Program-made: the position numbers and the translations under genes | Shown: piece by piece, positions 1 through 64,000 of the stretch | Layout of the letters: each line of letters starts with the position of its first letter | Position numbering within the stretch: the first letter of the stretch is position 1 | Assembly: GCA_037447605.1 (NCBI GenBank) | Contig: CM074818.1 | Coordinates: forward strand, 1,810,617-1,874,616 | DNA: 64,000 nt | Source of the DNA: Zygnema circumcarinatum SAG 698-1b | Lineage: Eukaryota > Plantae > Zygnematophyceae | Reading direction: 5' to 3' | The notes under the pieces: generated by a model | Told to the model about the DNA's origin: nothing | The model's database searches: none | Seen by the model: the letters and a program-made list of their open reading frames with translations, nothing else

Positions 1-9
1 CATTCCTAC

Positions 10-812
10 CGATTTCCGAAGCGCTTGTACTCGGGGCCTGCTCGAGTGCGTATAGCCAGTGATCTCTGAGCTTGGCCATCCTCTCATCGTTCGCAATGCT
101 GTCATCGCCGGAAGCTGAACGAGCCTCTCCCATCGTCTCCGAAGCGAGGGAGTACACAGCGGAGTGGGTCCTCCTATAATTTTTCTCAATGTGAACAAGG
201 GTAGCTTGAACCGCAGTATCTATCTGCACCCCTTGTGCGTTCCTGTGGAGACGGGGTTGTGGGGGGAGAGGGAGGGGGAGTGAGAGACAGAGGGGGTGAT
301 GAGAACAGAGGAGAGAGGGGGTGGGGGGGGGAGGAAGAGGAGAACACATAAAGGAAGAGAGGGAAGAAAAAGGGAGGGACGAAGATTATGAGAGGGGTGT
401 GGAGAGAGGGCGATGGAGGGGACGAGAGGCAAGGGGGGCTGGGCGAAGGAGTGGGAAGAAGAAAGAAAATGGAGCGCAAGTGGAAGCGTGGGGAGGAGGA
501 AGGAGAGAGGAGGAGGAGGAGAGGAGAGGAAGAGAGAGGAGAGTGTGGGGAGAGGGGAGTGAGGAGGAGGAGATGTGNNNNNNNNNNAGGAAATACTCAC
601 TCGTAGAGGCCTTTCATCGCGATGTGAAAGTCGCCATAGCTATCGCTGAGCAGAAAGTGGATTTTGGCCACGCTTTTGATCATGAGGCTGAGGAACACCG
701 CGTTGTCCTTGCGCGGCTGCGGCTTCGCGGGGGTGAGAGCGCGCGGGATGCTGCCCAGAGTGAGCTTGAAGGCCTCCAGCATCCTCTCCATCACCTTGCC
801 GACCACCTCCAT
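10..812 (-). CDS. Spliced protein-coding gene of unknown function, partial (probably continues left of the window)
   Basis: Exons 812-601 and 242-~10 join in frame through GTGAGT...CACAG to give MEVVGKVMERMLEAF...KGLYE/NAQGVQIDTAVQATLVHIEKNY...; the intron is pyrimidine-rich on the sense strand. The family was not recognised and the start codon is uncertain. Confidence 0.5.
578..587. other. Assembly gap (10 N)
   Basis: Run of n inside a GA-rich intron. Confidence 0.99.
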
Positions 813-1769
813 GCTGGGCCCTCGCAATGCTTCTCCTTCTCTTTGTGTGAGTGTGTCTCTCTCTCTCTCTCCCTCTCTCTCCCCTTATCCCTCCCTCTTC
901 CCCGCTTTCAACCCCTCTCTCTCTCTCCCCCTCTTCCCTATCAGTCTCTCTCACCCCCTCTTCCCTCCCCCACTCTCTCCCCCCCTCCTTTCTTCCCTCT
1001 CTCAACCCCTCTTCCCTTTTCCCTCTCCGTCCCCCACTAAGCGCTCTATCCGCCGCCTCAAATTCCCCATTACCTGTGCCGAGTAGGTACTCTATGTTCA
1101 GACACGATTCTCCGTACACTTCTCGTACTGACGACGACCGGCAGCTCCGCCGACCGCCGAACTGGCCGGCCGGTCAAAATCTTCCAACGCTACGCTCAAC
1201 TTTATCTGTGACAAGCCATGGAATGGCCCACTCCATGTCTACAGCCTGGTCGGTGCCCCACGATTTGACGTACGTCTGACGTCACCTAGACAGTTCTATT
1301 TGTCTTTTTCTAGGGGGATCACCTGTACGGTAACCGGTTTGCGCCGCTCTGCCGGCCGGCAAAAGGTACAGAATCTGCCACGTGGACAAACCGACCAATG
1401 GGCATCTTCGGAAATGCTGTCAGAGATCCAGCCAATGCGTGGTCATACGGATGAAAACCGTCCAAAAGTCCGTGCAGTTGTCAGCGGGCAATCATTGGGC
1501 TATCTTGACATGGGCCAAATATTGGCCGCCGACCAGAGTACGGACATACCAACGGAGACCCCTAGATTCTCAGATCTGACATTTGTCCAGAACACGCTAC
1601 ATGCGGAGGTGGCCGTATCCAGTTCCTTGCAGCGTTTTACGGACCGCTCTAGCGTTGCGGACGAGTTTCGTTCCGTTACATGCATGTGGGCTACAGTGCC
1701 CAGTCCCCTGGGGTCTCTCACACCGGCGACTTTTTTCATCTCTATTTCTCCCCTCGCGTCTCTGAGCCC

Positions 1770-1938
1770 TCTCCCTCTCCTCTCCCTCTCCCTCTCCCTC
1801 TCCTCCCTCTCCCTCTCCCTCTCCCTCTCCCTCTCCCTCCCTCTCCCTCTCCCTCGCCCTCGCCCTCGCCCTCGCCCTCGCCCTCGCCCTCGCCCTCGCC
1901 CTCGCCCTCGCCCTCGCCCTCGCCCTCGCCCTCGCCCT
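1770..1938. repeat. Compound hexamer microsatellite (CTCTCC)n switching to (CTCGCC)n
   Basis: Directly visible; it creates the spurious LS/RP/GR/AR dipeptide ORFs in the track. Confidence 0.95.
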
Positions 1939-2896
1939 AGCCATGGGCCGGCGGCCGCGAGAGTCAACGCTATCGAGTGCCCTTCGTACGGTGGCTGGCC
2001 GGCGCGGACCAGCGTCAATTTTTGTTTGTACACTGACAGTGTCGTCGGCTTCGATCCCGACACCGACACCGATCTATCTCCCCCATTTTGCGGTACCCTG
2101 CCACGTGGACATACCCTGCCACGGGGGACTTTGTGGCGTGGGCCAATCAGGCGATACTTTTCAGTCATCAATTTCATCATTTTTCGATGGATACGCTGTT
2201 TTTTGTCGTATTATCGGCACGCTTCGAATCTACATGGAGCGGCCGTGCATTGAATTAACGGGATTGACGCAAGCCTCGCCCGTGTGAAGCCAAGCTGACG
2301 GCCGGCTGACGGCCGCCGGACGATTTCGGATCTCAAACCGGCAGGCCGTACGGACGGTACCGCGGGAGTCTGCGAGAGCTCCCGGGCCCACGAGTGCAAT
2401 AGGGGGAGTGAGACATTGACCATCGCGTACTAAATTCCCGAATTTAGTATACTAAAAGCCAACGTTTCGTGTACGAACTCCGAGTCGGGATCCGCGGCTC
2501 CGCCGTACCCAGCTGTACCGAAATGCGTACCTAGCCAATGCTTAATTCGCCCGACAGGCTTACTAAAAATGATTTGGCCATGTTCAGTTTGACCCCCGCT
2601 AATGGACGAAAAGGCCGAGTGACCTCACAGGTAAAATTGGAGGTATGACAGTGCTTTATCGCCAGGGTAATTTTGTCGATTAAAGTTATTGCAGGAATTG
2701 CAGCGCGCAGCACGACAACAAAAGGTCTCAGAGTGAATTGCTCCGACTTGCTATACCAAGGACGAGGGTTTATGGGAAAGAGGCGTCAGAAATATTCCCA
2801 TTTCTTCTCTATTCCGTCAAGGGGAGCCAGTGCAGACTTGCCACGTAGTTCAGAAATGGCAGGACATGATTGGAGGATTGGCTGAATGTTGGGGTC

Positions 2897-3100
2897 GGGT
2901 TTAGGGATAGGGGTTAGGGTTAGGGTCTGAAGGTTAGGGTTAGGGTTGGGTTAGATTTAGATGTAGGGGTTTAGGGCTTAGGGTTTACGGTTTAGGGTTG
3001 GGTTAGGATTAAGTTTAGGGTTAGGGTTAGGGTTTAGGTTAGGGTCAGGAGCTAAGGTTAAGGGTTATTTAGGGTTTAGGGTCAGGGTTCGGGGTTAGGG
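2897..3100 (+). repeat. Degenerate interstitial telomere-like array (TTAGGG/TTTAGGG variants)
   Basis: Repeated ggttagggtt/gggtttagg units over about 200 bp. Confidence 0.9.
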
Positions 3101-3716
3101 GCTACGCTGGGTTGGGGTTCCGCGGGATGCCGACCGACACTCGTGGTTTCTCAACGAGAGCAAACAAAGCCACGGAGCAGGACTTCTGCCAAGTCTCACG
3201 GAAGCCCGAAGTCCTCCGACTATCCCTAAGCCCCCGTGTACTTCAGAAGCAGCTCCTCCTCCCAGCCTCCCTGCTCCCTCCCTCCTCCCTCTCTCCATGC
3301 CCCACTCTCTCTCCGCCTCCCCTCTCTCTCCATGTCATGTAAATGAATGAGAACAAAATGGCCATAGTTTTGTTTAACAACAAATGACCAATGTCCCAGA
3401 CAGTAGCAGGAAAGACAAATGGCGCTCTGAGCTTTCATGACTTCGCTTGTCCCCAAAATGGAGCGAGAGCCTCTTTCAAAGCGTGACAAATGTCACAACT
3501 GCGTACACCAAATGTCACGTTTTGTACTTTCTCTCTCTTACAAGGTGAACACTGTACAAAGCACTGATCCAGAAGAGCCGAAGCTCTCTTATTGGAAACT
3601 CGCCGGCTGGGACACATCATCCTCTCCCTCTCCCTCTCCCTCTCCCTCTCCCTCTCCCTCTCTCCCCCTTCCTTTCCAGCCTCTCCTCTCGTCAAAACCT
3701 CCCTCTCCTACTCCTC

Positions 3717-5643
3717 CTACAACATAACGCTGTTCAAGTATATTCGGTGCACTTGGCTGGGAGACAGCTTTCTCCTACAAGTTGGGCACTTTTTCTGAGC
3801 CTTTATGGACTCCAAGATGCACTGCTTGCAGAACAGGTGGCCACATATTGTAGTGGACGGTTCGGTCATAGTGTCTCTGCACACAACGCATACGAGAGTG
3901 GCCTCTCGGGGAGGGTCCGCTGTAGGAGGCTTTGGGACGGCGGGAGGAGAGGGAGCCTTAGACCCGTTGTCACTCAGTCGCCGTCGCTTCTGTTGAGAGC
4001 AGAGAGTAAACCATTAAAAAGCATTAAAAAGAGACAAAGCAAGAGATAATGAGTGTTGCAGACAAACAGTGGGAGTGAAAACAGACCAGAATTAACCTTC
4101 AATTGCAGAGGAGAGGAAAGCCAAGAGAGAGGGTAAAACAAAGGAAATATCGTCGATTGAGAAGCGCACAGCAGGAGGAGGGTGAGACAAGAAAGGAGGA
4201 GAAAAGGAGAGGAGGCTGAGGAGGGGGGAAAAGTGGTCAGGGTTTCAGACTTACAGCAGAACACAAGGGGCGTTCCATGAGCAGTTGGCAGTCATCCGGA
4301 GCACTTGGAGTTGTAAGGTCGACAGAAATTGGTTTTGAAGAACTTCCAAGAGCTACTTCCAACGGGTGGACTCTTTCGGCCGGCGATGGCCTCAACTCGG
4401 TTGACGAAAGCAGTCGACCTGCAAGAAAAAACTGAATTGTGAATAGCAAGGCAGAGAAATGGAGAGAACGACAGGGCGAGAGAGAGAGAGAGAGAGAGAG
4501 AGAGGGGAGAGAGGGGAGAGAGAGAGGGGAGGGTCCAGGAGAGTCCATTCGTTCTGCAAAGTAAGATGTGTCCAATATGAAAAAGTTTGTACCAGCCGAG
4601 AAATTCGTGTCAAAGTCAAAGATGTACACACCAATCACAATCGAGGCAGACCATAAACTGACGACTAGGCAAGGTCAAATCAAAAGGACGTAAATAAAAA
4701 CTAAAGCATAGGCACTGTCGATTGGCCAGAGAAAGAGAGAGGGAGGGAGAGAGCGGGCGAGAGGAGGAGAATACCAAGGAAATTGATTGTTTCTGGAAAT
4801 GGCCTCCGTCGCCTGCGGCTGGACATGTCTGTATTCGTCTTAGCCTGTGTCAATACGAGCATCACAAACTGCTGTTATGTAAATCGGAGAGGAAGTTCAT
4901 TCAGGCTGCGAGAACGAGCTCAGAAGCCATGAAGAAACTTTAGCAGCGTTCATCCTACACATAGGCATAGGTATGAAATAAACATTAATCAGGTTATATA
5001 GAGAGGAAGCAACTGACACATTTCATGCGGTAAAATGACTTGGCATACTCCAGACATACACCGCATGTGGAGCCAACAGAAGCCATGCACCATTGCTGCA
5101 GCTCTCCAAGCAAATCAGCCACTTCTTTCTGAGACGGAAAGAAGAAAGCAGCAGCTCACAGTACGAAAAAATAAACCACTAAAATTGGCCCTTTGGCCAT
5201 TCAACTTAACCTAAAGGGGACAATTCTGTGAGCCTATGCCTCCTCTGTATGACGCGTCTGCAAGACCTAATGGGCCCACGAAGGGGGAGAGAAGGACAAA
5301 AACAAATAGAAAGAAAGAAAACGCCAGCACCAACGACATAACGTGAAGCCATCATCATCGTCGTCATCATCAACATAAGCATCAGCAAACGAAAGAACTA
5401 ACAGTATCACTGACCAGAAGGCGCAACCAAATGCAGAATAATGGAGCCATGACTTACCATTACTGAGCTCCTCGGCGACAGCACCTGGCAGTCGTCGTCA
5501 TCATCCTCCAAATCAATTGTAGGAGTGACGATCCGACCCATGGTGCATGGAATACTGCTGCTATTGCTGCCAGCCTCGTGGCGGCTCCGCGCTGAAGCAG
5601 CTTTGGAACTGACCGTGCTCCGCAGTGAATGACGGCGTTCCAT
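3717..5643 (-). CDS. RING-HC E3 ubiquitin ligase of the RNF4/STUbL (SUMO-targeted) type
   Basis: The last exon (3989-3717) encodes CVVCRDTMTEPSTTICGHLFCKQCILESIKAQKKCPTCRRKL..VHRIYL*. Upstream exons (~4418-4255, ~4828-4775, 5643-~5458) carry SIM-like motifs (TIDLEDDDDD, ISVDLT, DDCQVL, DDCQLL) with GT-AG borders. The middle exon structure is only partly resolved. Confidence 0.85.
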
Positions 5644-5851
5644 GCCACTTTCCAAACGCCCTACGACGGAGTCCGCGGACATCAAGGCAAATATGATATC
5701 TGAATTCCCTTTCTCTGAAGATTCCTGCACCTGGTCAAGCTTCCTTTCAAATCCAGGAGAACCAGCAAGGCGGAAGCTGCGTCTGCAAACCCTAAAGGTG
5801 CTCCGCTTTCGCTGCCCTACCTACAAGCTGGTACAAAAAGTGAGCAATGGC

Positions 5852-5884
<33 letters not shown>

Positions 5885-6093
5885 CTATGCAGACTGAATG
5901 TAGGAGCAAGACGAGGCGTAGTCAAAGTGAGGGTGGGGGACGGTATGAATAGCAGGACGCTCAGGATAGTAATTTTTTTGGGTGATTTTGAGGCCGTTGT
6001 TTGCAACGTGTCCCTTGAAGCCCATTTTTCGTTTACATCCAACTTTTTAAGGGATTTAAGGAAGTCCCTTAAACTTAATGATGCCTGCACAAC

Positions 6094-6143
6094 GAACGGA
6101 AGTGGCATTGAGCTCACGATGGCGAGGCCATCAAATGTACATG
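6094..6143 (+). repeat. 50-bp inverted-repeat arm (TIR-like) with internal hairpin GATGGC-GAG-GCCATC
   Basis: Reverse-complement match to 11411-11460 with 3 mismatches; the same core forms both ends of the foldback at 50373-50951. Confidence 0.85.
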
Positions 6144-6159
6144 GCCATGTCCACATGGC

Positions 6160-6455
6160 ATGTCCGCAGCATGCATGCATCATGCCATGCCATGCCATGC
6201 CATGCCATACGGCCCGGCCCGAGCCTGCCGAGCCCCGAGGCACAATTTCCATGCAAGATCCCAACAGGGCGAGAACGGAGCAGAGTCTGTTTCACGGAGC
6301 ATGTAGCTGCGGAAATAGAAACGCCATATGCTTCCATCACATGGCTGCGCATCATGCGCTAAGCGCTGGGACGGCATGACCTCATATATACATACATGCA
6401 TGACCTCATACATACATGCACTCATATACATACATGCATGCACGCATGCCCATCA
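6160..6455. promoter_or_regulatory. CATG/RY-repeat-rich tract (multiple CATGCA) upstream of the FLOE-like gene
   Basis: gcatgcatgcatcatgccatgccatg..., catacatgcatgcacgcatgcc. RY motifs are known B3 (ABI3/FUS3/LEC2) sites; function here is inferred. Confidence 0.4.
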
Positions 6456-7549
6456 CGGGAGACATTGTTCACCACATGGCCTCCATGTTCTCCTCCCAGG
6501 TCGCCCAAGTTTCTTGCCATAACACTTTTACAGTTGAATAACTGTAACTGGAGACAGTTGCAACATGGGTTCTAAGCATGGAGCAGTTGTTTGTACATTT
6601 TTCGTACAAAAGATATTGTCTGCGGCTCACGGCACTCGGAAAGTGCCGCGTTCTTGGCTCGTCTTCTTTTCTTTTCTGGGCAGCCCGTAGTAGTACCTTC
6701 AGAATCTTCATCCGACAAAAAACTTTGCATATTCCAGAAATGCAAATAGTTTTGACCAACAAAAATTAAGGGGAACGAAAATCTGCCATCTTCCCTAAGT
6801 TCTGCGGGGTTTGACTTTTCTGACCGCGCCCGGCGTGTCGGTCGACGCAGAAGAAAATTTCAGATGTCTGTTGAAATGACGTTTCCTGCCCGAGAAAATG
6901 TTTTTCCTGCCCGTTGACAGCCAGCTGTATCGAGGGAAAACCATGGAGGCTTGAGGAAGGGGCGCGTCCTTCCTGAGATCCTCCCTCTCCCTCTCCCCTC
7001 TCCCTCTCCCTCTCTCCCTATCCATCCTCCCTCCCTCCCTCCTTCCTTCTCCCTCCTTCTGTCTCCCTCCTCCCGTTCTCTTTCTTCCATAGACGCACTC
7101 GTCTCTTTCAGCGGGAAGCTCAAAAAGCATAGGTAAGGTTAACCCTAATTTTGTTTTTGCTGGCTTTCGGCTTTCGTCCGCTTCTTGGGCCGGGGGCCGA
7201 GAGGAAAGAGAGAGAGAAAGAGAGAGCGAGATCGGGAGGGAGAGAGAGAGACAGACGGGGGCAGGGGAGGGTGAGAGTTGAATGGGGAGAGAGAAGGGAA
7301 GTCTGATTGGATGGAAGCTGAAGTTGGAGAGAGAGGTGGGTAGGGAAGGGATGGGGAATGGAAGGGGGGGAGGGTGGTGTGATGGAAGATATGAGGGAAG
7401 AATAAGGGATAGGAAGGGGGTAGGTATGGAGGAGGTTGGGATGACGATGTCGGTGAACATGACGATGCAGCTGTATGATGGAATTCTCTCTCTGATTTTA
7501 TCTTCTCTTCCTTTATGATGTGACGTGTCTACAGGCCGTTTGAGCATCC

Positions 7550-10453
7550 ATGGAGCAGCATCGCTCCCAGAAGAATGTGCCCGGCTCGCAGAGCGAGCCC
7601 TTCTATGACCTTCTGCAGCCCTCCCACCCTCCTCCTTCAAGCTTCTCTGGAGGAGGAGGTGGAGGAGGAGGGGGGGCTTCTCAGGATCCTTTTGTTAATA
7701 CGGAAGCGAGCTTTGACTTTCAGCAGCTTCGTCCTGCAAAGGGGAAACCTCCTACAGAGGAGCAGAGAACGAGGAATCGGCAGGATGATCACAGCGCAGA
7801 TAATGGGAATCAGCAGGGCTCGAGTATTTACAGCGGCTTTGGAGAATCGAACTCGGAAAGCACGGTACAGAGATGGAGTTTGTGGTCGTGGGATAGTTTT
7901 TCCTATTGAAAGTATGTTCAGATGGAGCAAGATGGTGATGTTTGTGAAAGGTTGTTGTGCCTAAATTAGGGTTGAGTCGTGGGATTATGTTGAGCATTTG
8001 AGGCATGATGTATGGGATATGATGGTCTAGTGTTTGTTTCACTGTGGCTGTAAATTTTTCTGATGGATACAAGACTTATTCTTGATGTCAGAATCAAACG
8101 TGATATCATCAAGTGTGATTCACAAAGTCAATAAAATAGCAATGAGGAAATTGAAAGCTCAACATTAACAAGTGTTCGAGATTGTTTCTTTGCATGCAGG
8201 CAAAAAAATCTCCTCTGTGGAACCCCCCCCGAGATGCACCCACGGGGCGGTCTCTCACTCCAGATGTTGCATGGAACTCCGATTCCGGCAGTGCTCACGG
8301 ACAACGGCATGCAGAAATGCTTCATCCGAAAGCGGAAACTGTTGACCATGCCACTGTGAATGCGGTGGAACGGACCATGAAGAAGTATGCAGACAATTTG
8401 CTGCGAGTGTTGGAGGATATGAGTGGCAGGCTGCAGTTCTTAGAAAATACAACCTCCCGCCTTGAAGGTGTTGTTTTGGAGATCAAAGGCGCAGTCAGTA
8501 ACAACCACGGAGAGATGGATGGACGGATGAGATCGCTCGACAACATGGTCCGGGAGGTGAGATGGAGTGAGGGTAGCCTGTGTCTGCTTGAAGGAACTGA
8601 AGGGGAGAATTTGTCTTTTGACTGCATGCAAACTTGCTTTTCCTGGTATCCTCGACTTTCACTTCTTATGCAAGGAGAAGTTTCTCTGTAAGGATCGTGG
8701 GATTGGTTATCGATTCTAGCTGCCGCTACTAATCTGGTTGATGTAGCGTGCATGTATCAACATGTCTCCGTTTAGCTATTTAGAATAATTTTTTATTTCC
8801 ATTCCTGCTTGCTCTTTCCCTCGTCTCTCTTTCCCTTAGGAGCCTGCATTCACTTCCTTTGCTTAAGAACTGCATGTTCACTTGTGAAATTCCTCTGCTT
8901 AATGGAGGCCCTATTTTCTGGTTCGTTTTCTGTTGTAGATACACGATTTATTTCGGCGGAAGGAACATTTGTGCCTGTTTATGCTAGAAACCCTCACATT
9001 GTGAATATCTTTCACTCAACAGAAAGGAATTTTTGGGTGGCTATTTTTGCTCGAAACCCTAAAAATTAGTTACTTCCTCCTTACTGTTTGTCTGCAGGTT
9101 CAGCGAGGGTTGCAGGTTCTTCGTGATAAGCAGGAAATTGCAGAAGCACAGGCTGAGCTGGCAAAGATACAGGTGACATCTGCTCCAATACAAGCTCCTT
9201 CGGCTCCCAAACCAAGTCAGGAGCAGCCACCTGCCTCCCACCCACCTCCTCCCCTCCCTCTCCCACCTGCTCCCGTCTCCCATCAGCCTCCCTCTGCTCC
9301 CCCTCATTCAGAGCCTCCTCCAGCTGCCTACTCTTCTCCCTCAGCCCCTGCACTCTCAAATGCTGCTGTGGAATTTCCTCCTCAGTACTTAAACCAGCTT
9401 CCAGCCCTTCCTGCTCCCCCATCTGTACATTCCATGCAAGCAATGCAGCCTCCCTCTCAGCCTCCCCCTCCTCCTCCCCCTCCTCCCGCAACCCAACAAC
9501 AGGGGCCTCCCACTTCAGTCCCCATGCATTCTCTCCCACCCAACGGCTCTTTTGGCCCTCCTCAGAACCTTCAGGGTCCCCAATATCCTCAAGAGCTTCC
9601 TCACTACATGCAACACCAAGCAGGGCCTCCTCCTCCCCCCACTCCTCCTCCTCCTCCTCCCCCTCAGCAGTATTCCACTCCCCCTCTAAACAGTGCTCCG
9701 CAGCCCCAAATGTCGTTTGCTCCTCCTGCACCTCGGGGAGAGGGGCCTCCCTCCTACCACTCAGGCTATGATGCTCCTCAGAGAGGCCCTCCTTCTGGGC
9801 CTCTCCCACCTCAGCAAATTCAGCAAGGAATTCAGCAACAGCAGCAACAGCAACAGCAACAACAGCAACAACAGCAACAACAGCAACATCAACAACAGCA
9901 ACAGCAGCCGCAGCAGCAGCAGCAGCCGCTTCAAGGGAGGCAGTTTCAGGCTCCCCCTTCACCTTCCATGTATGAGACGTTCAATTACCCACCAAGGCCC
10001 CAATATAACATCCCTCCAACCCAGCCTATCCCTCCTCCATCTATGTATGATATCCCTGCCGGACCCACTCTCGGATATGGAGGCCCTCCTGCAGGCCCTC
10101 CTGCTTACCGTGTAGCTCAGCCTGTCCCTTCATCTGGAGGGAGTGTGGGAGGGGGAGGAGGGGGGTATCCCCGCCTGCAGCTTGCCCAGCCTGTTCAGCA
10201 GTCCCCACTCGCTCCCTCATCTGCTGCCTCTGCAGCCCCTTCTGCAGGGGCGGGAGCGAATGGGCCCCTTAGTGCGAGCCGTGTTCCTATTGATAAAGTG
10301 ATAGAGGATGTAGCGGCCATGGGATTCACCAAGGATCAGGTCCGGAGTGTAGTGAAAAAACTGACTGAAAATGGTCAGTCGGTCGACCTGAATGTGGTTC
10401 TGGATAAGCTCATGAATGGGGATGGAGGTCAGAAGGGCTGGTTTGGACGATAA
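7550..10453 (+). CDS. FLOE1: FLOE-family protein (coiled coil, Q/P/S-rich prion-like region, C-terminal DUF1421)
   Basis: Three in-phase exons: 7550-7864, 8200-8556 and 9098-10453. Motifs: VERTMKKYADNLLRVLEDMSGRL, VQRGLQVLRDKQEIAEAQAELAK, a long P/Q-rich tract, and RVPIDKVIEDVAAMGFTKDQVRSVVKKLTENGQSVDLNVVLDKLMN. The symbol denotes the family; orthology is untested. Confidence 0.9.
9833..9925 (+). repeat. Mixed CAG/CAA repeat encoding a polyglutamine tract in the FLOE-like protein
   Basis: cagcaacagcagcaacagcaacag... translates to the long Q run in ORF 9047..10453. Confidence 0.95.
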
Positions 10454-10509
10454 GTCGATCTGAAGGCCACGATTTGGAGGAGATTTAAGCCGTGAGTTTT
10501 TACCTTCTG

Positions 10510-10556
<47 letters not shown>

Positions 10557-11410
10557 GAGTGTGGGACATGTGAGAGAGAGGCTGGAGTGAGCGGAGGTCG
10601 AGGAGTTTGGGTCCGAGTGTCTACTGGAGGAGGAGGAGCAGCCGGACTTTGTGCCTTGTTACTTCTGCATTATTGGATATGTTGAATGTGTAGATATATC
10701 TGTTCAGTACTGTGAAGTGAGCGGCGAGGATTTAAGGCCCAGACAGTTAAAATTCTAGGGTTTAGTCAATGTAATTTCTGTGATTTGAACTTTATGTCCT
10801 TTGAAAGAACACTATGGGAAGGAGAGAGGAGGGTGTTGGGAGTTTTGAGCGTCCGCACCTTATTGGGTGGAAGGTACATTTGGAACATGGGAATGGCCTG
10901 GAACATTCTATGTGCGGGTGTTTAAGTTGCCGTTCTGGTTGTACTGTGTCTATGTCCTTGTGCAGAAATATGAGTTGTTTTCCCGTTCAGTTCCGTGTAC
11001 CTGCTTGATTGTGCAGTAACAGTTCTATGGGGGTCAGTGCCAGTTCGTTACAGCTCTGCGTTCTATGCGATCACTTACTGAGATTTTTCTGAGTGGTTCC
11101 TTGATGCTTTCAGCGGATGCCTTTGGTCGTTTTCCGAATATCATCGCATGGCGGAGTTAGAACTGACTGGGTGGCAGTTTTGAGAGCGAAACAAGCATGC
11201 AATTTTGTGCTGCAAATGGGAATCAAGGCTGGCCATGCCCATCATGTCAAAGCTAAAATGGCATGCGTTGCAAAACAGTGGTCGAATATCCAATGCGGGT
11301 CGCCACGTATACAAATTTGTGAATCCTCATTGGTAGATGCTCCATTGTAAATTCGCAATGGCGAGAGGCCCCCCGAGTTGTTCCTCGTGGTTCCCCATGC
11401 TGATCGTGTT

Positions 11411-11460
11411 CATGTACATTTGATGGCCTCGCCATCGTGAGATCAATGCAACTTCCATTC
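11411..11460 (-). repeat. Second arm of the 50-bp inverted repeat (partner of 6094-6143)
   Basis: catgtacatttgatggcctcgccatcgtgagatcaatgcaacttccattc; the flanking cctcgtggttcc also matches the right arm of the 50.4-50.9 kb foldback. Confidence 0.85.
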
Positions 11461-12557
11461 CCCCAAGTCTGTCTCCATCCATCCATCCGTCCATCCATGC
11501 ATCCACATCCTCACGCTTCCATGGCCCATGGTTCCGTGGCTCTGTGAAACCACCTGTACGGCCAACTCCCCCAATGTCCTCTCCAGTACGAAGGCGCCAA
11601 ACCTGCCGTCCGTCGTTGTCCCGCTCACACGCAACCCCTATTGAGACAACAGCTACAACCTTCCGTACTCAACGTTCATACTATGCGAATACAACTTTAA
11701 TTTTATCCTTTTTCGTGTTCACACATATTCTAAGAGTATCCGTACGGTACTTCTTGACCGTACAAACCCTCATCCACTTATGTCCGTACATCTGCCGATT
11801 TCCAAAGGATCCTGTTATTTTCGATCCCTCTAGTCGTTCACACGTGCCATTTCCAGACCGGGATCCGTCGTTGTCCTCCGGCCTAGGCCGCCCCTGCCTG
11901 CCGACCGTTGAGGCAGCCGCCCGACCTCCTCCTCTAACGGGCGTCTCCGCCGCCATGGCCGGCCGGCCCCTGGCGGCTACTTCAGCTCCATGAGGAGGCT
12001 CGCACTGGCAGAGGGACCTCTCTCGGGCGCTCCTGCATCGGTCAATTTAGTCAATACAACCTCTCGTTCGGCTCCCTGGGGTGTATTAGGGTCGTATTTG
12101 GTACTTCTGAACGGGATTAAGTTCGTGAAGCTAGGTTACAGAGGCTGGTATCTGCATTTCCGGGTTTATTTATCGTTTTATATGATAAGTTGTTTATTAT
12201 CTCGCTTCATAGTGTCGTCAGGACTAAAAGAAGCGGATGATAGTGCAGGAATCAGCGGTGCAGCGGAGTCATTTTTGTCGATTTCTTCAAGTTTTGAGCT
12301 GGTAGACGGCAGCGGGCTTAGAATCACAGCTGTAGAGCCTCCGGGATAATATACGAAAGCAAGATTTTTTTCATTTTTTCATAGAAATTTGACTACCTTT
12401 TCCCTCAGTCGCTACAGTACGTTGCGTTTTGGAGTACCCAGTCGTTTTGGAGTAGCCAGTCTAGCGCTTTGAGTTGTTACATTTTTATCAACATTATCAT
12501 TTAATTATTTTACCGTTTTTATCAATTTATCATTTTCCTTAGTTTGCATTCGTTACG

Positions 12558-15500
12558 ATGGTTGAAGGCGGAGCAGCAGTTTCTTCCGGGAAGGAACAGA
12601 AGCGATGGACCATAAAAGACTTTGAGATCGGAAAGCCGTTGGGCCGCGGAAAATTTGGAAATGTGTACTTGGCTCGGGAGAAGAGGGTAAGCGGGAGAGC
12701 GTGGGAATAGGAATGATTAATTTTTTTTTCTGGTCTAATTATGGCAGTTACTTAAGGCATTCTCAATCCTTTACGAGCAAAATTATGATTCAGAAAGCAG
12801 CTTTTCTGAGTTCTGCAGGTAAATGTATGCTTTACTGGTTTCATGTCCTGTCGTACTTTCCTTTTTTGAGATATGCCCATATTTTGTCGGTGAGTTCGGA
12901 TTTTCTGTCGTTGTTCCTTACCTTTCCTACGCTCTTCCTTTTTTTAAAAATGTGTTTGAGCAGAGCAAGTATGTGGTCGCCTTGAAGGTGCTCTTCAAGA
13001 CGCAGCTGCAGCAGTCCCAAGTGGAGCATCAGCTCCGCCGAGAGATTGAAATTCAGAGCCATCTCCGCCATCCCAACATTCTCCGCCTCTTTGGATACTT
13101 TTACGATGAGGTCAAACTCTCTCTCTCTCTCTCTCCCTCTCCTTTCTCTCCCACACTCTCACTGTCGCTCCTTCTATCGCTATCGCTCGCTCTCCCTCTC
13201 AGCTCTGTATGTATTGTCGGAAGCAGAGAAAAAGTTGACGCTTTTCCTTGCGGGGACTGTTTTTCTCTTTCTGTCTGTTATAGAATGATGGTTAGGAAAG
13301 AGAGGCTCTCGGTAAAGTTATTATGCCTTACTGTTTTATTAATGTTTGCAAGTTTGATGACAAGAAAAAGAAAGGCCATACCCTTCCTGGGCTATTCTCC
13401 TCATCCAGTGTTGGTGGTCATGGCGGAGCCTTTCTATGAATAGCATTTGGCCTTTTCTTGGTGCTTATGATTCACTTATTGTTACTTATTTGAAGTATGC
13501 CGATGTCCTGTTGTTGGCTGCATGCAGACTCGCGTTTACCTCATTTTGGAATATGCTGCCCATGGAGAGCTGTACAAGGAGCTTCAGAAAACTGGACATT
13601 TCAGCGACAAGCGGTCGGCTACGGTACATAATGCCACTTATCACCATTTTTTACATTCCATGTTGATCCTTCCTTCCCTCCCCCTCCCGCTCCCCCCTCT
13701 TCCTCGCTCTTCCCATCCCTCCCTCCCTCCCTCTCTCCTCCCCTCTCTCCTTTTCCCATCCCTTTCCTCCTCTCTCTCGCTCTTTCTCTTTCTCTCTCTC
13801 TCTATTAGATCCACGCAGTTGAAAAAGATATGCAAAGCTCGGCCAGAAGTATCCCTATAAGCATGTATGCCAGCCGTCCCACTTTCTAATCTCCCGAAAA
13901 TGTTTCTCCTTTCCTTTTTGAAGCCCTGCTTTTGACTCTGACCCTGCTTGATGGGTGGGTGACCCCCTTTTTTATTTTTTTGCAGTATATCGCTTCCTTG
14001 GCTCGAGCGCTGCAATACTGCCATGGGAAGCATGTCATTCACCGTGATATCAAACCGGAGAATCTCCTAATAGGAGCAAAGGTGAACCAATCTGTTGCCT
14101 GCACATGCATTGTAGCCATTGACGGGGAGATTTGATCCTCCCCCTTTCTTCTCTCTCACTCGCTCTCTCGCCCCCTCCCCACACACTCTCCCCCACATCT
14201 CTCCTTAGTGCATGCCATAGTAATTTTTAGTTCTTTCGTTTGGCTCTGTATTGCCAGTGTGCTTTGGCGCTGCCCCTGAGGCGGGCAAACGAGAGAGAGA
14301 GAGAGAGATAGAGGGAGATCTGTATTCCTTTGCTTAAACGAAACTTTTTCCAATTCAAGGATGTATGGAATTCTGTTTTACAAAAAAGACTTGTTGAAAC
14401 GCGTGCAGGGCGAGTTGAAAATTGCCGACTTTGGTTGGTCGGTGCATGCTCCAAGCAACCGCCGAAAAACACTTTGTGGAACTCTCGACTACCTCCCTCC
14501 TGAAATGGGTAAGAACGAACTTCCATACCCTTGTCTGCCCCATCGGCTCTACTTCCCTGGCCTTCTCTCCGGTCCTCTTTCCTTCTTTCCTCCTCTTTTC
14601 CCCTTCTCTCCCGTTCCTCCTCTCCGCTTTTCCTCCACTCCCTCCATTACTCCTTCATTTCTTATCACCCTTTCATTCAAGCCTACCGCTGCAGTGCTGA
14701 TTCTCTGTAGTGAAAGCAGAGTTTTTCTCCGTTTCTAGTCAAGACCAGTCTGGCGTTGTCTCTCTCTCTCTCTGCCCCCCCCCCCCCCCCACTCTCTCTC
14801 TCCCTCTTTCTCTCTTTCTCCTCCGCCCACGGCTGCTGACTAAGTCTCTTTCTTCCATGCCGAGCAGTGGAGGGGAAGGAGCACAGCTCTTTTGTCGACG
14901 TGTGGACTTTGGGAGTCCTCCTTTATGAGTTCCTCGTAGGGCAGCCTCCCTTTGAAGCTTATGGCCACTCCGAAACATATAAGCGGTAAGCAACGGAGTC
15001 TCATCTATGGAACTTATAACTTATATATATGTATACTATTAATATACTTGGCTTTATTATTGGCGTGGGCTTCATTGAGTGTGTTCCGCTCTCTCTCTCA
15101 CACACACTCTCCCTCTCTCTCTCTTGTTCTCCCTCCCTCTCTCCTTTTCCCATCCCTTTCCTCCTCTCTCTCGCTCTTTCTCTTTCTCTCTCTCTCTATT
15201 AGATCCACGCAGTTGAAAAAGATATGCAAAGCTCGGCCAGAAGTATCCCTATAAGCATGTATGCCAGCCGTCCCACTTTCTAATCTCCCGAAAATGTTTC
15301 TCCTTTCCTTTTTGAAGCCCTGCTTTTGACTCTGACCCTGCTTGATGGGTGGGTGACCCCCTTTTTTATTTTTTTGCAGTATATCGCTTCCTTGGCTCGA
15401 GCGCTGCAATACTGCCATGGGAAGCATGTCATTCACCGTGATATCAAACCGGAGAATCTCCTAATAGGAGCAAAGGTGAACCAATCTGTTGCCTGCACAT

Positions 15501-16912
15501 GCATTGTAGCCATTGACGGGGAGATTTGATCCTCCCCCTTTCTTCTCTCTCACTCGCTCTCTCGCCCCCTCCCCACACACTCTCCCCCACATCTCTCCTT
15601 AGTGCATGCCATAGTAATTTTTAGTTCTTTCGTTTGGCTCTGTATTGCCAGTGTGCTTTGGCGCTGCCCCTGAGGCGGGCAAACGAGAGAGAGAGAGAGA
15701 GATAGAGGGAGATCTGTATTCCTTTGCTTAAACGAAACTTTTTCCAATTCAAGGATGTATGGAATTCTGTTTTACAAAAAAGACTTGTTGAAACGCGTGC
15801 AGGGCGAGTTGAAAATTGCCGACTTTGGTTGGTCGGTGCATGCTCCAAGCAACCGCCGAAAAACACTTTGTGGAACTCTCGACTACCTCCCTCCTGAAAT
15901 GGGTAAGAACGAACTTCCATACCCTTGTCTGCCCCATCGGCTCTACTTCCCTGGCCTTCTCTCCGGTCCTCTTTCCTTCTTTCCTCCTCTTTTCCCCTTC
16001 TCTCCCGTTCCTCCTCTCCGCTTTTCCTCCACTCCCTCCATTACTCCTTCATTTCTTATCACCCTTTCATTCAAGCCTACCGCTGCAGTGCTGATTCTCT
16101 GTAGTGAAAGCAGAGTTTTTCTCCGTTTCTAGTCAAGACCAGTCTGGCGTTGTCTCTCTCTCTCTCTGCCCCCCCCCCCCCCCCACTCTCTCTCTCCCTC
16201 TTTCTCTCTTTCTCCTCCGCCCACGGCTGCTGACTAAGTCTCTTTCTTCCATGCCGAGCAGTGGAGGGGAAGGAGCACAGCTCTTTTGTCGACGTGTGGA
16301 CTTTGGGAGTCCTCCTTTATGAGTTCCTCGTAGGGCAGCCTCCCTTTGAAGCTTATGGCCACTCCGAAACATATAAGCGGTAAGCAACGGAGTCTCATCT
16401 ATGGAACTTATAACTTATATATATGTATACTATTAATATACTTGGCTTTATTATTGGCGTGGGCTTCATTGAGTGTGTTCCGCTCTCTCTCTCACACACA
16501 CTCTCCCTCTCTCTCTCTTGTTCTCCCTCCCTCTCTCGCTATCTCTCCTGCAGGATCGTGAAGGTGGACCTCCAGTTTCCGAAGAAGCCGGAAGTGAGCG
16601 CAGCTGCGAGGGATCTCATTACTAAGGTGAGAAGGAGAGCTTCCCTACTCCCCCCTCTTGCTCGTGCCCGTTTCCCCTTCCTCTCCCTTTCTCTCTCACC
16701 CCGTCGTTCACTCCTCTCTCTCTCGTTGTCTCAAACAGTCTTGACACGTGTTCTGTGAATGTCTCTCTCGCTCTCTCCTTCTCTCTGTGCAGCTCCTGGT
16801 GAAGAATCCGAAGCAGAGGATGCCTCTCTCCGAGGTCCTCACCCATCCCTGGATTGTAGAGAATGCCTCGCCCTCCGGCTTTTGGGACATCGGCTCTGTA
16901 GCAGAAAAGTGA
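12558..16912 (+). CDS. AUR1: Aurora kinase, plant alpha type (8 exons, with exons 4-6 present twice)
   Basis: [110 protein letters not shown]; all introns GT-AG. Confidence 0.95.
13741..16528. repeat. Tandem duplication of 1,394 bp (13741-15134 and 15135-16528) inside the Aurora gene
   Basis: ORF-track entries recur identically at a +1394 offset (13932/15326, 14361/15755, 14710/16104); 9-bp microhomology CCCTCTCTC at the junction. Confidence 0.95.
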
Positions 16913-17887
16913 AGAGAATTTTCTTCAAAGAAATTTCCTAAAGAAGCTGGAGAGAGAGAGAGAGAGAGAGAGAGTGGGGGGGGAGGGAAAGAGAGAGTGA
17001 GAGGCTGGACCATGGCAGGAGTAGTGTTCCTGAAGGCCTACTTTGAACATATAAGGCTGTTCAAGATGGTCCTTAACACTGATTGTTAGGATTCCACGAT
17101 AGACATTTTGCTGTACTGGAGCAAAATACGGTATTGTCATATACCCCTTTCTAGCAGGATAGCTAGTGATAGCCATAGCAATAGCACTATTTAGCACTAT
17201 CGCATGTTGTAAAGAGAGAATGGTTTGGGATTGACTGTAAAGGGAAAGTGAAGAGTGGTAGTGGTTGTAAAGATTGGGTTTTTGCCGTGATTCGATGTAA
17301 AGATCTCCAATAGAATGGCCTCATTTTGACCCTCACCATGGTGAAAACTTTCGGGTTTTTATGGCTCAGAGTTCAGGTTGCCCTCGTTTAGGGTTCAGTG
17401 CTCCGGGCGAAGGGCTGTGGTTCTCTCTCCCACACTCTCCCTATCTCTCACTCCCCCTCTATTCTCGCTTTGTACCCGCCGGCAGTCAGTCCGGGTGGGT
17501 TTATGGGTCCAGCCAGGCTTACGCACGCAGACCGTCTTCGATGGTGCCTGCGGAGGAAAATTTGGGCATGGGCTTTGTTCCAGCCACTGCCAATGGTCGC
17601 CAACCATTGGCGATGGTTGGTTACTGTGACCCGTGCCAATGTCTAGCCAGCATTGTAATGTTGGCAATGTTGCAATGTGCACTGTTGTTGTTGTTGCAAT
17701 GTTTTTGAAAAATTCCAGACATGGCCCCCTGGTTTAACTGACTTACACAGAAAGTACTTACCGTACAGAAAGCGTTCAGCACGGTCAGTCCGGTAACTGT
17801 TTCAACCGAGATTCGTACAATTTTGGCTTTTTCCTTTCTCGCCAAAATCGCGGTGTGGATCCGTGTCGTGGATGCAGGGTCAACCAG

Positions 17888-18672
17888 CCAACCGTTGGAC
17901 CCTGCCAACCGCTTCCAACGGTTGTAATGGTTGGAAACCATTGGTTGGCTGACTCAACAACCCATTGCCATTGATTGAGAGGCCAAGCAAAAGGAAAAGC
18001 CAAGCCAAGCGATTGCGTTCCATTGCCATAGCTGCTATTCGTGATTGGCTGAACAAGCCAACCGTTGTCAACGGTTGCAAGAATTGGATCAGTGGTGGAC
18101 AAACCATAGATTAGCCAACCTTAGGCAGACAATGTCGTTTGGGCCAATGATTGCGACCCAATGGTCCGACCTTCTCCTTCTTCTTCTTGGTGGTTTCTGG
18201 TTTTTGGTTTCTGGTTTTGTACGGTTCCCTAAAGTTCTCGTGAGAGAGGGAGGTTCAGGCTTCCGGAGGACTATTTTTGGAATATTTTTTAATGCCATAC
18301 CGTCGTATATTTTTAAGGAGGCGGCGGTTCTGACCGTTACCGTACGGAGAATCTCGACTTCAATTTTTGAATTCCGTGGTACGGAACCGGAATTTGAAGC
18401 TGATCAATTTTCATTCATGGTCCTTTTAATCTTTTCCTGGCACAAAAAAATGTCATAAAAATTTTCTCGTTCTACAAATATATCTGACGGGGCATTCTCC
18501 GCTGCCGCCACGTCAGATACAGACTGCTAGGGCAGGGAAGATAAAAAGTTTTTTCAACTGAAAAATTTGTTTCGGGCAGAATTGCGGTCTGGAAAGAAAA
18601 TTGTGAAGCTGCCAACGGCTAGGGTGCCCGCAGACTTCGGAACGGGTTCTATGTGAGCAGTTACAGTAACGG
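17888..18672. promoter_or_regulatory. Cluster of AACGG (MSA-like, MYB3R) elements upstream of the kinesin gene
   Basis: AACGG/CCGTT cores at 17892, 17917, 18062, 18070, 18334, 18614 and 18668, several in the context (T/G)CCAACGG(T/C)T. Confidence 0.5.
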
Positions 18673-19115
18673 TCCAACGCTCTGCACATGGAACCTGCCT
18701 GCAGCCCCTCCCTGCTCCTGCTGGCCATCAAACCTGCAGGACGGTCGCTTTGATGTCACCTTGTAGCTCACATTTAGCATATTCTAAGCAAGCATTTTAT
18801 TTATATATTCATTAGCACGAGAGTTTCTTTTATCACTGTTATTTTGGCTTAAGATTCCTCACTTTTTTGCCCTATTTTTCCGCCAGCTTGTGTATATGTA
18901 CATCCCCAGAGAGGAAGCAGGCATTGCCTTGCTCTTCACTTTTTCTGAAGGCTGCTTGTATGCAACTTGCATAGCTGCAAGCAAGAGTTCTGAACAGCTG
19001 CAGAAGAAAGCCAAGGGCTAGGTTTAAATAAGCTTCGACTGCATAGCTTTTAGCAGTTCCATTCTCTCACTTGGATAATAAAGCAGGCGGAGGAGAATCT
19101 TGTCTCCGAAGCAGC

Positions 19116-22100
19116 ATGACGGAGATCAGACGAAACCTTGCTGGCTCTTTCAGCATTCCAGACAATGACGAGCAAAATGCACGAAATTCGGACGCTCAAA
19201 TTGAAACTGATTCAAGCTCTATGAAGGTGTTCTTGAGGATAAGACCTGCACTCATCGGCTCTCAAAGGGAGGGAAGCAGCAATGAGGAAGCGGCGCTCTG
19301 TTTAGCAGAGCAGGGGGCCAATGGAGTCGAGCTTGCAGGGAGCGGCAGACACCGTGTAGAGATATTCGAGAATTTTGCAAGAGTGTTTGGGCAAACTTCG
19401 GGACAGGTGCCTTTTTCGCTTTCTGATGAAAAAAAAGAACCTTTATTTTAATTTGCAGTTGCCAACAATACCGTCCAGCCTGTTATTTAAATGTTTGAAG
19501 AATTTACTTCAAATAGAGGCTGTGGTTTGTTGACTTTCTTTTACATGCTTGGAAAGGAACTGTGGTCTGCGTTCCGCGGGCTGTGGTCGTCAGAGACAGA
19601 CTGCAGATTTCTGTTTATGTTACCAACAGACAGATGTTGTATGGTGGATGGATGCCTGGCCCAAAATGTTACGAGCAGCAAGACGTGAATGCTTTGAAGT
19701 TTTGCTTGTTTGTATCTTCAGAGAGAAGTATTTGAAGAGGCCCTTGCTCCGATGGTGGACGCTCTTGCAACCAGAGACGAAAGTGGACTTTTGATGTCTT
19801 ATGGGGGAACAAACGCAGGTACATAGTGCCATCCATACTGACGAAAAAATGAGGAAGTTTTTGCAGCAATTTGAAGTCAGGTCGTGAGCGAAAGGCTAAG
19901 TAGTCGGCACATTGTGTCGTCCTTAACAGAATTCTTGGCATCCAAGACAATCTCCTTGCTTTTTGAACTGACCGGAGAACTTGAGTATGCAACAGGGAAA
20001 ACTCATACCATGTTTGGAGACTTGGACTCACCTGGACTGATACCTCAAGCTGTGGAGCGCCTGTTTAAATTGAGGAACAAGCTGCTGGTTGAAGAAACTG
20101 GAAGGTCAGTTGGCTATGCGATTCTTGTAAAATTGCGTTATTATACATAGTGCAAACTTACAAATACTTCGAGGTAGATATTGGCAAACTCTATTCAGAA
20201 GATCGTAGCTAATGAGGGCAGCATAAAGGAAGGACTTCCCATTCACTCTCCAACTGTGCAACAGGTCTACATGCATTGAGCTTATTGTCCACATTTGACA
20301 CTTTCTATGCATGCTGCTTTCAGGAAATGGGATATCTATCTGTCCATGTTTGAGTTCTATTCAAACAGGCCCTCGTCCCGAAAAGAGAACATTTATGACC
20401 TGCTTGGAAACCAGCCCTCCAATAAAGGCAGAGACGGGGGCCTTGTAGTGGAGGACATCCCTTCACGTTGCCAAACATTTCTTAAGGGCGTGACATCGGT
20501 GCGTCATTTCTTCCATTTCTTTGGAGGAAAAAGAAAATAGTGCGACTTTGTTTTTCAGTCTAGCTTGAATGTGAACAATGGGATGGATGGGGCCAGTTCC
20601 TTTTTAGAAATCGCTGCAAGTTAAGACTGAGTCACAATGTGGTCAAGACTTAGTCACTGTGAGGGCTTGTTGATGTGCAGGTTCTTGTGTACTCGTATGA
20701 AGCTGCAGTTGCCGTTCTAAGCCAGGGACAATCAAACCGCACGACTAGAGAAACGTCAGTGAACAAGGCATCTAGGTAAGCTTTCCTTTGGGGTTTTCAA
20801 CATCCTCTCTCTCTTGCTCTCTCTCACTTTCTATCTCTCTTTCTAGCATATTATTTGAGGATAGCACTGTCGTGCCCGTTTTCTACTTGATCGTTTGTGC
20901 ATACGTTGGCGCTATGAGGTTCACACTGTTCTTTCTGAAAATATGTGTGTTCAACACTCACCGGCCGTGCATATATGAAGAAAAACATAAAAGATAGCAT
21001 ACACATCTGTGAATTTCCAAAAAGATGCATCTACCATACTTCAGTGCTGTGTTGTGTAGAAAAAAAAAATCAGTAGCACGATTCCCTAAATCAATTCGGA
21101 TTGCTGAGCAAAGTAACGTTTTCTCGTGAAACTCATTGTATTTCAGATATTATTTTCGATTTTTCACCCCAAATCTATTGGCTGCTTTTGCAACCTGAAG
21201 CGGTTTAAAATGATAATCAGAAAATCTATTATTATTATCTTTAACTGGAGTTTCATTCCTTGGACCATCGATTTCTTTGTGCGGTTTCTGTTGTGGTGCA
21301 GCCGCTCGCATTGTGGCGTTACCTTTCAGCTCTTCTCTCGAAATGAACCAGAAAGGTCGATGGGAGAGGATCCTCCTTCTATTCAGAGCGGTCAACTCAC
21401 AATCATTGACTTGGCCGGATGTGAGAGAGAAGCAGAAACAAAGAACGCTGTACGGTCCACTCACCCCTAAACTTTGAACTCTTCTTTTAGAAATGTTGGA
21501 GTCAAAAAGACTTATTGAAATATTCAAGTAACATTGAAGGCAAAAATGGGGAAATGTCGACCCTCGTCGGCTGGTTTTGGAAGGAATGAGAAAAAATCTA
21601 CAGCATACTTGCAAACGAGATAGAAGCTTATTCGAGTCATATGAAGCTTTTTATCAAGCTTAGCACATTGGTGATGTAGTCGGCCATACATAATATTTGA
21701 GGACTGACTCAGTTTCTCCTTTTGGAAGTTTTCAAGCATAGCAGTTCTATGATTAGAGCAATGACTAGGCACATATACAGGAGCAAAAAATGGAGAGAAG
21801 TGAGGAAGGGAGTTGAGGGAGTGCGAGAGAGGGGAGAAAGAGAGGAGAGGACTGGACAAGAGTGAAGACGAGAGGTTGTAGAGGGTAGGGAGGAGAGATG
21901 GTAAGTCATTCTGAAGCTAAAGCCCACTGACAGAGGAGCAAGGTCTATTTGGCAGGGCCCTCAACTGAATGAGAGTAACTACATCAACAACAGCTTTTTG
22001 GAAATCGGAAAATGTTTTCGGGTAAGTCAGAATAAACACTGCCTGGGAGCGTAACAGAAGACAGTTTCTGAATACTGTTTGCTGCTTCCAAATTTCCGGC

Positions 22101-25100
22101 TCAAATGTTCTCAATTTTCTTGTAAAATGGACGTAGGGCAAGTCCAGTATACAACGAACATTTTTTTGCTTTTCTCTGAATTATCAATAAAATTTCTGAA
22201 TAATAAGTTGATTTCTTGTTGGAGGAAACAGGCACGACTCAACCTGCAACGAAAAGCCTTCCAAGAGAACTATAGAAACCTTAATGTATGTGGCCCATTA
22301 GCTCTTTTCACACAGCTCTTTTCCTCGCCCCTCTGAAGGTCAAAGTTTTGATGATCAGCAGCTTGGCAGTTCTTAAATAATTATGAACCTATAGTAACTA
22401 ACTATACTAACTACACTTGTACGTATTGCCTCACGTCTGTTAGGCGAAGCAAAAACTTCCGCCCCTTTTATAAATCGTTCATGCAGGGTGGTCGTGTATA
22501 GAGGAGAGTCTCTGCTTCTGAATGTGAGATATGATGTTGCTGAATCTGCAGATATTATGGTACTTAAAGTATTACTTGAGAGGCAACTATCGAACGACAA
22601 TGGTAAGTTCGACTCCTTACCTTTCAACCTCCCCTTTTCTAGCCTTCCAGGATATGAAAGTGAGAATGGAGAAATATTAAAGCCTAAACAGAGATTCACA
22701 AGGTGGACTTAAAATGAGTCACAAGCTCCTCTCTCTCTCTCTCTCTTAGTTGCAAGCAGGAGAGGGGAGGGCTGTATGAGTCTTAAAGCTATGAGTTAAT
22801 ACTAATGTTTCCTTTTGGAGGGAGGGATGACAGATGGTGAATGTGAGCCCTTTAAAAGAAGACTTCCATCATACACTGCATGTCCTCAACCAGACAAGAG
22901 ACTACTATGGGATTAGGTACCCCCATTCTTCCTACTTTGCTCATTCCTTCCGCTCCCCGGCTCTCATTTCTCCCCCTCTCTCTCTCCCGCTATTCAAAGT
23001 CAGTTTTATGTGAAATCTCCCCCACTCGCACCTTCTTTCTTCTCGTTTGATTCTCTGTGAACGTGAAAACCCTTTATAAATTTAAGTCTAAGTTTTAAGA
23101 TTTATTTGAAACTGCATGTACTTCGGATGCTTCCTATACAGATATGTCCCTCCTAAGATTCCTCCTCCACCCAAGACTAGGGGCAAGACCCCCCGCAATA
23201 TTAAGAACAGTTCTAAGAGGGACAGAGAGGTGGTAACCCAAACTACTTCAAATGCAATTGAAGAGGAACCATTTCCCTTTGGGAAGAGAACGAAGCACGA
23301 GGCCTCTCCTTTGCCATCTGAATCGTACAAAATGGAGGGAGAAACGATGAAATTGGATGAATCTCACGCAAACTTTGAGATTATGGAAGGAGACAAACAG
23401 GCAGACTTGGTGGAGGAAAATAAAGGGTTCAAGGCCAAAGTGAAGGAGCTGACGTGTGAAGTAGAACGGCTCAAAAAAGCACTTGAGGACCAAGAAATAG
23501 CTGCCTTTGAAAATCAGAAGAGGATTGTGGAGAGGGTAAGTTGGCTGTTTTTCTTTTGATCTTAGGTCTAAGTCTTTCAGTCATAGGTCTAAGTAATAGA
23601 ATGCCTTTTTTGCCGGAAACTTTCTTTGAGTCGTTCAATGTCAGCGTTCAGCCCAGCTTCAAATCTACACTAAAAACTCATAAAACGGTAATGAGTAATA
23701 CCGTAATAGCTTTGCTTTGCTTTCAATGGGCAACAGATAGTTGTGACAAATGGTTTCAACTTCTTGAGTTGGTTTGCAGTTTATTGAAACAAACCAGGAG
23801 GTAGTGAGGACAGCCATGAAGACACAGAGCATGAAGGTTCGTCTACTACCACTACTCTCTCTCTCTCTCTCTGCTCTCAGATTGTCTTTCCAGCATATAT
23901 GTATATATATATATATTTTTTTGGGGTCTTTAGGCAAGGTGTGTCAGCATTATTGAGTGTTCCGAAGCCTGATTTCTCCTTCTCCAATGAGAGCAAAAAC
24001 AAAGTGCTTCAAAGATATAAGAATGCGTAGTGATAGTCCGCAGAGTTTTTTTGGTTTTTCTTTTTACACGTGCAGGCTGCTATAGAGAGGACGGAAGTAT
24101 TCCCATGGAGTAATGACAAAGATTCTCCAAATCATACTCCTGAAGCATGGAGGAGTGAAACTGTGGGAGGTGAGAGGGAGAAGAGTATTCTTAAAGAAAG
24201 CAGTAGTCACAGTTTAGCATTAGCAGCTGGGAAAGCTACGGGAGGAAAAAGCTTGAAAAGGAGTGAACGAAGAGGGAAACGAGGAACAATAATCGGTTGG
24301 GAAACTTCTCAGAAAATCCGGAATGTTCAAATGGGTAATTTCTCATGTGCTAGGAATGGATATAAGGTCCAAGAGCCTTGCTCTATTGACAAAGGAAGGA
24401 GATGGGAGGAGAGGTCGGTAGGGTTTTCTGAAGACGGAGACAGACAAGAATATTTCGACTGTCTAGGAGAGAATGCTTTTGATTTCATTCCAATGGAGGG
24501 TGTTCGTTTAAGCATGGAGGAGGGAGGGAGAGCAGTGGGAGGGAATGAGGCTGAGGTAGCGGACGAGATAGAAGAGAGAGGAGAGTACGAGGAAGCGGTA
24601 GCGCATCAATTGGATCACAGTGATTGTAAAGGAAGAAAGGAGATTGTCCAATTGATTCAAGAAGCAGTCAATGCAGCTCTTGAGAGGGAGAGAGATGAGG
24701 TGCGAAAGAGAGAGAGAGCAGAGGTGGAGGAAGCGGTAGCAGCTGAAAGACGAAGGTTGGAGGTGAGTAACCTTTTTTTCTAGGGTTGGTCGTTTCTAGT
24801 GATTCCTGAAGCACGCGGTATGGAGAGAGTGAGAGAGCAAGATGAGAGAGAGAGGGAGAGCTTGAGGAGACAGAGAGGAGAGAGAGAGCGAAAGAGAGAA
24901 CAGCTCATTTACTCCAGCTTGTGAATGTGTTTGTTCTGTCGATCATTGCTCTTTACTCGTTATACTAAGTGGGCTGCTTTGTGGAATTTTTCTTTATGTT
25001 GTCCTTTCTTTAATATGCAGGAGGATCATAAAGCTGAGGTTGATAACTTAACCAAGAGAGTGGCAGCACTTGACAAGGAGTTGGAGAAATCTCGTACAGA

Positions 25101-28100
25101 ATTTCAGAATGCAGAAATGAAAATTTTGGAAAGTCAGGCTGAAAGTGCAAAATTCAAAAATGCACTTCAGGAGTTGCGAAGCCAAATGGAAGAGAAGGGA
25201 CGGATCTGTGAAGGAGGGGGGGTGGGAGAGGAGAGTTTGAAGGATGTGGGTGAGGCTTTGCCTCAATTGGAAGGTGCAGAGGGAGACGGAGGGAGAGAGG
25301 GAGAGGGAGACAGAGAGGGAGATGGGGAGGACGGAAACGGAGACGAAGACAGAGACAGAGACTTGGAGGATGAGGGAGAGAGAGCGAGAGGCGAGGGAGA
25401 GGAAGAGGGAGAGGGAGAGGGAGAGGGAGAGGGAGAGGGAGAGGGAGAGGGAGAGGGAGAGGGGGAGAGAGTGGGAGCGAGGGAGGGAGAGAAAGAGGGG
25501 AGGGAGTTTGAAAGGAACGGCCAAGAAACAGTTATGGAGATGGCATGGGACAATGACAGAGGTGTCTGGCTAGGGGATGACGCAGAAATTAGAGGTACAT
25601 GTGAAGTGGATGTAGAGCAGGTGAATGACATCAATGGAAACAGGGTTGAGGAGAGGCAGGAAATGGAGGTAGAGTCGTCCCATGGGATGGGAGAGGCTCG
25701 TTGTGAATCTGCTGGTCATGAGGGATGTGAAGGAGAGCAGCTGGGTGAGAAGGGCGAGTCTCCCAATCAACTGCTGGAAGAGAGGGAGTGGAGTGGTGGG
25801 TGGGCAACAGTGAAGGAGGAGGGAGTGATGGAGGGAGAGGAAGACAAGCAGGCTCTTCCATGGCTATCGGAAGGAATGACAGAGGATGATGTATTTGTTG
25901 ATGGCTTAGAGCATGCTAGTCATCATCATCATGCAGATATTGAAGCTGAATATCCACTTACGGAAACAGCCGTACAAAGCGAGGAGATGGGAGAGGTAGC
26001 AACTGAACGAGAGGGAGAGGGTGGACCCGCTGGTGAAGTTGGACAAATGGAAAATTCGAATTTTGCAGCAATGCAAACTGATAATGATCCTCAAGAAATT
26101 GAAGTAAATTGTCGCCCTGAAGGCAGCAGCAGTTTTCACGATCCAAGTGAAGGTAGATCCTATCACACTAAGAAGGAGCTCTCTCTCTCATCATGCATTC
26201 TCTCCTGCCTCGCTTGGTCCTCTCTTTCTTTCCACTCTTCTATTCTCCTATCCAATCGTCACCCCTCCCCTTTCTCTCCTTTTCCTCCCCGTTTCCTCTC
26301 ACCTCTCTCCCCACTCCTCGATTCCCTCGCTTCCTCCTCCCATCTCTGAACCTTCCTTTTCTTTTCCTCTTTCACCATTCTCTCCTTTCCTCTCTTACAT
26401 GCCTCCCTCTTTTCTCTCAGCGTCCTCTCCTTTCTCCACTCTCATCACTCCTCTCCATTGCCCTCCTTCTCTATGCCTTCGCTCCCTCCTCGTAACTCTC
26501 TTTCTCCCTCGCTTCTCCTCTCTCTCCTCTCCAATTGACATCGACATTTTGTTTAATTGCTCGTTTGGTCTTGGCAATGGCAGGAACCAATATTTCTATT
26601 GAATTGAGGCAGCCCCATAATGGATCGAAGTCCCCTCTACCAGCCAATATGGAGGTAAGAAATAGAGACCTGTAAAGCTAATTCCTCAGCAGTTACCAAG
26701 CCTTTCTAAATGAATCTTCTCTGCTATCAAGAATGAATATAGAACAATAATCATGAAGTTTATTTGATGGATGCAGAGTAACGAAGGTCCGGATCTATTG
26801 ACTGGAAAAGCGGTGAAACTTCTTGAGGTATGCATATCCAACTCTTGCTTTACACGCATCTCATATACTTTTAAAAACTCACACAAATATGCAATTATTT
26901 GTTCTCTTATATTTTCCTATCTTCTCCGTTCCTCTTTGGGGCTGCTCTCTTCAGGATTGGCTTGGGGGCCTTTCCGTTTCTGTGATTCATGAAGCTGTAA
27001 AGGGAGAATCTGAGTCTGCTCGATCAAAGTTGAATGAAGTACTGCAAAGAAAGGGAAGGTGTGGAGTATTGGATACTGAAGACTTCGAAATGCCCAAACA
27101 TCAAGAGCCTGTCGCAAGGTTAGCTCTTCTTTGCTTTTCGATTAGGATTATAGACAATGTGATGATCATGTTTATTCCCAAGGTTAGCTCCTCTTTGCGT
27201 TTCAGTCCTAATCTGCATTGTTATATCTCCCTTTAATGTACAACGTGGACTCAGGGTTAGGGTTAGAGTTCAGGGTGAGGGTTCGGGTTAGGGTTAGAGT
27301 AAGGGTTAGCATATGCATGCTTGAAGAAACGACAAACTTAAGCAAGTTGTTATAACAATAACTCAGCGAGATGGTTAGCTTTAGTCAAAAGCTAAAAACA
27401 CGAATCAATAACCGGCGAACTGACGTGGATAGAACCACTTTCACGTGTTCTCTCGCCTTTGCAGATTCCTATTCGCTGTTTGCAGTGGAAAGGCGAAGGG
27501 TTCTGGCAAGAAGATCATGGAACTCTCAGGGGATGAAACTTTAACTCAAGCGAGACTATCTACCTTTGTAGCGGTGCTGCAAGCCTCCACCCTTGTGGAT
27601 GCTGGAAAACTTGCAAAGGAAGGGCTCCGGAGGGAGGGGTTGATGAGCAATCGAGGGAGGGAGGGGAAGGGAACAACGCCTGCAAAACATGGGGAAGGCT
27701 TGGTGGAAGCAGGGGGAGGTGCCTTTATGGGGAGGGGGAAGGAGAACGAGTTTACTCCCGTTGTTAAGACAGTGAACAGGTGAGTGGAGAATTGCATCTC
27801 TGCTGACTTTTCAGCAGTTGGGGGAGGGGGGGAGAGAGAGAGGAAGAGGGGGAGGGGGGGGGTGGCGAGTGAGGAATTGCAGGGAGAAGGGTTATGGAGG
27901 ATTTTCAGGGAATGATTTTTCTTAAGACACAGAGGGAGAGGGAAGGGGGGAGAGGGAGAGAGAGAGAAATAGAGAGAGAGAAAGAGAAAAAGAGGGAGAC
28001 TTTACATTTCTCATGGGAAAGGGGGGGTCACAGAGAGGCGAGGAGGAAGCTCAGGCCTCCCCCGCGGTTTGTGGACTTCTCTCCCATACAGCACATAGAA

Positions 28101-28313
28101 GAGGATGAATCGCCGCGTCCTAGGACCACTCGCATGCAAGTAAGGGTTCAAACCTCTTCTCTCTCCGTTTTCCCTCCCTCCTTCCCCTCTATCTCTTTCT
28201 ATCCATCTCGGTTATCTGCTGTGCCTTACATCCGATGGTCTGAATTGTGTTGGCAGAGAGGACGTATGGGGGAAAACCCACTCCGGAGGTTCGGTGACTT
28301 CAATTGGCCCTAA
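19116..28313 (+). CDS. Kinesin-6-like motor protein with a long acidic/coiled-coil tail (multi-exon)
   Basis: MKVFLRIRP, P-loop YGGTNAG/KTHTMFG split by an intron, ENIYDLL, TSVNKASS/RSH, LTIIDLAGCER; downstream exons at ~23.1-23.5, 24.1-24.8, 25.0-26.2, 27.5-27.8 and 28.0-28.3 kb. Distal exon borders and the stop at 28311-28313 are less certain. Confidence 0.85.
27255..27310 (+). repeat. Short telomere-like tract (GGGTTA variants) in a kinesin intron
   Basis: cagggttagggttagagttcagggtgagggttcgggttagggttagagtaagggttag. Confidence 0.8.
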
Positions 28314-29701
28314 GGAATAGCAGCATGAATGTGTTTTGGGTGTATTTGTTGTCCATGTCTATAGATGTAGTGGGAAGTAGGAAAGGAGTAGAGATACAGC
28401 GTGAGAAAGAGAAGGAGACGGGTAGGAGAGGGAGAGGCCGAGGGCGAGGGAGTGGGAGAGGCAGAGGAGGAGTACTCGTAGGGCAGAAAGTAGGAATGAA
28501 TCTTCAACCACACGAATCAGCATGTAGGGGAGAAGATGTGGCATGTAGTAGTTTGAAGTTTATACCCCAGTCCTGCATACTCAGATGCGGAGAAAAGGCA
28601 ACTGACCCTCTCAGTACCTATATTCTACATCGCTTACAGCGCCTGTTTTGCTTGATTCCTTGTTAGTGGTTTCCATGGTAGGCATGGAGTGCTTATCTCT
28701 CTGTTTTAGAGTAGTTAGGGTTCAGGCATATTGTGTAAGTTTGGAGTGAGAAGTGCTAGCAGGGAACAGCTCTAGATCCTCGACCTTGACCTAGCTTGTA
28801 TTAAGTCTTGTTGGAAAGCATGTTTTGCACGCCATGGAGCTGCAGATACAGAACATACAACATACAACATGCAACATGCAATGTGCAATGCTCAATGTTC
28901 ACTGTTCGAAGTAGCAACCTTTGTATGGGGAAGGTGTTCATACTTGGCCGCGTGCTCGACACTGGGAATGACGTTGTGGTTTGCACCCCTTGCAATGTTG
29001 CATGCATGTACATGGTGTCATGGGTGGCATGGCACACGCATGCCACACAAGTGAACCATGAACATATATGAAAGCCACGCATGAGATGTTATACGACCCA
29101 TCGACATAACATTTTGCAACATTCAAAATCAACAACAACATGAAAACGATCATATGGCGCTAAAGAAATAAGCGGAAAGGTCCCCGCGCGCCCGCCAGCC
29201 CGCCGGGTTCAATCCTCTAAAACCAAAAAAAAAAAAAAATTCAGAAGTCAATGTGCAACAAAAATAAGAATAATTACATAGTTATCCCTCCTGGCCGGCA
29301 GACTATTAGCCAGCCGGCAGAAGAGGCCGGCATATTATTGGCCGGCCGGCAGAAGCGGCCGGCTGCTGCGGTTTTGCTTTCCAGTTTTTGGACTTTTCAG
29401 GCGCCAGTTTTTGGTCTTCAGTTTTCAGTTTTTTGACCGCCCTGCACCTCTGCACGCCTCTGCCTGCAGCCTCCCCTTTTCCAGTTCAATATTAACACAT
29501 TTTTTTTTCTCTAAATTTAGAACAAGGAGCAAACCAAACAGACATAACCCTCTTTTCGTTTAAATTTTAGTTGTATTTTAGCATTGTTATTCTTGAAGGC
29601 AAACAGACAGACGTTAGGTCGTTAGGGCAGTGCTTCCTATCTTGAAGACTCCATACTTTCCCTCGCATTTTGCAGTTGTGTATTGCTTGCTTGCAGCCGC
29701 C

Positions 29702-31517
29702 ATGGATGGAGTTACGGAGAGGAAGCTGGCGGCGTTGATTCTCGCTGAAGCCGCATCGCTGAAGCGGCAGGCGGAGGTCGAAGGCGTGCGTGCATACCTC
29801 AATCCCAAAGTCAGATATCGCCCGAACTCGCGCTTCTTGCTTGCGACTGTGCGGGGAGTCGATCAAGGTATGTCAAAATTCTGCAACTTTTTTGTAAAAC
29901 ACAGTTTGGTGGGGTGTGGTGTTGCATGGCATGTCCGGTGCAGGTTTGGCATGTGCAGGCAGTTAGGGTTTGGTAGGGCTGGAAACTGTGAGTTTTGGCT
30001 CGCAGCTTAGGGATGTTTGGAGCGATTTAGAGTTTCTTGAGGCGTTTAGGATTATTCAGTCAACTTTGCCTCTCTCCGTCTCTCTCTCTCTGTCTCTCGC
30101 GCTCTCTTTCTCTCTCTCTCTCTCTCTCCCCCTCTCTCTCTCTAAGAAAAGCTCCCGCAGAGTTCCAACAATGGTGCATGTCTTGCAGGAGAAAGCTTAT
30201 TTTTCTATATTTTGAAATTAAGAAACTTTAGGGTTCGTTCATATAATTGTTGAGAATCATGTGAATTCGGAGCAGCTTTGTTGGCAGGCTATGTCTGCTT
30301 CTGATCCTAAGTCAACTCACCAATCACCGAAGTAAAGCAGTTCACGTGTGAAGCCTTGATAACTTTTTCCCAGTCTACTACTTCCTGTTCAACCATAACA
30401 TGTTTCTTTAAATCCTTCTTCTTTCCGCAGCAAACAGAGCTGCGGATTTAAATGAAATGTGGCGCCGGCGACTGGATGAGCTCACTGAGCCAGCTGTTGA
30501 AAGCCGCCATGGCTCCTCCAAGGCGGGTGGAGGGTCCTCCACTGCAGAAGCGAACTGCATGCGTGATGAAGATTACGGAAATAAGAAACGTGAGCGGGAA
30601 GAAACTGAGGAAGCAGTGCTCGACAGAGAAGAGATTTTGAGGGACGGGTGCGAAGAGACGGCGGCTGAAGGCGCGGATGATGTTGAGATGGAGAAATTTT
30701 TGCAAACTCGGTAAGCCTTGCTGCACTGGAGCTCTGTTTTTTTTTCCTGCAGATGATCAATTGACTATGAAATGGAAGTTGCTGGAAGTGCTTCATTCGA
30801 TGTCATTTTCTCTGACAAAACTAGCTTCTGATCTGAACGGAGCATTGTGATGTGCAGCTCTTATAGTGTATTCTTTTTGAAATAAACGAAGGGGGCTGAT
30901 GATGTCTTTTTTGGATGATGTGACGGCTGTACAGAGTGAAGAGGGGACGGGGAGCCATAGGGGCGAGGATGGACTCTGCAGGGCCGTACCTCTCTCCCTC
31001 CATAGACACGTGGCTGGTAGAGAGAGTGAAGGAGCAGTGGGAGGAGAGGGCGGGTCTCTCTAACGCTCGGCCGTCCATTGGGCCAAGTCTCCCTACAAAG
31101 AGAGAGCCAGTCAAGGAGGGAGGGAGGTGGGAGAGGGGAGTCGCTTTGGAGGAGGAGAGGAAGAGGGAGGGAAGCTTGTGTGGGGGAGAGGTGGCGAGAG
31201 ATGAGGAAGGCAAGAAGAGTGGTCATAAGGGTTTGAAACGTAAAGGGGAGGGTGGGCAAGGGAGGAGGGAGAGGAAAAAGTCGTCAACGAAGAATAAGCA
31301 GAGTAAACGGAAGAGGGAGGGGGGGAGCAGTGATGAGGATTCTCACAGAGAGAGGGAGCGTCGGGAGGAGAAAAGGAGAAGGAAAGAGAAGAAGGAGAAG
31401 CGTGAGAGGAGGAAGCGTCAGAGTGAGAAGTGTGAGGGAGAGAGGAAAGGGAGTGAAGAAAAAGAGAGGGAAAGGAAGAAGAGGAGAAGTGGAGGTGAAC
31501 GGGAGGGGTCGACATAA
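29702..31517 (+). CDS. Conserved plant protein of unknown function with a K/R/E-rich, probably nuclear C-terminus
   Basis: Exons 29702-29867, 30431-30710 and 30935-31517 join in phase: RPNSRFLLATVRGVDQ/ANRAADLNEMW...DDVEMEKFLQTR/VKRGRGAIGARMD, then a highly charged tail. Confidence 0.8.
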
Positions 31518-31803
31518 AGGAGTCCACGAAGAGATTTGAACAGAAAGAGGGGAGAGGAATGGATTATTGAGAGAGGACAAGATTTTTCTTCCCTAGTTTG
31601 GCAGTCTCCGATGTACATAATCGCTTGTATAGGAATGGAAGTTTTAGGGATGACAGGCTTTAGGTTTCAGGGTTTAGAGTGGATGGTTCAGGGTTGAGAG
31701 CTTCACAATCAGTGACAGAGGGGCCTAACCTGGAATCCGATGCCTCTGTATTTTTCTTGAACAGTTCTTTCTCCCCCCTCTCCCTTTCCCTCTCCCTCTC
31801 TAT

Positions 31804-33140
31804 ATGAAGGTAGGGGCTGCATGGGAGTGTCAGAACGGCTATTTCAACTCTGCGGGGGGTAGAGAGGCTTTTGCTCGCAGAGCTTCACAACCCTCCGGCA
31901 GCGTAGGAGAGTATGTCGATGAGATTTTCCAACACATGATTCAGAAGGATCAGCTCAAATAGTGCGCCATTCTTCTGCGCTTGGATGAATCAAAGGGTAA
32001 AAAACGACGAAAAGAAATGGAGAGTAGCTGCGGAGATAGCCTTCGGGTTTTGTGAGCATTTAACGAGGCGGAATTTAGGGTTTGAGCCTCCGCTTCGATA
32101 AGCAATAGAATGGTTTAAGATAATAATGATCTTAGGTTCCGACGGTGAAGGGGAAGAATTTCTCTCTTTTGTTCGTCATGAAGGAAAGTGTCAAAAAAAT
32201 GCATTGCCAGCTTAGTTTGAGATGTTTGGGGTGGTGGTTTTCAGGCATAAGGTTCTAGCCGGCTTTTTGGGTTCTCTTGTGACTGGTGCTGCGCAAATGG
32301 ACAGAGAGTTGTAAGGGATGGCGGGAGCTTCGGATGGCGATGTGGTCCAATTCGTCCCAATTGTGATGTTGGCGATGCCTACATCATCGTTCGCGCGCAC
32401 CACAAAGCAATGCCGCCATCATCATTGGGGACCAAAGGAAAGTGGTGAGGAGACCCAAAACGAGGAAGGGCTGAGTTCGAGCCTGAAGGGATGCAACCGA
32501 CAACCCTTGATAATGTCACATTCAAACAGAGAATCCATAAAATTTCATGCATGTGAAAGACCTTCCACCAAGTTCCACGCGAACAAAAGAGAGCCTCAAT
32601 AAAGGCAAATCCACATAAGTATGTCCCTCGATAAAGTTACAATCGGATACGAGACAGTCGGTAGGGGGGAGAGAGTGGGAGAGAGGGGGCGAAAGAGAGT
32701 GGAAGAGTGGGAGAGAGAGGGGGAGAGAGAGAGGGCGAGAGAGTGGGAGAGAGAGAGTGGCCCATGCTTCATTTTCCAATGTTGGCTCGCAACCCTTTGT
32801 CTCCTTCTGCTGAAGGTGGGGAGAGGCAGCGTCCCAGTGATCGGTGGAAGCAGTTCCACCCTAAACCCCGACAGGGTGGAATCAGAGGGAGGCAGCCTAA
32901 AGGGGAGCACTGGTACGGGAGGGGAGGAGTGATCCGCAAGCAAAGGACATGTCTATAGTGTGTGCCTCCTCATCATAGTAAAAGCAAAAGGGCTCCAAGT
33001 GATGTCAGTTGAGATGCACTCACTACCCCCAAAACCGTAAAAAAATCTAAAAGCCTTCAAACCCTAATTCCATACAAGCCCTCAACAGCGTTATTTTTGC
33101 AACAGATAAACCCTTCAATTCGGCTGATCCTCCCTCTCTC
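31804..33140. repeat. Segmental-duplication cassette homologous to 58088-~59790 (region downstream of ZYP1 plus its 3' end)
   Basis: Near-collinear blocks (ctgcatgggagtgtcagaacggc..., gcattgccagcttagtttgagatg..., gagtgatccgcaag...). Further partial copies at ~36370-37790 and ~41110-42490, and inverted at ~53780-55790. Confidence 0.9.
32500..32660. repeat. Degenerate ~30-bp minisatellite with CTCAATAAAG heads (also ~36460-36700, ~41195-41440, inverted ~54930-55150)
   Basis: Units such as ctcaataaagttaaatccaaacaaaattgcc and ctcaaaaaagttgcactcggatataatacc; unit number differs between cassettes. Confidence 0.75.
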
Positions 33141-33270
33141 CCTCCCGGTAAAACCTCATGTGGACGGTTACCAAGGCTGAAACATAGAATTTTTTTCTGG
33201 AATCACTTATAGATTCCTGATCGGTTACCAAATGTTGGCGGACGCTTACCACTGCAACGAAAGCCGAGTT
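32915..33270 (-). pseudogene. Decayed relic of the ZYP1 last intron and last exon (cassette A)
   Basis: gagtgatccgcaag-N15-tagtgtgtgcctcctc aligns without gaps to ZYP1 59579-59623; it translates as DEEAHTIDMSFACGSL versus ZYP1 AEEAHPIGDLFSCGSL, and intron homology continues to ~33140. Confidence 0.75.
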
Positions 33271-33884
33271 TTATGTACCTCCCTCCCTCCCTCTCTCCCT
33301 CCCCCCGGTTCGCTAGTTCCTCCCCTCCATCCCTCTCGCCCCCCCCTCTCTCTCTCTCACTCTCTCTCTCCGCCCCCTTCCACTGCGCCCTCTCGCCCTC
33401 CCAACGAACCAATGCAGAACCTTTGGGGCCATTTTACTCGCTCTGCCTGTTCTGTAGACGCTCGAGCTGCTTTACACGAACGGAAGACTGCCCTCAAATA
33501 TCTGTCACTAAGTCTAACCAACCCTAACAAATAACCAACTTAATCCTAAACCTAAACCTAAGTCTAATTTTAACCCTAAATCGGCCCGAAATTAACCCTA
33601 AATCTTACGCTCGCCCTCCCCCTCGCCAAAAAACTCTTACGTGAGCACAAAGTTCTCACCCCCCTCATCTCCTCCAAACGAGCTGTGTGCTTGTCTGTAA
33701 CCTCTTCTTTTCTACACAAAACAAGCTTGATACCTTGTTTTTCTCTAAGAACGAATCCTAGTTCGGCTTTGCAAGTTGTGCTCAAACCGCAAATGCCGAC
33801 AGAGTCCGCTGCTCACATAAAAATGTCTCGCATCAACACAGCGCATGCAGTTGGCGCACTCACAAAAGGCTCCGATGGGGTCAC

Positions 33885-33935
<51 letters not shown>

Positions 33936-34127
33936 CAGCTTGACATTCCCACCACAATTCCTACACATGTGAGAGAGCACCTGCTGTGTAAAATGCCAAT
34001 CTCAGCCACACCATCATACGCCACCGCCAACTCTTTTCCTCTGCTGCGAAAATTATTTGGTGACCTCAACATAAGGCCTTCCCTTTTTGTGACATTTTAT
34101 TTACATAAGCCAAAGCACGCCTCCGCC

Positions 34128-35318
34128 TTACTCCTCCTGTTGCGGCAACCGCACACTAAACCTCTCCATAAAAGCAGCGTTCGATCTCAAAAAAAGTGAT
34201 CCCAGAGGATAATTATTGTGTCCAATCCCGGCCTTCATAAGCGCCACGTGTCGCAGCTTCAGCCGGTTCTCTAAGGAGAGCTTCAGAATGTTGGGGTAAA
34301 TAATGAGCTCCTCCTTACTACGGCCCATCTCAGTCAATACAAATTCGATCTTGGACTTGATAGTATTCCAAGAACTGCTAAGAAGTGAAGGCACAGTCTT
34401 CACCATCTTCAAGGTTGGAAGCTCTCCGAAGTTCTCCACCAGATGTTTATACATGTTCTCCATTGAACCCCGGGATGCTAGTAATACCAGTGGGCTACTC
34501 TGCATAATTTTCTGAGCGTGCTCGGGTCCCAATATCGCCTCCAATCCAGCCACAGCATTCTTTAAGTGATGGCTGCTTCTAAAAACGATGCAGGGGAATA
34601 GGAGGAGCACATTCCTTCCTACCTCGCTGGAGAAGGTCGACCTCACAGCCTCGACTCCCTCCCTTATTGTTTCAGGACTGAAGGCGAGCACTGTTGGATA
34701 CCTCTCCAACATAGCGCCTGTGACAGGGACGTCTAACTCCTCGAATAGCCGAGCCTTCGCCTCAAGAGTCTGCACACGGCATGATAAAAGCATCGGCTGT
34801 CTGCCTACCACCTTTCCTAAGTTCGTCACTTTCATAGAGCTCCGCAGGAACTCGAACACGTCTTCCTGCTTCTCATCTGGAGCGAGGAGGAAGTTGCCCT
34901 TCAAGCCAACAAGCCGTTGTAATGCATTAAAATAATCGTGCGAGTCGATCCCATGGCTCTGGAAGAGGGCCGCTTTAGAGAGGATATGCTTATGGCCCCT
35001 TATAAGAACATTCTTCTTCTTATGAACGAGGTGGCGGACCTGCTCCTGCGTGTATCCTAAGCTCAGGAGAGCGTCGACTGCTTCTCGGAGAGCGCTCTTC
35101 GACACCGCAGCTTTTTCTTCGGCCATGGCGGCTCTGCCTGCACTTGCTTTGTCAAGCTTTTCGCCCTCCCTGCTGCTGCTATTGCTACTGTATCCATGGT
35201 GGCCTTGCAGGGACTGAGTACAAGTGAGCTGCTCAAGGGATGGGTAGCGCCATGGCAGGCGGAAGGGAGCTCCGATCCAGACGGTGCGGCGAAATAAAGG
35301 AAGAAAGAAAACCGCCAT
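34128..35318 (-). CDS. mTERF: mTERF-family protein, copy A (intronless, 396 aa, N-terminal organellar transit-like peptide)
   Basis: Tandem ~32-36 aa repeats with the mTERF signature (GRQPMLLSCRVQTLEAK, RYPTVLAFSPETI, IYPNILKLSLENRLKLR); R/S/hydrophobic N-terminus. Confidence 0.9.
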   Translation of the reverse strand: MAVFFLPLFRRTVWIGAPFRLPWRYPSLEQLTCTQSLQGHHGYSSNSSSREGEKLDKASAGRAAMAEEKAAVSKSALREAVDALLSLGYTQEQVRHLVHKKKNVLIRGHKHILSKAALFQSHGIDSHDYFNALQRLVGLKGNFLLAPDEKQEDVFEFLRSSMKVTNLGKVVGRQPMLLSCRVQTLEAKARLFEELDVPVTGAMLERYPTVLAFSPETIREGVEAVRSTFSSEVGRNVLLLFPCIVFRSSHHLKNAVAGLEAILGPEHAQKIMQSSPLVLLASRGSMENMYKHLVENFGELPTLKMVKTVPSLLSSSWNTIKSKIEFVLTEMGRSKEELIIYPNILKLSLENRLKLRHVALMKAGIGHNNYPLGSLFLRSNAAFMERFSVRLPQQEE

Positions 35319-35391
35319 GGCGCCCTTCGGAGTGTCAGCACCCCCTGGTAGACATTTGCTACCTCATCTCTTCGTGGAAAGGCGTCCAGCT

Positions 35392-35520
35392 CTCAACCCT
35401 AACCCCTCCTAACCCTAACCCTGGCCATAACTCTAACCCTAACCCTAACCATGACTAACCCTAACCCCATCTAACCCTAATCCCTAAACCTAATGTCGAA
35501 AGCCCCTAACCTAATAATAA
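35392..35520 (-). repeat. (CCCTAA)n telomere-like/telo-box array directly upstream of mTERF A (equivalents at 40126-40300, 44950-45290, 51893-51993, 57308-57430)
   Basis: ctaaccctaaccct... arrays 70-200 bp upstream of each mTERF start codon. Confidence 0.9.
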
Positions 35521-35627
35521 CCCTCTCTGAGCTCCCTCCAGGATTGTGGGGTCGAGTTGTGAACCGAGCGCTCCCCTCCCCACAAAAAATAGCACTGGTC
35601 TTGTGCAGGTCCGCCTGGGAGGGAACT

Positions 35628-35920
35628 CACAGAACTGGAACTGTAACTGTTTTTTATAACAACTGTGTTTCAACTGTACTTCAACTATAATCCGACTGGA
35701 ACTGTAACTAGCACCGTTGATCCATGTATAACTGGAACTGTAACTGCCACTTTAACAGTCACTGTAACATTAGTTGTAACTATATTTGGAACTGGAAATG
35801 TTCATGTTCACGTAACTGTAACTGTCACTGTAGCCATCCTGTACCTTCGAATATATCTGTAACTATAACTACAACCGTCACGGCAACAGTGACATTGGCT
35901 TTAACTGTAACTGTAACCCG
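35628..35920. repeat. Degenerate hexamer array (ACTGGA/ACTGTA)n upstream of mTERF A (equivalents at 40420-40600, 45320-45570, 51640-51670, 57540-57580)
   Basis: actggaactgtaactg... repeats, visible directly. Confidence 0.85.
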
Positions 35921-36001
35921 CCCGCCCCGGCCTTTCCCGGTACGGCACAGCGCCCAGGCGGGCACGCCGGCCGAGCGCCCGGTCACCTACGGTCACCGCG
36001 G

Positions 36002-36073
36002 TGCCACGTGCCACGTCGTTGCCACGACGACCCCACGTCGGTGCCACGAGGGTGCCACGTCGGCGTCACGTCG
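36002..36073. promoter_or_regulatory. Array of GCCACGT (G-box/ABRE-like) motifs (second copy at 40722-40786)
   Basis: tgccacgtg, tgccacgtc, tgccacgac, ccccacgtc, tgccacgag, tgccacgtc, gtcacgtc within 72 bp. Confidence 0.45.
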
Positions 36074-37564
36074 ACTGAACCCATTGACTTCGACCAAGGG
36101 CGGGTCCTCCCGCCTGCCTGCCCGCCCGCTGAGAGCGGTGGTGGTGCGGACAAGAAAGCGGCAGTGGAGAGCGGCACTCCGATGATGAAGGCAGCTAACG
36201 CAACAGCCATTGATGGTTTGGTGCGAGCTTTGAAAGGGCGGGGAGCAGCTCAAAGAGGGAGCAGCGGAGATGCTCGTGATGCTTTGGGAATTGTTGGAAA
36301 AGAACCTGCTCGAGATAAAGACTTTTTCAAGAAATAAAGACTTTTTCAAGAATTTCAAGAAGGCCGTAAAGCATCATTGGGGACCAAAAGGAAAGTGGTG
36401 AGGAGACCCAAAACGAGGAAAGGCTGAGTTCGAGCCTGAAGGCATGCAGTCAAACACACTTGATAATGTCACATTCAAGCAGAGCCCCCTCAATAAAATT
36501 ACATCCAGGTAAATTAGCCTTTCAAGTTCCACGCAGACAAAGAGGACCTCAATAAAGTTAAATCCAAACAAAATTGCCCTCAAAAAAGTTGCACTCGGAT
36601 ATAATACCCTCGATGACTGTTTATTCAAACCAAAAGGCCCGCAATAAAGACATACGCAAGGAAAAGGCGCTCAATAAAGACATATCCAGAAAAAGGGTAA
36701 AAAAATAAAGGAAAAGTAAAAACTTAGAAGCACTATAAAAACCTTTCAAAAAAGATGAACGCTTATAGTCGTTTATCCCAACTAATTAAGTAATAACGCA
36801 GAGACGGAGAAGTTGTAGGCTGATGTTACCCTCACAGTTTTGGAGAGGATAAAAAGGGGAGAAGCTGTAGGGGAAACGAGAGGCTTTCAGAGTTGTGAAT
36901 TTTGGCAGTAATCGAAAACCAGTGGCATTGAGGAAATGATCCTTTAAAACAAGAATTTCGGATCATAAGATACACAAATCAAAACAATAGAGAAACTCAT
37001 CAAGCTGCATAGGGTTTTCAGAATCAGACAATTCAAAATCGTCGCAAGGAAATATTCATTGTTTCCTACATTTTGGGAGGGAGGGAGAGGAGGAGAGCGA
37101 AGGGAGCGGGGGGTGGGAGAGAAAGTGGAAGGGGGGGCGAGAGAGGGAGAGGGAGACAAAGGGAGAGGGGGAGGGAGGGAGGGGAGGGAGGGAGGGAGGG
37201 AGGGAGGGAGGGAGGACGTTGAGATGGCGAAGAAAGAGCGAGGGAGACGGAGTGAGAGGTGGGATCAAAGAGAGCCCGGAGCTCTTGCATATTGAGATCA
37301 TACCGAGGTGGAGGTAGAGGGAGAGGGTGAAAGAGAGTGGGAGAGGAGAGAGAGACTGGGAGAGAGGGGGAGAAAGAGAGAGTGGGAGAGTGGGAGAGGG
37401 AGGTGGCCCATGCTTCATTTTCCAATGTTGGCTCGCAACCCTTTGTCTCCTTCTGCTGAAGGTGGGGAGAGGCAGCGTCCAAGTGATCGGTGGACCCAGT
37501 TCCACCCTAAACCCCGACAGGGTGGAATCAGAGGGAGGCAGCCTAAAGGGGTGCACTGGTACAG

Positions 37565-37950
37565 GAGGGGAGGAGTGATCCGCAAGCAAAGGACTTGTCT
37601 ATAGTGTGTGCCTCCTCATCCTACAAAAAGCAAAAGGGCTTCGAGTGATGTCAGCTGAGATGCACTCACTACCCCCAAAACCGTAAAAATCTAAAAGCCT
37701 TCAAACCCTAATTCCGTACAAGCCCTCAACAGCGTTATTTGTGCAACAGATAAACCCTTCAATTCGGCTGATCCTCCCTCTCTCCCTCCCCCTCTCCCTC
37801 CCTCTCTCCCTCCCGGAAAAACCTCATGTGGACGGTTACCAAGCCTGGATAGAATTCTTTTCTGGAATCCCTTTTCAATAGTATTTGAGAACTTTAGATT
37901 CCTGATCTGTTACCAAAGGTTGGCGGCCGCTTACCACTGCAACGAAAGCC
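37565..37950 (-). pseudogene. ZYP1 last intron/exon relic (cassette B), acceptor TTTTTGTAG retained
   Basis: The reverse strand reads gctttttgtag|gat gag gag gca cac act ata gac aag tcc ttt gct tgc gga tca ctc... Confidence 0.7.
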
Positions 37951-38882
37951 GAGTGTTGTGTACCTCCCTCCCTCCCTCTCTCCCTCCCCCCGGTTCGCTA
38001 GTTCCTCCCCTCCATCCCTCTCGCCCCCCCCTCTCTCTCTCTCACTCTCTCTCTCCGCCCCCTTCCACTGCGCCCTCTCGCCCTCCCAACGAACCAATGC
38101 AGAACCTTTGGGGCCATTTTACTCGCTCTGCCTGTTCTGTAGACGCTCGAGCTGCTTTACACGAACGGAAGACTGCCCTCAAATATCTGTCACTAAGTCT
38201 AACCAACCCTAACAAATAAACAACTTAATCCTAACCCTAAACCTAAGTCTAATCTTAACCCTAAATCGGCCCGAAATTAACCCTAAATCGGCCCGGAATT
38301 AACCCTAAATCGGCCCGAAATTAATCCTAAATCTTAACCTTCCCCCTCGCCAAAAAACTCTTACGTGAGCACAAAGTTCTCACCCCCCTCATCTCCTCCA
38401 AACGAGCTGTGTGCTTGGCACACAACCTCTTCTTCTTCTTCAACCAACCTCTGTAACCTCTTCTTTTCTTCACTATACAAACTTAATACCTTGTTTTTCT
38501 CTAAGAACGAACCCTAGTTCGGCTTTGCAAGTTGTGCTCAAACCGCAAATGCCAACAGAGTCCGCTGCCCACTAAAAAATGTATCGCATTTCAACACAGC
38601 GCATGCAGTTGGCGCACTCACAAGGGGCTCCGATGGGGTCATCTCTCTCCCTCGCTCTCACGCTCTCTCTCCCTCTCCCTCTCGGCAGCTTGACATTCCC
38701 ACCACAATTCCCACACATGTGAGAGAGCACCTGCTGTGCAAAAGCCAATCTCAGCCACACCATCCTACGCCACCGCCAACTTTTTTCCACTGTTGGGAAA
38801 ATTATTTGGTGACCTCAACATAAGGCCTTCCCTTTTTGTGACATTTTATTTACATAAGCCAAAGCACGCCTCCGCCTTACTC

Positions 38883-40067
38883 CTACTGTTGCGGCAACCG
38901 CACACTAAACCTCTCCATAAAAGCAGCGTCCGATCTCAAAAACAGTGATCCCAGAGGATACTTATTGTGTCCAATCCCGGCCTTCACAAGCGCCTCATAT
39001 CGCAGCTTCAGCCGATTCTCTAAGGAGAGCGACAAAATGTTGGGGTAAATGATGAGCTCCTCTTTATTACGGCCCATCTCAGTCAATACGAATTCGATCT
39101 TGGACTTGATAGTATCCCAAGAGCTGCTAAGAAGTGTAGGCGCAGCCTTCACCATCTTCAAAGTCGGAAGCTCTCCGAAGTGCTCCACCAGCTGCTTGAA
39201 CGTATTTTCCATTGTCTCCCGTGTTGACAATAGTATCCGCGGGTTACATCGAAGCATTTTCTGAGCGCTCTCGGACCCCAAAATCTTCTCCAATCCAGCC
39301 ACAGCATTCTTGAAGTGATGGCTGCTTCTAAAAACGATGCAGGGGAATAGGCGGAGCAGATTCCTTCCTACCTCGCTGGAGAATGTCGACCTCACAGCCT
39401 CGACTCCCTCCCTTATTGTTTCAGGACTGAAGGCGAGCACTGTTGGATACCTCTCCAACATAGCGCCTGTAACAGGGACGTCTAACTCCTCGAATAGCCG
39501 AGCCTTCGCCTCAAGACTCTGCACACGGCAAGATAAAAGCATAGGCTGTCTGCCTACCACCTTTCCTAAGTTCGTCACTTTCATAGAGCTCCGCAGGAAC
39601 TCGAACACGTCTTCCTGCTTCTCATTTGGAGCGAGGAGGAAGTTGCCCTTCAAGCCAGCAAGCCGTTGTAATGCATTAAAATAATCGTGCGAGTCGATCC
39701 CATGGCTCTGGAAGAGGGCCGCTTTAGGGAGGATGTGCTTATGGCCCCTTATAAGAACATCCTTCTTCTTATGAACGAGGTGGCGGACCTTCTCCTGCGT
39801 GTATCCTAAGCTCAGGAGAGCGTCAACTGCTTCTCGGAGAGCGCTCTTCGACTCCGCAGCTTTTTCTTCGGCCATGGCGGCTCTGCCCACAGTAACTTTG
39901 TCAAGCTTTTCACCCTCCCTGCTGCTGCTATTGCTGCTGTATCCATGGCGGCCTTGCAGGGACAGAGTGCAGGTGAGCTGCTCAAGGGATGGGTAGCGCC
40001 ATGGCAGGCGGAATGGAGCTCCGATCCAGATGGTGCGGCGAAATAAAGGAAGAAAAAAAACCGCCAT
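38883..40067 (-). CDS. mTERF: mTERF-family protein, copy B (intronless, 394 aa)
   Basis: Intact ORF collinear with copy A, with the same repeat motifs. Confidence 0.9.
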   Translation of the reverse strand: MAVFFLPLFRRTIWIGAPFRLPWRYPSLEQLTCTLSLQGRHGYSSNSSSREGEKLDKVTVGRAAMAEEKAAESKSALREAVDALLSLGYTQEKVRHLVHKKKDVLIRGHKHILPKAALFQSHGIDSHDYFNALQRLAGLKGNFLLAPNEKQEDVFEFLRSSMKVTNLGKVVGRQPMLLSCRVQSLEAKARLFEELDVPVTGAMLERYPTVLAFSPETIREGVEAVRSTFSSEVGRNLLRLFPCIVFRSSHHFKNAVAGLEKILGSESAQKMLRCNPRILLSTRETMENTFKQLVEHFGELPTLKMVKAAPTLLSSSWDTIKSKIEFVLTEMGRNKEELIIYPNILSLSLENRLKLRYEALVKAGIGHNKYPLGSLFLRSDAAFMERFSVRLPQQ

Positions 40068-42264
40068 GTCAGCACCCCCTGGTAGACAGTTGCTACCTCA
40101 TCTCTTCGTGGAAAGGCGTCCAGCTCTCAACCCGAACCCTAACCTAACCCTAACCCTGGCCCTAACCCTAACCCTAACCCTAAATCTAACCCTAACCCTA
40201 AATCTAACCCTAACCCTAACCCTAACCATGACTAACCCTTACCCCATCTAACCCTAATCCTAACCCTAATCCCTAACCCTAATGTCGAAAGCCCCTAACC
40301 TGATCATAACCCTACCTGAGCTCCCTCCAGAATTGTGGGGTCGAGTTATCCGCCAAGCCCTCCCCTCCCCATGAAAAATAGCACTGCTCTTATGCAGGCC
40401 CGCCTGGGAGGGCACTCACAGAACTAGAACTGGAACTAGAACTGTCACTGCACCTTAAACTTGAACTGTTCATGGTGACTATAACTGAGACAGAAACAGC
40501 AACTGGAATCGTGAATGTACCTGTAACTGTCACTGCAACTGTTATTGTATCTGTACAGTAATTGTAATTTGAACTCTAACTTTAACTGTAACAGTAACTG
40601 GAAGGTTGGCTTCAACCGTAACTTTAAACCGCCCGCCCCAGGTCTTTCCCGGTACGGCGCAGCGCCCTGGCGGGCGACGCCGGTCGAGCGCCCGGTCACC
40701 TACGGTCACCGCGGTGCCGTGTGCCACGTCGTTGTCACGAGGATGCCACGTCGGTGCCACGTGGGCGCCACGTTGGTGTCACGTCGATTGAACCCATTGA
40801 CTTTGACGAAGGGCGGGTCGTCCTGTCCTTGACTTGCTCGTCCGCCCGCCGCCATACAGCGCGAGCGAGGGAAGGCCCCGCCTGCCTGCCCGCCCGCTGA
40901 GAGCGGTGGTGGTGCGGACAAGAAAGCGGCAGTGGAGAGCGGCACTCCGATTATGAAGGCCGGCAGCGCAACAGCCATTGATGGTTTGGTGCGAGCTTTG
41001 AAAGGGCGGGGAGCAGTTCAAAGGGGGAGCAGCGGAGATGCTCGTGATGCTTTGGAAATTGTTGGAAAAGGACCTGATTGAGATAAAGACTTTTTAAAGA
41101 AGGCCGTAAAGCATCATTGGGGACCAAAAGGAAAGTGGTGAGGAGACCCAAAACGAGGAAAGGCTGAGTTCGAGCCTGAAGGCATGCAGGCGAACACCCT
41201 TGATAATGTCACATCCAAACAGAGGCCCCTCCATAAAATTACATCCAGGTAAATTAGCCTTTCAAGTTCCACGCAGACAAAGCCGGCCTCAATAAAGTTA
41301 CATCCAAACAAAATTGCCCCCAATAAAGTTGCACTCGGATATAGTACCCTCGATGAAGTTGTATTCAAATCAAAAGCCCCGCAATAAAGTCACACATCGG
41401 GGAAATAGTTCTCAATAAAGTCACATTCAGACAAAGGTAAGAAGTCAGGAAAAAATAAAAACTTTGAATCGCTATATAAACCTTTTAAAAAAAGTGACCG
41501 CTTATAGTTGTTTATCCCAACTAATTAAACAATAACGCAGAGATGAAGAAGTTGAAAGCTGATGTTACCCTTACAGGTTTGGAGCGGATAAAAAGGGGAG
41601 AAGCTGTAGGGGAAAGGAGTGGCTCTCAGAGTTGTGAATTTTGGCGGTAATCGAAAACTGCTTGCATTGAGGAAGTGATCCTTTAGGAAAATAGGAAAAT
41701 AGGGGTTTCAGAATCGGACAATTCAAAATCGTCGCCAGGAAAATATTCATTGTTTCCTTCATTTTGGAAGGGAGGGATGGAGAGGAAGAGAGAGAAGGGC
41801 GGGGGGGGGGGGAAGAAAGTGGAAGGGGGGGCGAGGGAGGCAGAGGGAGAGAAAGAGAGAGGGGGAGGGAGAGAGGGAGGACGTTGAGATGGCGAAGGGA
41901 GGGCGAGGGAGACGGATTGAGAAGTGGGATAGAGAGCCCTGAGCTCTTGCAGATTGAGATCATACCGAGGTGGAGGTAGAGAGAGAGGGGGAGAGAGAGT
42001 GGGACTGGGGAGAGAGAGTGGGAGAGGGGGAGAACGAGAGTGGGAGAGTGGGAGAGTGGGAGAGAGAGGGGGGGAGAGAGAGAGGGCGAGAGAGTGGGAG
42101 AGAGAGAGTGGCCCATGCTTCATTTTCCAATGTTGGCTCGCAACCCTTTGTCTCCTTCTGCTGAAGGTGGGGAGAGGCAGCGTCCAAGTGATCGGTGGAA
42201 GCAGTTCCACCCTAAACCCCGACAGGGTGGAATCAGAGGGAGGCAGCCTAAAGGGGTGCACTGG

Positions 42265-42650
42265 TACAGGAGGGGAGGAGTGATCCGCAAGCAAAGGACT
42301 TGTCTATAGTGTGTGCCTTCTCATCCTACAAAAAGCAAAAGGGCTTCGAGTGATGTCAGTTGAGATGCACTCACTACCCCCAAAACCGTAAAAAAATCTA
42401 AAAGCCTTCAAACCCTAATTCCGTATAAGCCCTCAACAGCGTTATTTCTGCAACAGATAAACCCTTCAATTCGGCTGATCCTCCCTCTCTCCCGCTCTCT
42501 CCCCCTCCCGGAAAAACTTCATGCGGACGGTTACCAAACCTAAAGCATAGGATTCTTTTCTGGAATCCCTTTTCAATAGTATTTTGGAACTTTAGATTCC
42601 TGATCGGTTACCAAATGTTGGCGGCCGCTTACCACTGCAACGAAAGCCGA
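42265..42650 (-). pseudogene. ZYP1 last intron/exon relic (cassette C)
   Basis: gagtgatccgcaagcaaaggacttgtctatagtgtgtgccttctcatcctacaaaaagc, the same as the other relics. Confidence 0.7.
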
Positions 42651-43668
42651 GTTTTGTGTACCTCCCTCCCACCCTCCCTCCCTCCCTCCCCCTCCCTCCC
42701 TCCCTCTCTCCCTCCCCCGGCTTCGCTAGTTCCTCCCCTCCATCCCTCTCGCCCCCCCCTCTCTCTCTCTCTCTCCCTCTCTCCGTCCCTTTCCACTGCG
42801 CCCTCTCCCATCTCCTCCGTCGCCCTCCCAAAGTACCAATGCAGAACCTTTGGGGCCATTTTCCTCGCTCTGCCTGTTCTGTAGACGCTCGAGCTGCTTT
42901 ACACGAACTCAAATATCTGTCACTTAGTCGCCTTCTCAGTCTATCTATTTCTCGTTTTCTCCTAAGTTCCACCTGAATTCTTCTCTTCGTTCTCAGTCCC
43001 CTCGTCTCCCGCCTCTCTCTCCCTCTATCCTTCTCTCCCTCTTCCCCTGCTTCGCTCACACTTTCTCGCCCATTCTCTTTCCATCCTTTCTCCTCGCCCT
43101 GAACCTCATTCCCTCTCCTGTTTTCTGCTCACTTTGCCACTCTCTGTTATATCGTACTGTCGCTCTCCCAACCCTCCCTCGACTTTGTCTCTATGTTCAC
43201 CTCATTTTCCTTCCTTGCGCTTACTTTCCCTCTCCCGTTTTTTGCTCGATCTCTCTCTCCCTCTCTCCCCTTCTCCCACCCCCTCTCCGTTTTTCTATCC
43301 CTATATTTGCCTGTCCTCTTCCCTCTTCCTTTCTCCCTGTTTCGTTTTGCATTCTTTTCCACGCCCTCCGCTTCTCGTCCGCCATCTCTTGCTCTCGCTC
43401 GCTCTCTCTCTCTCTCTCTCCCGCTTCGACCTCTCTCTCGGTCTCACTTCCTCCCTTCTCCACCCTCTCTCCGTTTCTCCAAAGCGAACAAAACGAACTT
43501 CAAACGTATCATGCAAGCTGATTGCTTTCAGGGTTTCCGTTGAAACCCAACGAAACTTCAGTTTCAGAAAGCAACAATACCGCCCCTTCTTTTGTGCTCT
43601 CGTGAGCCTCCTTGTGCAAATGTGCACAAGAGATGAAACCACTTGTTTGGCCAAATCACACCCTCGAC

Positions 43669-44904
43669 TTACGTCGGTAGTTGTGGCAACCGAACTTTAA
43701 ACCTCTTCATAAAATCAGCGTTTGCTGGCAAGAACAATAGTCCCAGTGGAAGCTTCTCGTTTCCAATCCCTGCCTTTACGAGCGCCTTATATCGCGGCTT
43801 GAGCCGGTTCTCTAAGGAGAGCTTCAGAATGGACGGATAAGTGAGGATCTCCTCTTTACTACGGCCCATCTCAGTCAATACAAATTCGATCTTGGACTTG
43901 ATCGTATCCCAAGACCTGCTAAGAAGTGAAGGCTGCGCCTGCACCATCTTCAAGGTTGGAAGCTCTCCGAAGTTCTCCACCAGCTGTTTATACATGTTCT
44001 CCATTGTACCCCGGGATACTAACAATACCTGCGGGTTACTTCGAAGCATTTTCTGAGCGCTCTCGGACCCAAAAATCTCCTCCAATCCAGCCACAGCATT
44101 CTTGAAGTGATGGCTCTTCCTTAGAATGATGCAGGGGAATTGGAGGAGCACGGTCCTTCCTACCTCGCTGGAGAAGGTCGACCTCACAGCCTCCACTCCC
44201 TCCCTTATTGTTTCAGGACTGTAGGAGAGAAGCGTTGGATACCTCTCTAACATAGCGCCTGTGACAGGGACGTCTAACTCCTCCCATAGCCGAGCCTTCG
44301 CCTCAAGAGTCTGCACACGGTATGATAAAATCATTGGCATTCTGCCTACCATCTTCCCTACGTTCTCCACCTTCACAAAGGTCCGCAAGAACTCGAACAC
44401 GTCTTCCTGCTTCTCATCGGGAGCGAGGAGGAAGTTGCCGTACACGACGCTGCGTCCTAATGCATTAAAAAAATCGTTGGAGTCGATCCCATGGCGCTGG
44501 AAGAAGGCTGCTTTAGTGAGGATGTGCTTATGGCCTCTTATAAGGACATTCGTCTTCTTATCAACGAGGTGGCGGACCTTCTCCTGCGTGTATCCTAAGC
44601 TCAGGAGAGCGTCGACTGCTTCTCGGAGAGCACTCTTCGACTCCGCAGCTTTTTCTTCCGCCATGGCGGCTCTGCCTGCACTCGCTTTGTCAAGCTTTTC
44701 GCCCTCCCTGCTATTGCTGCTATTGCTGCTGTATCCGTGGCGGCCTTGTAGGGACTGAGTGCAAGTGAGCTGCTCAAGGGATGGGTAGCGCCATGGCAGG
44801 CGGAAGGGAGCTCCGATCCAGACGCTGCGCCGAAAAGAAGAAAGAAAGATAACCGCCATGGCCGACTTCTGAATGTATGCAGGCGTTGCTACTGGGTAAC
44901 GCAC
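43669..44904 (-). CDS. mTERF: mTERF-family protein, copy C (most divergent; real start probably the MAVIF ATG at ~44859)
   Basis: Intact ORF; distinct C-terminus (GNEKLPLGLLFLPANADFMKRFKVRLPQLPT) and unique flanks. Confidence 0.9.
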   Translation of the reverse strand: MRYPVATPAYIQKSAMAVIFLSSFRRSVWIGAPFRLPWRYPSLEQLTCTQSLQGRHGYSSNSSNSREGEKLDKASAGRAAMAEEKAAESKSALREAVDALLSLGYTQEKVRHLVDKKTNVLIRGHKHILTKAAFFQRHGIDSNDFFNALGRSVVYGNFLLAPDEKQEDVFEFLRTFVKVENVGKMVGRMPMILSYRVQTLEAKARLWEELDVPVTGAMLERYPTLLSYSPETIREGVEAVRSTFSSEVGRTVLLQFPCIILRKSHHFKNAVAGLEEIFGSESAQKMLRSNPQVLLVSRGTMENMYKQLVENFGELPTLKMVQAQPSLLSRSWDTIKSKIEFVLTEMGRSKEEILTYPSILKLSLENRLKPRYKALVKAGIGNEKLPLGLLFLPANADFMKRFKVRLPQLPT

Positions 44905-47649
44905 ACCCCCTCACCTCTTGGTTCTTCAAGAAGTCAAAGCTTGCAGCTGCCAACCCTAATTTTAGCCCTAACTGTGAATTCAACTGGAAGCCTGAGCCGG
45001 CCAACCATGTAACCCTAGCCCTAAACTTAACCCTAAACCGGCCCAAACCCAACTAACCAACCCTAACAAATAATTAACTTTATCCTAACCCTAACCCTAA
45101 CTCTAATCATAACCGTAAATCGGCGAAAATTCTAGTTATACTCACAAACTTTAGTCTCTAACCCTGACCTGAACCCTAACTCCCAACTTACAGTAAAACC
45201 CGCCCCTAAACCATTCCCAACCCTAACCCAATCCTACCTAACCCTAACCCAACCCTAAGTTACTTCGCCCTCAAATCTAACCACACCCTGAACTTGCATC
45301 TGGAGTTTACAGACAAACAGAGTTCCAGTTCCAGTTCCAGTTCCAGTTTCAGTTCCAGTTCCAGTTCCAGTTCCAGTTCCAGTTCGAGTTGAGCCACAGT
45401 TCCAGTTCTAGTTCCCTAAAAACAGTTTACCTAGACTCAGTTGCAGTTTGATGGCCAGTTCCAGTTCCAGTTCCAGTTCTAGTTGGACTACGGTTCCAGA
45501 TCCAGTTCTAGTTCTACCTCTACTCCCTAATTCCAGTTCCGGTTACAGTTACAACTGCAGTTACCAGGAACAAGACTGTGCCGTCAACTAGTCCGGCCCG
45601 GCGCAGAGCCGTTCGTACCTGCCAAGTTGGCCTATACCTGGTCGGTGACGTTCGGTATGACCGGTACGAACCCGTACATACCGTTAATTACCGTACGGAG
45701 GCGACACTTTCAGGGCGTCGTCATAATGGACCAGAAATTTTTCTGCTTGCGGTCACCCGACGTACCGCTGGCCAATCCGAGCGGCGAATTTGATCAATGC
45801 ACCAATCAGACGCGGTCATGGCTGACGTGGACATTTCTTTTGTTGTGGAACCTGCCCGTGTTAGCTTCAACTCCGAAAGTACGATACAGCAAAATGTGGA
45901 CCCCGACATGTGGATCCACATTCTGTAGATCCCCGACCGTCGGTCATAAAGTCATTTAAATATTTCGTACGAAATGGTGTACCGTACAAGTATTTGTACA
46001 TCGTTTCGTACGACGGTACCAGGTCTTTGTACCAAACTTCCGGCAAACAAATCTAGAACCAGTATGGCGCCGATGTAATTAGATCCGGTACTGCGCAAAC
46101 AGCCGTCCATTGCGGGCGTAAAATCCAATGCGTGCCCTTTACCTGGACGGTCAGAAATATTTAAAAAAAATTGAGCTGGTGATTTTTTTATTTCAAGAAA
46201 TTATACCTCACGGACGGCTGCGATTGGTCGGTGAGCTTCGGGAATTTTTGGAGCCCTTTGGAGAGGCAAACGTTTTTTAACATAAGATTTATCAATTTTG
46301 GTCTAAAAAAATTTCTGTTTTTTTCGCGTTTCGATCGGAAATTTGAAGGAAGGTCCAGGAAGCCTGCTCGTCCTGAGGGACCGACCGTACGGTCCGTATG
46401 AGATGTACGGCCTGTTGGAAAGTTTTGGAGTGCAAACCTGGGTTTCTGCTTGCAGGGTTGGTTGGTCGGAGCCTTGGAGCCAGGGCGGAGGGAGGAGGGA
46501 GGGAGTGAGCTGAGGGAGCAAGGGAGAGGAGAGGGAGAGGGAGAGAGAAGGAGAGGGAGAGAGGGAGAGAGAGGGGAGCGAGGGGAGGGAGAGAGAAAAA
46601 GGGAGAGGAGGCAGGAAGGAGAAAGAGGGAAAGAGGGAGGGAGAGGGAGGGAGAGGGAGGAGAGGGAGGAAAGAGAGAGGAAAGAGAGAGAGGAGGCAGG
46701 AGGGAGAAAGAGGGAGAGAGGGAGGGAGAGTGAGAGAGAGAGTGAGCAGGAGAGAGGGAGGGAAAGGTCGAGAGGGAGAGAAGTGGGTAGAGGGACAGAG
46801 GGAGGGACTTCAACTTCGAACACAGCTGAAGGTGAACAGACTGCTGCTCATTTTCACTGCTGTTTCTGGGAGAGAAAGGGCCCAGACGAAGCTAAAGAAG
46901 GCTGCTCGATTATACTTTTCACCGTATTTATGTATTTTTCCGCTTTTGAGAATCAGTGAATAGTTGAAACTGCAATAGTAATGGTTCTTTTCATGGCTGC
47001 CATGAGCTGGCCTATGAGTTTTGAATCGTTTCCTGCTTCATGGTCATTTCCGGAAACATCTGATAATATCATATTGTCGAATCCATGTCATTGAAGCTCC
47101 TGGAGACATTCAAATGGTGTGAATTTGTGAAACATAGCCTGCTGCGGAGCTGAAAATGCTCATACAACGTACCAAGCTGCCTAAAATCAGCAATGTAGTG
47201 TCGTCTCTCTCTCTCTCTTGCACGATCTCTCTATCTATCTCTCTCGCTATCTTTCTTTCCCCTTCTCTCCCTTTCCCTCACTCAATCTTCTTCCTCTCGT
47301 TGTCTCTCGTCTCCATGTGCTCACTCTCCTGAAGCAAGTTGCTGCGGGAATGCAAACATATGTCGATAGCTTGGCTGCGAATATGGTTGCCACTCGCTGA
47401 GCAGATTATTGTCCTCTGTGTTTTTCTCTCCCACTTGCATTCCCTCTCCGTGTTTTCATTTTACATCCTTGTTCCCACCTCGTTGAACAGCGCTTCAGAT
47501 TTGAGATTGATTTAGATTGGATGTGCTTATGTTTCCTTTCATAGAATTGCCTCTGCTCTTTTCACACAGTGAATGATGTCGTGTGTTGTGGCAGGGAGCT
47601 ACTTCCAACCTTTATTTAACGACTGATATCCGCGACAGGTTCCTGTAAG

Positions 47650-49055
47650 GTGCCAATACAATTTACTATTAGAAAGCGTCAGCATTTTGACGAAGGTGGG
47701 GGGAAAGTTATCGAAATGAAGGTAGATGTGCCTCAGGAGAGAGGACTGGAGAGGGAGAATGGGAGGGAAGGGAAAAGTGAGGGGGTTTACTGCGGCAGAG
47801 TAGAGGCGGCTGTGGAGGAGAGGAGCAGAGAGATAGAAGTGGGAGGCATGCAGAAGAGTGTGGGATTTGAACGAGGGTGGGCGTGTGCAAGTGTAGTAGA
47901 TCACTCTCATTGTTCAGTTGATTGTGAGAAAGGGGGACATGTTGAAATAGCCGAAAGAGCAGAAAAAGGAGATGCCTTAGACTTGCATGACTTGGAGCTC
48001 CTGATCAATACAACGCATGAGAAGTCGACACAGGGAGTCTCTGACATCGCCGAGAAGGATGGAGAGGGAGAGTTGGAGGGAGAGGAGCTAGACTGGGTTG
48101 TAGAGGATGCCAATACAGACAGCGATGGAGAGGAGAGTGGTGACCAGGATGAAGAAGAGTGGGAGGTAGAAGAGATTGAGAGAATAGAGTTTGCAGAAGA
48201 GACTGAAGAGGAGTGGGAGGTAGAGGATTTTCAAGAGCCAGAAGAGGAGAATATTGGGACCCCTGTGGAGCCCACCAGTGACATGAGGAGGAGACGGCTT
48301 TCAAAATATGAGATAAAATGTCCTCCCGGAGGGGAGGAGGGAGTGGTAGTGTACACCACCTCCCTCGGAGGTATTCGCAAAACGTTTGCAGATTGCAACA
48401 ATGTGCGGCAAATAATGGAGGTAAGTTTCATTTGTGAATTGTATGCTATTTTGTTAGATTACTGCAATTTTGTTTTTGCTTCGTCCTGCTACTCTGCCTC
48501 ATATTCTTATCAAGATAAAGATTGGCAGCGTGCAATGAAGAAAGCCGAAGCCATTTACATGCTTTCCTGATGAAGCAGAAGAACTAAGGCCTCTCATTTC
48601 CTGAACGGTTTCTTCTATGGCACTGCGCATTGAACCCTAAAAAGATCCTCTAGGAAACCCCGAAACTTTGATTTTGATTGCAGGGCTTCCGACTGCAATT
48701 TGACGAAAGGGATATCTCTATGCACTCTCAGTTTCGAACGGAACTGTCTACTCTCATGGGCGGCCCTTCTAAAGTTCCGCAACTTTTCATTCGCGGCTAT
48801 CATATTGGAGGAGTTGATGAAGTGGTGCGTCTCAGCGAGGAGTCGGAGCTTGACGTGTTGCTGGAAGGCATTCCGAGAGTGATTGGAACTCGAAAGACAT
48901 GTGATGCATGTGGAGGACTCAAATTTATACCCTGCCCGGAATGTTCGGGCAGCCATAAAGTAGTTTATGATGACGGCACGAAGGAACGTTGCCCCGACTG
49001 TAATGAGTACGGACTTGCCCTCTGCCCTCTCTGTACTACCTGCATTGGAGGTTGA
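47650..49055 (+). CDS. Plant glutaredoxin-like domain protein with an acidic N-terminal region and a Cys-rich C-terminal tail
   Basis: VVVYTTSLGGIRKTFADCNNVRQIME / GFRLQFDERDISMH...VPQLFIRGYHIGG...CDACGGLKFIPCPECSGSHK...CPDCNEYGLALCPLC; intron 48421-48682 is GT-AG. The 5' end is unresolved (first in-frame ATG at 47716). Confidence 0.85.
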
Positions 49056-50372
49056 CTCTCTGTTCTCCTCTCCTCTCCTCTCCTCTCCCCATTTCTTACC
49101 TCTCCCTCTCCTTACATTCTCACCTTTCCGTTCCTCGCGTCCTTTCCTATCCTAGAACCTTTCCCTCGTCGCTCCTATACACCTCTCTCTCTCTCTCCTC
49201 CATGTCCCTCCTCCTCTCTCTCCCCCTCCGCTCTCTTCGTTTTGGGGAATCATCATGATTACCACCTCCCAATTATTTAGTTTGGTCCTTCGTGTCAAAC
49301 CTAGCCACAAGTTCCCTCAGAACAGAAAGAACTGGGTCCTGACAGCGCTTTGTAGGCAGAGAGAGACTTGTATAGAGAGAGAGAGAGAGAAAGAAAGTAG
49401 ATTGGCAGACGCTCCTTGCTCAAGGCACAGCATTCAAATACATTGAAATTATCTGAGGTCCTTGGTAGCTCCGGTGTTGCAGAATGGCTTCAGGGCATTG
49501 ATGTCAGTTGGGGATTTGATGGAAATTTGTTTGAAGTCTGACAGGGCGCCATGTCTGGCGGCAGTGCGAATTGATAGAGTGGATTGGGATTGAAAGTTTT
49601 AGATTGTTTTTCAGAACCAGAGAAACCCTAAAGTTAAGACGTCGTTGGGCGTAATATAGTCTTGAAGGAACTCATCTTGTCTACACTTTTGATGGCTTTA
49701 AAGGAACATGCTTTGAGCTATCGAGGTTAAGGGACTTCATGTCTATGTGATACCCTCCCTGCCTCCATCTCTCTCTCCCCTGCTCCCCTCTCCCTCTCTC
49801 TCCCTCTCTCTCCATCCCATTCCCTCCCTCCCTCTCTCTCTCCCTCCCTCCCTCCCTCCCTCCCTCCCTCCCTCCCTCCCTCCCTCTCTCCCTCTCTCTC
49901 CCTCCCTCTCTTTCTCTCCCTCCATCTCTCCCTCTCTCCCTCTCTCCCTCCCTACCTCTTGGACTCCTTGCTCGTGCGCGCTCACCATTGATTTGAAAAT
50001 TCGACGACAACAAGTCAAAGCTATGCTGCGTCAAGCAACGTTACGTCACATGTTGTCACGTCGCGTCATGTGTCGTCATGTCATGTTACGTCACGTTAGT
50101 ACGGCCCCTTCGCGCCCGACGGCCTTTTCCATGGCCGCGCGACCCGCCACGTGGCGCCTGTCTCCCGCCCGGGGACGCGCGTCCCTTCGGCCGTCCCAGG
50201 CCGTACACGCCACGTGGCGACTCCTCCAGAGGCGCAGGCTCGGGCCGCGAGCAGGCAGGACTGCCGGCCAGCCACGTGGCACCTCATGTGGAGCCCACCT
50301 GGTAGACCCCACTGGTAAAGGAACAACGTCACCCGTACGTGTCTCATGATTGAATGTGAGGAATGAATCGCA

Positions 50373-50951
50373 TTGAACTCACGATGGCGAGGCCATCAAA
50401 TGTACATGGACAAAAGCATGATGTGGAACCACGAGGGTCTGGCCGCAAAGGACCTAAGCACAAAAGAGAAAAGCTAAGAGCGGAAAACTACGCCTAGGCG
50501 AAACAACGCAGCCCCTAAAAGCAGCCGCGAAGGTCACCGATGTGCGGCACATCGCGAGGAGGGAGCGGGGGAAGTCACCGACACGGTCGCCAACAATCGC
50601 AGCACGCCGAAGGAGCGTAGAAGCGAGGCAACGCTGAATGTGCGGTATATACCTTATAGATTTCCGTCGCCCTTCAGCGTTGCCTAGTTTCTACGCTTCT
50701 TTGGCGTGCTGCGATTAATAAATTAATTAGGCGGGCGACCGTGTCGGTGGACTTCCCCTGCTCCCTCCTCGCGATGTGCCGCACATCGGTGACCTTCGCG
50801 GCTGCTTCTAGGGCTGCGTTGTGCGCCTAGGCGTAGTTTTCTGCTCTTAGCCAATTTCTATTGTGCTTAGGTCCTTTGCGGCCAGTCCCTCGTGGTTCCA
50901 CATCATGCTTTTGTCAATGTACATTTGATGGCCTCGCCATCGTGAGTTCAA
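50373..50951. mobile_element. 579-bp foldback/MITE-like element (arms ~270 bp, 34-nt loop)
   Basis: 50373-50638 is an imperfect reverse complement of 50673-50951; ends are TTGAACTCACGATGGCGAGGCCATCAAATGTACAT. No coding capacity and no clear TSD. Confidence 0.8.
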
Positions 50952-51303
50952 CGAAATTTTCCCTGCTCTTATAGACCGTTTACCTTTTCCCCCTTTTTAC
51001 CTTTTGATAGTAAAACTTGCCACGGATTAGAGCACATCTGAAGGTTTGAGGCTCTTCTATGAAAAGTATTGCAAGCCTGATGAGCGTTGCTTACGTCAGC
51101 ACACACACACACAAACACTGGGATCAAGTCCCCTTCTTTCTCCACAACACGAGGAGGGCAGGCTGCGATTGATTCTCCATGTTGTTGTTGTTGTTGTTGG
51201 CCATGTTGGCCTTTCATGAGACCAATGCAAATATGCATGCGATTGAGCCCCGGTATCTGCCATGAGGCAAAGCCAAAAATAACAGCGAAATGAGCACGAC
51301 CGT

Positions 51304-51347
51304 ACAATTGACGACCGTACGAATACGGTCGTACGGTCGTCAATTGT
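51304..51347. repeat. Perfect 19-bp inverted repeat with a 6-nt loop
   Basis: acaattgacgaccgtacga-atacgg-tcgtacggtcgtcaattgt. Confidence 0.95.
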
Positions 51348-52069
51348 TCAAAACGAGTGGGTATAATATATGTAATAAAGTGTTTTACTTTGTAATATAT
51401 TACTACTTTTAAACCCGTTGTAAAATATATAATGTATTCGGAATTTATAACGCGGGTCGTGCGACTCGTAAGACAGAGGACGGTCTCTAGGAACAAAACC
51501 CTGTCGCTCAGAGGCACACAAAAGCTCGGAAACTGAACCCTGGCCCGGACCCTAAACCGCCCCTCTGGTTTATTTTCCGCATGGGAAGAAAGCTAGATCC
51601 GCAACAAACCATCCCTTCTGGTTGTTTTAGGCACTCACAGAATTGGAACTGGAACTGGAACTGGAACTGCAGTAGTGCAGCATAGAGTCCTGTTGGATGC
51701 TCACATGATTCTGCAATTTGGCCGAAAATTGCAAGTACTGTACGTGCGTTGCCCTCTCAGGCGGACCTGCACAACAGCAGTGCTATTTTTCATGGGTAGG
51801 GGAAGGCTCGGCGGATCACTCGACCCCACAATTCTGGAGGGAGCTCAGAGAGGGTTATGATCAGGTTAGGGGCTTTCGACATTAAGGTGAGGGATTAGGG
51901 TTAGGATTAGGGTTCGATGGTGTTAGGGTTAGTCATGGTTAGGGTTAGGGTTAGGGTTAGGGCCAGGGTTAGGGTTAGGTTAGGGTTAGGGTTGAGTGTT
52001 AGAAGCCTTTCCACGAAGAGATGAGGTAGCAAATGTCTACCAGGGGGTGCTGACACTCCGAAGGGCGCC

Positions 52070-53245
52070 ATGGCGGTTTTCTTTCTTCCTTTATTTCGCC
52101 GCACCGTCTGGATCAGAGCTCCCTTCCGCCTGCCATGGCGCTACCCATCCCTTGAACAGCTCACTTGCACTCAGTCCCTGCAAGGCCGCCATGGATACAG
52201 CAGCAATAGCAGGGAGGGTGAAAAGCTTGACAAAGCGAGTGCAGGCAGAGCCGCCATGGCCGAAGAAAAAGCTGCGGAGTCGACGAGCGCTCTCCGAGAA
52301 GCAGTCGACGCTCTCCTGAGCTTAGGATACACGCAGGAGAAGGTCCGCCACCTCGTTGAGAAGAAGAAGAGTATTCTTATAAGAGGCCATAAGCACATCC
52401 TCCCTAAAGCAGCCTTCTTCCAGCGCCATGGGATCGACTCGCACGACTTTTTCAACGCATTACAACGCAGCGCTTTGTACGGCAACTTCCTCTTCACCGC
52501 AGATGAGAAGCAGGAAGACGTGTTCGAGTTCCTGCGGAGCTCTATGAAAGTGACGAACTTAGGAAAGGTGGTAGGCAGACTGCCGATGCTTTTATCATCT
52601 CGTGTGCAGACTCTTGAGGCGAAGGCTCGGCTATGGGAGGAGTTAGACGTCCCTGTTACAGGCGCTATGTTAGAGAGGTATCCAACGCTGCTCTGCTGCA
52701 GTCCTGAAACAATAAGGGAGGGAGTCGAGGCAGTGAAGTCGACCTTCTCCAGCGAGGTAGGAAGGAACGTGCTCCTCCAATTCCCCTGCATCATTCTAAG
52801 GAAGAGCCATCACTTCAAGAATGCTGTGGCTGGATTGGAGGAGATGTTGGGACCCGAGCGCGCTCAGAAAATTATACTGAGTAACCCACTGGTATTATTA
52901 GCATCCCGGGGTACAATGGAGAACATGTATAAACATCTGGTGGAGAACTTCGGAGAGCTTCCAACCTTGAAGATGGTGAAGTCTGCGCCTACACTTCTTA
53001 GCAGGTCTTGGGCTTCGATCAAGCCCAAGATTGACTTCGTATTGACTGAGATGGGCCGTAGTAAAGAGGAGCTCATCATTTACCCCAACATTTTGTCGCT
53101 CTCCTTAGAGAACCGGCTGAAGCTGCGACACGTGGCGCTTATGAAGGCCGGGATTGGACACAATAAGTTTCGTCTGGGATCACTGTTTTCGATATCGAAC
53201 GCTGCTTTTATGGAGAGGTTTAGTGTGCGGTTGCCGCAACAATAG
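52070..53245 (+). CDS. mTERF: mTERF-family protein, copy D (inverted relative to the others, 391 aa)
   Basis: Intact ORF. Both flanks are reverse complements of the flanks of copy A (51760-52070 vs 35320-35620; 53250-55790 vs 31860-34120). Confidence 0.9.
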   Translation: MAVFFLPLFRRTVWIRAPFRLPWRYPSLEQLTCTQSLQGRHGYSSNSREGEKLDKASAGRAAMAEEKAAESTSALREAVDALLSLGYTQEKVRHLVEKKKSILIRGHKHILPKAAFFQRHGIDSHDFFNALQRSALYGNFLFTADEKQEDVFEFLRSSMKVTNLGKVVGRLPMLLSSRVQTLEAKARLWEELDVPVTGAMLERYPTLLCCSPETIREGVEAVKSTFSSEVGRNVLLQFPCIILRKSHHFKNAVAGLEEMLGPERAQKIILSNPLVLLASRGTMENMYKHLVENFGELPTLKMVKSAPTLLSRSWASIKPKIDFVLTEMGRSKEELIIYPNILSLSLENRLKLRHVALMKAGIGHNKFRLGSLFSISNAAFMERFSVRLPQQ

Positions 53246-53443
53246 AAGTAAGGTGGAGGCGTGCTTTGGCTTATGTAAATAAAAATGTCACAATAAGGGA
53301 AGGCCTTATGTTGAGGTCACCAAATAATTTTCCCAACAGAGGAAAAGAGTTGGCGGTGGCGTATGATGGTGTGGCTGAGATTGGCTTTTGCACAGCAGAT
53401 GCTCTCTCACATGTGTGGGAATTGTGGTGGGAATGTCAAGCTG

Positions 53444-53489
<46 letters not shown>

Positions 53490-53659
53490 CGAGAGGGATG
53501 GAGGGGAGGAACTAGCGACCCGGGGGGTGGGAGGGAGCTGCTCCTGTCGGTGCGCACATGCAAGCTGAAAATCAAGCGTCCGAGGGGGGATTTAGGGAGG
53601 GCGAGAGGGAGGGAGGGAGGGAGGTACACAAAACTCGGCTTTCGTTGCAGTGGTAAGCG

Positions 53660-54010
53660 GCCGCCAACCTTTGGTAACCGATCAGGAATATAAAGTTCCA
53701 AAATACTATTGAAAAGGGATTCCAGAAAAGAATTCTATGTTCCAGGCTTTGTAACCGTCCACAAGAGGTTTTTCCGGGCGGGAGAGAGGGAGGATCAGCC
53801 GAATTGAAGGGTTGATCTGTTCCACAAATAACGCTGTTGAGGGCTTGTATGGACTAAGGGTTTGAAGGCTTTTAGATTTTTACAGTTTTGGGGGTAGTGA
53901 GTGCATCTCAACTGACATCACTGGAAGCCCTTTTTCCTTTTGTAGGATGAGAAGGCACACACTATAGACAAGTCCTCTGTTTGCGGATCACTCCTCCCCT
54001 CCTGTACCAG
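53660..54010 (+). pseudogene. ZYP1 last intron/exon relic (cassette D, inverted)
   Basis: cagtg|gtaagcgg ... ttccttttgtag|gatgagaaggcacacactatagacaagtcctctgtttgcggatcactc. Confidence 0.7.
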
Positions 54011-56051
54011 TGCACCCCTTTAGGCTGCCTCCCTCTGATTCCACCCTGTCGGGGTTTAGGGTGGAACTGGGTCCACCGATCACTTGGACGCTGCCTCTCC
54101 CCACCTTCAGCAGAAGGAGACAAAGGGTTGCGAGCCAACATTGGAAAATGAAGCATGGGCCACTCTCTCTCTCCCACTCTCTCGCCCGCTCTCTCTCCCC
54201 CCCTCTCTCTCCCACTCTCCCACTCTCTTTCTCACCCTCTCTCCCACTCTCTTTCTCCCTCTCTCTCCCACTCTCTTTCTCCCTCTCTCTCCCACTCTCT
54301 TTCTCCTCTTGCACTCTCCCCCCCTCTCTCTCTACCTCAACCTCGGTATGATCTCAATCTGCAAGTACTCAGGGCTTCCTTTGTTCCCTTGTCTCCATCG
54401 CCCTCCCTTCGCCATCTCAATGTCCTCCCTCTCTCCCTCCCTCCCTCCCCTCCCTCCTCCTCTCCCTTTCTCTCCCTCTTCCTCCATTGGGCCCCCTTCC
54501 ACTTCCTCTCCCACCCCCCGCTCCCTTCTCTCTCTTCCTCTCCATCCCTCCCTCCCAATGAATATTTCCTGCGACGATTTTGAATTGTCCGATTCTGAAA
54601 ACCCTATGCAGCTTAATCAGTTCCCTATTATTTTGATTTGTTTATCTTATGATCCTCAATTCTTCTTCTAAAGGATCACTTCCTCAATGCAACTGGTTTT
54701 CGATTACTCCCAAAATTCACAACTCTGAAAGCCTCTCGTTTGCCCTACAGCTTCTCCCCTTTTTATCCACTTCAAAACTGTAAGGGTAACATCAGCCTAC
54801 AACTTCTCCGGCTCTGAATCATTACTTAATTAGTTGGGATAAACAACTTTAAGCGTTCACCTTTCTTTAAAGGTTACTATAGCGCTTCAAAGTCTTTACT
54901 TTTTCTTTACTTTTTACCATTTGTCTGGCTGTGATTTTATTGAGCGCCTTCTTCCTTGCGTATGTCTTTATTGAGGGCCTTTTGATTCGAATACAACTTT
55001 ACCGAATGTATTGTATCCGGCATAACTTTACTGCTGGTTTTTTTTTGTCTACATTAAACTATGTTGAGGCCTTCTTTGTCTGCGCGGAACCTTGTCGTTT
55101 ACCTGTATGTAATTTTATTGAGGGGTCTCTTTTTGGATGTGACATTATCAAGGGTGGTCGGCTGCATCCCTTCAGGCTCGAATTCAGCCCTTCCTCGTTT
55201 TGGGTCTCCTCACCACTTGGCTTTTGGTCCCCAATGATGATGGCGGCAATGCTTTGTTGTGCACGTTAACGATGATGTAGTTATCGCCAACATCATAATT
55301 GGGACGAATTGGACCACATCTCCATCCGAAGCTCCCACAATCCCTTACAACTCTCAGTCCATTTGTGCAGCATTAGTCACAAGATAAACCAAAAAACCAG
55401 CAAGAACCTAAAGCCTGAAAACCACCACCCCAAACATCTCAAACTAAGCTTGCAATGCATTTTTTGACACTTTCCTTCATGACTAACAAAAGAGAGAATT
55501 TCTTCCTTTTCACCGTTTGGACCTGAGATCATTTGTATCTTAAGCCATTCTATTGCTTATCGACGAGGAGTTCTCTAACCCTAAATTCCGCCTCGTTAAA
55601 TGCTCTCAAAACCCGAAGGCTATCTCCGCATTTTCGTCATTTTTTTACCCTTTGATTCATCCAAGCGCAGAAGAATGGCGCACTATTTGAGTTGATCCTT
55701 CTGAAGGATGTTTTGGTCCACATACTCTTCTTCACTGCCGGAGGATTGTGAAGATCTGCGGGCAAAAGCCTCTCTCTCTCTCTCCCACTCTCTCTCTCCC
55801 TCACTCTCTCTCCCCGCTCCTCCCCCCCCTCTCTCTCTTCTCTCTCTCTCGAGGCAGCTTAACATCCCCACCACGATTCCCACACATGTGAGAGAGCATC
55901 TGCTGTGCAAAAGCCAATCTCAGCCACACCATCATACGCCACCGCCAACTTTTTTCCTCTGTTGGGAAAATTATTTGGTGACCTCAACATAAGGCCTTCC
56001 CTTTTTGTGACATTTTATTTACATAAGCCAAAGCACGCCTCCGCCTTACTC

Positions 56052-57233
56052 CTACTGTTGCGGCAACCGCACACTAAACCTCTCCATAAAAGCAGCGTTC
56101 GATCTCAAAAAAAGTGATCCCAGAGGATACTTATTGTGTCCAATCCCGGCCTTCACAAGCGCCACGTGTCGCAGCTTCAGCCGGTTCTCTAAGGAGAGCT
56201 TCAGAATGGAGGGGTAGATAATGAGCTCCTCCTTACTACGGCCCATCTCAGTCAATAGGAAGTCCATCTTGGGCTTAATCGAAGCCCAAGTCCTGCTAAT
56301 AAGTAAGGGCTGCGCCTGCACAATTTTCAAAGTCGGAAGCTCTCCGAAGTGCTCCACCAGCTGCCTGTACGTGTTTTCCATTGTCTCCCGTGTTGACAAG
56401 AGTATCCGCGGGTTACTTCTAAGCATTTTCTGAGCGCTCTCGGACCCAAAAATCTCCTCCAATCCAGCCACAGCATTCTTGAAGTGATGGCTGTTTCTGT
56501 AAACGATGCAGGAGAAGAGGACAAGCACATTCTCTCTTACCTCGCTGGAGAAGGTCGACCTCACAGCCTCGACTCCCTCCCTTATTGTTTCAGGACTGTA
56601 GGAGAGCAGCGTTGGATACCTCTCCAACATAGCCCCTGTGACAGGCAAGCCTAACTCCTCCCATAGACGAGCCTTCGCCTCAAGAGTCTGCACACGGCAT
56701 GATAAAATCAACGGCATTTTGCCTATCACCTTTCCTAAGTTCGTCACTTTCATAGAGCTCCGAAGGAACTCGAACACGCCTTCCTGCTTCTCATCGGGAG
56801 CGAAGAGGAGGTTGCCGTACAAGCCACTGCGTTCTACAGCATTAAAAAAATTGTCCGAGTCCATCCCATGGCGCTGGAAGAAGGCTGCTTTAGGGAGGAT
56901 GTGCTTATGGCCTCTTATAAGAATACTCTTCTTCTTATTAACGAGGTGGAGGACCTTCTCCTGCGTGTATCCTAAGCTCAGGAGAGCGTCGACTGCTTCT
57001 CGGAGAGCGCTCTTCGACACCGCAGCTTTTTCTTCGGCCATGGCGGCTCTGCCTGCACTTGCTTTGTCAAGCTTTTCACCCTCCCTGCTGCTGCTATTGC
57101 TACTGTATCCATGGCGGCCTTGCAACGACTGGGTGCAAGTAAGCTGCTCAAGGGATGGGTAGCGCCATGGCAGGCGGAAGGGAGCTCCGATCCAGTCGGT
57201 GCGGCGATAAAAGGAAAGAAAAAAAACCGCCAT
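56052..57233 (-). CDS. mTERF: mTERF-family protein, copy E (393 aa), convergent with copy D
   Basis: Intact ORF with the same repeat structure. Confidence 0.9.
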   Translation of the reverse strand: MAVFFLSFYRRTDWIGAPFRLPWRYPSLEQLTCTQSLQGRHGYSSNSSSREGEKLDKASAGRAAMAEEKAAVSKSALREAVDALLSLGYTQEKVLHLVNKKKSILIRGHKHILPKAAFFQRHGMDSDNFFNAVERSGLYGNLLFAPDEKQEGVFEFLRSSMKVTNLGKVIGKMPLILSCRVQTLEAKARLWEELGLPVTGAMLERYPTLLSYSPETIREGVEAVRSTFSSEVRENVLVLFSCIVYRNSHHFKNAVAGLEEIFGSESAQKMLRSNPRILLSTRETMENTYRQLVEHFGELPTLKIVQAQPLLISRTWASIKPKMDFLLTEMGRSKEELIIYPSILKLSLENRLKLRHVALVKAGIGHNKYPLGSLFLRSNAAFMERFSVRLPQQ

Positions 57234-57783
57234 GGCACCCTTCGGAGTGTCAGCACCTCCTGGTAGACATTTGCTACCTCAGCTCGTCGTGGAAAGGCTT
57301 CCAGCTCTCAACCCTAACCTAACCACTAACCCAGGCCCTAACCCTAACCCTAACCATGCCTAACCCTTACCCCATCTAACCCTTATCCTAACCCTAATCC
57401 CTCACCCTAATGTGGAAAACCCCTAACCTAATCACAACCCTCTCTGAGCTCCGTCCAGAATTGTGGGGTCGAGTGATCCACCAAGTCCTCCCCTCGGCAT
57501 GAAAAATAGCACTGCCCTTGAGTATGGCGGCCGCGACATTACTGGAACTGGAACCGGAACTGGAACTGGAACTGTAACTGCTACTTTGATGCGGCTGGTT
57601 TCGAGGTGCAGCATAGAGACCAGTGTCGTCTGAGGTTCCATGAAGCTCACAGTTTGACAAATTTGAATAATCCCGTCCGCAAAGGGACGCCCCTTCTCTT
57701 GTCGTTTGCGGCTGGTCGTGTCATGGAGAATGTGCCATGTGACTAATAATGATTCGCCGTGAAATGTCGGCACTCCGTTCACA

Positions 57784-57895
57784 GCCGACCAAAGCAAATT
57801 GGAGATAACCGACCTACCACCGACATTTTACCGACCTACAATCAATAAAGCCTATTACCGACCTAAATTTGACAGCACCGTTTGGAACCGACCTA
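57784..57895 (+). promoter_or_regulatory. Six A/GCCGAC (DRE/CRT-like) motifs in 110 bp upstream of mTERF E
   Basis: Cores at 57784, 57808, 57819, 57830, 57857 and 57887, mostly ACCGACCT. Confidence 0.45.
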
Positions 57896-59542
57896 GCGCC
57901 AACGCGCCCGTAGGCTCGCGTCGAGGTTGGCCGGCGTAAAAAATTGGGCTTCCAAAAACGAGTGAGAGCTTCAATGGCTCGTTTGTGAAGTATAGAGTTT
58001 TTTTTGTTTTTGTTTTTGTGTTGTGAACTGCTTTGGATCCTCACATGATGTTCTGTAACTTGGCTGAAAATTTCAAGTGTATGATCTCATGAAGGCTGCA
58101 TGGGAGTGTCAGAACGGCGACTTCAACTCTGCGGGGGGAAGAGAGGCTTTTGCTCGCAGAGCTTAGACAACCCTCCGGCAGTGTAGGAGAGTATGTGGAC
58201 CAACACATCCTTCAGAAGGTTCAGCTCAAATAGTGCACCATTCTTCTGCGCTTGGATGAATCAAAGGGTAAAAAAATCCGACGAAAAGAAATGGAGAGTG
58301 GCTGCTGACATAGCCTTCGGGTTTTGAGAGCATTGAACGAGGCGGAATTTAGGGTTTGAGCCTCCGCTTCGATTAGAAATAGAATGGTTTAAGATAATAA
58401 TGATCTCAAGGCCAGACGGTGAAGGGGAAGAAATTCTCTCTTTTGTTAGTCACAAAGAAAAGTGTAAAAAGTGCATTGTAAGCTTAGTTTGAGATGTTTG
58501 GGGTGGTGGTTTTCAGGCTTTAGGTTCTAGCTGGATTTTTGGATTCTCTTGTGACTGGTGCTGCACGAATGAACAGAGAGTTGTAAGGGATCGTGGGAGC
58601 TTTGGATGGCGATGGGGTCCAATTTGTCCCAATTGTGATGTTGGCGATGCCTACATCATCGATGGGGACCAAAGGAAACTGGTGAGGAGACCCTCGTCTT
58701 TCGTTCATGTCAGAGAGTGTCAACTCCATGTGTCAGCTCAAATTTACAGTTAGCAGATTAGTAGCGCAAAATCCCTTCCCCTCCTCTTCCCTGCTACCTC
58801 TCTATGTTCCTCCTTCCTCGTCTCTCTCTTTTTTTTCTCCCACTCCCTTCCCCTCCCCCTCCCCCTCTCTTCCCATCTCCTCTCCCCCTTTGCCTTTCTT
58901 CCCCTTCCACTTCTATCCCCCCACTCTCGTCCTCTCCCCCTTTCTCAGCCACTTCCCCCTCTGCCTTCTTCCCTTTCTTCCTCTCCATCACTATCGCTGT
59001 CTCCCCCCCTCTCCCCCCCTCTCGGCCTCTCCCTTTATGTCCCCCATTTCCCCCCCTTCCTCTCCCACTCTCCCCCTCACACCCCCCCCTCCCCTCCCTC
59101 CCCCGCTTGACCCCCTCAACACCCCTCTCTCTCTTTAGGCCCCCCCGAATTTTATTCCTGATTGTCTCATCTGACAGAGAGAGGGAAGGATAGAGAGTGA
59201 ATGACAATAAGGAGTGTCGAAATGGTGAAGGGCGAGAGTGAGTAACTGGAGAGAAGGTTGGGAACAGGAAGATCCTTGAGCGCTGCATGTTGAGATCATA
59301 CTGAGGTGGAGGTTCCAACGGTTGACAGCTGCCCGTCCAAAGCTGCTCTACTTGCAATAAAGCAAATTGTCCGCCCGTCCGCAGTCACAAAAGTCCATTG
59401 TATGCAAAAGGTTCAAGCTTCATCTGCAAATTTTGCTCGCACTACCTTGTATCCTTGTACTGGAATTTGGTGCAAAACGTCCTCAAATAATTATTCGAAT
59501 ATTTCACACTCGGAATAATGACAGCGCGGAAACAGACGGAGA

Positions 59543-62500
59543 TCAGCCGAAGGCGTAGGGGTCGTCCTGGTAGGGGTTGAGTGATCCGCAAGAAAACAGG
59601 TCGCCGATAGGGTGCGCCTCCTCGGCCTGCGAACAGAGCGGCGATTGGAATGAAACCGTTACGATGCGCTCCTTATCCCAAAAACTGTAAAACTCTGAAA
59701 GCGTAAAAACCCTGATTCCATAGAAGCACTAAACTGACCTGTTCATGTGACGGATAACCCTTTAAAACCCGGTCGATCCTCTGATGGCATGCAGTGAATT
59801 TGAACTCGACACATAACAAGTAAACGATTGAGCAAACATTGCCAACTAGCGCTGTGAGAAGCAAACTCGTCTACTGCCGCATCTAAAGTAGCAGAAAACA
59901 ATAAAGTTTGTCTTTGCTTAGGAGCAAAGGCTATGTTGGTAAGGTACTTACCCTCACCACGACGGAGCTCCTTGCACGCTTCCTCTTCGAGACCTTCCCG
60001 TTCTCGGAAATGTGCTTCGTATACTCGTGACTTGCCATCTGCAGACGAGAGAATAAGACAACCCAACACAAAAGGCCTAAATGAAGGTATTCGTAGAGAG
60101 AAAGACCACTATAGACTGACTACACGCTCCAAAGCATTAGTATGCAAGTCTGGGATAGTCTGCTTGAAATTCATGACTTCTTCCAGCCGTGACTATCACT
60201 TAATTGAACCTTCACAATTTCGTGAAGATTGATCCGATCAAAAGGTTGTGGGGTTTTGCTAAATAAACTAAGCAAAGCCACACCAAGCAAAGTTCAAAGT
60301 CGGGGAGGGAAGGAGTCTAAAGACTGCGAAGACGGCGCCCTTACCTTTCCCACTTCACAAGTGCTTTTAATACCAAAGCATGGATGTAGTCTCCTAACTC
60401 CCCTATGATATTTGGACGGCCTCCTAGTTATCACAACAGGTGGTCGTGATCCATCTGTTTGATTTACAGATTTGTTTTATGGTTGCACTTCCACAAAGGA
60501 AAGACCAAGTTCGCCAGAGTTTGTGGAAAGGTTAAGATATGTCAAGGAGTTGACAACGAGACCTTATAACCACTACTCATTTGCAGAGCTTCTTGTTTCA
60601 GACCTTCTGCTGGCGACCGGTTGGGGGAGTCTTGAACGCATCAGTGTCATAACGAGAGTTTGGCGTCGATTGCATTGTCACCTTCGGCACATCTCCTTTC
60701 TTCTGCACAGGCGTCACACCAACAGTTGTGAACCCTGGAAACCAACAAGCAATATGAAGTACAATTGCGAAGAACTTTCGGGCTGTATAGGGTGCAGCAG
60801 TACTGCTACACATGAACTTGAACATGGCACTTCTTCTCTGGACAGTGTATTGCAGGTCAGTTTGAATAAGCTGTGAAGGCTGGGCGACAGAGAACTGGCC
60901 GCTCACCGTTCTCGAATATCGAGTAGGCGTTTCGCCAGACGCAGCACCGGAAGGTGTAGAAAAATGAGCAGGTAATCTCGTTTTCTTCTTGGGCTCAGTG
61001 ACCTGCCACGCACTTGTTTCTAAAGAAATGAATACAGAAAAGGATATGTAGTAGAACATATAGAAAGAGAAAGATACGGTTGACGAGATATGGAGACGTG
61101 TATGCACGTGCATAGCTTTCACTCAAACTTAACGAAGGGTATAGGTTTAAAAAAGCCACACCCGCAAGTCACAAAGGTATATTCAAATGGGCTGAAGTGC
61201 ATTCAGCAGCACTCCCGAAGAGGACACCCTCTATCATTTTCTTGGCATCGTAGCTACAGCACCATTCAAAGGACCTGGAACGCTTCCGAAACCATACCGC
61301 TGTAGTTTTCACTTGTCCAACAGGTGCAAGAAGTCCGTCTTCAGTATCGATATCTATTGTAGCGTTAGTAACGTCCTGCCAAGTGAATATCCCTCATACA
61401 GTTGAGACGACTCCATCATCAGATCTCACTGGAATGTAAACGCTTTTCTTTGTCAAGAAATTGAGCAGCCCTTTCAAGAGAGGCTAAGCTGTAAAAACTT
61501 ACAGCCAGGGGAGTCTGTGGATTTTCATGCTTCTCTCCACCGATACCATCTGGAGTCGTCACTCCATAAAGAGTCTGCATGCAAAGTGAAAGATTGTTTG
61601 ATTTCCACCTATTGCTCAACTTGGATTAAAAGGAGGAATAAGAAAACATGACATAGGGGTCCCTTATGGTAGTCATTTGTTAAGCAGCTTAAGAGAAAAT
61701 GTTACAGCTTCACGATGCCGCACCTGATTGAGTTCTTTCTGCATATCATTACTGAAGCGTTGAAGAATAGCTTCATAGCGGAACTTGTCATGGGAAAGCT
61801 TTATCTCTTTCTCCTCCAACTTTTTTTCGTAGTCATCCTTCGCTCTGCGGATCACCTCCTCATGCTTCACCTGTTCTGCGAGGGATATCGATTTCACTCG
61901 TTCCAAAGCCGCTTCACTCTGTCCAATACACCACACAGCGGTGTCGTGCTTCAGCTTTCGAGTTTAAAAAGGAAACGCATGAGAGAAAAAACATACAAGA
62001 AAAGAGGAACTTTTGTGTTTGCTTCGTACGAATAAAATCTCAACTTCGATACTCCGCAGTATCATCTCCGTCAGCTTACCTTTTGAAGGCGTTCCTCGCA
62101 ATCTTGTAGCCGTTTGGTGGTTTTTTCCTTGAAGGCAATCAGCTCATCCTTGTGGTTCTCGGCAGCTTCCAGTTCGCTTTGCGTCTGTCATGACATGATA
62201 AAAAGATGGATTGCATGCTGAAGTTTGCATGGGCCGACTTGTGTGACTTCTTATATCAGTGGAAGGGTATCTTGCCCATTCATAGACAATCAACATAAGA
62301 GGCAGAAAATGAGAACAAAAACTATCATTTATTTTAAAGAGATTGTTTCTCAAAAGACGAAACGATAGCTTCACCCATAAAAAAAAGTGACTAGTAATGG
62401 CGACAAATGAGATGCTAGGATGACAGCAAGAAACTACCTTCTGTAGTTCCAACTCCAGATGAACATTACGTTCCGTTATCTCCTCCGCCTTTGTTTTCCA

Positions 62501-64000
62501 CTCCTTTTCCAAAGCTTCTTGGTTCTGGACGGAAAATGAGTTAGTTCAGTTAGTAACTTTATTTTGATGCTATGCATAAATTTTTGAACATTCAATATAT
62601 TTGACTTTGCGCTTCCATGCAGCAACTGTTTTTTTTGCATTACCTCTTTGAACTCTTTTTCGTGCTTGAGGTTCGCCTGTAGTATTCCAGCTTGATGTTT
62701 TTCCAGCATGCTGACTTTTTCGGTTTGAAGGTTTTGCACTTGCTCCGTTTCCTGGAAAAAAAAAAAAAAGACTTGTCATATTCCTTGTTATGCAGCTTTG
62801 AAGGAGATAGGTTGAAAAGTTCTTCTGTAACGATTACCTTCTCCAACGCCGCCATGAGAGCCATTTTTTCCGTCGAGAACTCCATCTTGAGCTCCTGGAT
62901 TTTTTTTCTCTTTTCCTCCTCTTGCTGCCTTGCAAGCTCAGTAATCTGAGATCAACCGTAGGGAAAGCAGACAGGACAAGTGAATTTTCAACATGTGATT
63001 TTTTCTGCCAACATATTTCCTTGAAAAAGTTGTGCGTAGCCAGCCGTCAGTTGACCAGGAAATTAGTATGTTCACCTTTTTTCTGTTTTCCTCTTCAAGA
63101 TTGTCGATAGAAATTTTTGCTGCTTCCTTGTCACACACCAGAGTCTGTTCATATTCTTTTTTTGTTTTCTCCACCATCTCGCTTGCCTGCATAACATCTC
63201 AATCCGTTGGCTAGGTATACAGACAGACCCCTTTCGGCAGCCAGGGCCTATCCTTGCGACTGAAAACCATTTTGGAAAAACTGGAAAGCAGAATGCTATT
63301 TATAACAGTTCAAAAAAATTATCCGTGTTTCTGGAGGTAAAAAACAGTGAGCTAACCTTTCTCCTCTCATTTTCGATTGCGTCCTCCTTTTCAGCTTCGT
63401 ATTGCTTTCGCATTTCAGCTAAGGCCTGCAAACAGCGTGTTCAAGAATAAGCTGCCACGTTATCTTAATGCAACAACAATCGGTATTGCGAAATTAGAAG
63501 TTGCGCATGAGTCGTCTACCTGGTTATTTTGGATTGATATCTCCCGCAAGTGTCTCTCAAGCTCGAGCTGCTTTGTTTCAATCTGCGCTCGTGTCTCTGT
63601 TTTGATCGCTTCACTTGCCTGCTGAGCACATACCATCTGCTCTTTGGTCTGTCACACAAATCAACATGTTCTGAAATCGTCAGTTGTATGAGTCTGATCA
63701 CTCTGGAAAAACAGTTCCTGGTCTTGTTAATACTGGAAACTGAACAAACCGCCTATACGACAGCTGTGCCCCTTGGTGAGCAAAATCTATGTTGACATGC
63801 AAAGAACTGACATAGTCATGTTCTACCCAGCTACAATGATGCTCGGAAGCTTCGCAAAGCCCAGGCTTTCAAAAGGGACAACCTCAATAAGTTTCTTCTG
63901 TACTTCCTGGTACTGTTCTTCAAGCCGGTTAAGATCATCTTTGCTTCTATTGTGAGACTCCTGAGCAGTCTTCAGCTCCTCCAGCGTCGCAACATGCATC
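59543..64000 (-). CDS. ZYP1: Synaptonemal complex transverse filament protein ZYP1-like (3' part; gene continues beyond the window)
   Basis: The last exon (59626-59543) encodes AEEAHPIGDLFSCGSLNPYQDDPYAFG*, matching the plant ZYP1 terminal motif [21 protein letters not shown]. The penultimate exon (60038-59952) encodes MASHEYTKHISENGKVSKRKRARSS, like ZYP1 HREYEVETNNGR..KRRKTR. Upstream exons are E/K-rich coiled coil. Confidence 0.88.

What the first reader, a model, noticed from the sequence alone, without database searches (positions are those of the whole stretch)
34128..57233. Array of five intact mTERF paralogs that vary at the same positions in every repeat (RFL-like diversifying cluster)
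Scaffold helices are almost invariant (ETIREGVEAVRSTFSSEV, HHFKNAVAGLE, FGELPTLKMV, LENRLK). The residues around each repeat's Pro motif differ between copies A/B/C/D/E: GRQPMLLSC/GRQPMLLSC/GRMPMILSY/GRLPMLLSS/GKMPLILSC; PTVLAF/PTVLAF/PTLLSY/PTLLCC/PTLLSY; SSPLVLLAS/CNPRILLST/SNPQVLLVS/SNPLVLLAS/SNPRILLST; TVPSLLSSS/AAPTLLSSS/AQPSLLSRS/SAPTLLSRS/AQPLLISRT; QRLVGLKG/QRLAGLKG/GRSVVYG/QRSALYG/ERSGLYG. mTERFs are modular organellar nucleic-acid binders. Clustered, fast-evolving organelle-targeted repeat proteins are known from RFL-PPR and RFL-mTERF loci in cereals and the NCL (OPR) cluster in Chlamydomonas. The inference is a repertoire of sequence-specificity variants, possibly in a nuclear-organelle arms race, in a non-cereal lineage. 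It could also help reveal an mTERF recognition code.
Basis: partly seen in the sequence, partly recalled or inferred. Interest (0 to 1): 0.85.

Follow-up and report, generated by a model that had tools for sequence, protein, structure and literature searches.

The report
Tandem mTERF gene array in alga
Five intact, recently duplicated genes for organelle-type nucleic-acid-binding (mTERF) proteins sit side by side in what is probably a green alga close to land plants; they swap segments and differ mainly at the repeat positions that face DNA in the human relative, but selection for diversity is not proven.

Summary
Five intact, intronless mTERF genes of 391-396 aa, 80-89% identical, lie in about 4.7-kb duplication units. 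Three are tandem and two convergent.

Amino-acid differences follow the repeat register. 51 of 90 codons within -4..+6 of each repeat's S-loop proline vary, against 56 of 200 elsewhere (p=6e-6). Synonymous changes show no such periodicity. In human MTERF1 the base-contacting residues sit at these same registers.

The copies are a mosaic of exchanged segments: all 10 possible two-versus-three splits occur, in blocks (p<0.0005).

Diversifying selection is not shown. Overall omega is 0.48. M1a/M2a and M7/M8 give p=0.38, and M8a/M8 gives p=0.085. About half the sites are frozen and about half evolve at roughly the neutral rate.

All five reading frames staying open by chance has P of about 3.5e-6, so the scaffold and presequence are under constraint.

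The closest relatives are zygnematophyte algal mTERFs, at most 41% identical. The five copies form their own clade.

Tandem, fast-evolving mTERF clusters are already described in seed plants. This is an independent algal example of a known kind, and moderately interesting. The scan also noted a second mTERF array elsewhere in this genome.

The parts
34128..35318 (-). mTERF copy A, 396 aa, intact and intronless
   Evidence: ORF. Pfam PF02536 E 6.7e-30. AlphaFold2 model pLDDT 86, best fold match human MTERF1-DNA.
38883..40067 (-). mTERF copy B, 394 aa, 89% identical to A
43669..44859 (-). mTERF copy C, 396 aa from the ATG at 44859. Its flanks and last 88 nt are strongly diverged, but its first 300 nt are near-identical to the other copies.
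   Evidence: K=0.05-0.09 in the 5' CDS, 0.34-0.38 in the 3' CDS and above 0.5 in the flanks.
52070..53245 (+). mTERF copy D, 391 aa, inverted relative to A-C and convergent with E
   Evidence: Copy-specific mismatch-free contigs at depth 100-200 in a run guessed to be RNA.
56052..57233 (-). mTERF copy E, 393 aa
   Evidence: A copy-specific contig at 56326-56481 in the same run.
32667..41240 (.). Two full tandem duplication units of about 4.7 kb (32667-36500 and 37319-41240, 84% identical over 4 kb). Each holds one mTERF gene plus about 3.5 kb of spacer rich in purine/pyrimidine microsatellites.
42007..44876 (.). Third, partly rearranged unit carrying copy C
   Evidence: 42007-42929 and 43650-44876 match unit A..
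51744..57575 (.). Inverted pair of units. D and its downstream spacer span 51744-55775, and E spans 55829-57575. The arms are 89% complementary.
   Evidence: (I1, I3, I5-I8).
35407..35493 (.). Telomere-like (CCCTAA)n tract 90-175 nt upstream of the ATG of copy A. Equivalent tracts lie upstream of B (40131-40282), C (45013-45247), D (51895-51991) and E (57336-57410), always in the same orientation relative to the gene.
   Evidence: 44 matches in the window against 0.28 expected.

Best explanation
This is a young, lineage-specific tandem array of five functional nuclear genes for mTERF proteins. mTERFs are helical-repeat proteins that bind organellar DNA or RNA.

Shown:
- The array arose by segmental duplication of a roughly 4.7-kb unit: three direct copies and one inverted pair.
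- The copies have since exchanged short segments by gene conversion or unequal recombination, so each gene is a different mosaic of two or three variants per segment.
- Selection keeps the presequence and the helical scaffold of all five.
- The residues from -4 to +6 around each repeat's S-loop proline change at about the neutral rate. In human MTERF1 this is the part that tracks the DNA groove and carries the base-contacting residues.

Inferred:
- The five proteins are imported into an organelle, and a mitochondrial-type leader is favoured.
- They share one architecture but present different nucleic-acid-contact surfaces. The array would then act as a small, recombination-shuffled repertoire of binding variants for different or changing organellar DNA/RNA sites.
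- Whether this diversity is driven by positive selection or merely tolerated is not settled by five sequences.
For: - Intact ORFs with the mTERF domain.
- Model pLDDT 86, with residues 1-55 disordered. It has seven canonical three-helix repeats plus two degenerate ones, and its best fold match is MTERF1 bound to DNA, TM 0.66.
- The profile matches MTERF1, 3 and 4 in the PDB.
- Register mapping of MTERF1 R162, R169, R202, F243, R251, F322 and R350 to Pro-2, +5, +1, +1, +9, +4 and +1. The chain-numbering offset was checked on eight residues.
- Register periodicity and enrichment of amino-acid variation.
- Omega is 0.21 for the presequence, 0.38 for the scaffold and 0.72 for the proline zone. dN of the zone is about equal to dS.
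- All frames staying open by chance has P of about 3.5e-6.
- Mosaic structure.
- The five copies form a clade with 100% support on a long stem, next to unnamed transcript-derived proteins. The named neighbours are Closterium and Mesotaenium proteins only.
- Depth over D and E is 5-10 times the spacer depth in two runs but not in a DNA run, and copy-specific contigs are present.
Against: - No codon model shows omega above 1. The best-fitting picture, half the sites at omega near 0 and half near 1, is what relaxed constraint on exposed positions would give.
- The MTERF1-derived a-priori contact registers are enriched for variable columns (p=0.007). Their own N:S ratio, however, does not differ from the rest (Fisher p=0.86).
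- Recombination invalidates a single tree, and five sequences give little power.
- Model coordinates could not be read, so the claim that the variable residues face the groove rests on register homology with MTERF1, not on measured distances.
- No targeting predictor was run.
- The kind of the 'RNA?' runs is the tool's guess, and contig depth is a poor measure of expression.
- No target sequence is known.
Confidence: 0.5

Rival explanations
1. The copies are redundant under relaxed constraint. The array is a recent segmental duplication whose members do the same job. The variable positions are simply the least constrained exposed residues of the repeat and drift at the neutral rate, while gene conversion mixes the variants.
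For: - M1a fits as well as M2a, with about 49% of sites at omega=1.
- M7/M8 gives p=0.38.
- Proline-zone omega is 0.72 with a CI that spans 1, and dN of the zone is about equal to dS.
- The same positions are also unconserved across the wider family consensus.
Against: - The other exposed turn of the repeat is not variable.
- In MTERF1 these registers carry the functional base contacts. Free drift there implies either loss of specific binding or changed specificity.
- All five copies keep open frames, scaffold and presequence despite dS of 0.13-0.29.
- 19 zone columns carry three or more residues, including charge changes.
Confidence: 0.35
2. The array is a dosage amplification under concerted evolution. 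It is kept for more product of one mTERF activity, and gene conversion homogenises the copies.
For: The 5' 300 nt of the CDS, the promoter-proximal 400 nt and the 3' flank are 90-100% alike among A, B, D and E. Copy C shares a near-identical 5' CDS despite unrelated flanks.
Against: Homogenisation stops short of the repeat region. There, 131 of 397 columns differ, and segment variants with up to about 25% nucleotide difference persist side by side. Pure dosage selection would not preserve that.
Confidence: 0.1
3. A transposon drove the amplification: the mTERF gene was captured and copied by a Pack-type or other mobile element.
For: Another first-stage note reports long terminal-inverted-repeat elements around a second mTERF array elsewhere in this genome. 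Inverted and direct copies coexist here.
Against: A search for inverted repeats within 6 kb around units A-C returned only low-complexity GA/GGGA tracts and no terminal inverted repeats. The units are contiguous with a constant period of about 4.7 kb, as expected of unequal crossing-over.
Confidence: 0.05

Closest known systems
M-class mTERF gene clusters of seed plants (for example the 9-gene cluster on Arabidopsis chromosome 1 and the 8-gene cluster on rice chromosome 6), and the mTERF clusters co-located with restorer loci in rye, wheat and barley
   Same: Both are intronless mTERF genes in tandem clusters formed by recent lineage-specific duplication. Both evolve rapidly, with change attributed to nucleic-acid-binding positions, carry an organellar leader, and have been read as nuclear-organelle co-evolution (bioRxiv 10.1101/2022.01.18.476766; PMC12977773).
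   Different: - M-class is described as a clade specific to 'higher plants'. The copies here group with zygnematophyte algal mTERFs, and no land-plant protein is among the named neighbours. This is therefore an independent expansion.
- Positive selection was reported for M-class sets by M7/M8. Here it is not significant.
- No link to male sterility is conceivable in the same form in an alga.
Restorer-of-fertility-like (RFL) PPR clusters
   Same: Both are clustered organelle-targeted helical-repeat proteins with a conserved scaffold. Variation falls at fixed positions of each repeat, and the structure is a mosaic produced by recombination or gene conversion between paralogs.
   Different: The repeat family differs (mTERF, not PPR). 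No recognition code is known for mTERF. Omega above 1 at the code positions, a hallmark of RFLs, is not shown here. No cytoplasmic sterility gene is known as a target.
NCL cluster of OPR genes in Chlamydomonas reinhardtii
   Same: Both are algal, recently amplified clusters of organelle-targeted helical-repeat nucleic-acid binders.
   Different: The repeat family differs (OPR versus mTERF), as does the algal lineage. This comparison rests on general knowledge of the NCL cluster and was not tested here.
Human MTERF1 bound to its termination site (PDB 3MVA, 5CRK and related entries)
   Same: The three-helix mterf repeat superhelix is the same (Foldseek TM 0.66 by target). S-loop prolines are conserved in seven of nine repeats.
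   Different: Sequence identity is only 16-17%. The Arg/Phe contact residues of MTERF1 are not conserved at the equivalent registers. The target, DNA or RNA, is unknown.

Membership tests
mTERF family (Pfam PF02536) | Significant match to the mTERF profile over several repeats | tested here: met
   E 6e-28 to 3e-34 against a gathering score of 23.1 bits, for all five copies. A family profile matches MTERF1, MTERF3 and MTERF4 chains at E 1e-20 to 1e-23.
mTERF family (Pfam PF02536) | Left-handed superhelix of roughly 33-residue three-helix repeats, each with a proline-capped S-loop | tested here: met
   AlphaFold2 model with pLDDT above 90 over residues 70-390 and seven helix-helix-short-helix units. 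The best PDB matches are MTERF1-DNA complexes. Prolines sit at 175, 208, 242, 276, 310, 342 and 371.
mTERF family (Pfam PF02536) | Import into mitochondria or plastids | tested here: inconclusive
   The first 28 residues hold four or five Arg and no acidic residue. Residues 1-55 are disordered in the model and conserved among copies, with omega 0.21. No targeting predictor or experiment was available.
M-class mTERF (seed-plant clade) | Membership of the seed-plant-specific clade | tested here: not met
   In a tree of 78 mTERFs the five copies form their own clade. All named neighbours are Closterium or Mesotaenium proteins, and the best hit in 1.84 billion representatives is 41% identical. Named land-plant sequences were not included in the tree, so this rests on the hit ranking.
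M-class mTERF (seed-plant clade) | Intronless genes in tandem clusters | tested here: met
M-class mTERF (seed-plant clade) | Site-model evidence of positive selection (M7/M8) | tested here: not met
   M1a/M2a 2dlnL=1.96, p=0.38. M7/M8 2dlnL=1.93, p=0.38. M8a/M8 p=0.085. These come from a custom implementation on a single tree with five sequences, so power is low.
RFL-like diversifying cluster (functional analogy) | Variation concentrated at the ligand-contacting positions of each repeat | tested here: met
   Register periodicity p=0.009. Proline zone 51/90 against 56/200, p=6e-6. MTERF1-contact registers 25/45 against 82/245, p=0.007. The contact role is inferred from MTERF1 only.
RFL-like diversifying cluster (functional analogy) | Recombination or gene conversion between paralogs | tested here: met
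   All ten two-versus-three splits are present and spatially clustered. Neighbour incompatibility is 0.365 against 0.561 in permutations, p<0.0005. Copy C shows a gradient of divergence.
RFL-like diversifying cluster (functional analogy) | dN/dS above 1 at those positions | tested here: inconclusive
   Zone omega is 0.72 (CI 0.47-1.17). The post-hoc subset -3..+1 gives 1.10 (CI 0.54-3.0). dN of the zone over pooled dS is 0.62-1.37.
RFL-like diversifying cluster (functional analogy) | A matching variable organellar target, such as a sterility gene or selfish element | not testable with these tools
   No organelle genome of this organism and no binding data were available.

The most novel reading that the evidence does not exclude
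A streptophyte alga close to land plants independently evolved an RFL-like system. In this reading, gene conversion shuffles a repertoire of organelle-targeted mTERF proteins, and diversifying selection tracks changing organellar DNA/RNA elements by varying positions -4..+6 around each S-loop proline. Natural variation in this array, and in the second array in the genome, would then point directly to the specificity-determining positions of the mTERF repeat, for which no recognition code exists.
Probability: 0.25. Interest if true: 0.7.

Novelty: new member of a known kind. Interest (0 to 1): 0.45.

Why it matters
Clustered, fast-changing organellar repeat proteins are the nuclear side of nuclear-organelle co-evolution, and they have mostly been studied in flowering plants. 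A comparable mTERF array in a zygnematophyte-type alga would show that this mode of evolution is not tied to seed plants or to pollen sterility.

mTERF proteins also lack a recognition code. This array shows a clean register of variation, and by alignment those registers are the base-contacting ones in human MTERF1. That gives a short, testable list of candidate specificity positions.

The value is limited for now, because selection for diversity, organelle import, individual expression and targets are all unproven.

Tried and rejected
- **Word-indexed homolog search with copy A:** nothing at E<=1e-5. Low-complexity words probably swamped the candidate list. The exhaustive search replaced it.
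- **Exact look-up of copy A in public assemblies:** not on record.
- **Metagenome scan for related loci:** 232 pattern matches, none confirmed.
- **Terminal inverted repeats around the units:** only GA-rich low-complexity tracts, so the transposon-capture idea was set aside for this window.
- **'CDS core more diverged than neutral flanks':** only partly true. Upstream K of 0.07-0.15 is similar to fourfold-site K of 0.05-0.20, and only the 3' flank is lower at 0.03-0.06. It was not used as evidence of selection.
- **Sliding-window pN/pS:** no window is convincingly above 1. The maximum is 1.27, on very few changes.
- **The Cell 2010 MTERF1 structure paper (PMC2887341):** not held. The contact residues were taken from PMC4705650 and from PDB entry titles.
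- **Model coordinates:** not readable from scripts, so distances of the variable residues to a docked nucleic acid could not be computed.
- **Organism name:** sequencing runs are coded. The zygnematophyte assignment is an inference from nearest named homologs.
Full report
**What is there**

The stretch 34128-57233 holds five open, intronless reading frames of 391-396 codons:
- A: 34128-35318 (-)
- B: 38883-40067 (-)
- C: 43669-44859 (-)
- D: 52070-53245 (+)
- E: 56052-57233 (-)

Each matches Pfam mTERF (PF02536) at E 6e-28 to 3e-34. The proteins are 80-89% identical to copy A. tblastn with the five proteins finds no further copy or fragment in the 64-kb window.

**Anatomy of the locus**

A, B and C sit in direct repeats with a period of about 4.7 kb. 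Units 32667-36500 and 37319-41240 are 84% identical over 4 kb. D is inverted and convergent with E.

The spacers hold purine/pyrimidine microsatellites but no terminal inverted repeats.

A degenerate telomere-like (CCCTAA)n tract lies 80-390 nt upstream of the ATG of all five genes, most of it within 220 nt and always in the same orientation relative to the gene.

About 7 kb of unrelated sequence separates C from D. It includes an ORF with a weak glutaredoxin-like signal.

**The protein**

An AlphaFold2 model of copy A was built on 34 homologs and has mean pLDDT 86. Residues 1-55 are disordered. The rest forms two long N-terminal helices with a short helix and loop, followed by seven helix-helix-short-helix units. 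The two degenerate N-terminal repeats lie in that first region.

Its best PDB matches are human MTERF1 bound to DNA, with TM 0.66 by target. A profile of the family hits MTERF4, MTERF3 and MTERF1 chains at E 1e-20 to 1e-23.

The N-terminus is Arg-rich and has no acidic residue before position 29. It is conserved among the copies, with omega 0.21. It looks like an organellar leader. The organelle was not determined.

**Do the copies vary at the same positions of every repeat?**

I put nine repeats in register on the S-loop proline. In copy A numbering the anchors are 102 and 141, where the proline is replaced, then 175, 208, 242, 276, 310, 342 and 371.

Minimum amino-acid changes per register peak at -4 to +6, with 3-12 per register. 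They are 1-5 per register elsewhere, and synonymous changes are flat.
- The periodicity of non-synonymous differences is significant (p=0.009). That of synonymous differences is not (p=0.20).
- Variable columns number 51/90 in the zone against 56/200 outside it (p=6e-6).
- Columns with three or more residues number 19 against 7 (p=5e-6).
- The other exposed turn, between helices 1 and 2, is not enriched.

**Why the proline zone matters**

[quoted passage not shown] It lists R162, R202, R251, R350 and R387 as direct-readout residues. PDB titles name R162, F243, Y288 and F322 as the residues mutated in studies of the bound complex.

From the HMMER alignment to chain 5crj_O I derived a numbering offset of 72. 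All eight residues I checked agree with it: seven as the expected Arg or Phe, and F322 as the alanine of the F322A chain. The residues then fall at these registers:
- R162: Pro-2
- R169: Pro+5
- R202, F243 and R350: Pro+1
- F322: Pro+4
- R251: Pro+9

These a-priori registers are enriched for variable columns in the array (25/45 against 82/245, p=0.007).

This is register homology, not a measured distance. Model coordinates could not be read from scripts.

**Selection**

Pairwise Nei-Gojobori dN/dS is 0.37-0.58, with dS of 0.13-0.29. No 30-codon window is convincingly above 1.

By class:

| Class | Omega (95% CI) |
|---|---|
| Presequence | 0.21 |
| Scaffold | 0.38 (0.26-0.58) |
| Proline zone | 0.72 (0.47-1.17) |
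| Post-hoc subset -3..+1 | 1.10 (0.54-3.0) |

Against pooled dS, dN of the zone is 0.62-1.37 times dS.

I implemented GY94-type models with F3x4 frequencies on the best of the 15 topologies:
- M0 omega is 0.48.
- M1a vs M2a gives 2dlnL=1.96, p=0.38. The fit puts about 51-64% of sites near omega 0 and the rest at 1.0-1.4.
- M7 vs M8 gives p=0.38, and M8a vs M8 gives p=0.085.

Recombination usually inflates such tests, so the negative result is robust. Five sequences still give little power.

The genes are not decaying. Placing the observed number of substitutions at random leaves all five frames open with P of about 3.5e-6. The only indels in the coding sequence are in frame.

**Mosaic structure**

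Of 86 informative two-versus-three sites, all ten possible splits occur. They come in blocks:
- AB at nt 324-637
- CD at 711-747
- AD together with BE at 792-909
- short CE, DE, BD and BC runs after that

Incompatibility between neighbouring sites is 0.365, against 0.561 in permutations (p<0.0005).

Copy C is the clearest case. Against the other copies its divergence is K=0.05-0.09 in the first 300 nt of the CDS, 0.12-0.15 in the core, 0.34-0.38 in the last 88 nt and above 0.5 in both flanks.

The copies therefore exchange segments. Some patches may come from paralogs outside the window, since the scan notes a second mTERF array elsewhere in this genome (not examined).

**Expression**

In the run guessed to be RNA (X20) and in X12, depth over the D and E coding regions is roughly 80-530. 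Over the spacers it is 0-106. The DNA run X1 shows no such contrast.

Mismatch-free contigs cover copy-specific stretches of D (52702-52834) and E (56326-56481).

This suggests that at least D and E are transcribed. The run kinds are guesses, contig depth is crude, and the tool skipped the repeat tracts.

**Relatives and lineage**

An exhaustive phmmer search of 1.84 billion representatives gives best hits of only 41% and 37% identity. Both are transcript-derived contigs from one study.

All named neighbours are Mesotaenium endlicherianum or Closterium proteins. In a tree of 78 mTERFs the five copies form a clade with 100% support on a long stem. Four Mesotaenium paralogs likewise form their own clade. 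Two further Mesotaenium relatives carry neighbouring gene numbers on one scaffold.

The neighbouring FLOE-type gene (DUF1421) has Mesotaenium as its best named match.

The organism is therefore most likely a zygnematophyte alga. This is an inference, because the organism names are coded. The mTERF subfamily appears to expand independently in each lineage.

**Comparison with what is known**

A 2022 preprint describes 'M-class' mTERF genes of seed plants as intronless, tandemly clustered and fast-evolving. It reports M7/M8-supported positively selected sites, some at predicted nucleic-acid-binding positions, and explicitly likens them to RFL-PPR genes (10.1101/2022.01.18.476766).

A 2026 paper notes co-expansion of mTERF clusters with restorer loci in wheat and rye (PMC12977773).

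Full-text searches found nothing on mTERF arrays in Zygnematophyceae.

The present array works like these clusters in organisation and mode of change. It is not a member of the seed-plant clade, and it lacks the demonstrated positive selection.

**Verdict**

The most likely reading, at about 0.5, is a small repertoire of organelle-targeted mTERF binding variants that recombination shuffles. The main rival, at about 0.35, is neutral drift at unconstrained positions in redundant copies.

It is a new, independent algal member of a known kind of system. It is useful as a pointer to candidate specificity positions of the mTERF repeat, and of moderate interest.

Noticed in passing
window 35407-35493, 40131-40282, 45013-45247, 51895-51991, 57336-57410; also 2901-3087 and 27251-27299: Degenerate telomere-like (CCCTAA/TTAGGG)n tracts lie 80-390 nt upstream of the start codon of all five mTERF genes, most within 220 nt and always in the same orientation relative to the gene. 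Similar tracts occur at two other places in the window. There are 44 near-matches against 0.28 expected. They could be a telo-box-like promoter element duplicated with the units. Contigs of public runs break or run on into telomere-like sequence at about 57355.
   Followed up: partly
window 47650-48570 (+): A 306-codon ORF lies in the 7-kb gap between copies C and D. It has no Pfam hit but a weak language-model resemblance to plant glutaredoxin-domain proteins (score 0.83, below the reliable range).
   Followed up: partly
window 9047-10453 (+): An ORF ends in a DUF1421/UBA-like domain (FLOE family, E 5e-18). Its best named relative is from Mesotaenium endlicherianum, followed by liverworts and Chara. 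It was used here only as a clue to the lineage.
   Followed up: partly
window 24925-26349 (+): A 474-codon ATG ORF has only weak coiled-coil-type Pfam matches (Tropomyosin, CCDC93), below the curated cut-offs.
   Followed up: no
window 37141-37215, 37772-37814, 41839-41881, 42039-42110, 42661-42718: Long GGGA/GA purine tracts and their complements recur in the spacers between the mTERF units. They may favour unequal exchange between units.
   Followed up: no
proteins P0027 and P0028 (Mesotaenium ME000039S06715 and ME000039S06718): Two related mTERFs of Mesotaenium carry gene numbers three apart on the same scaffold. This suggests that mTERF clustering also occurs in another zygnematophyte.
   Followed up: no
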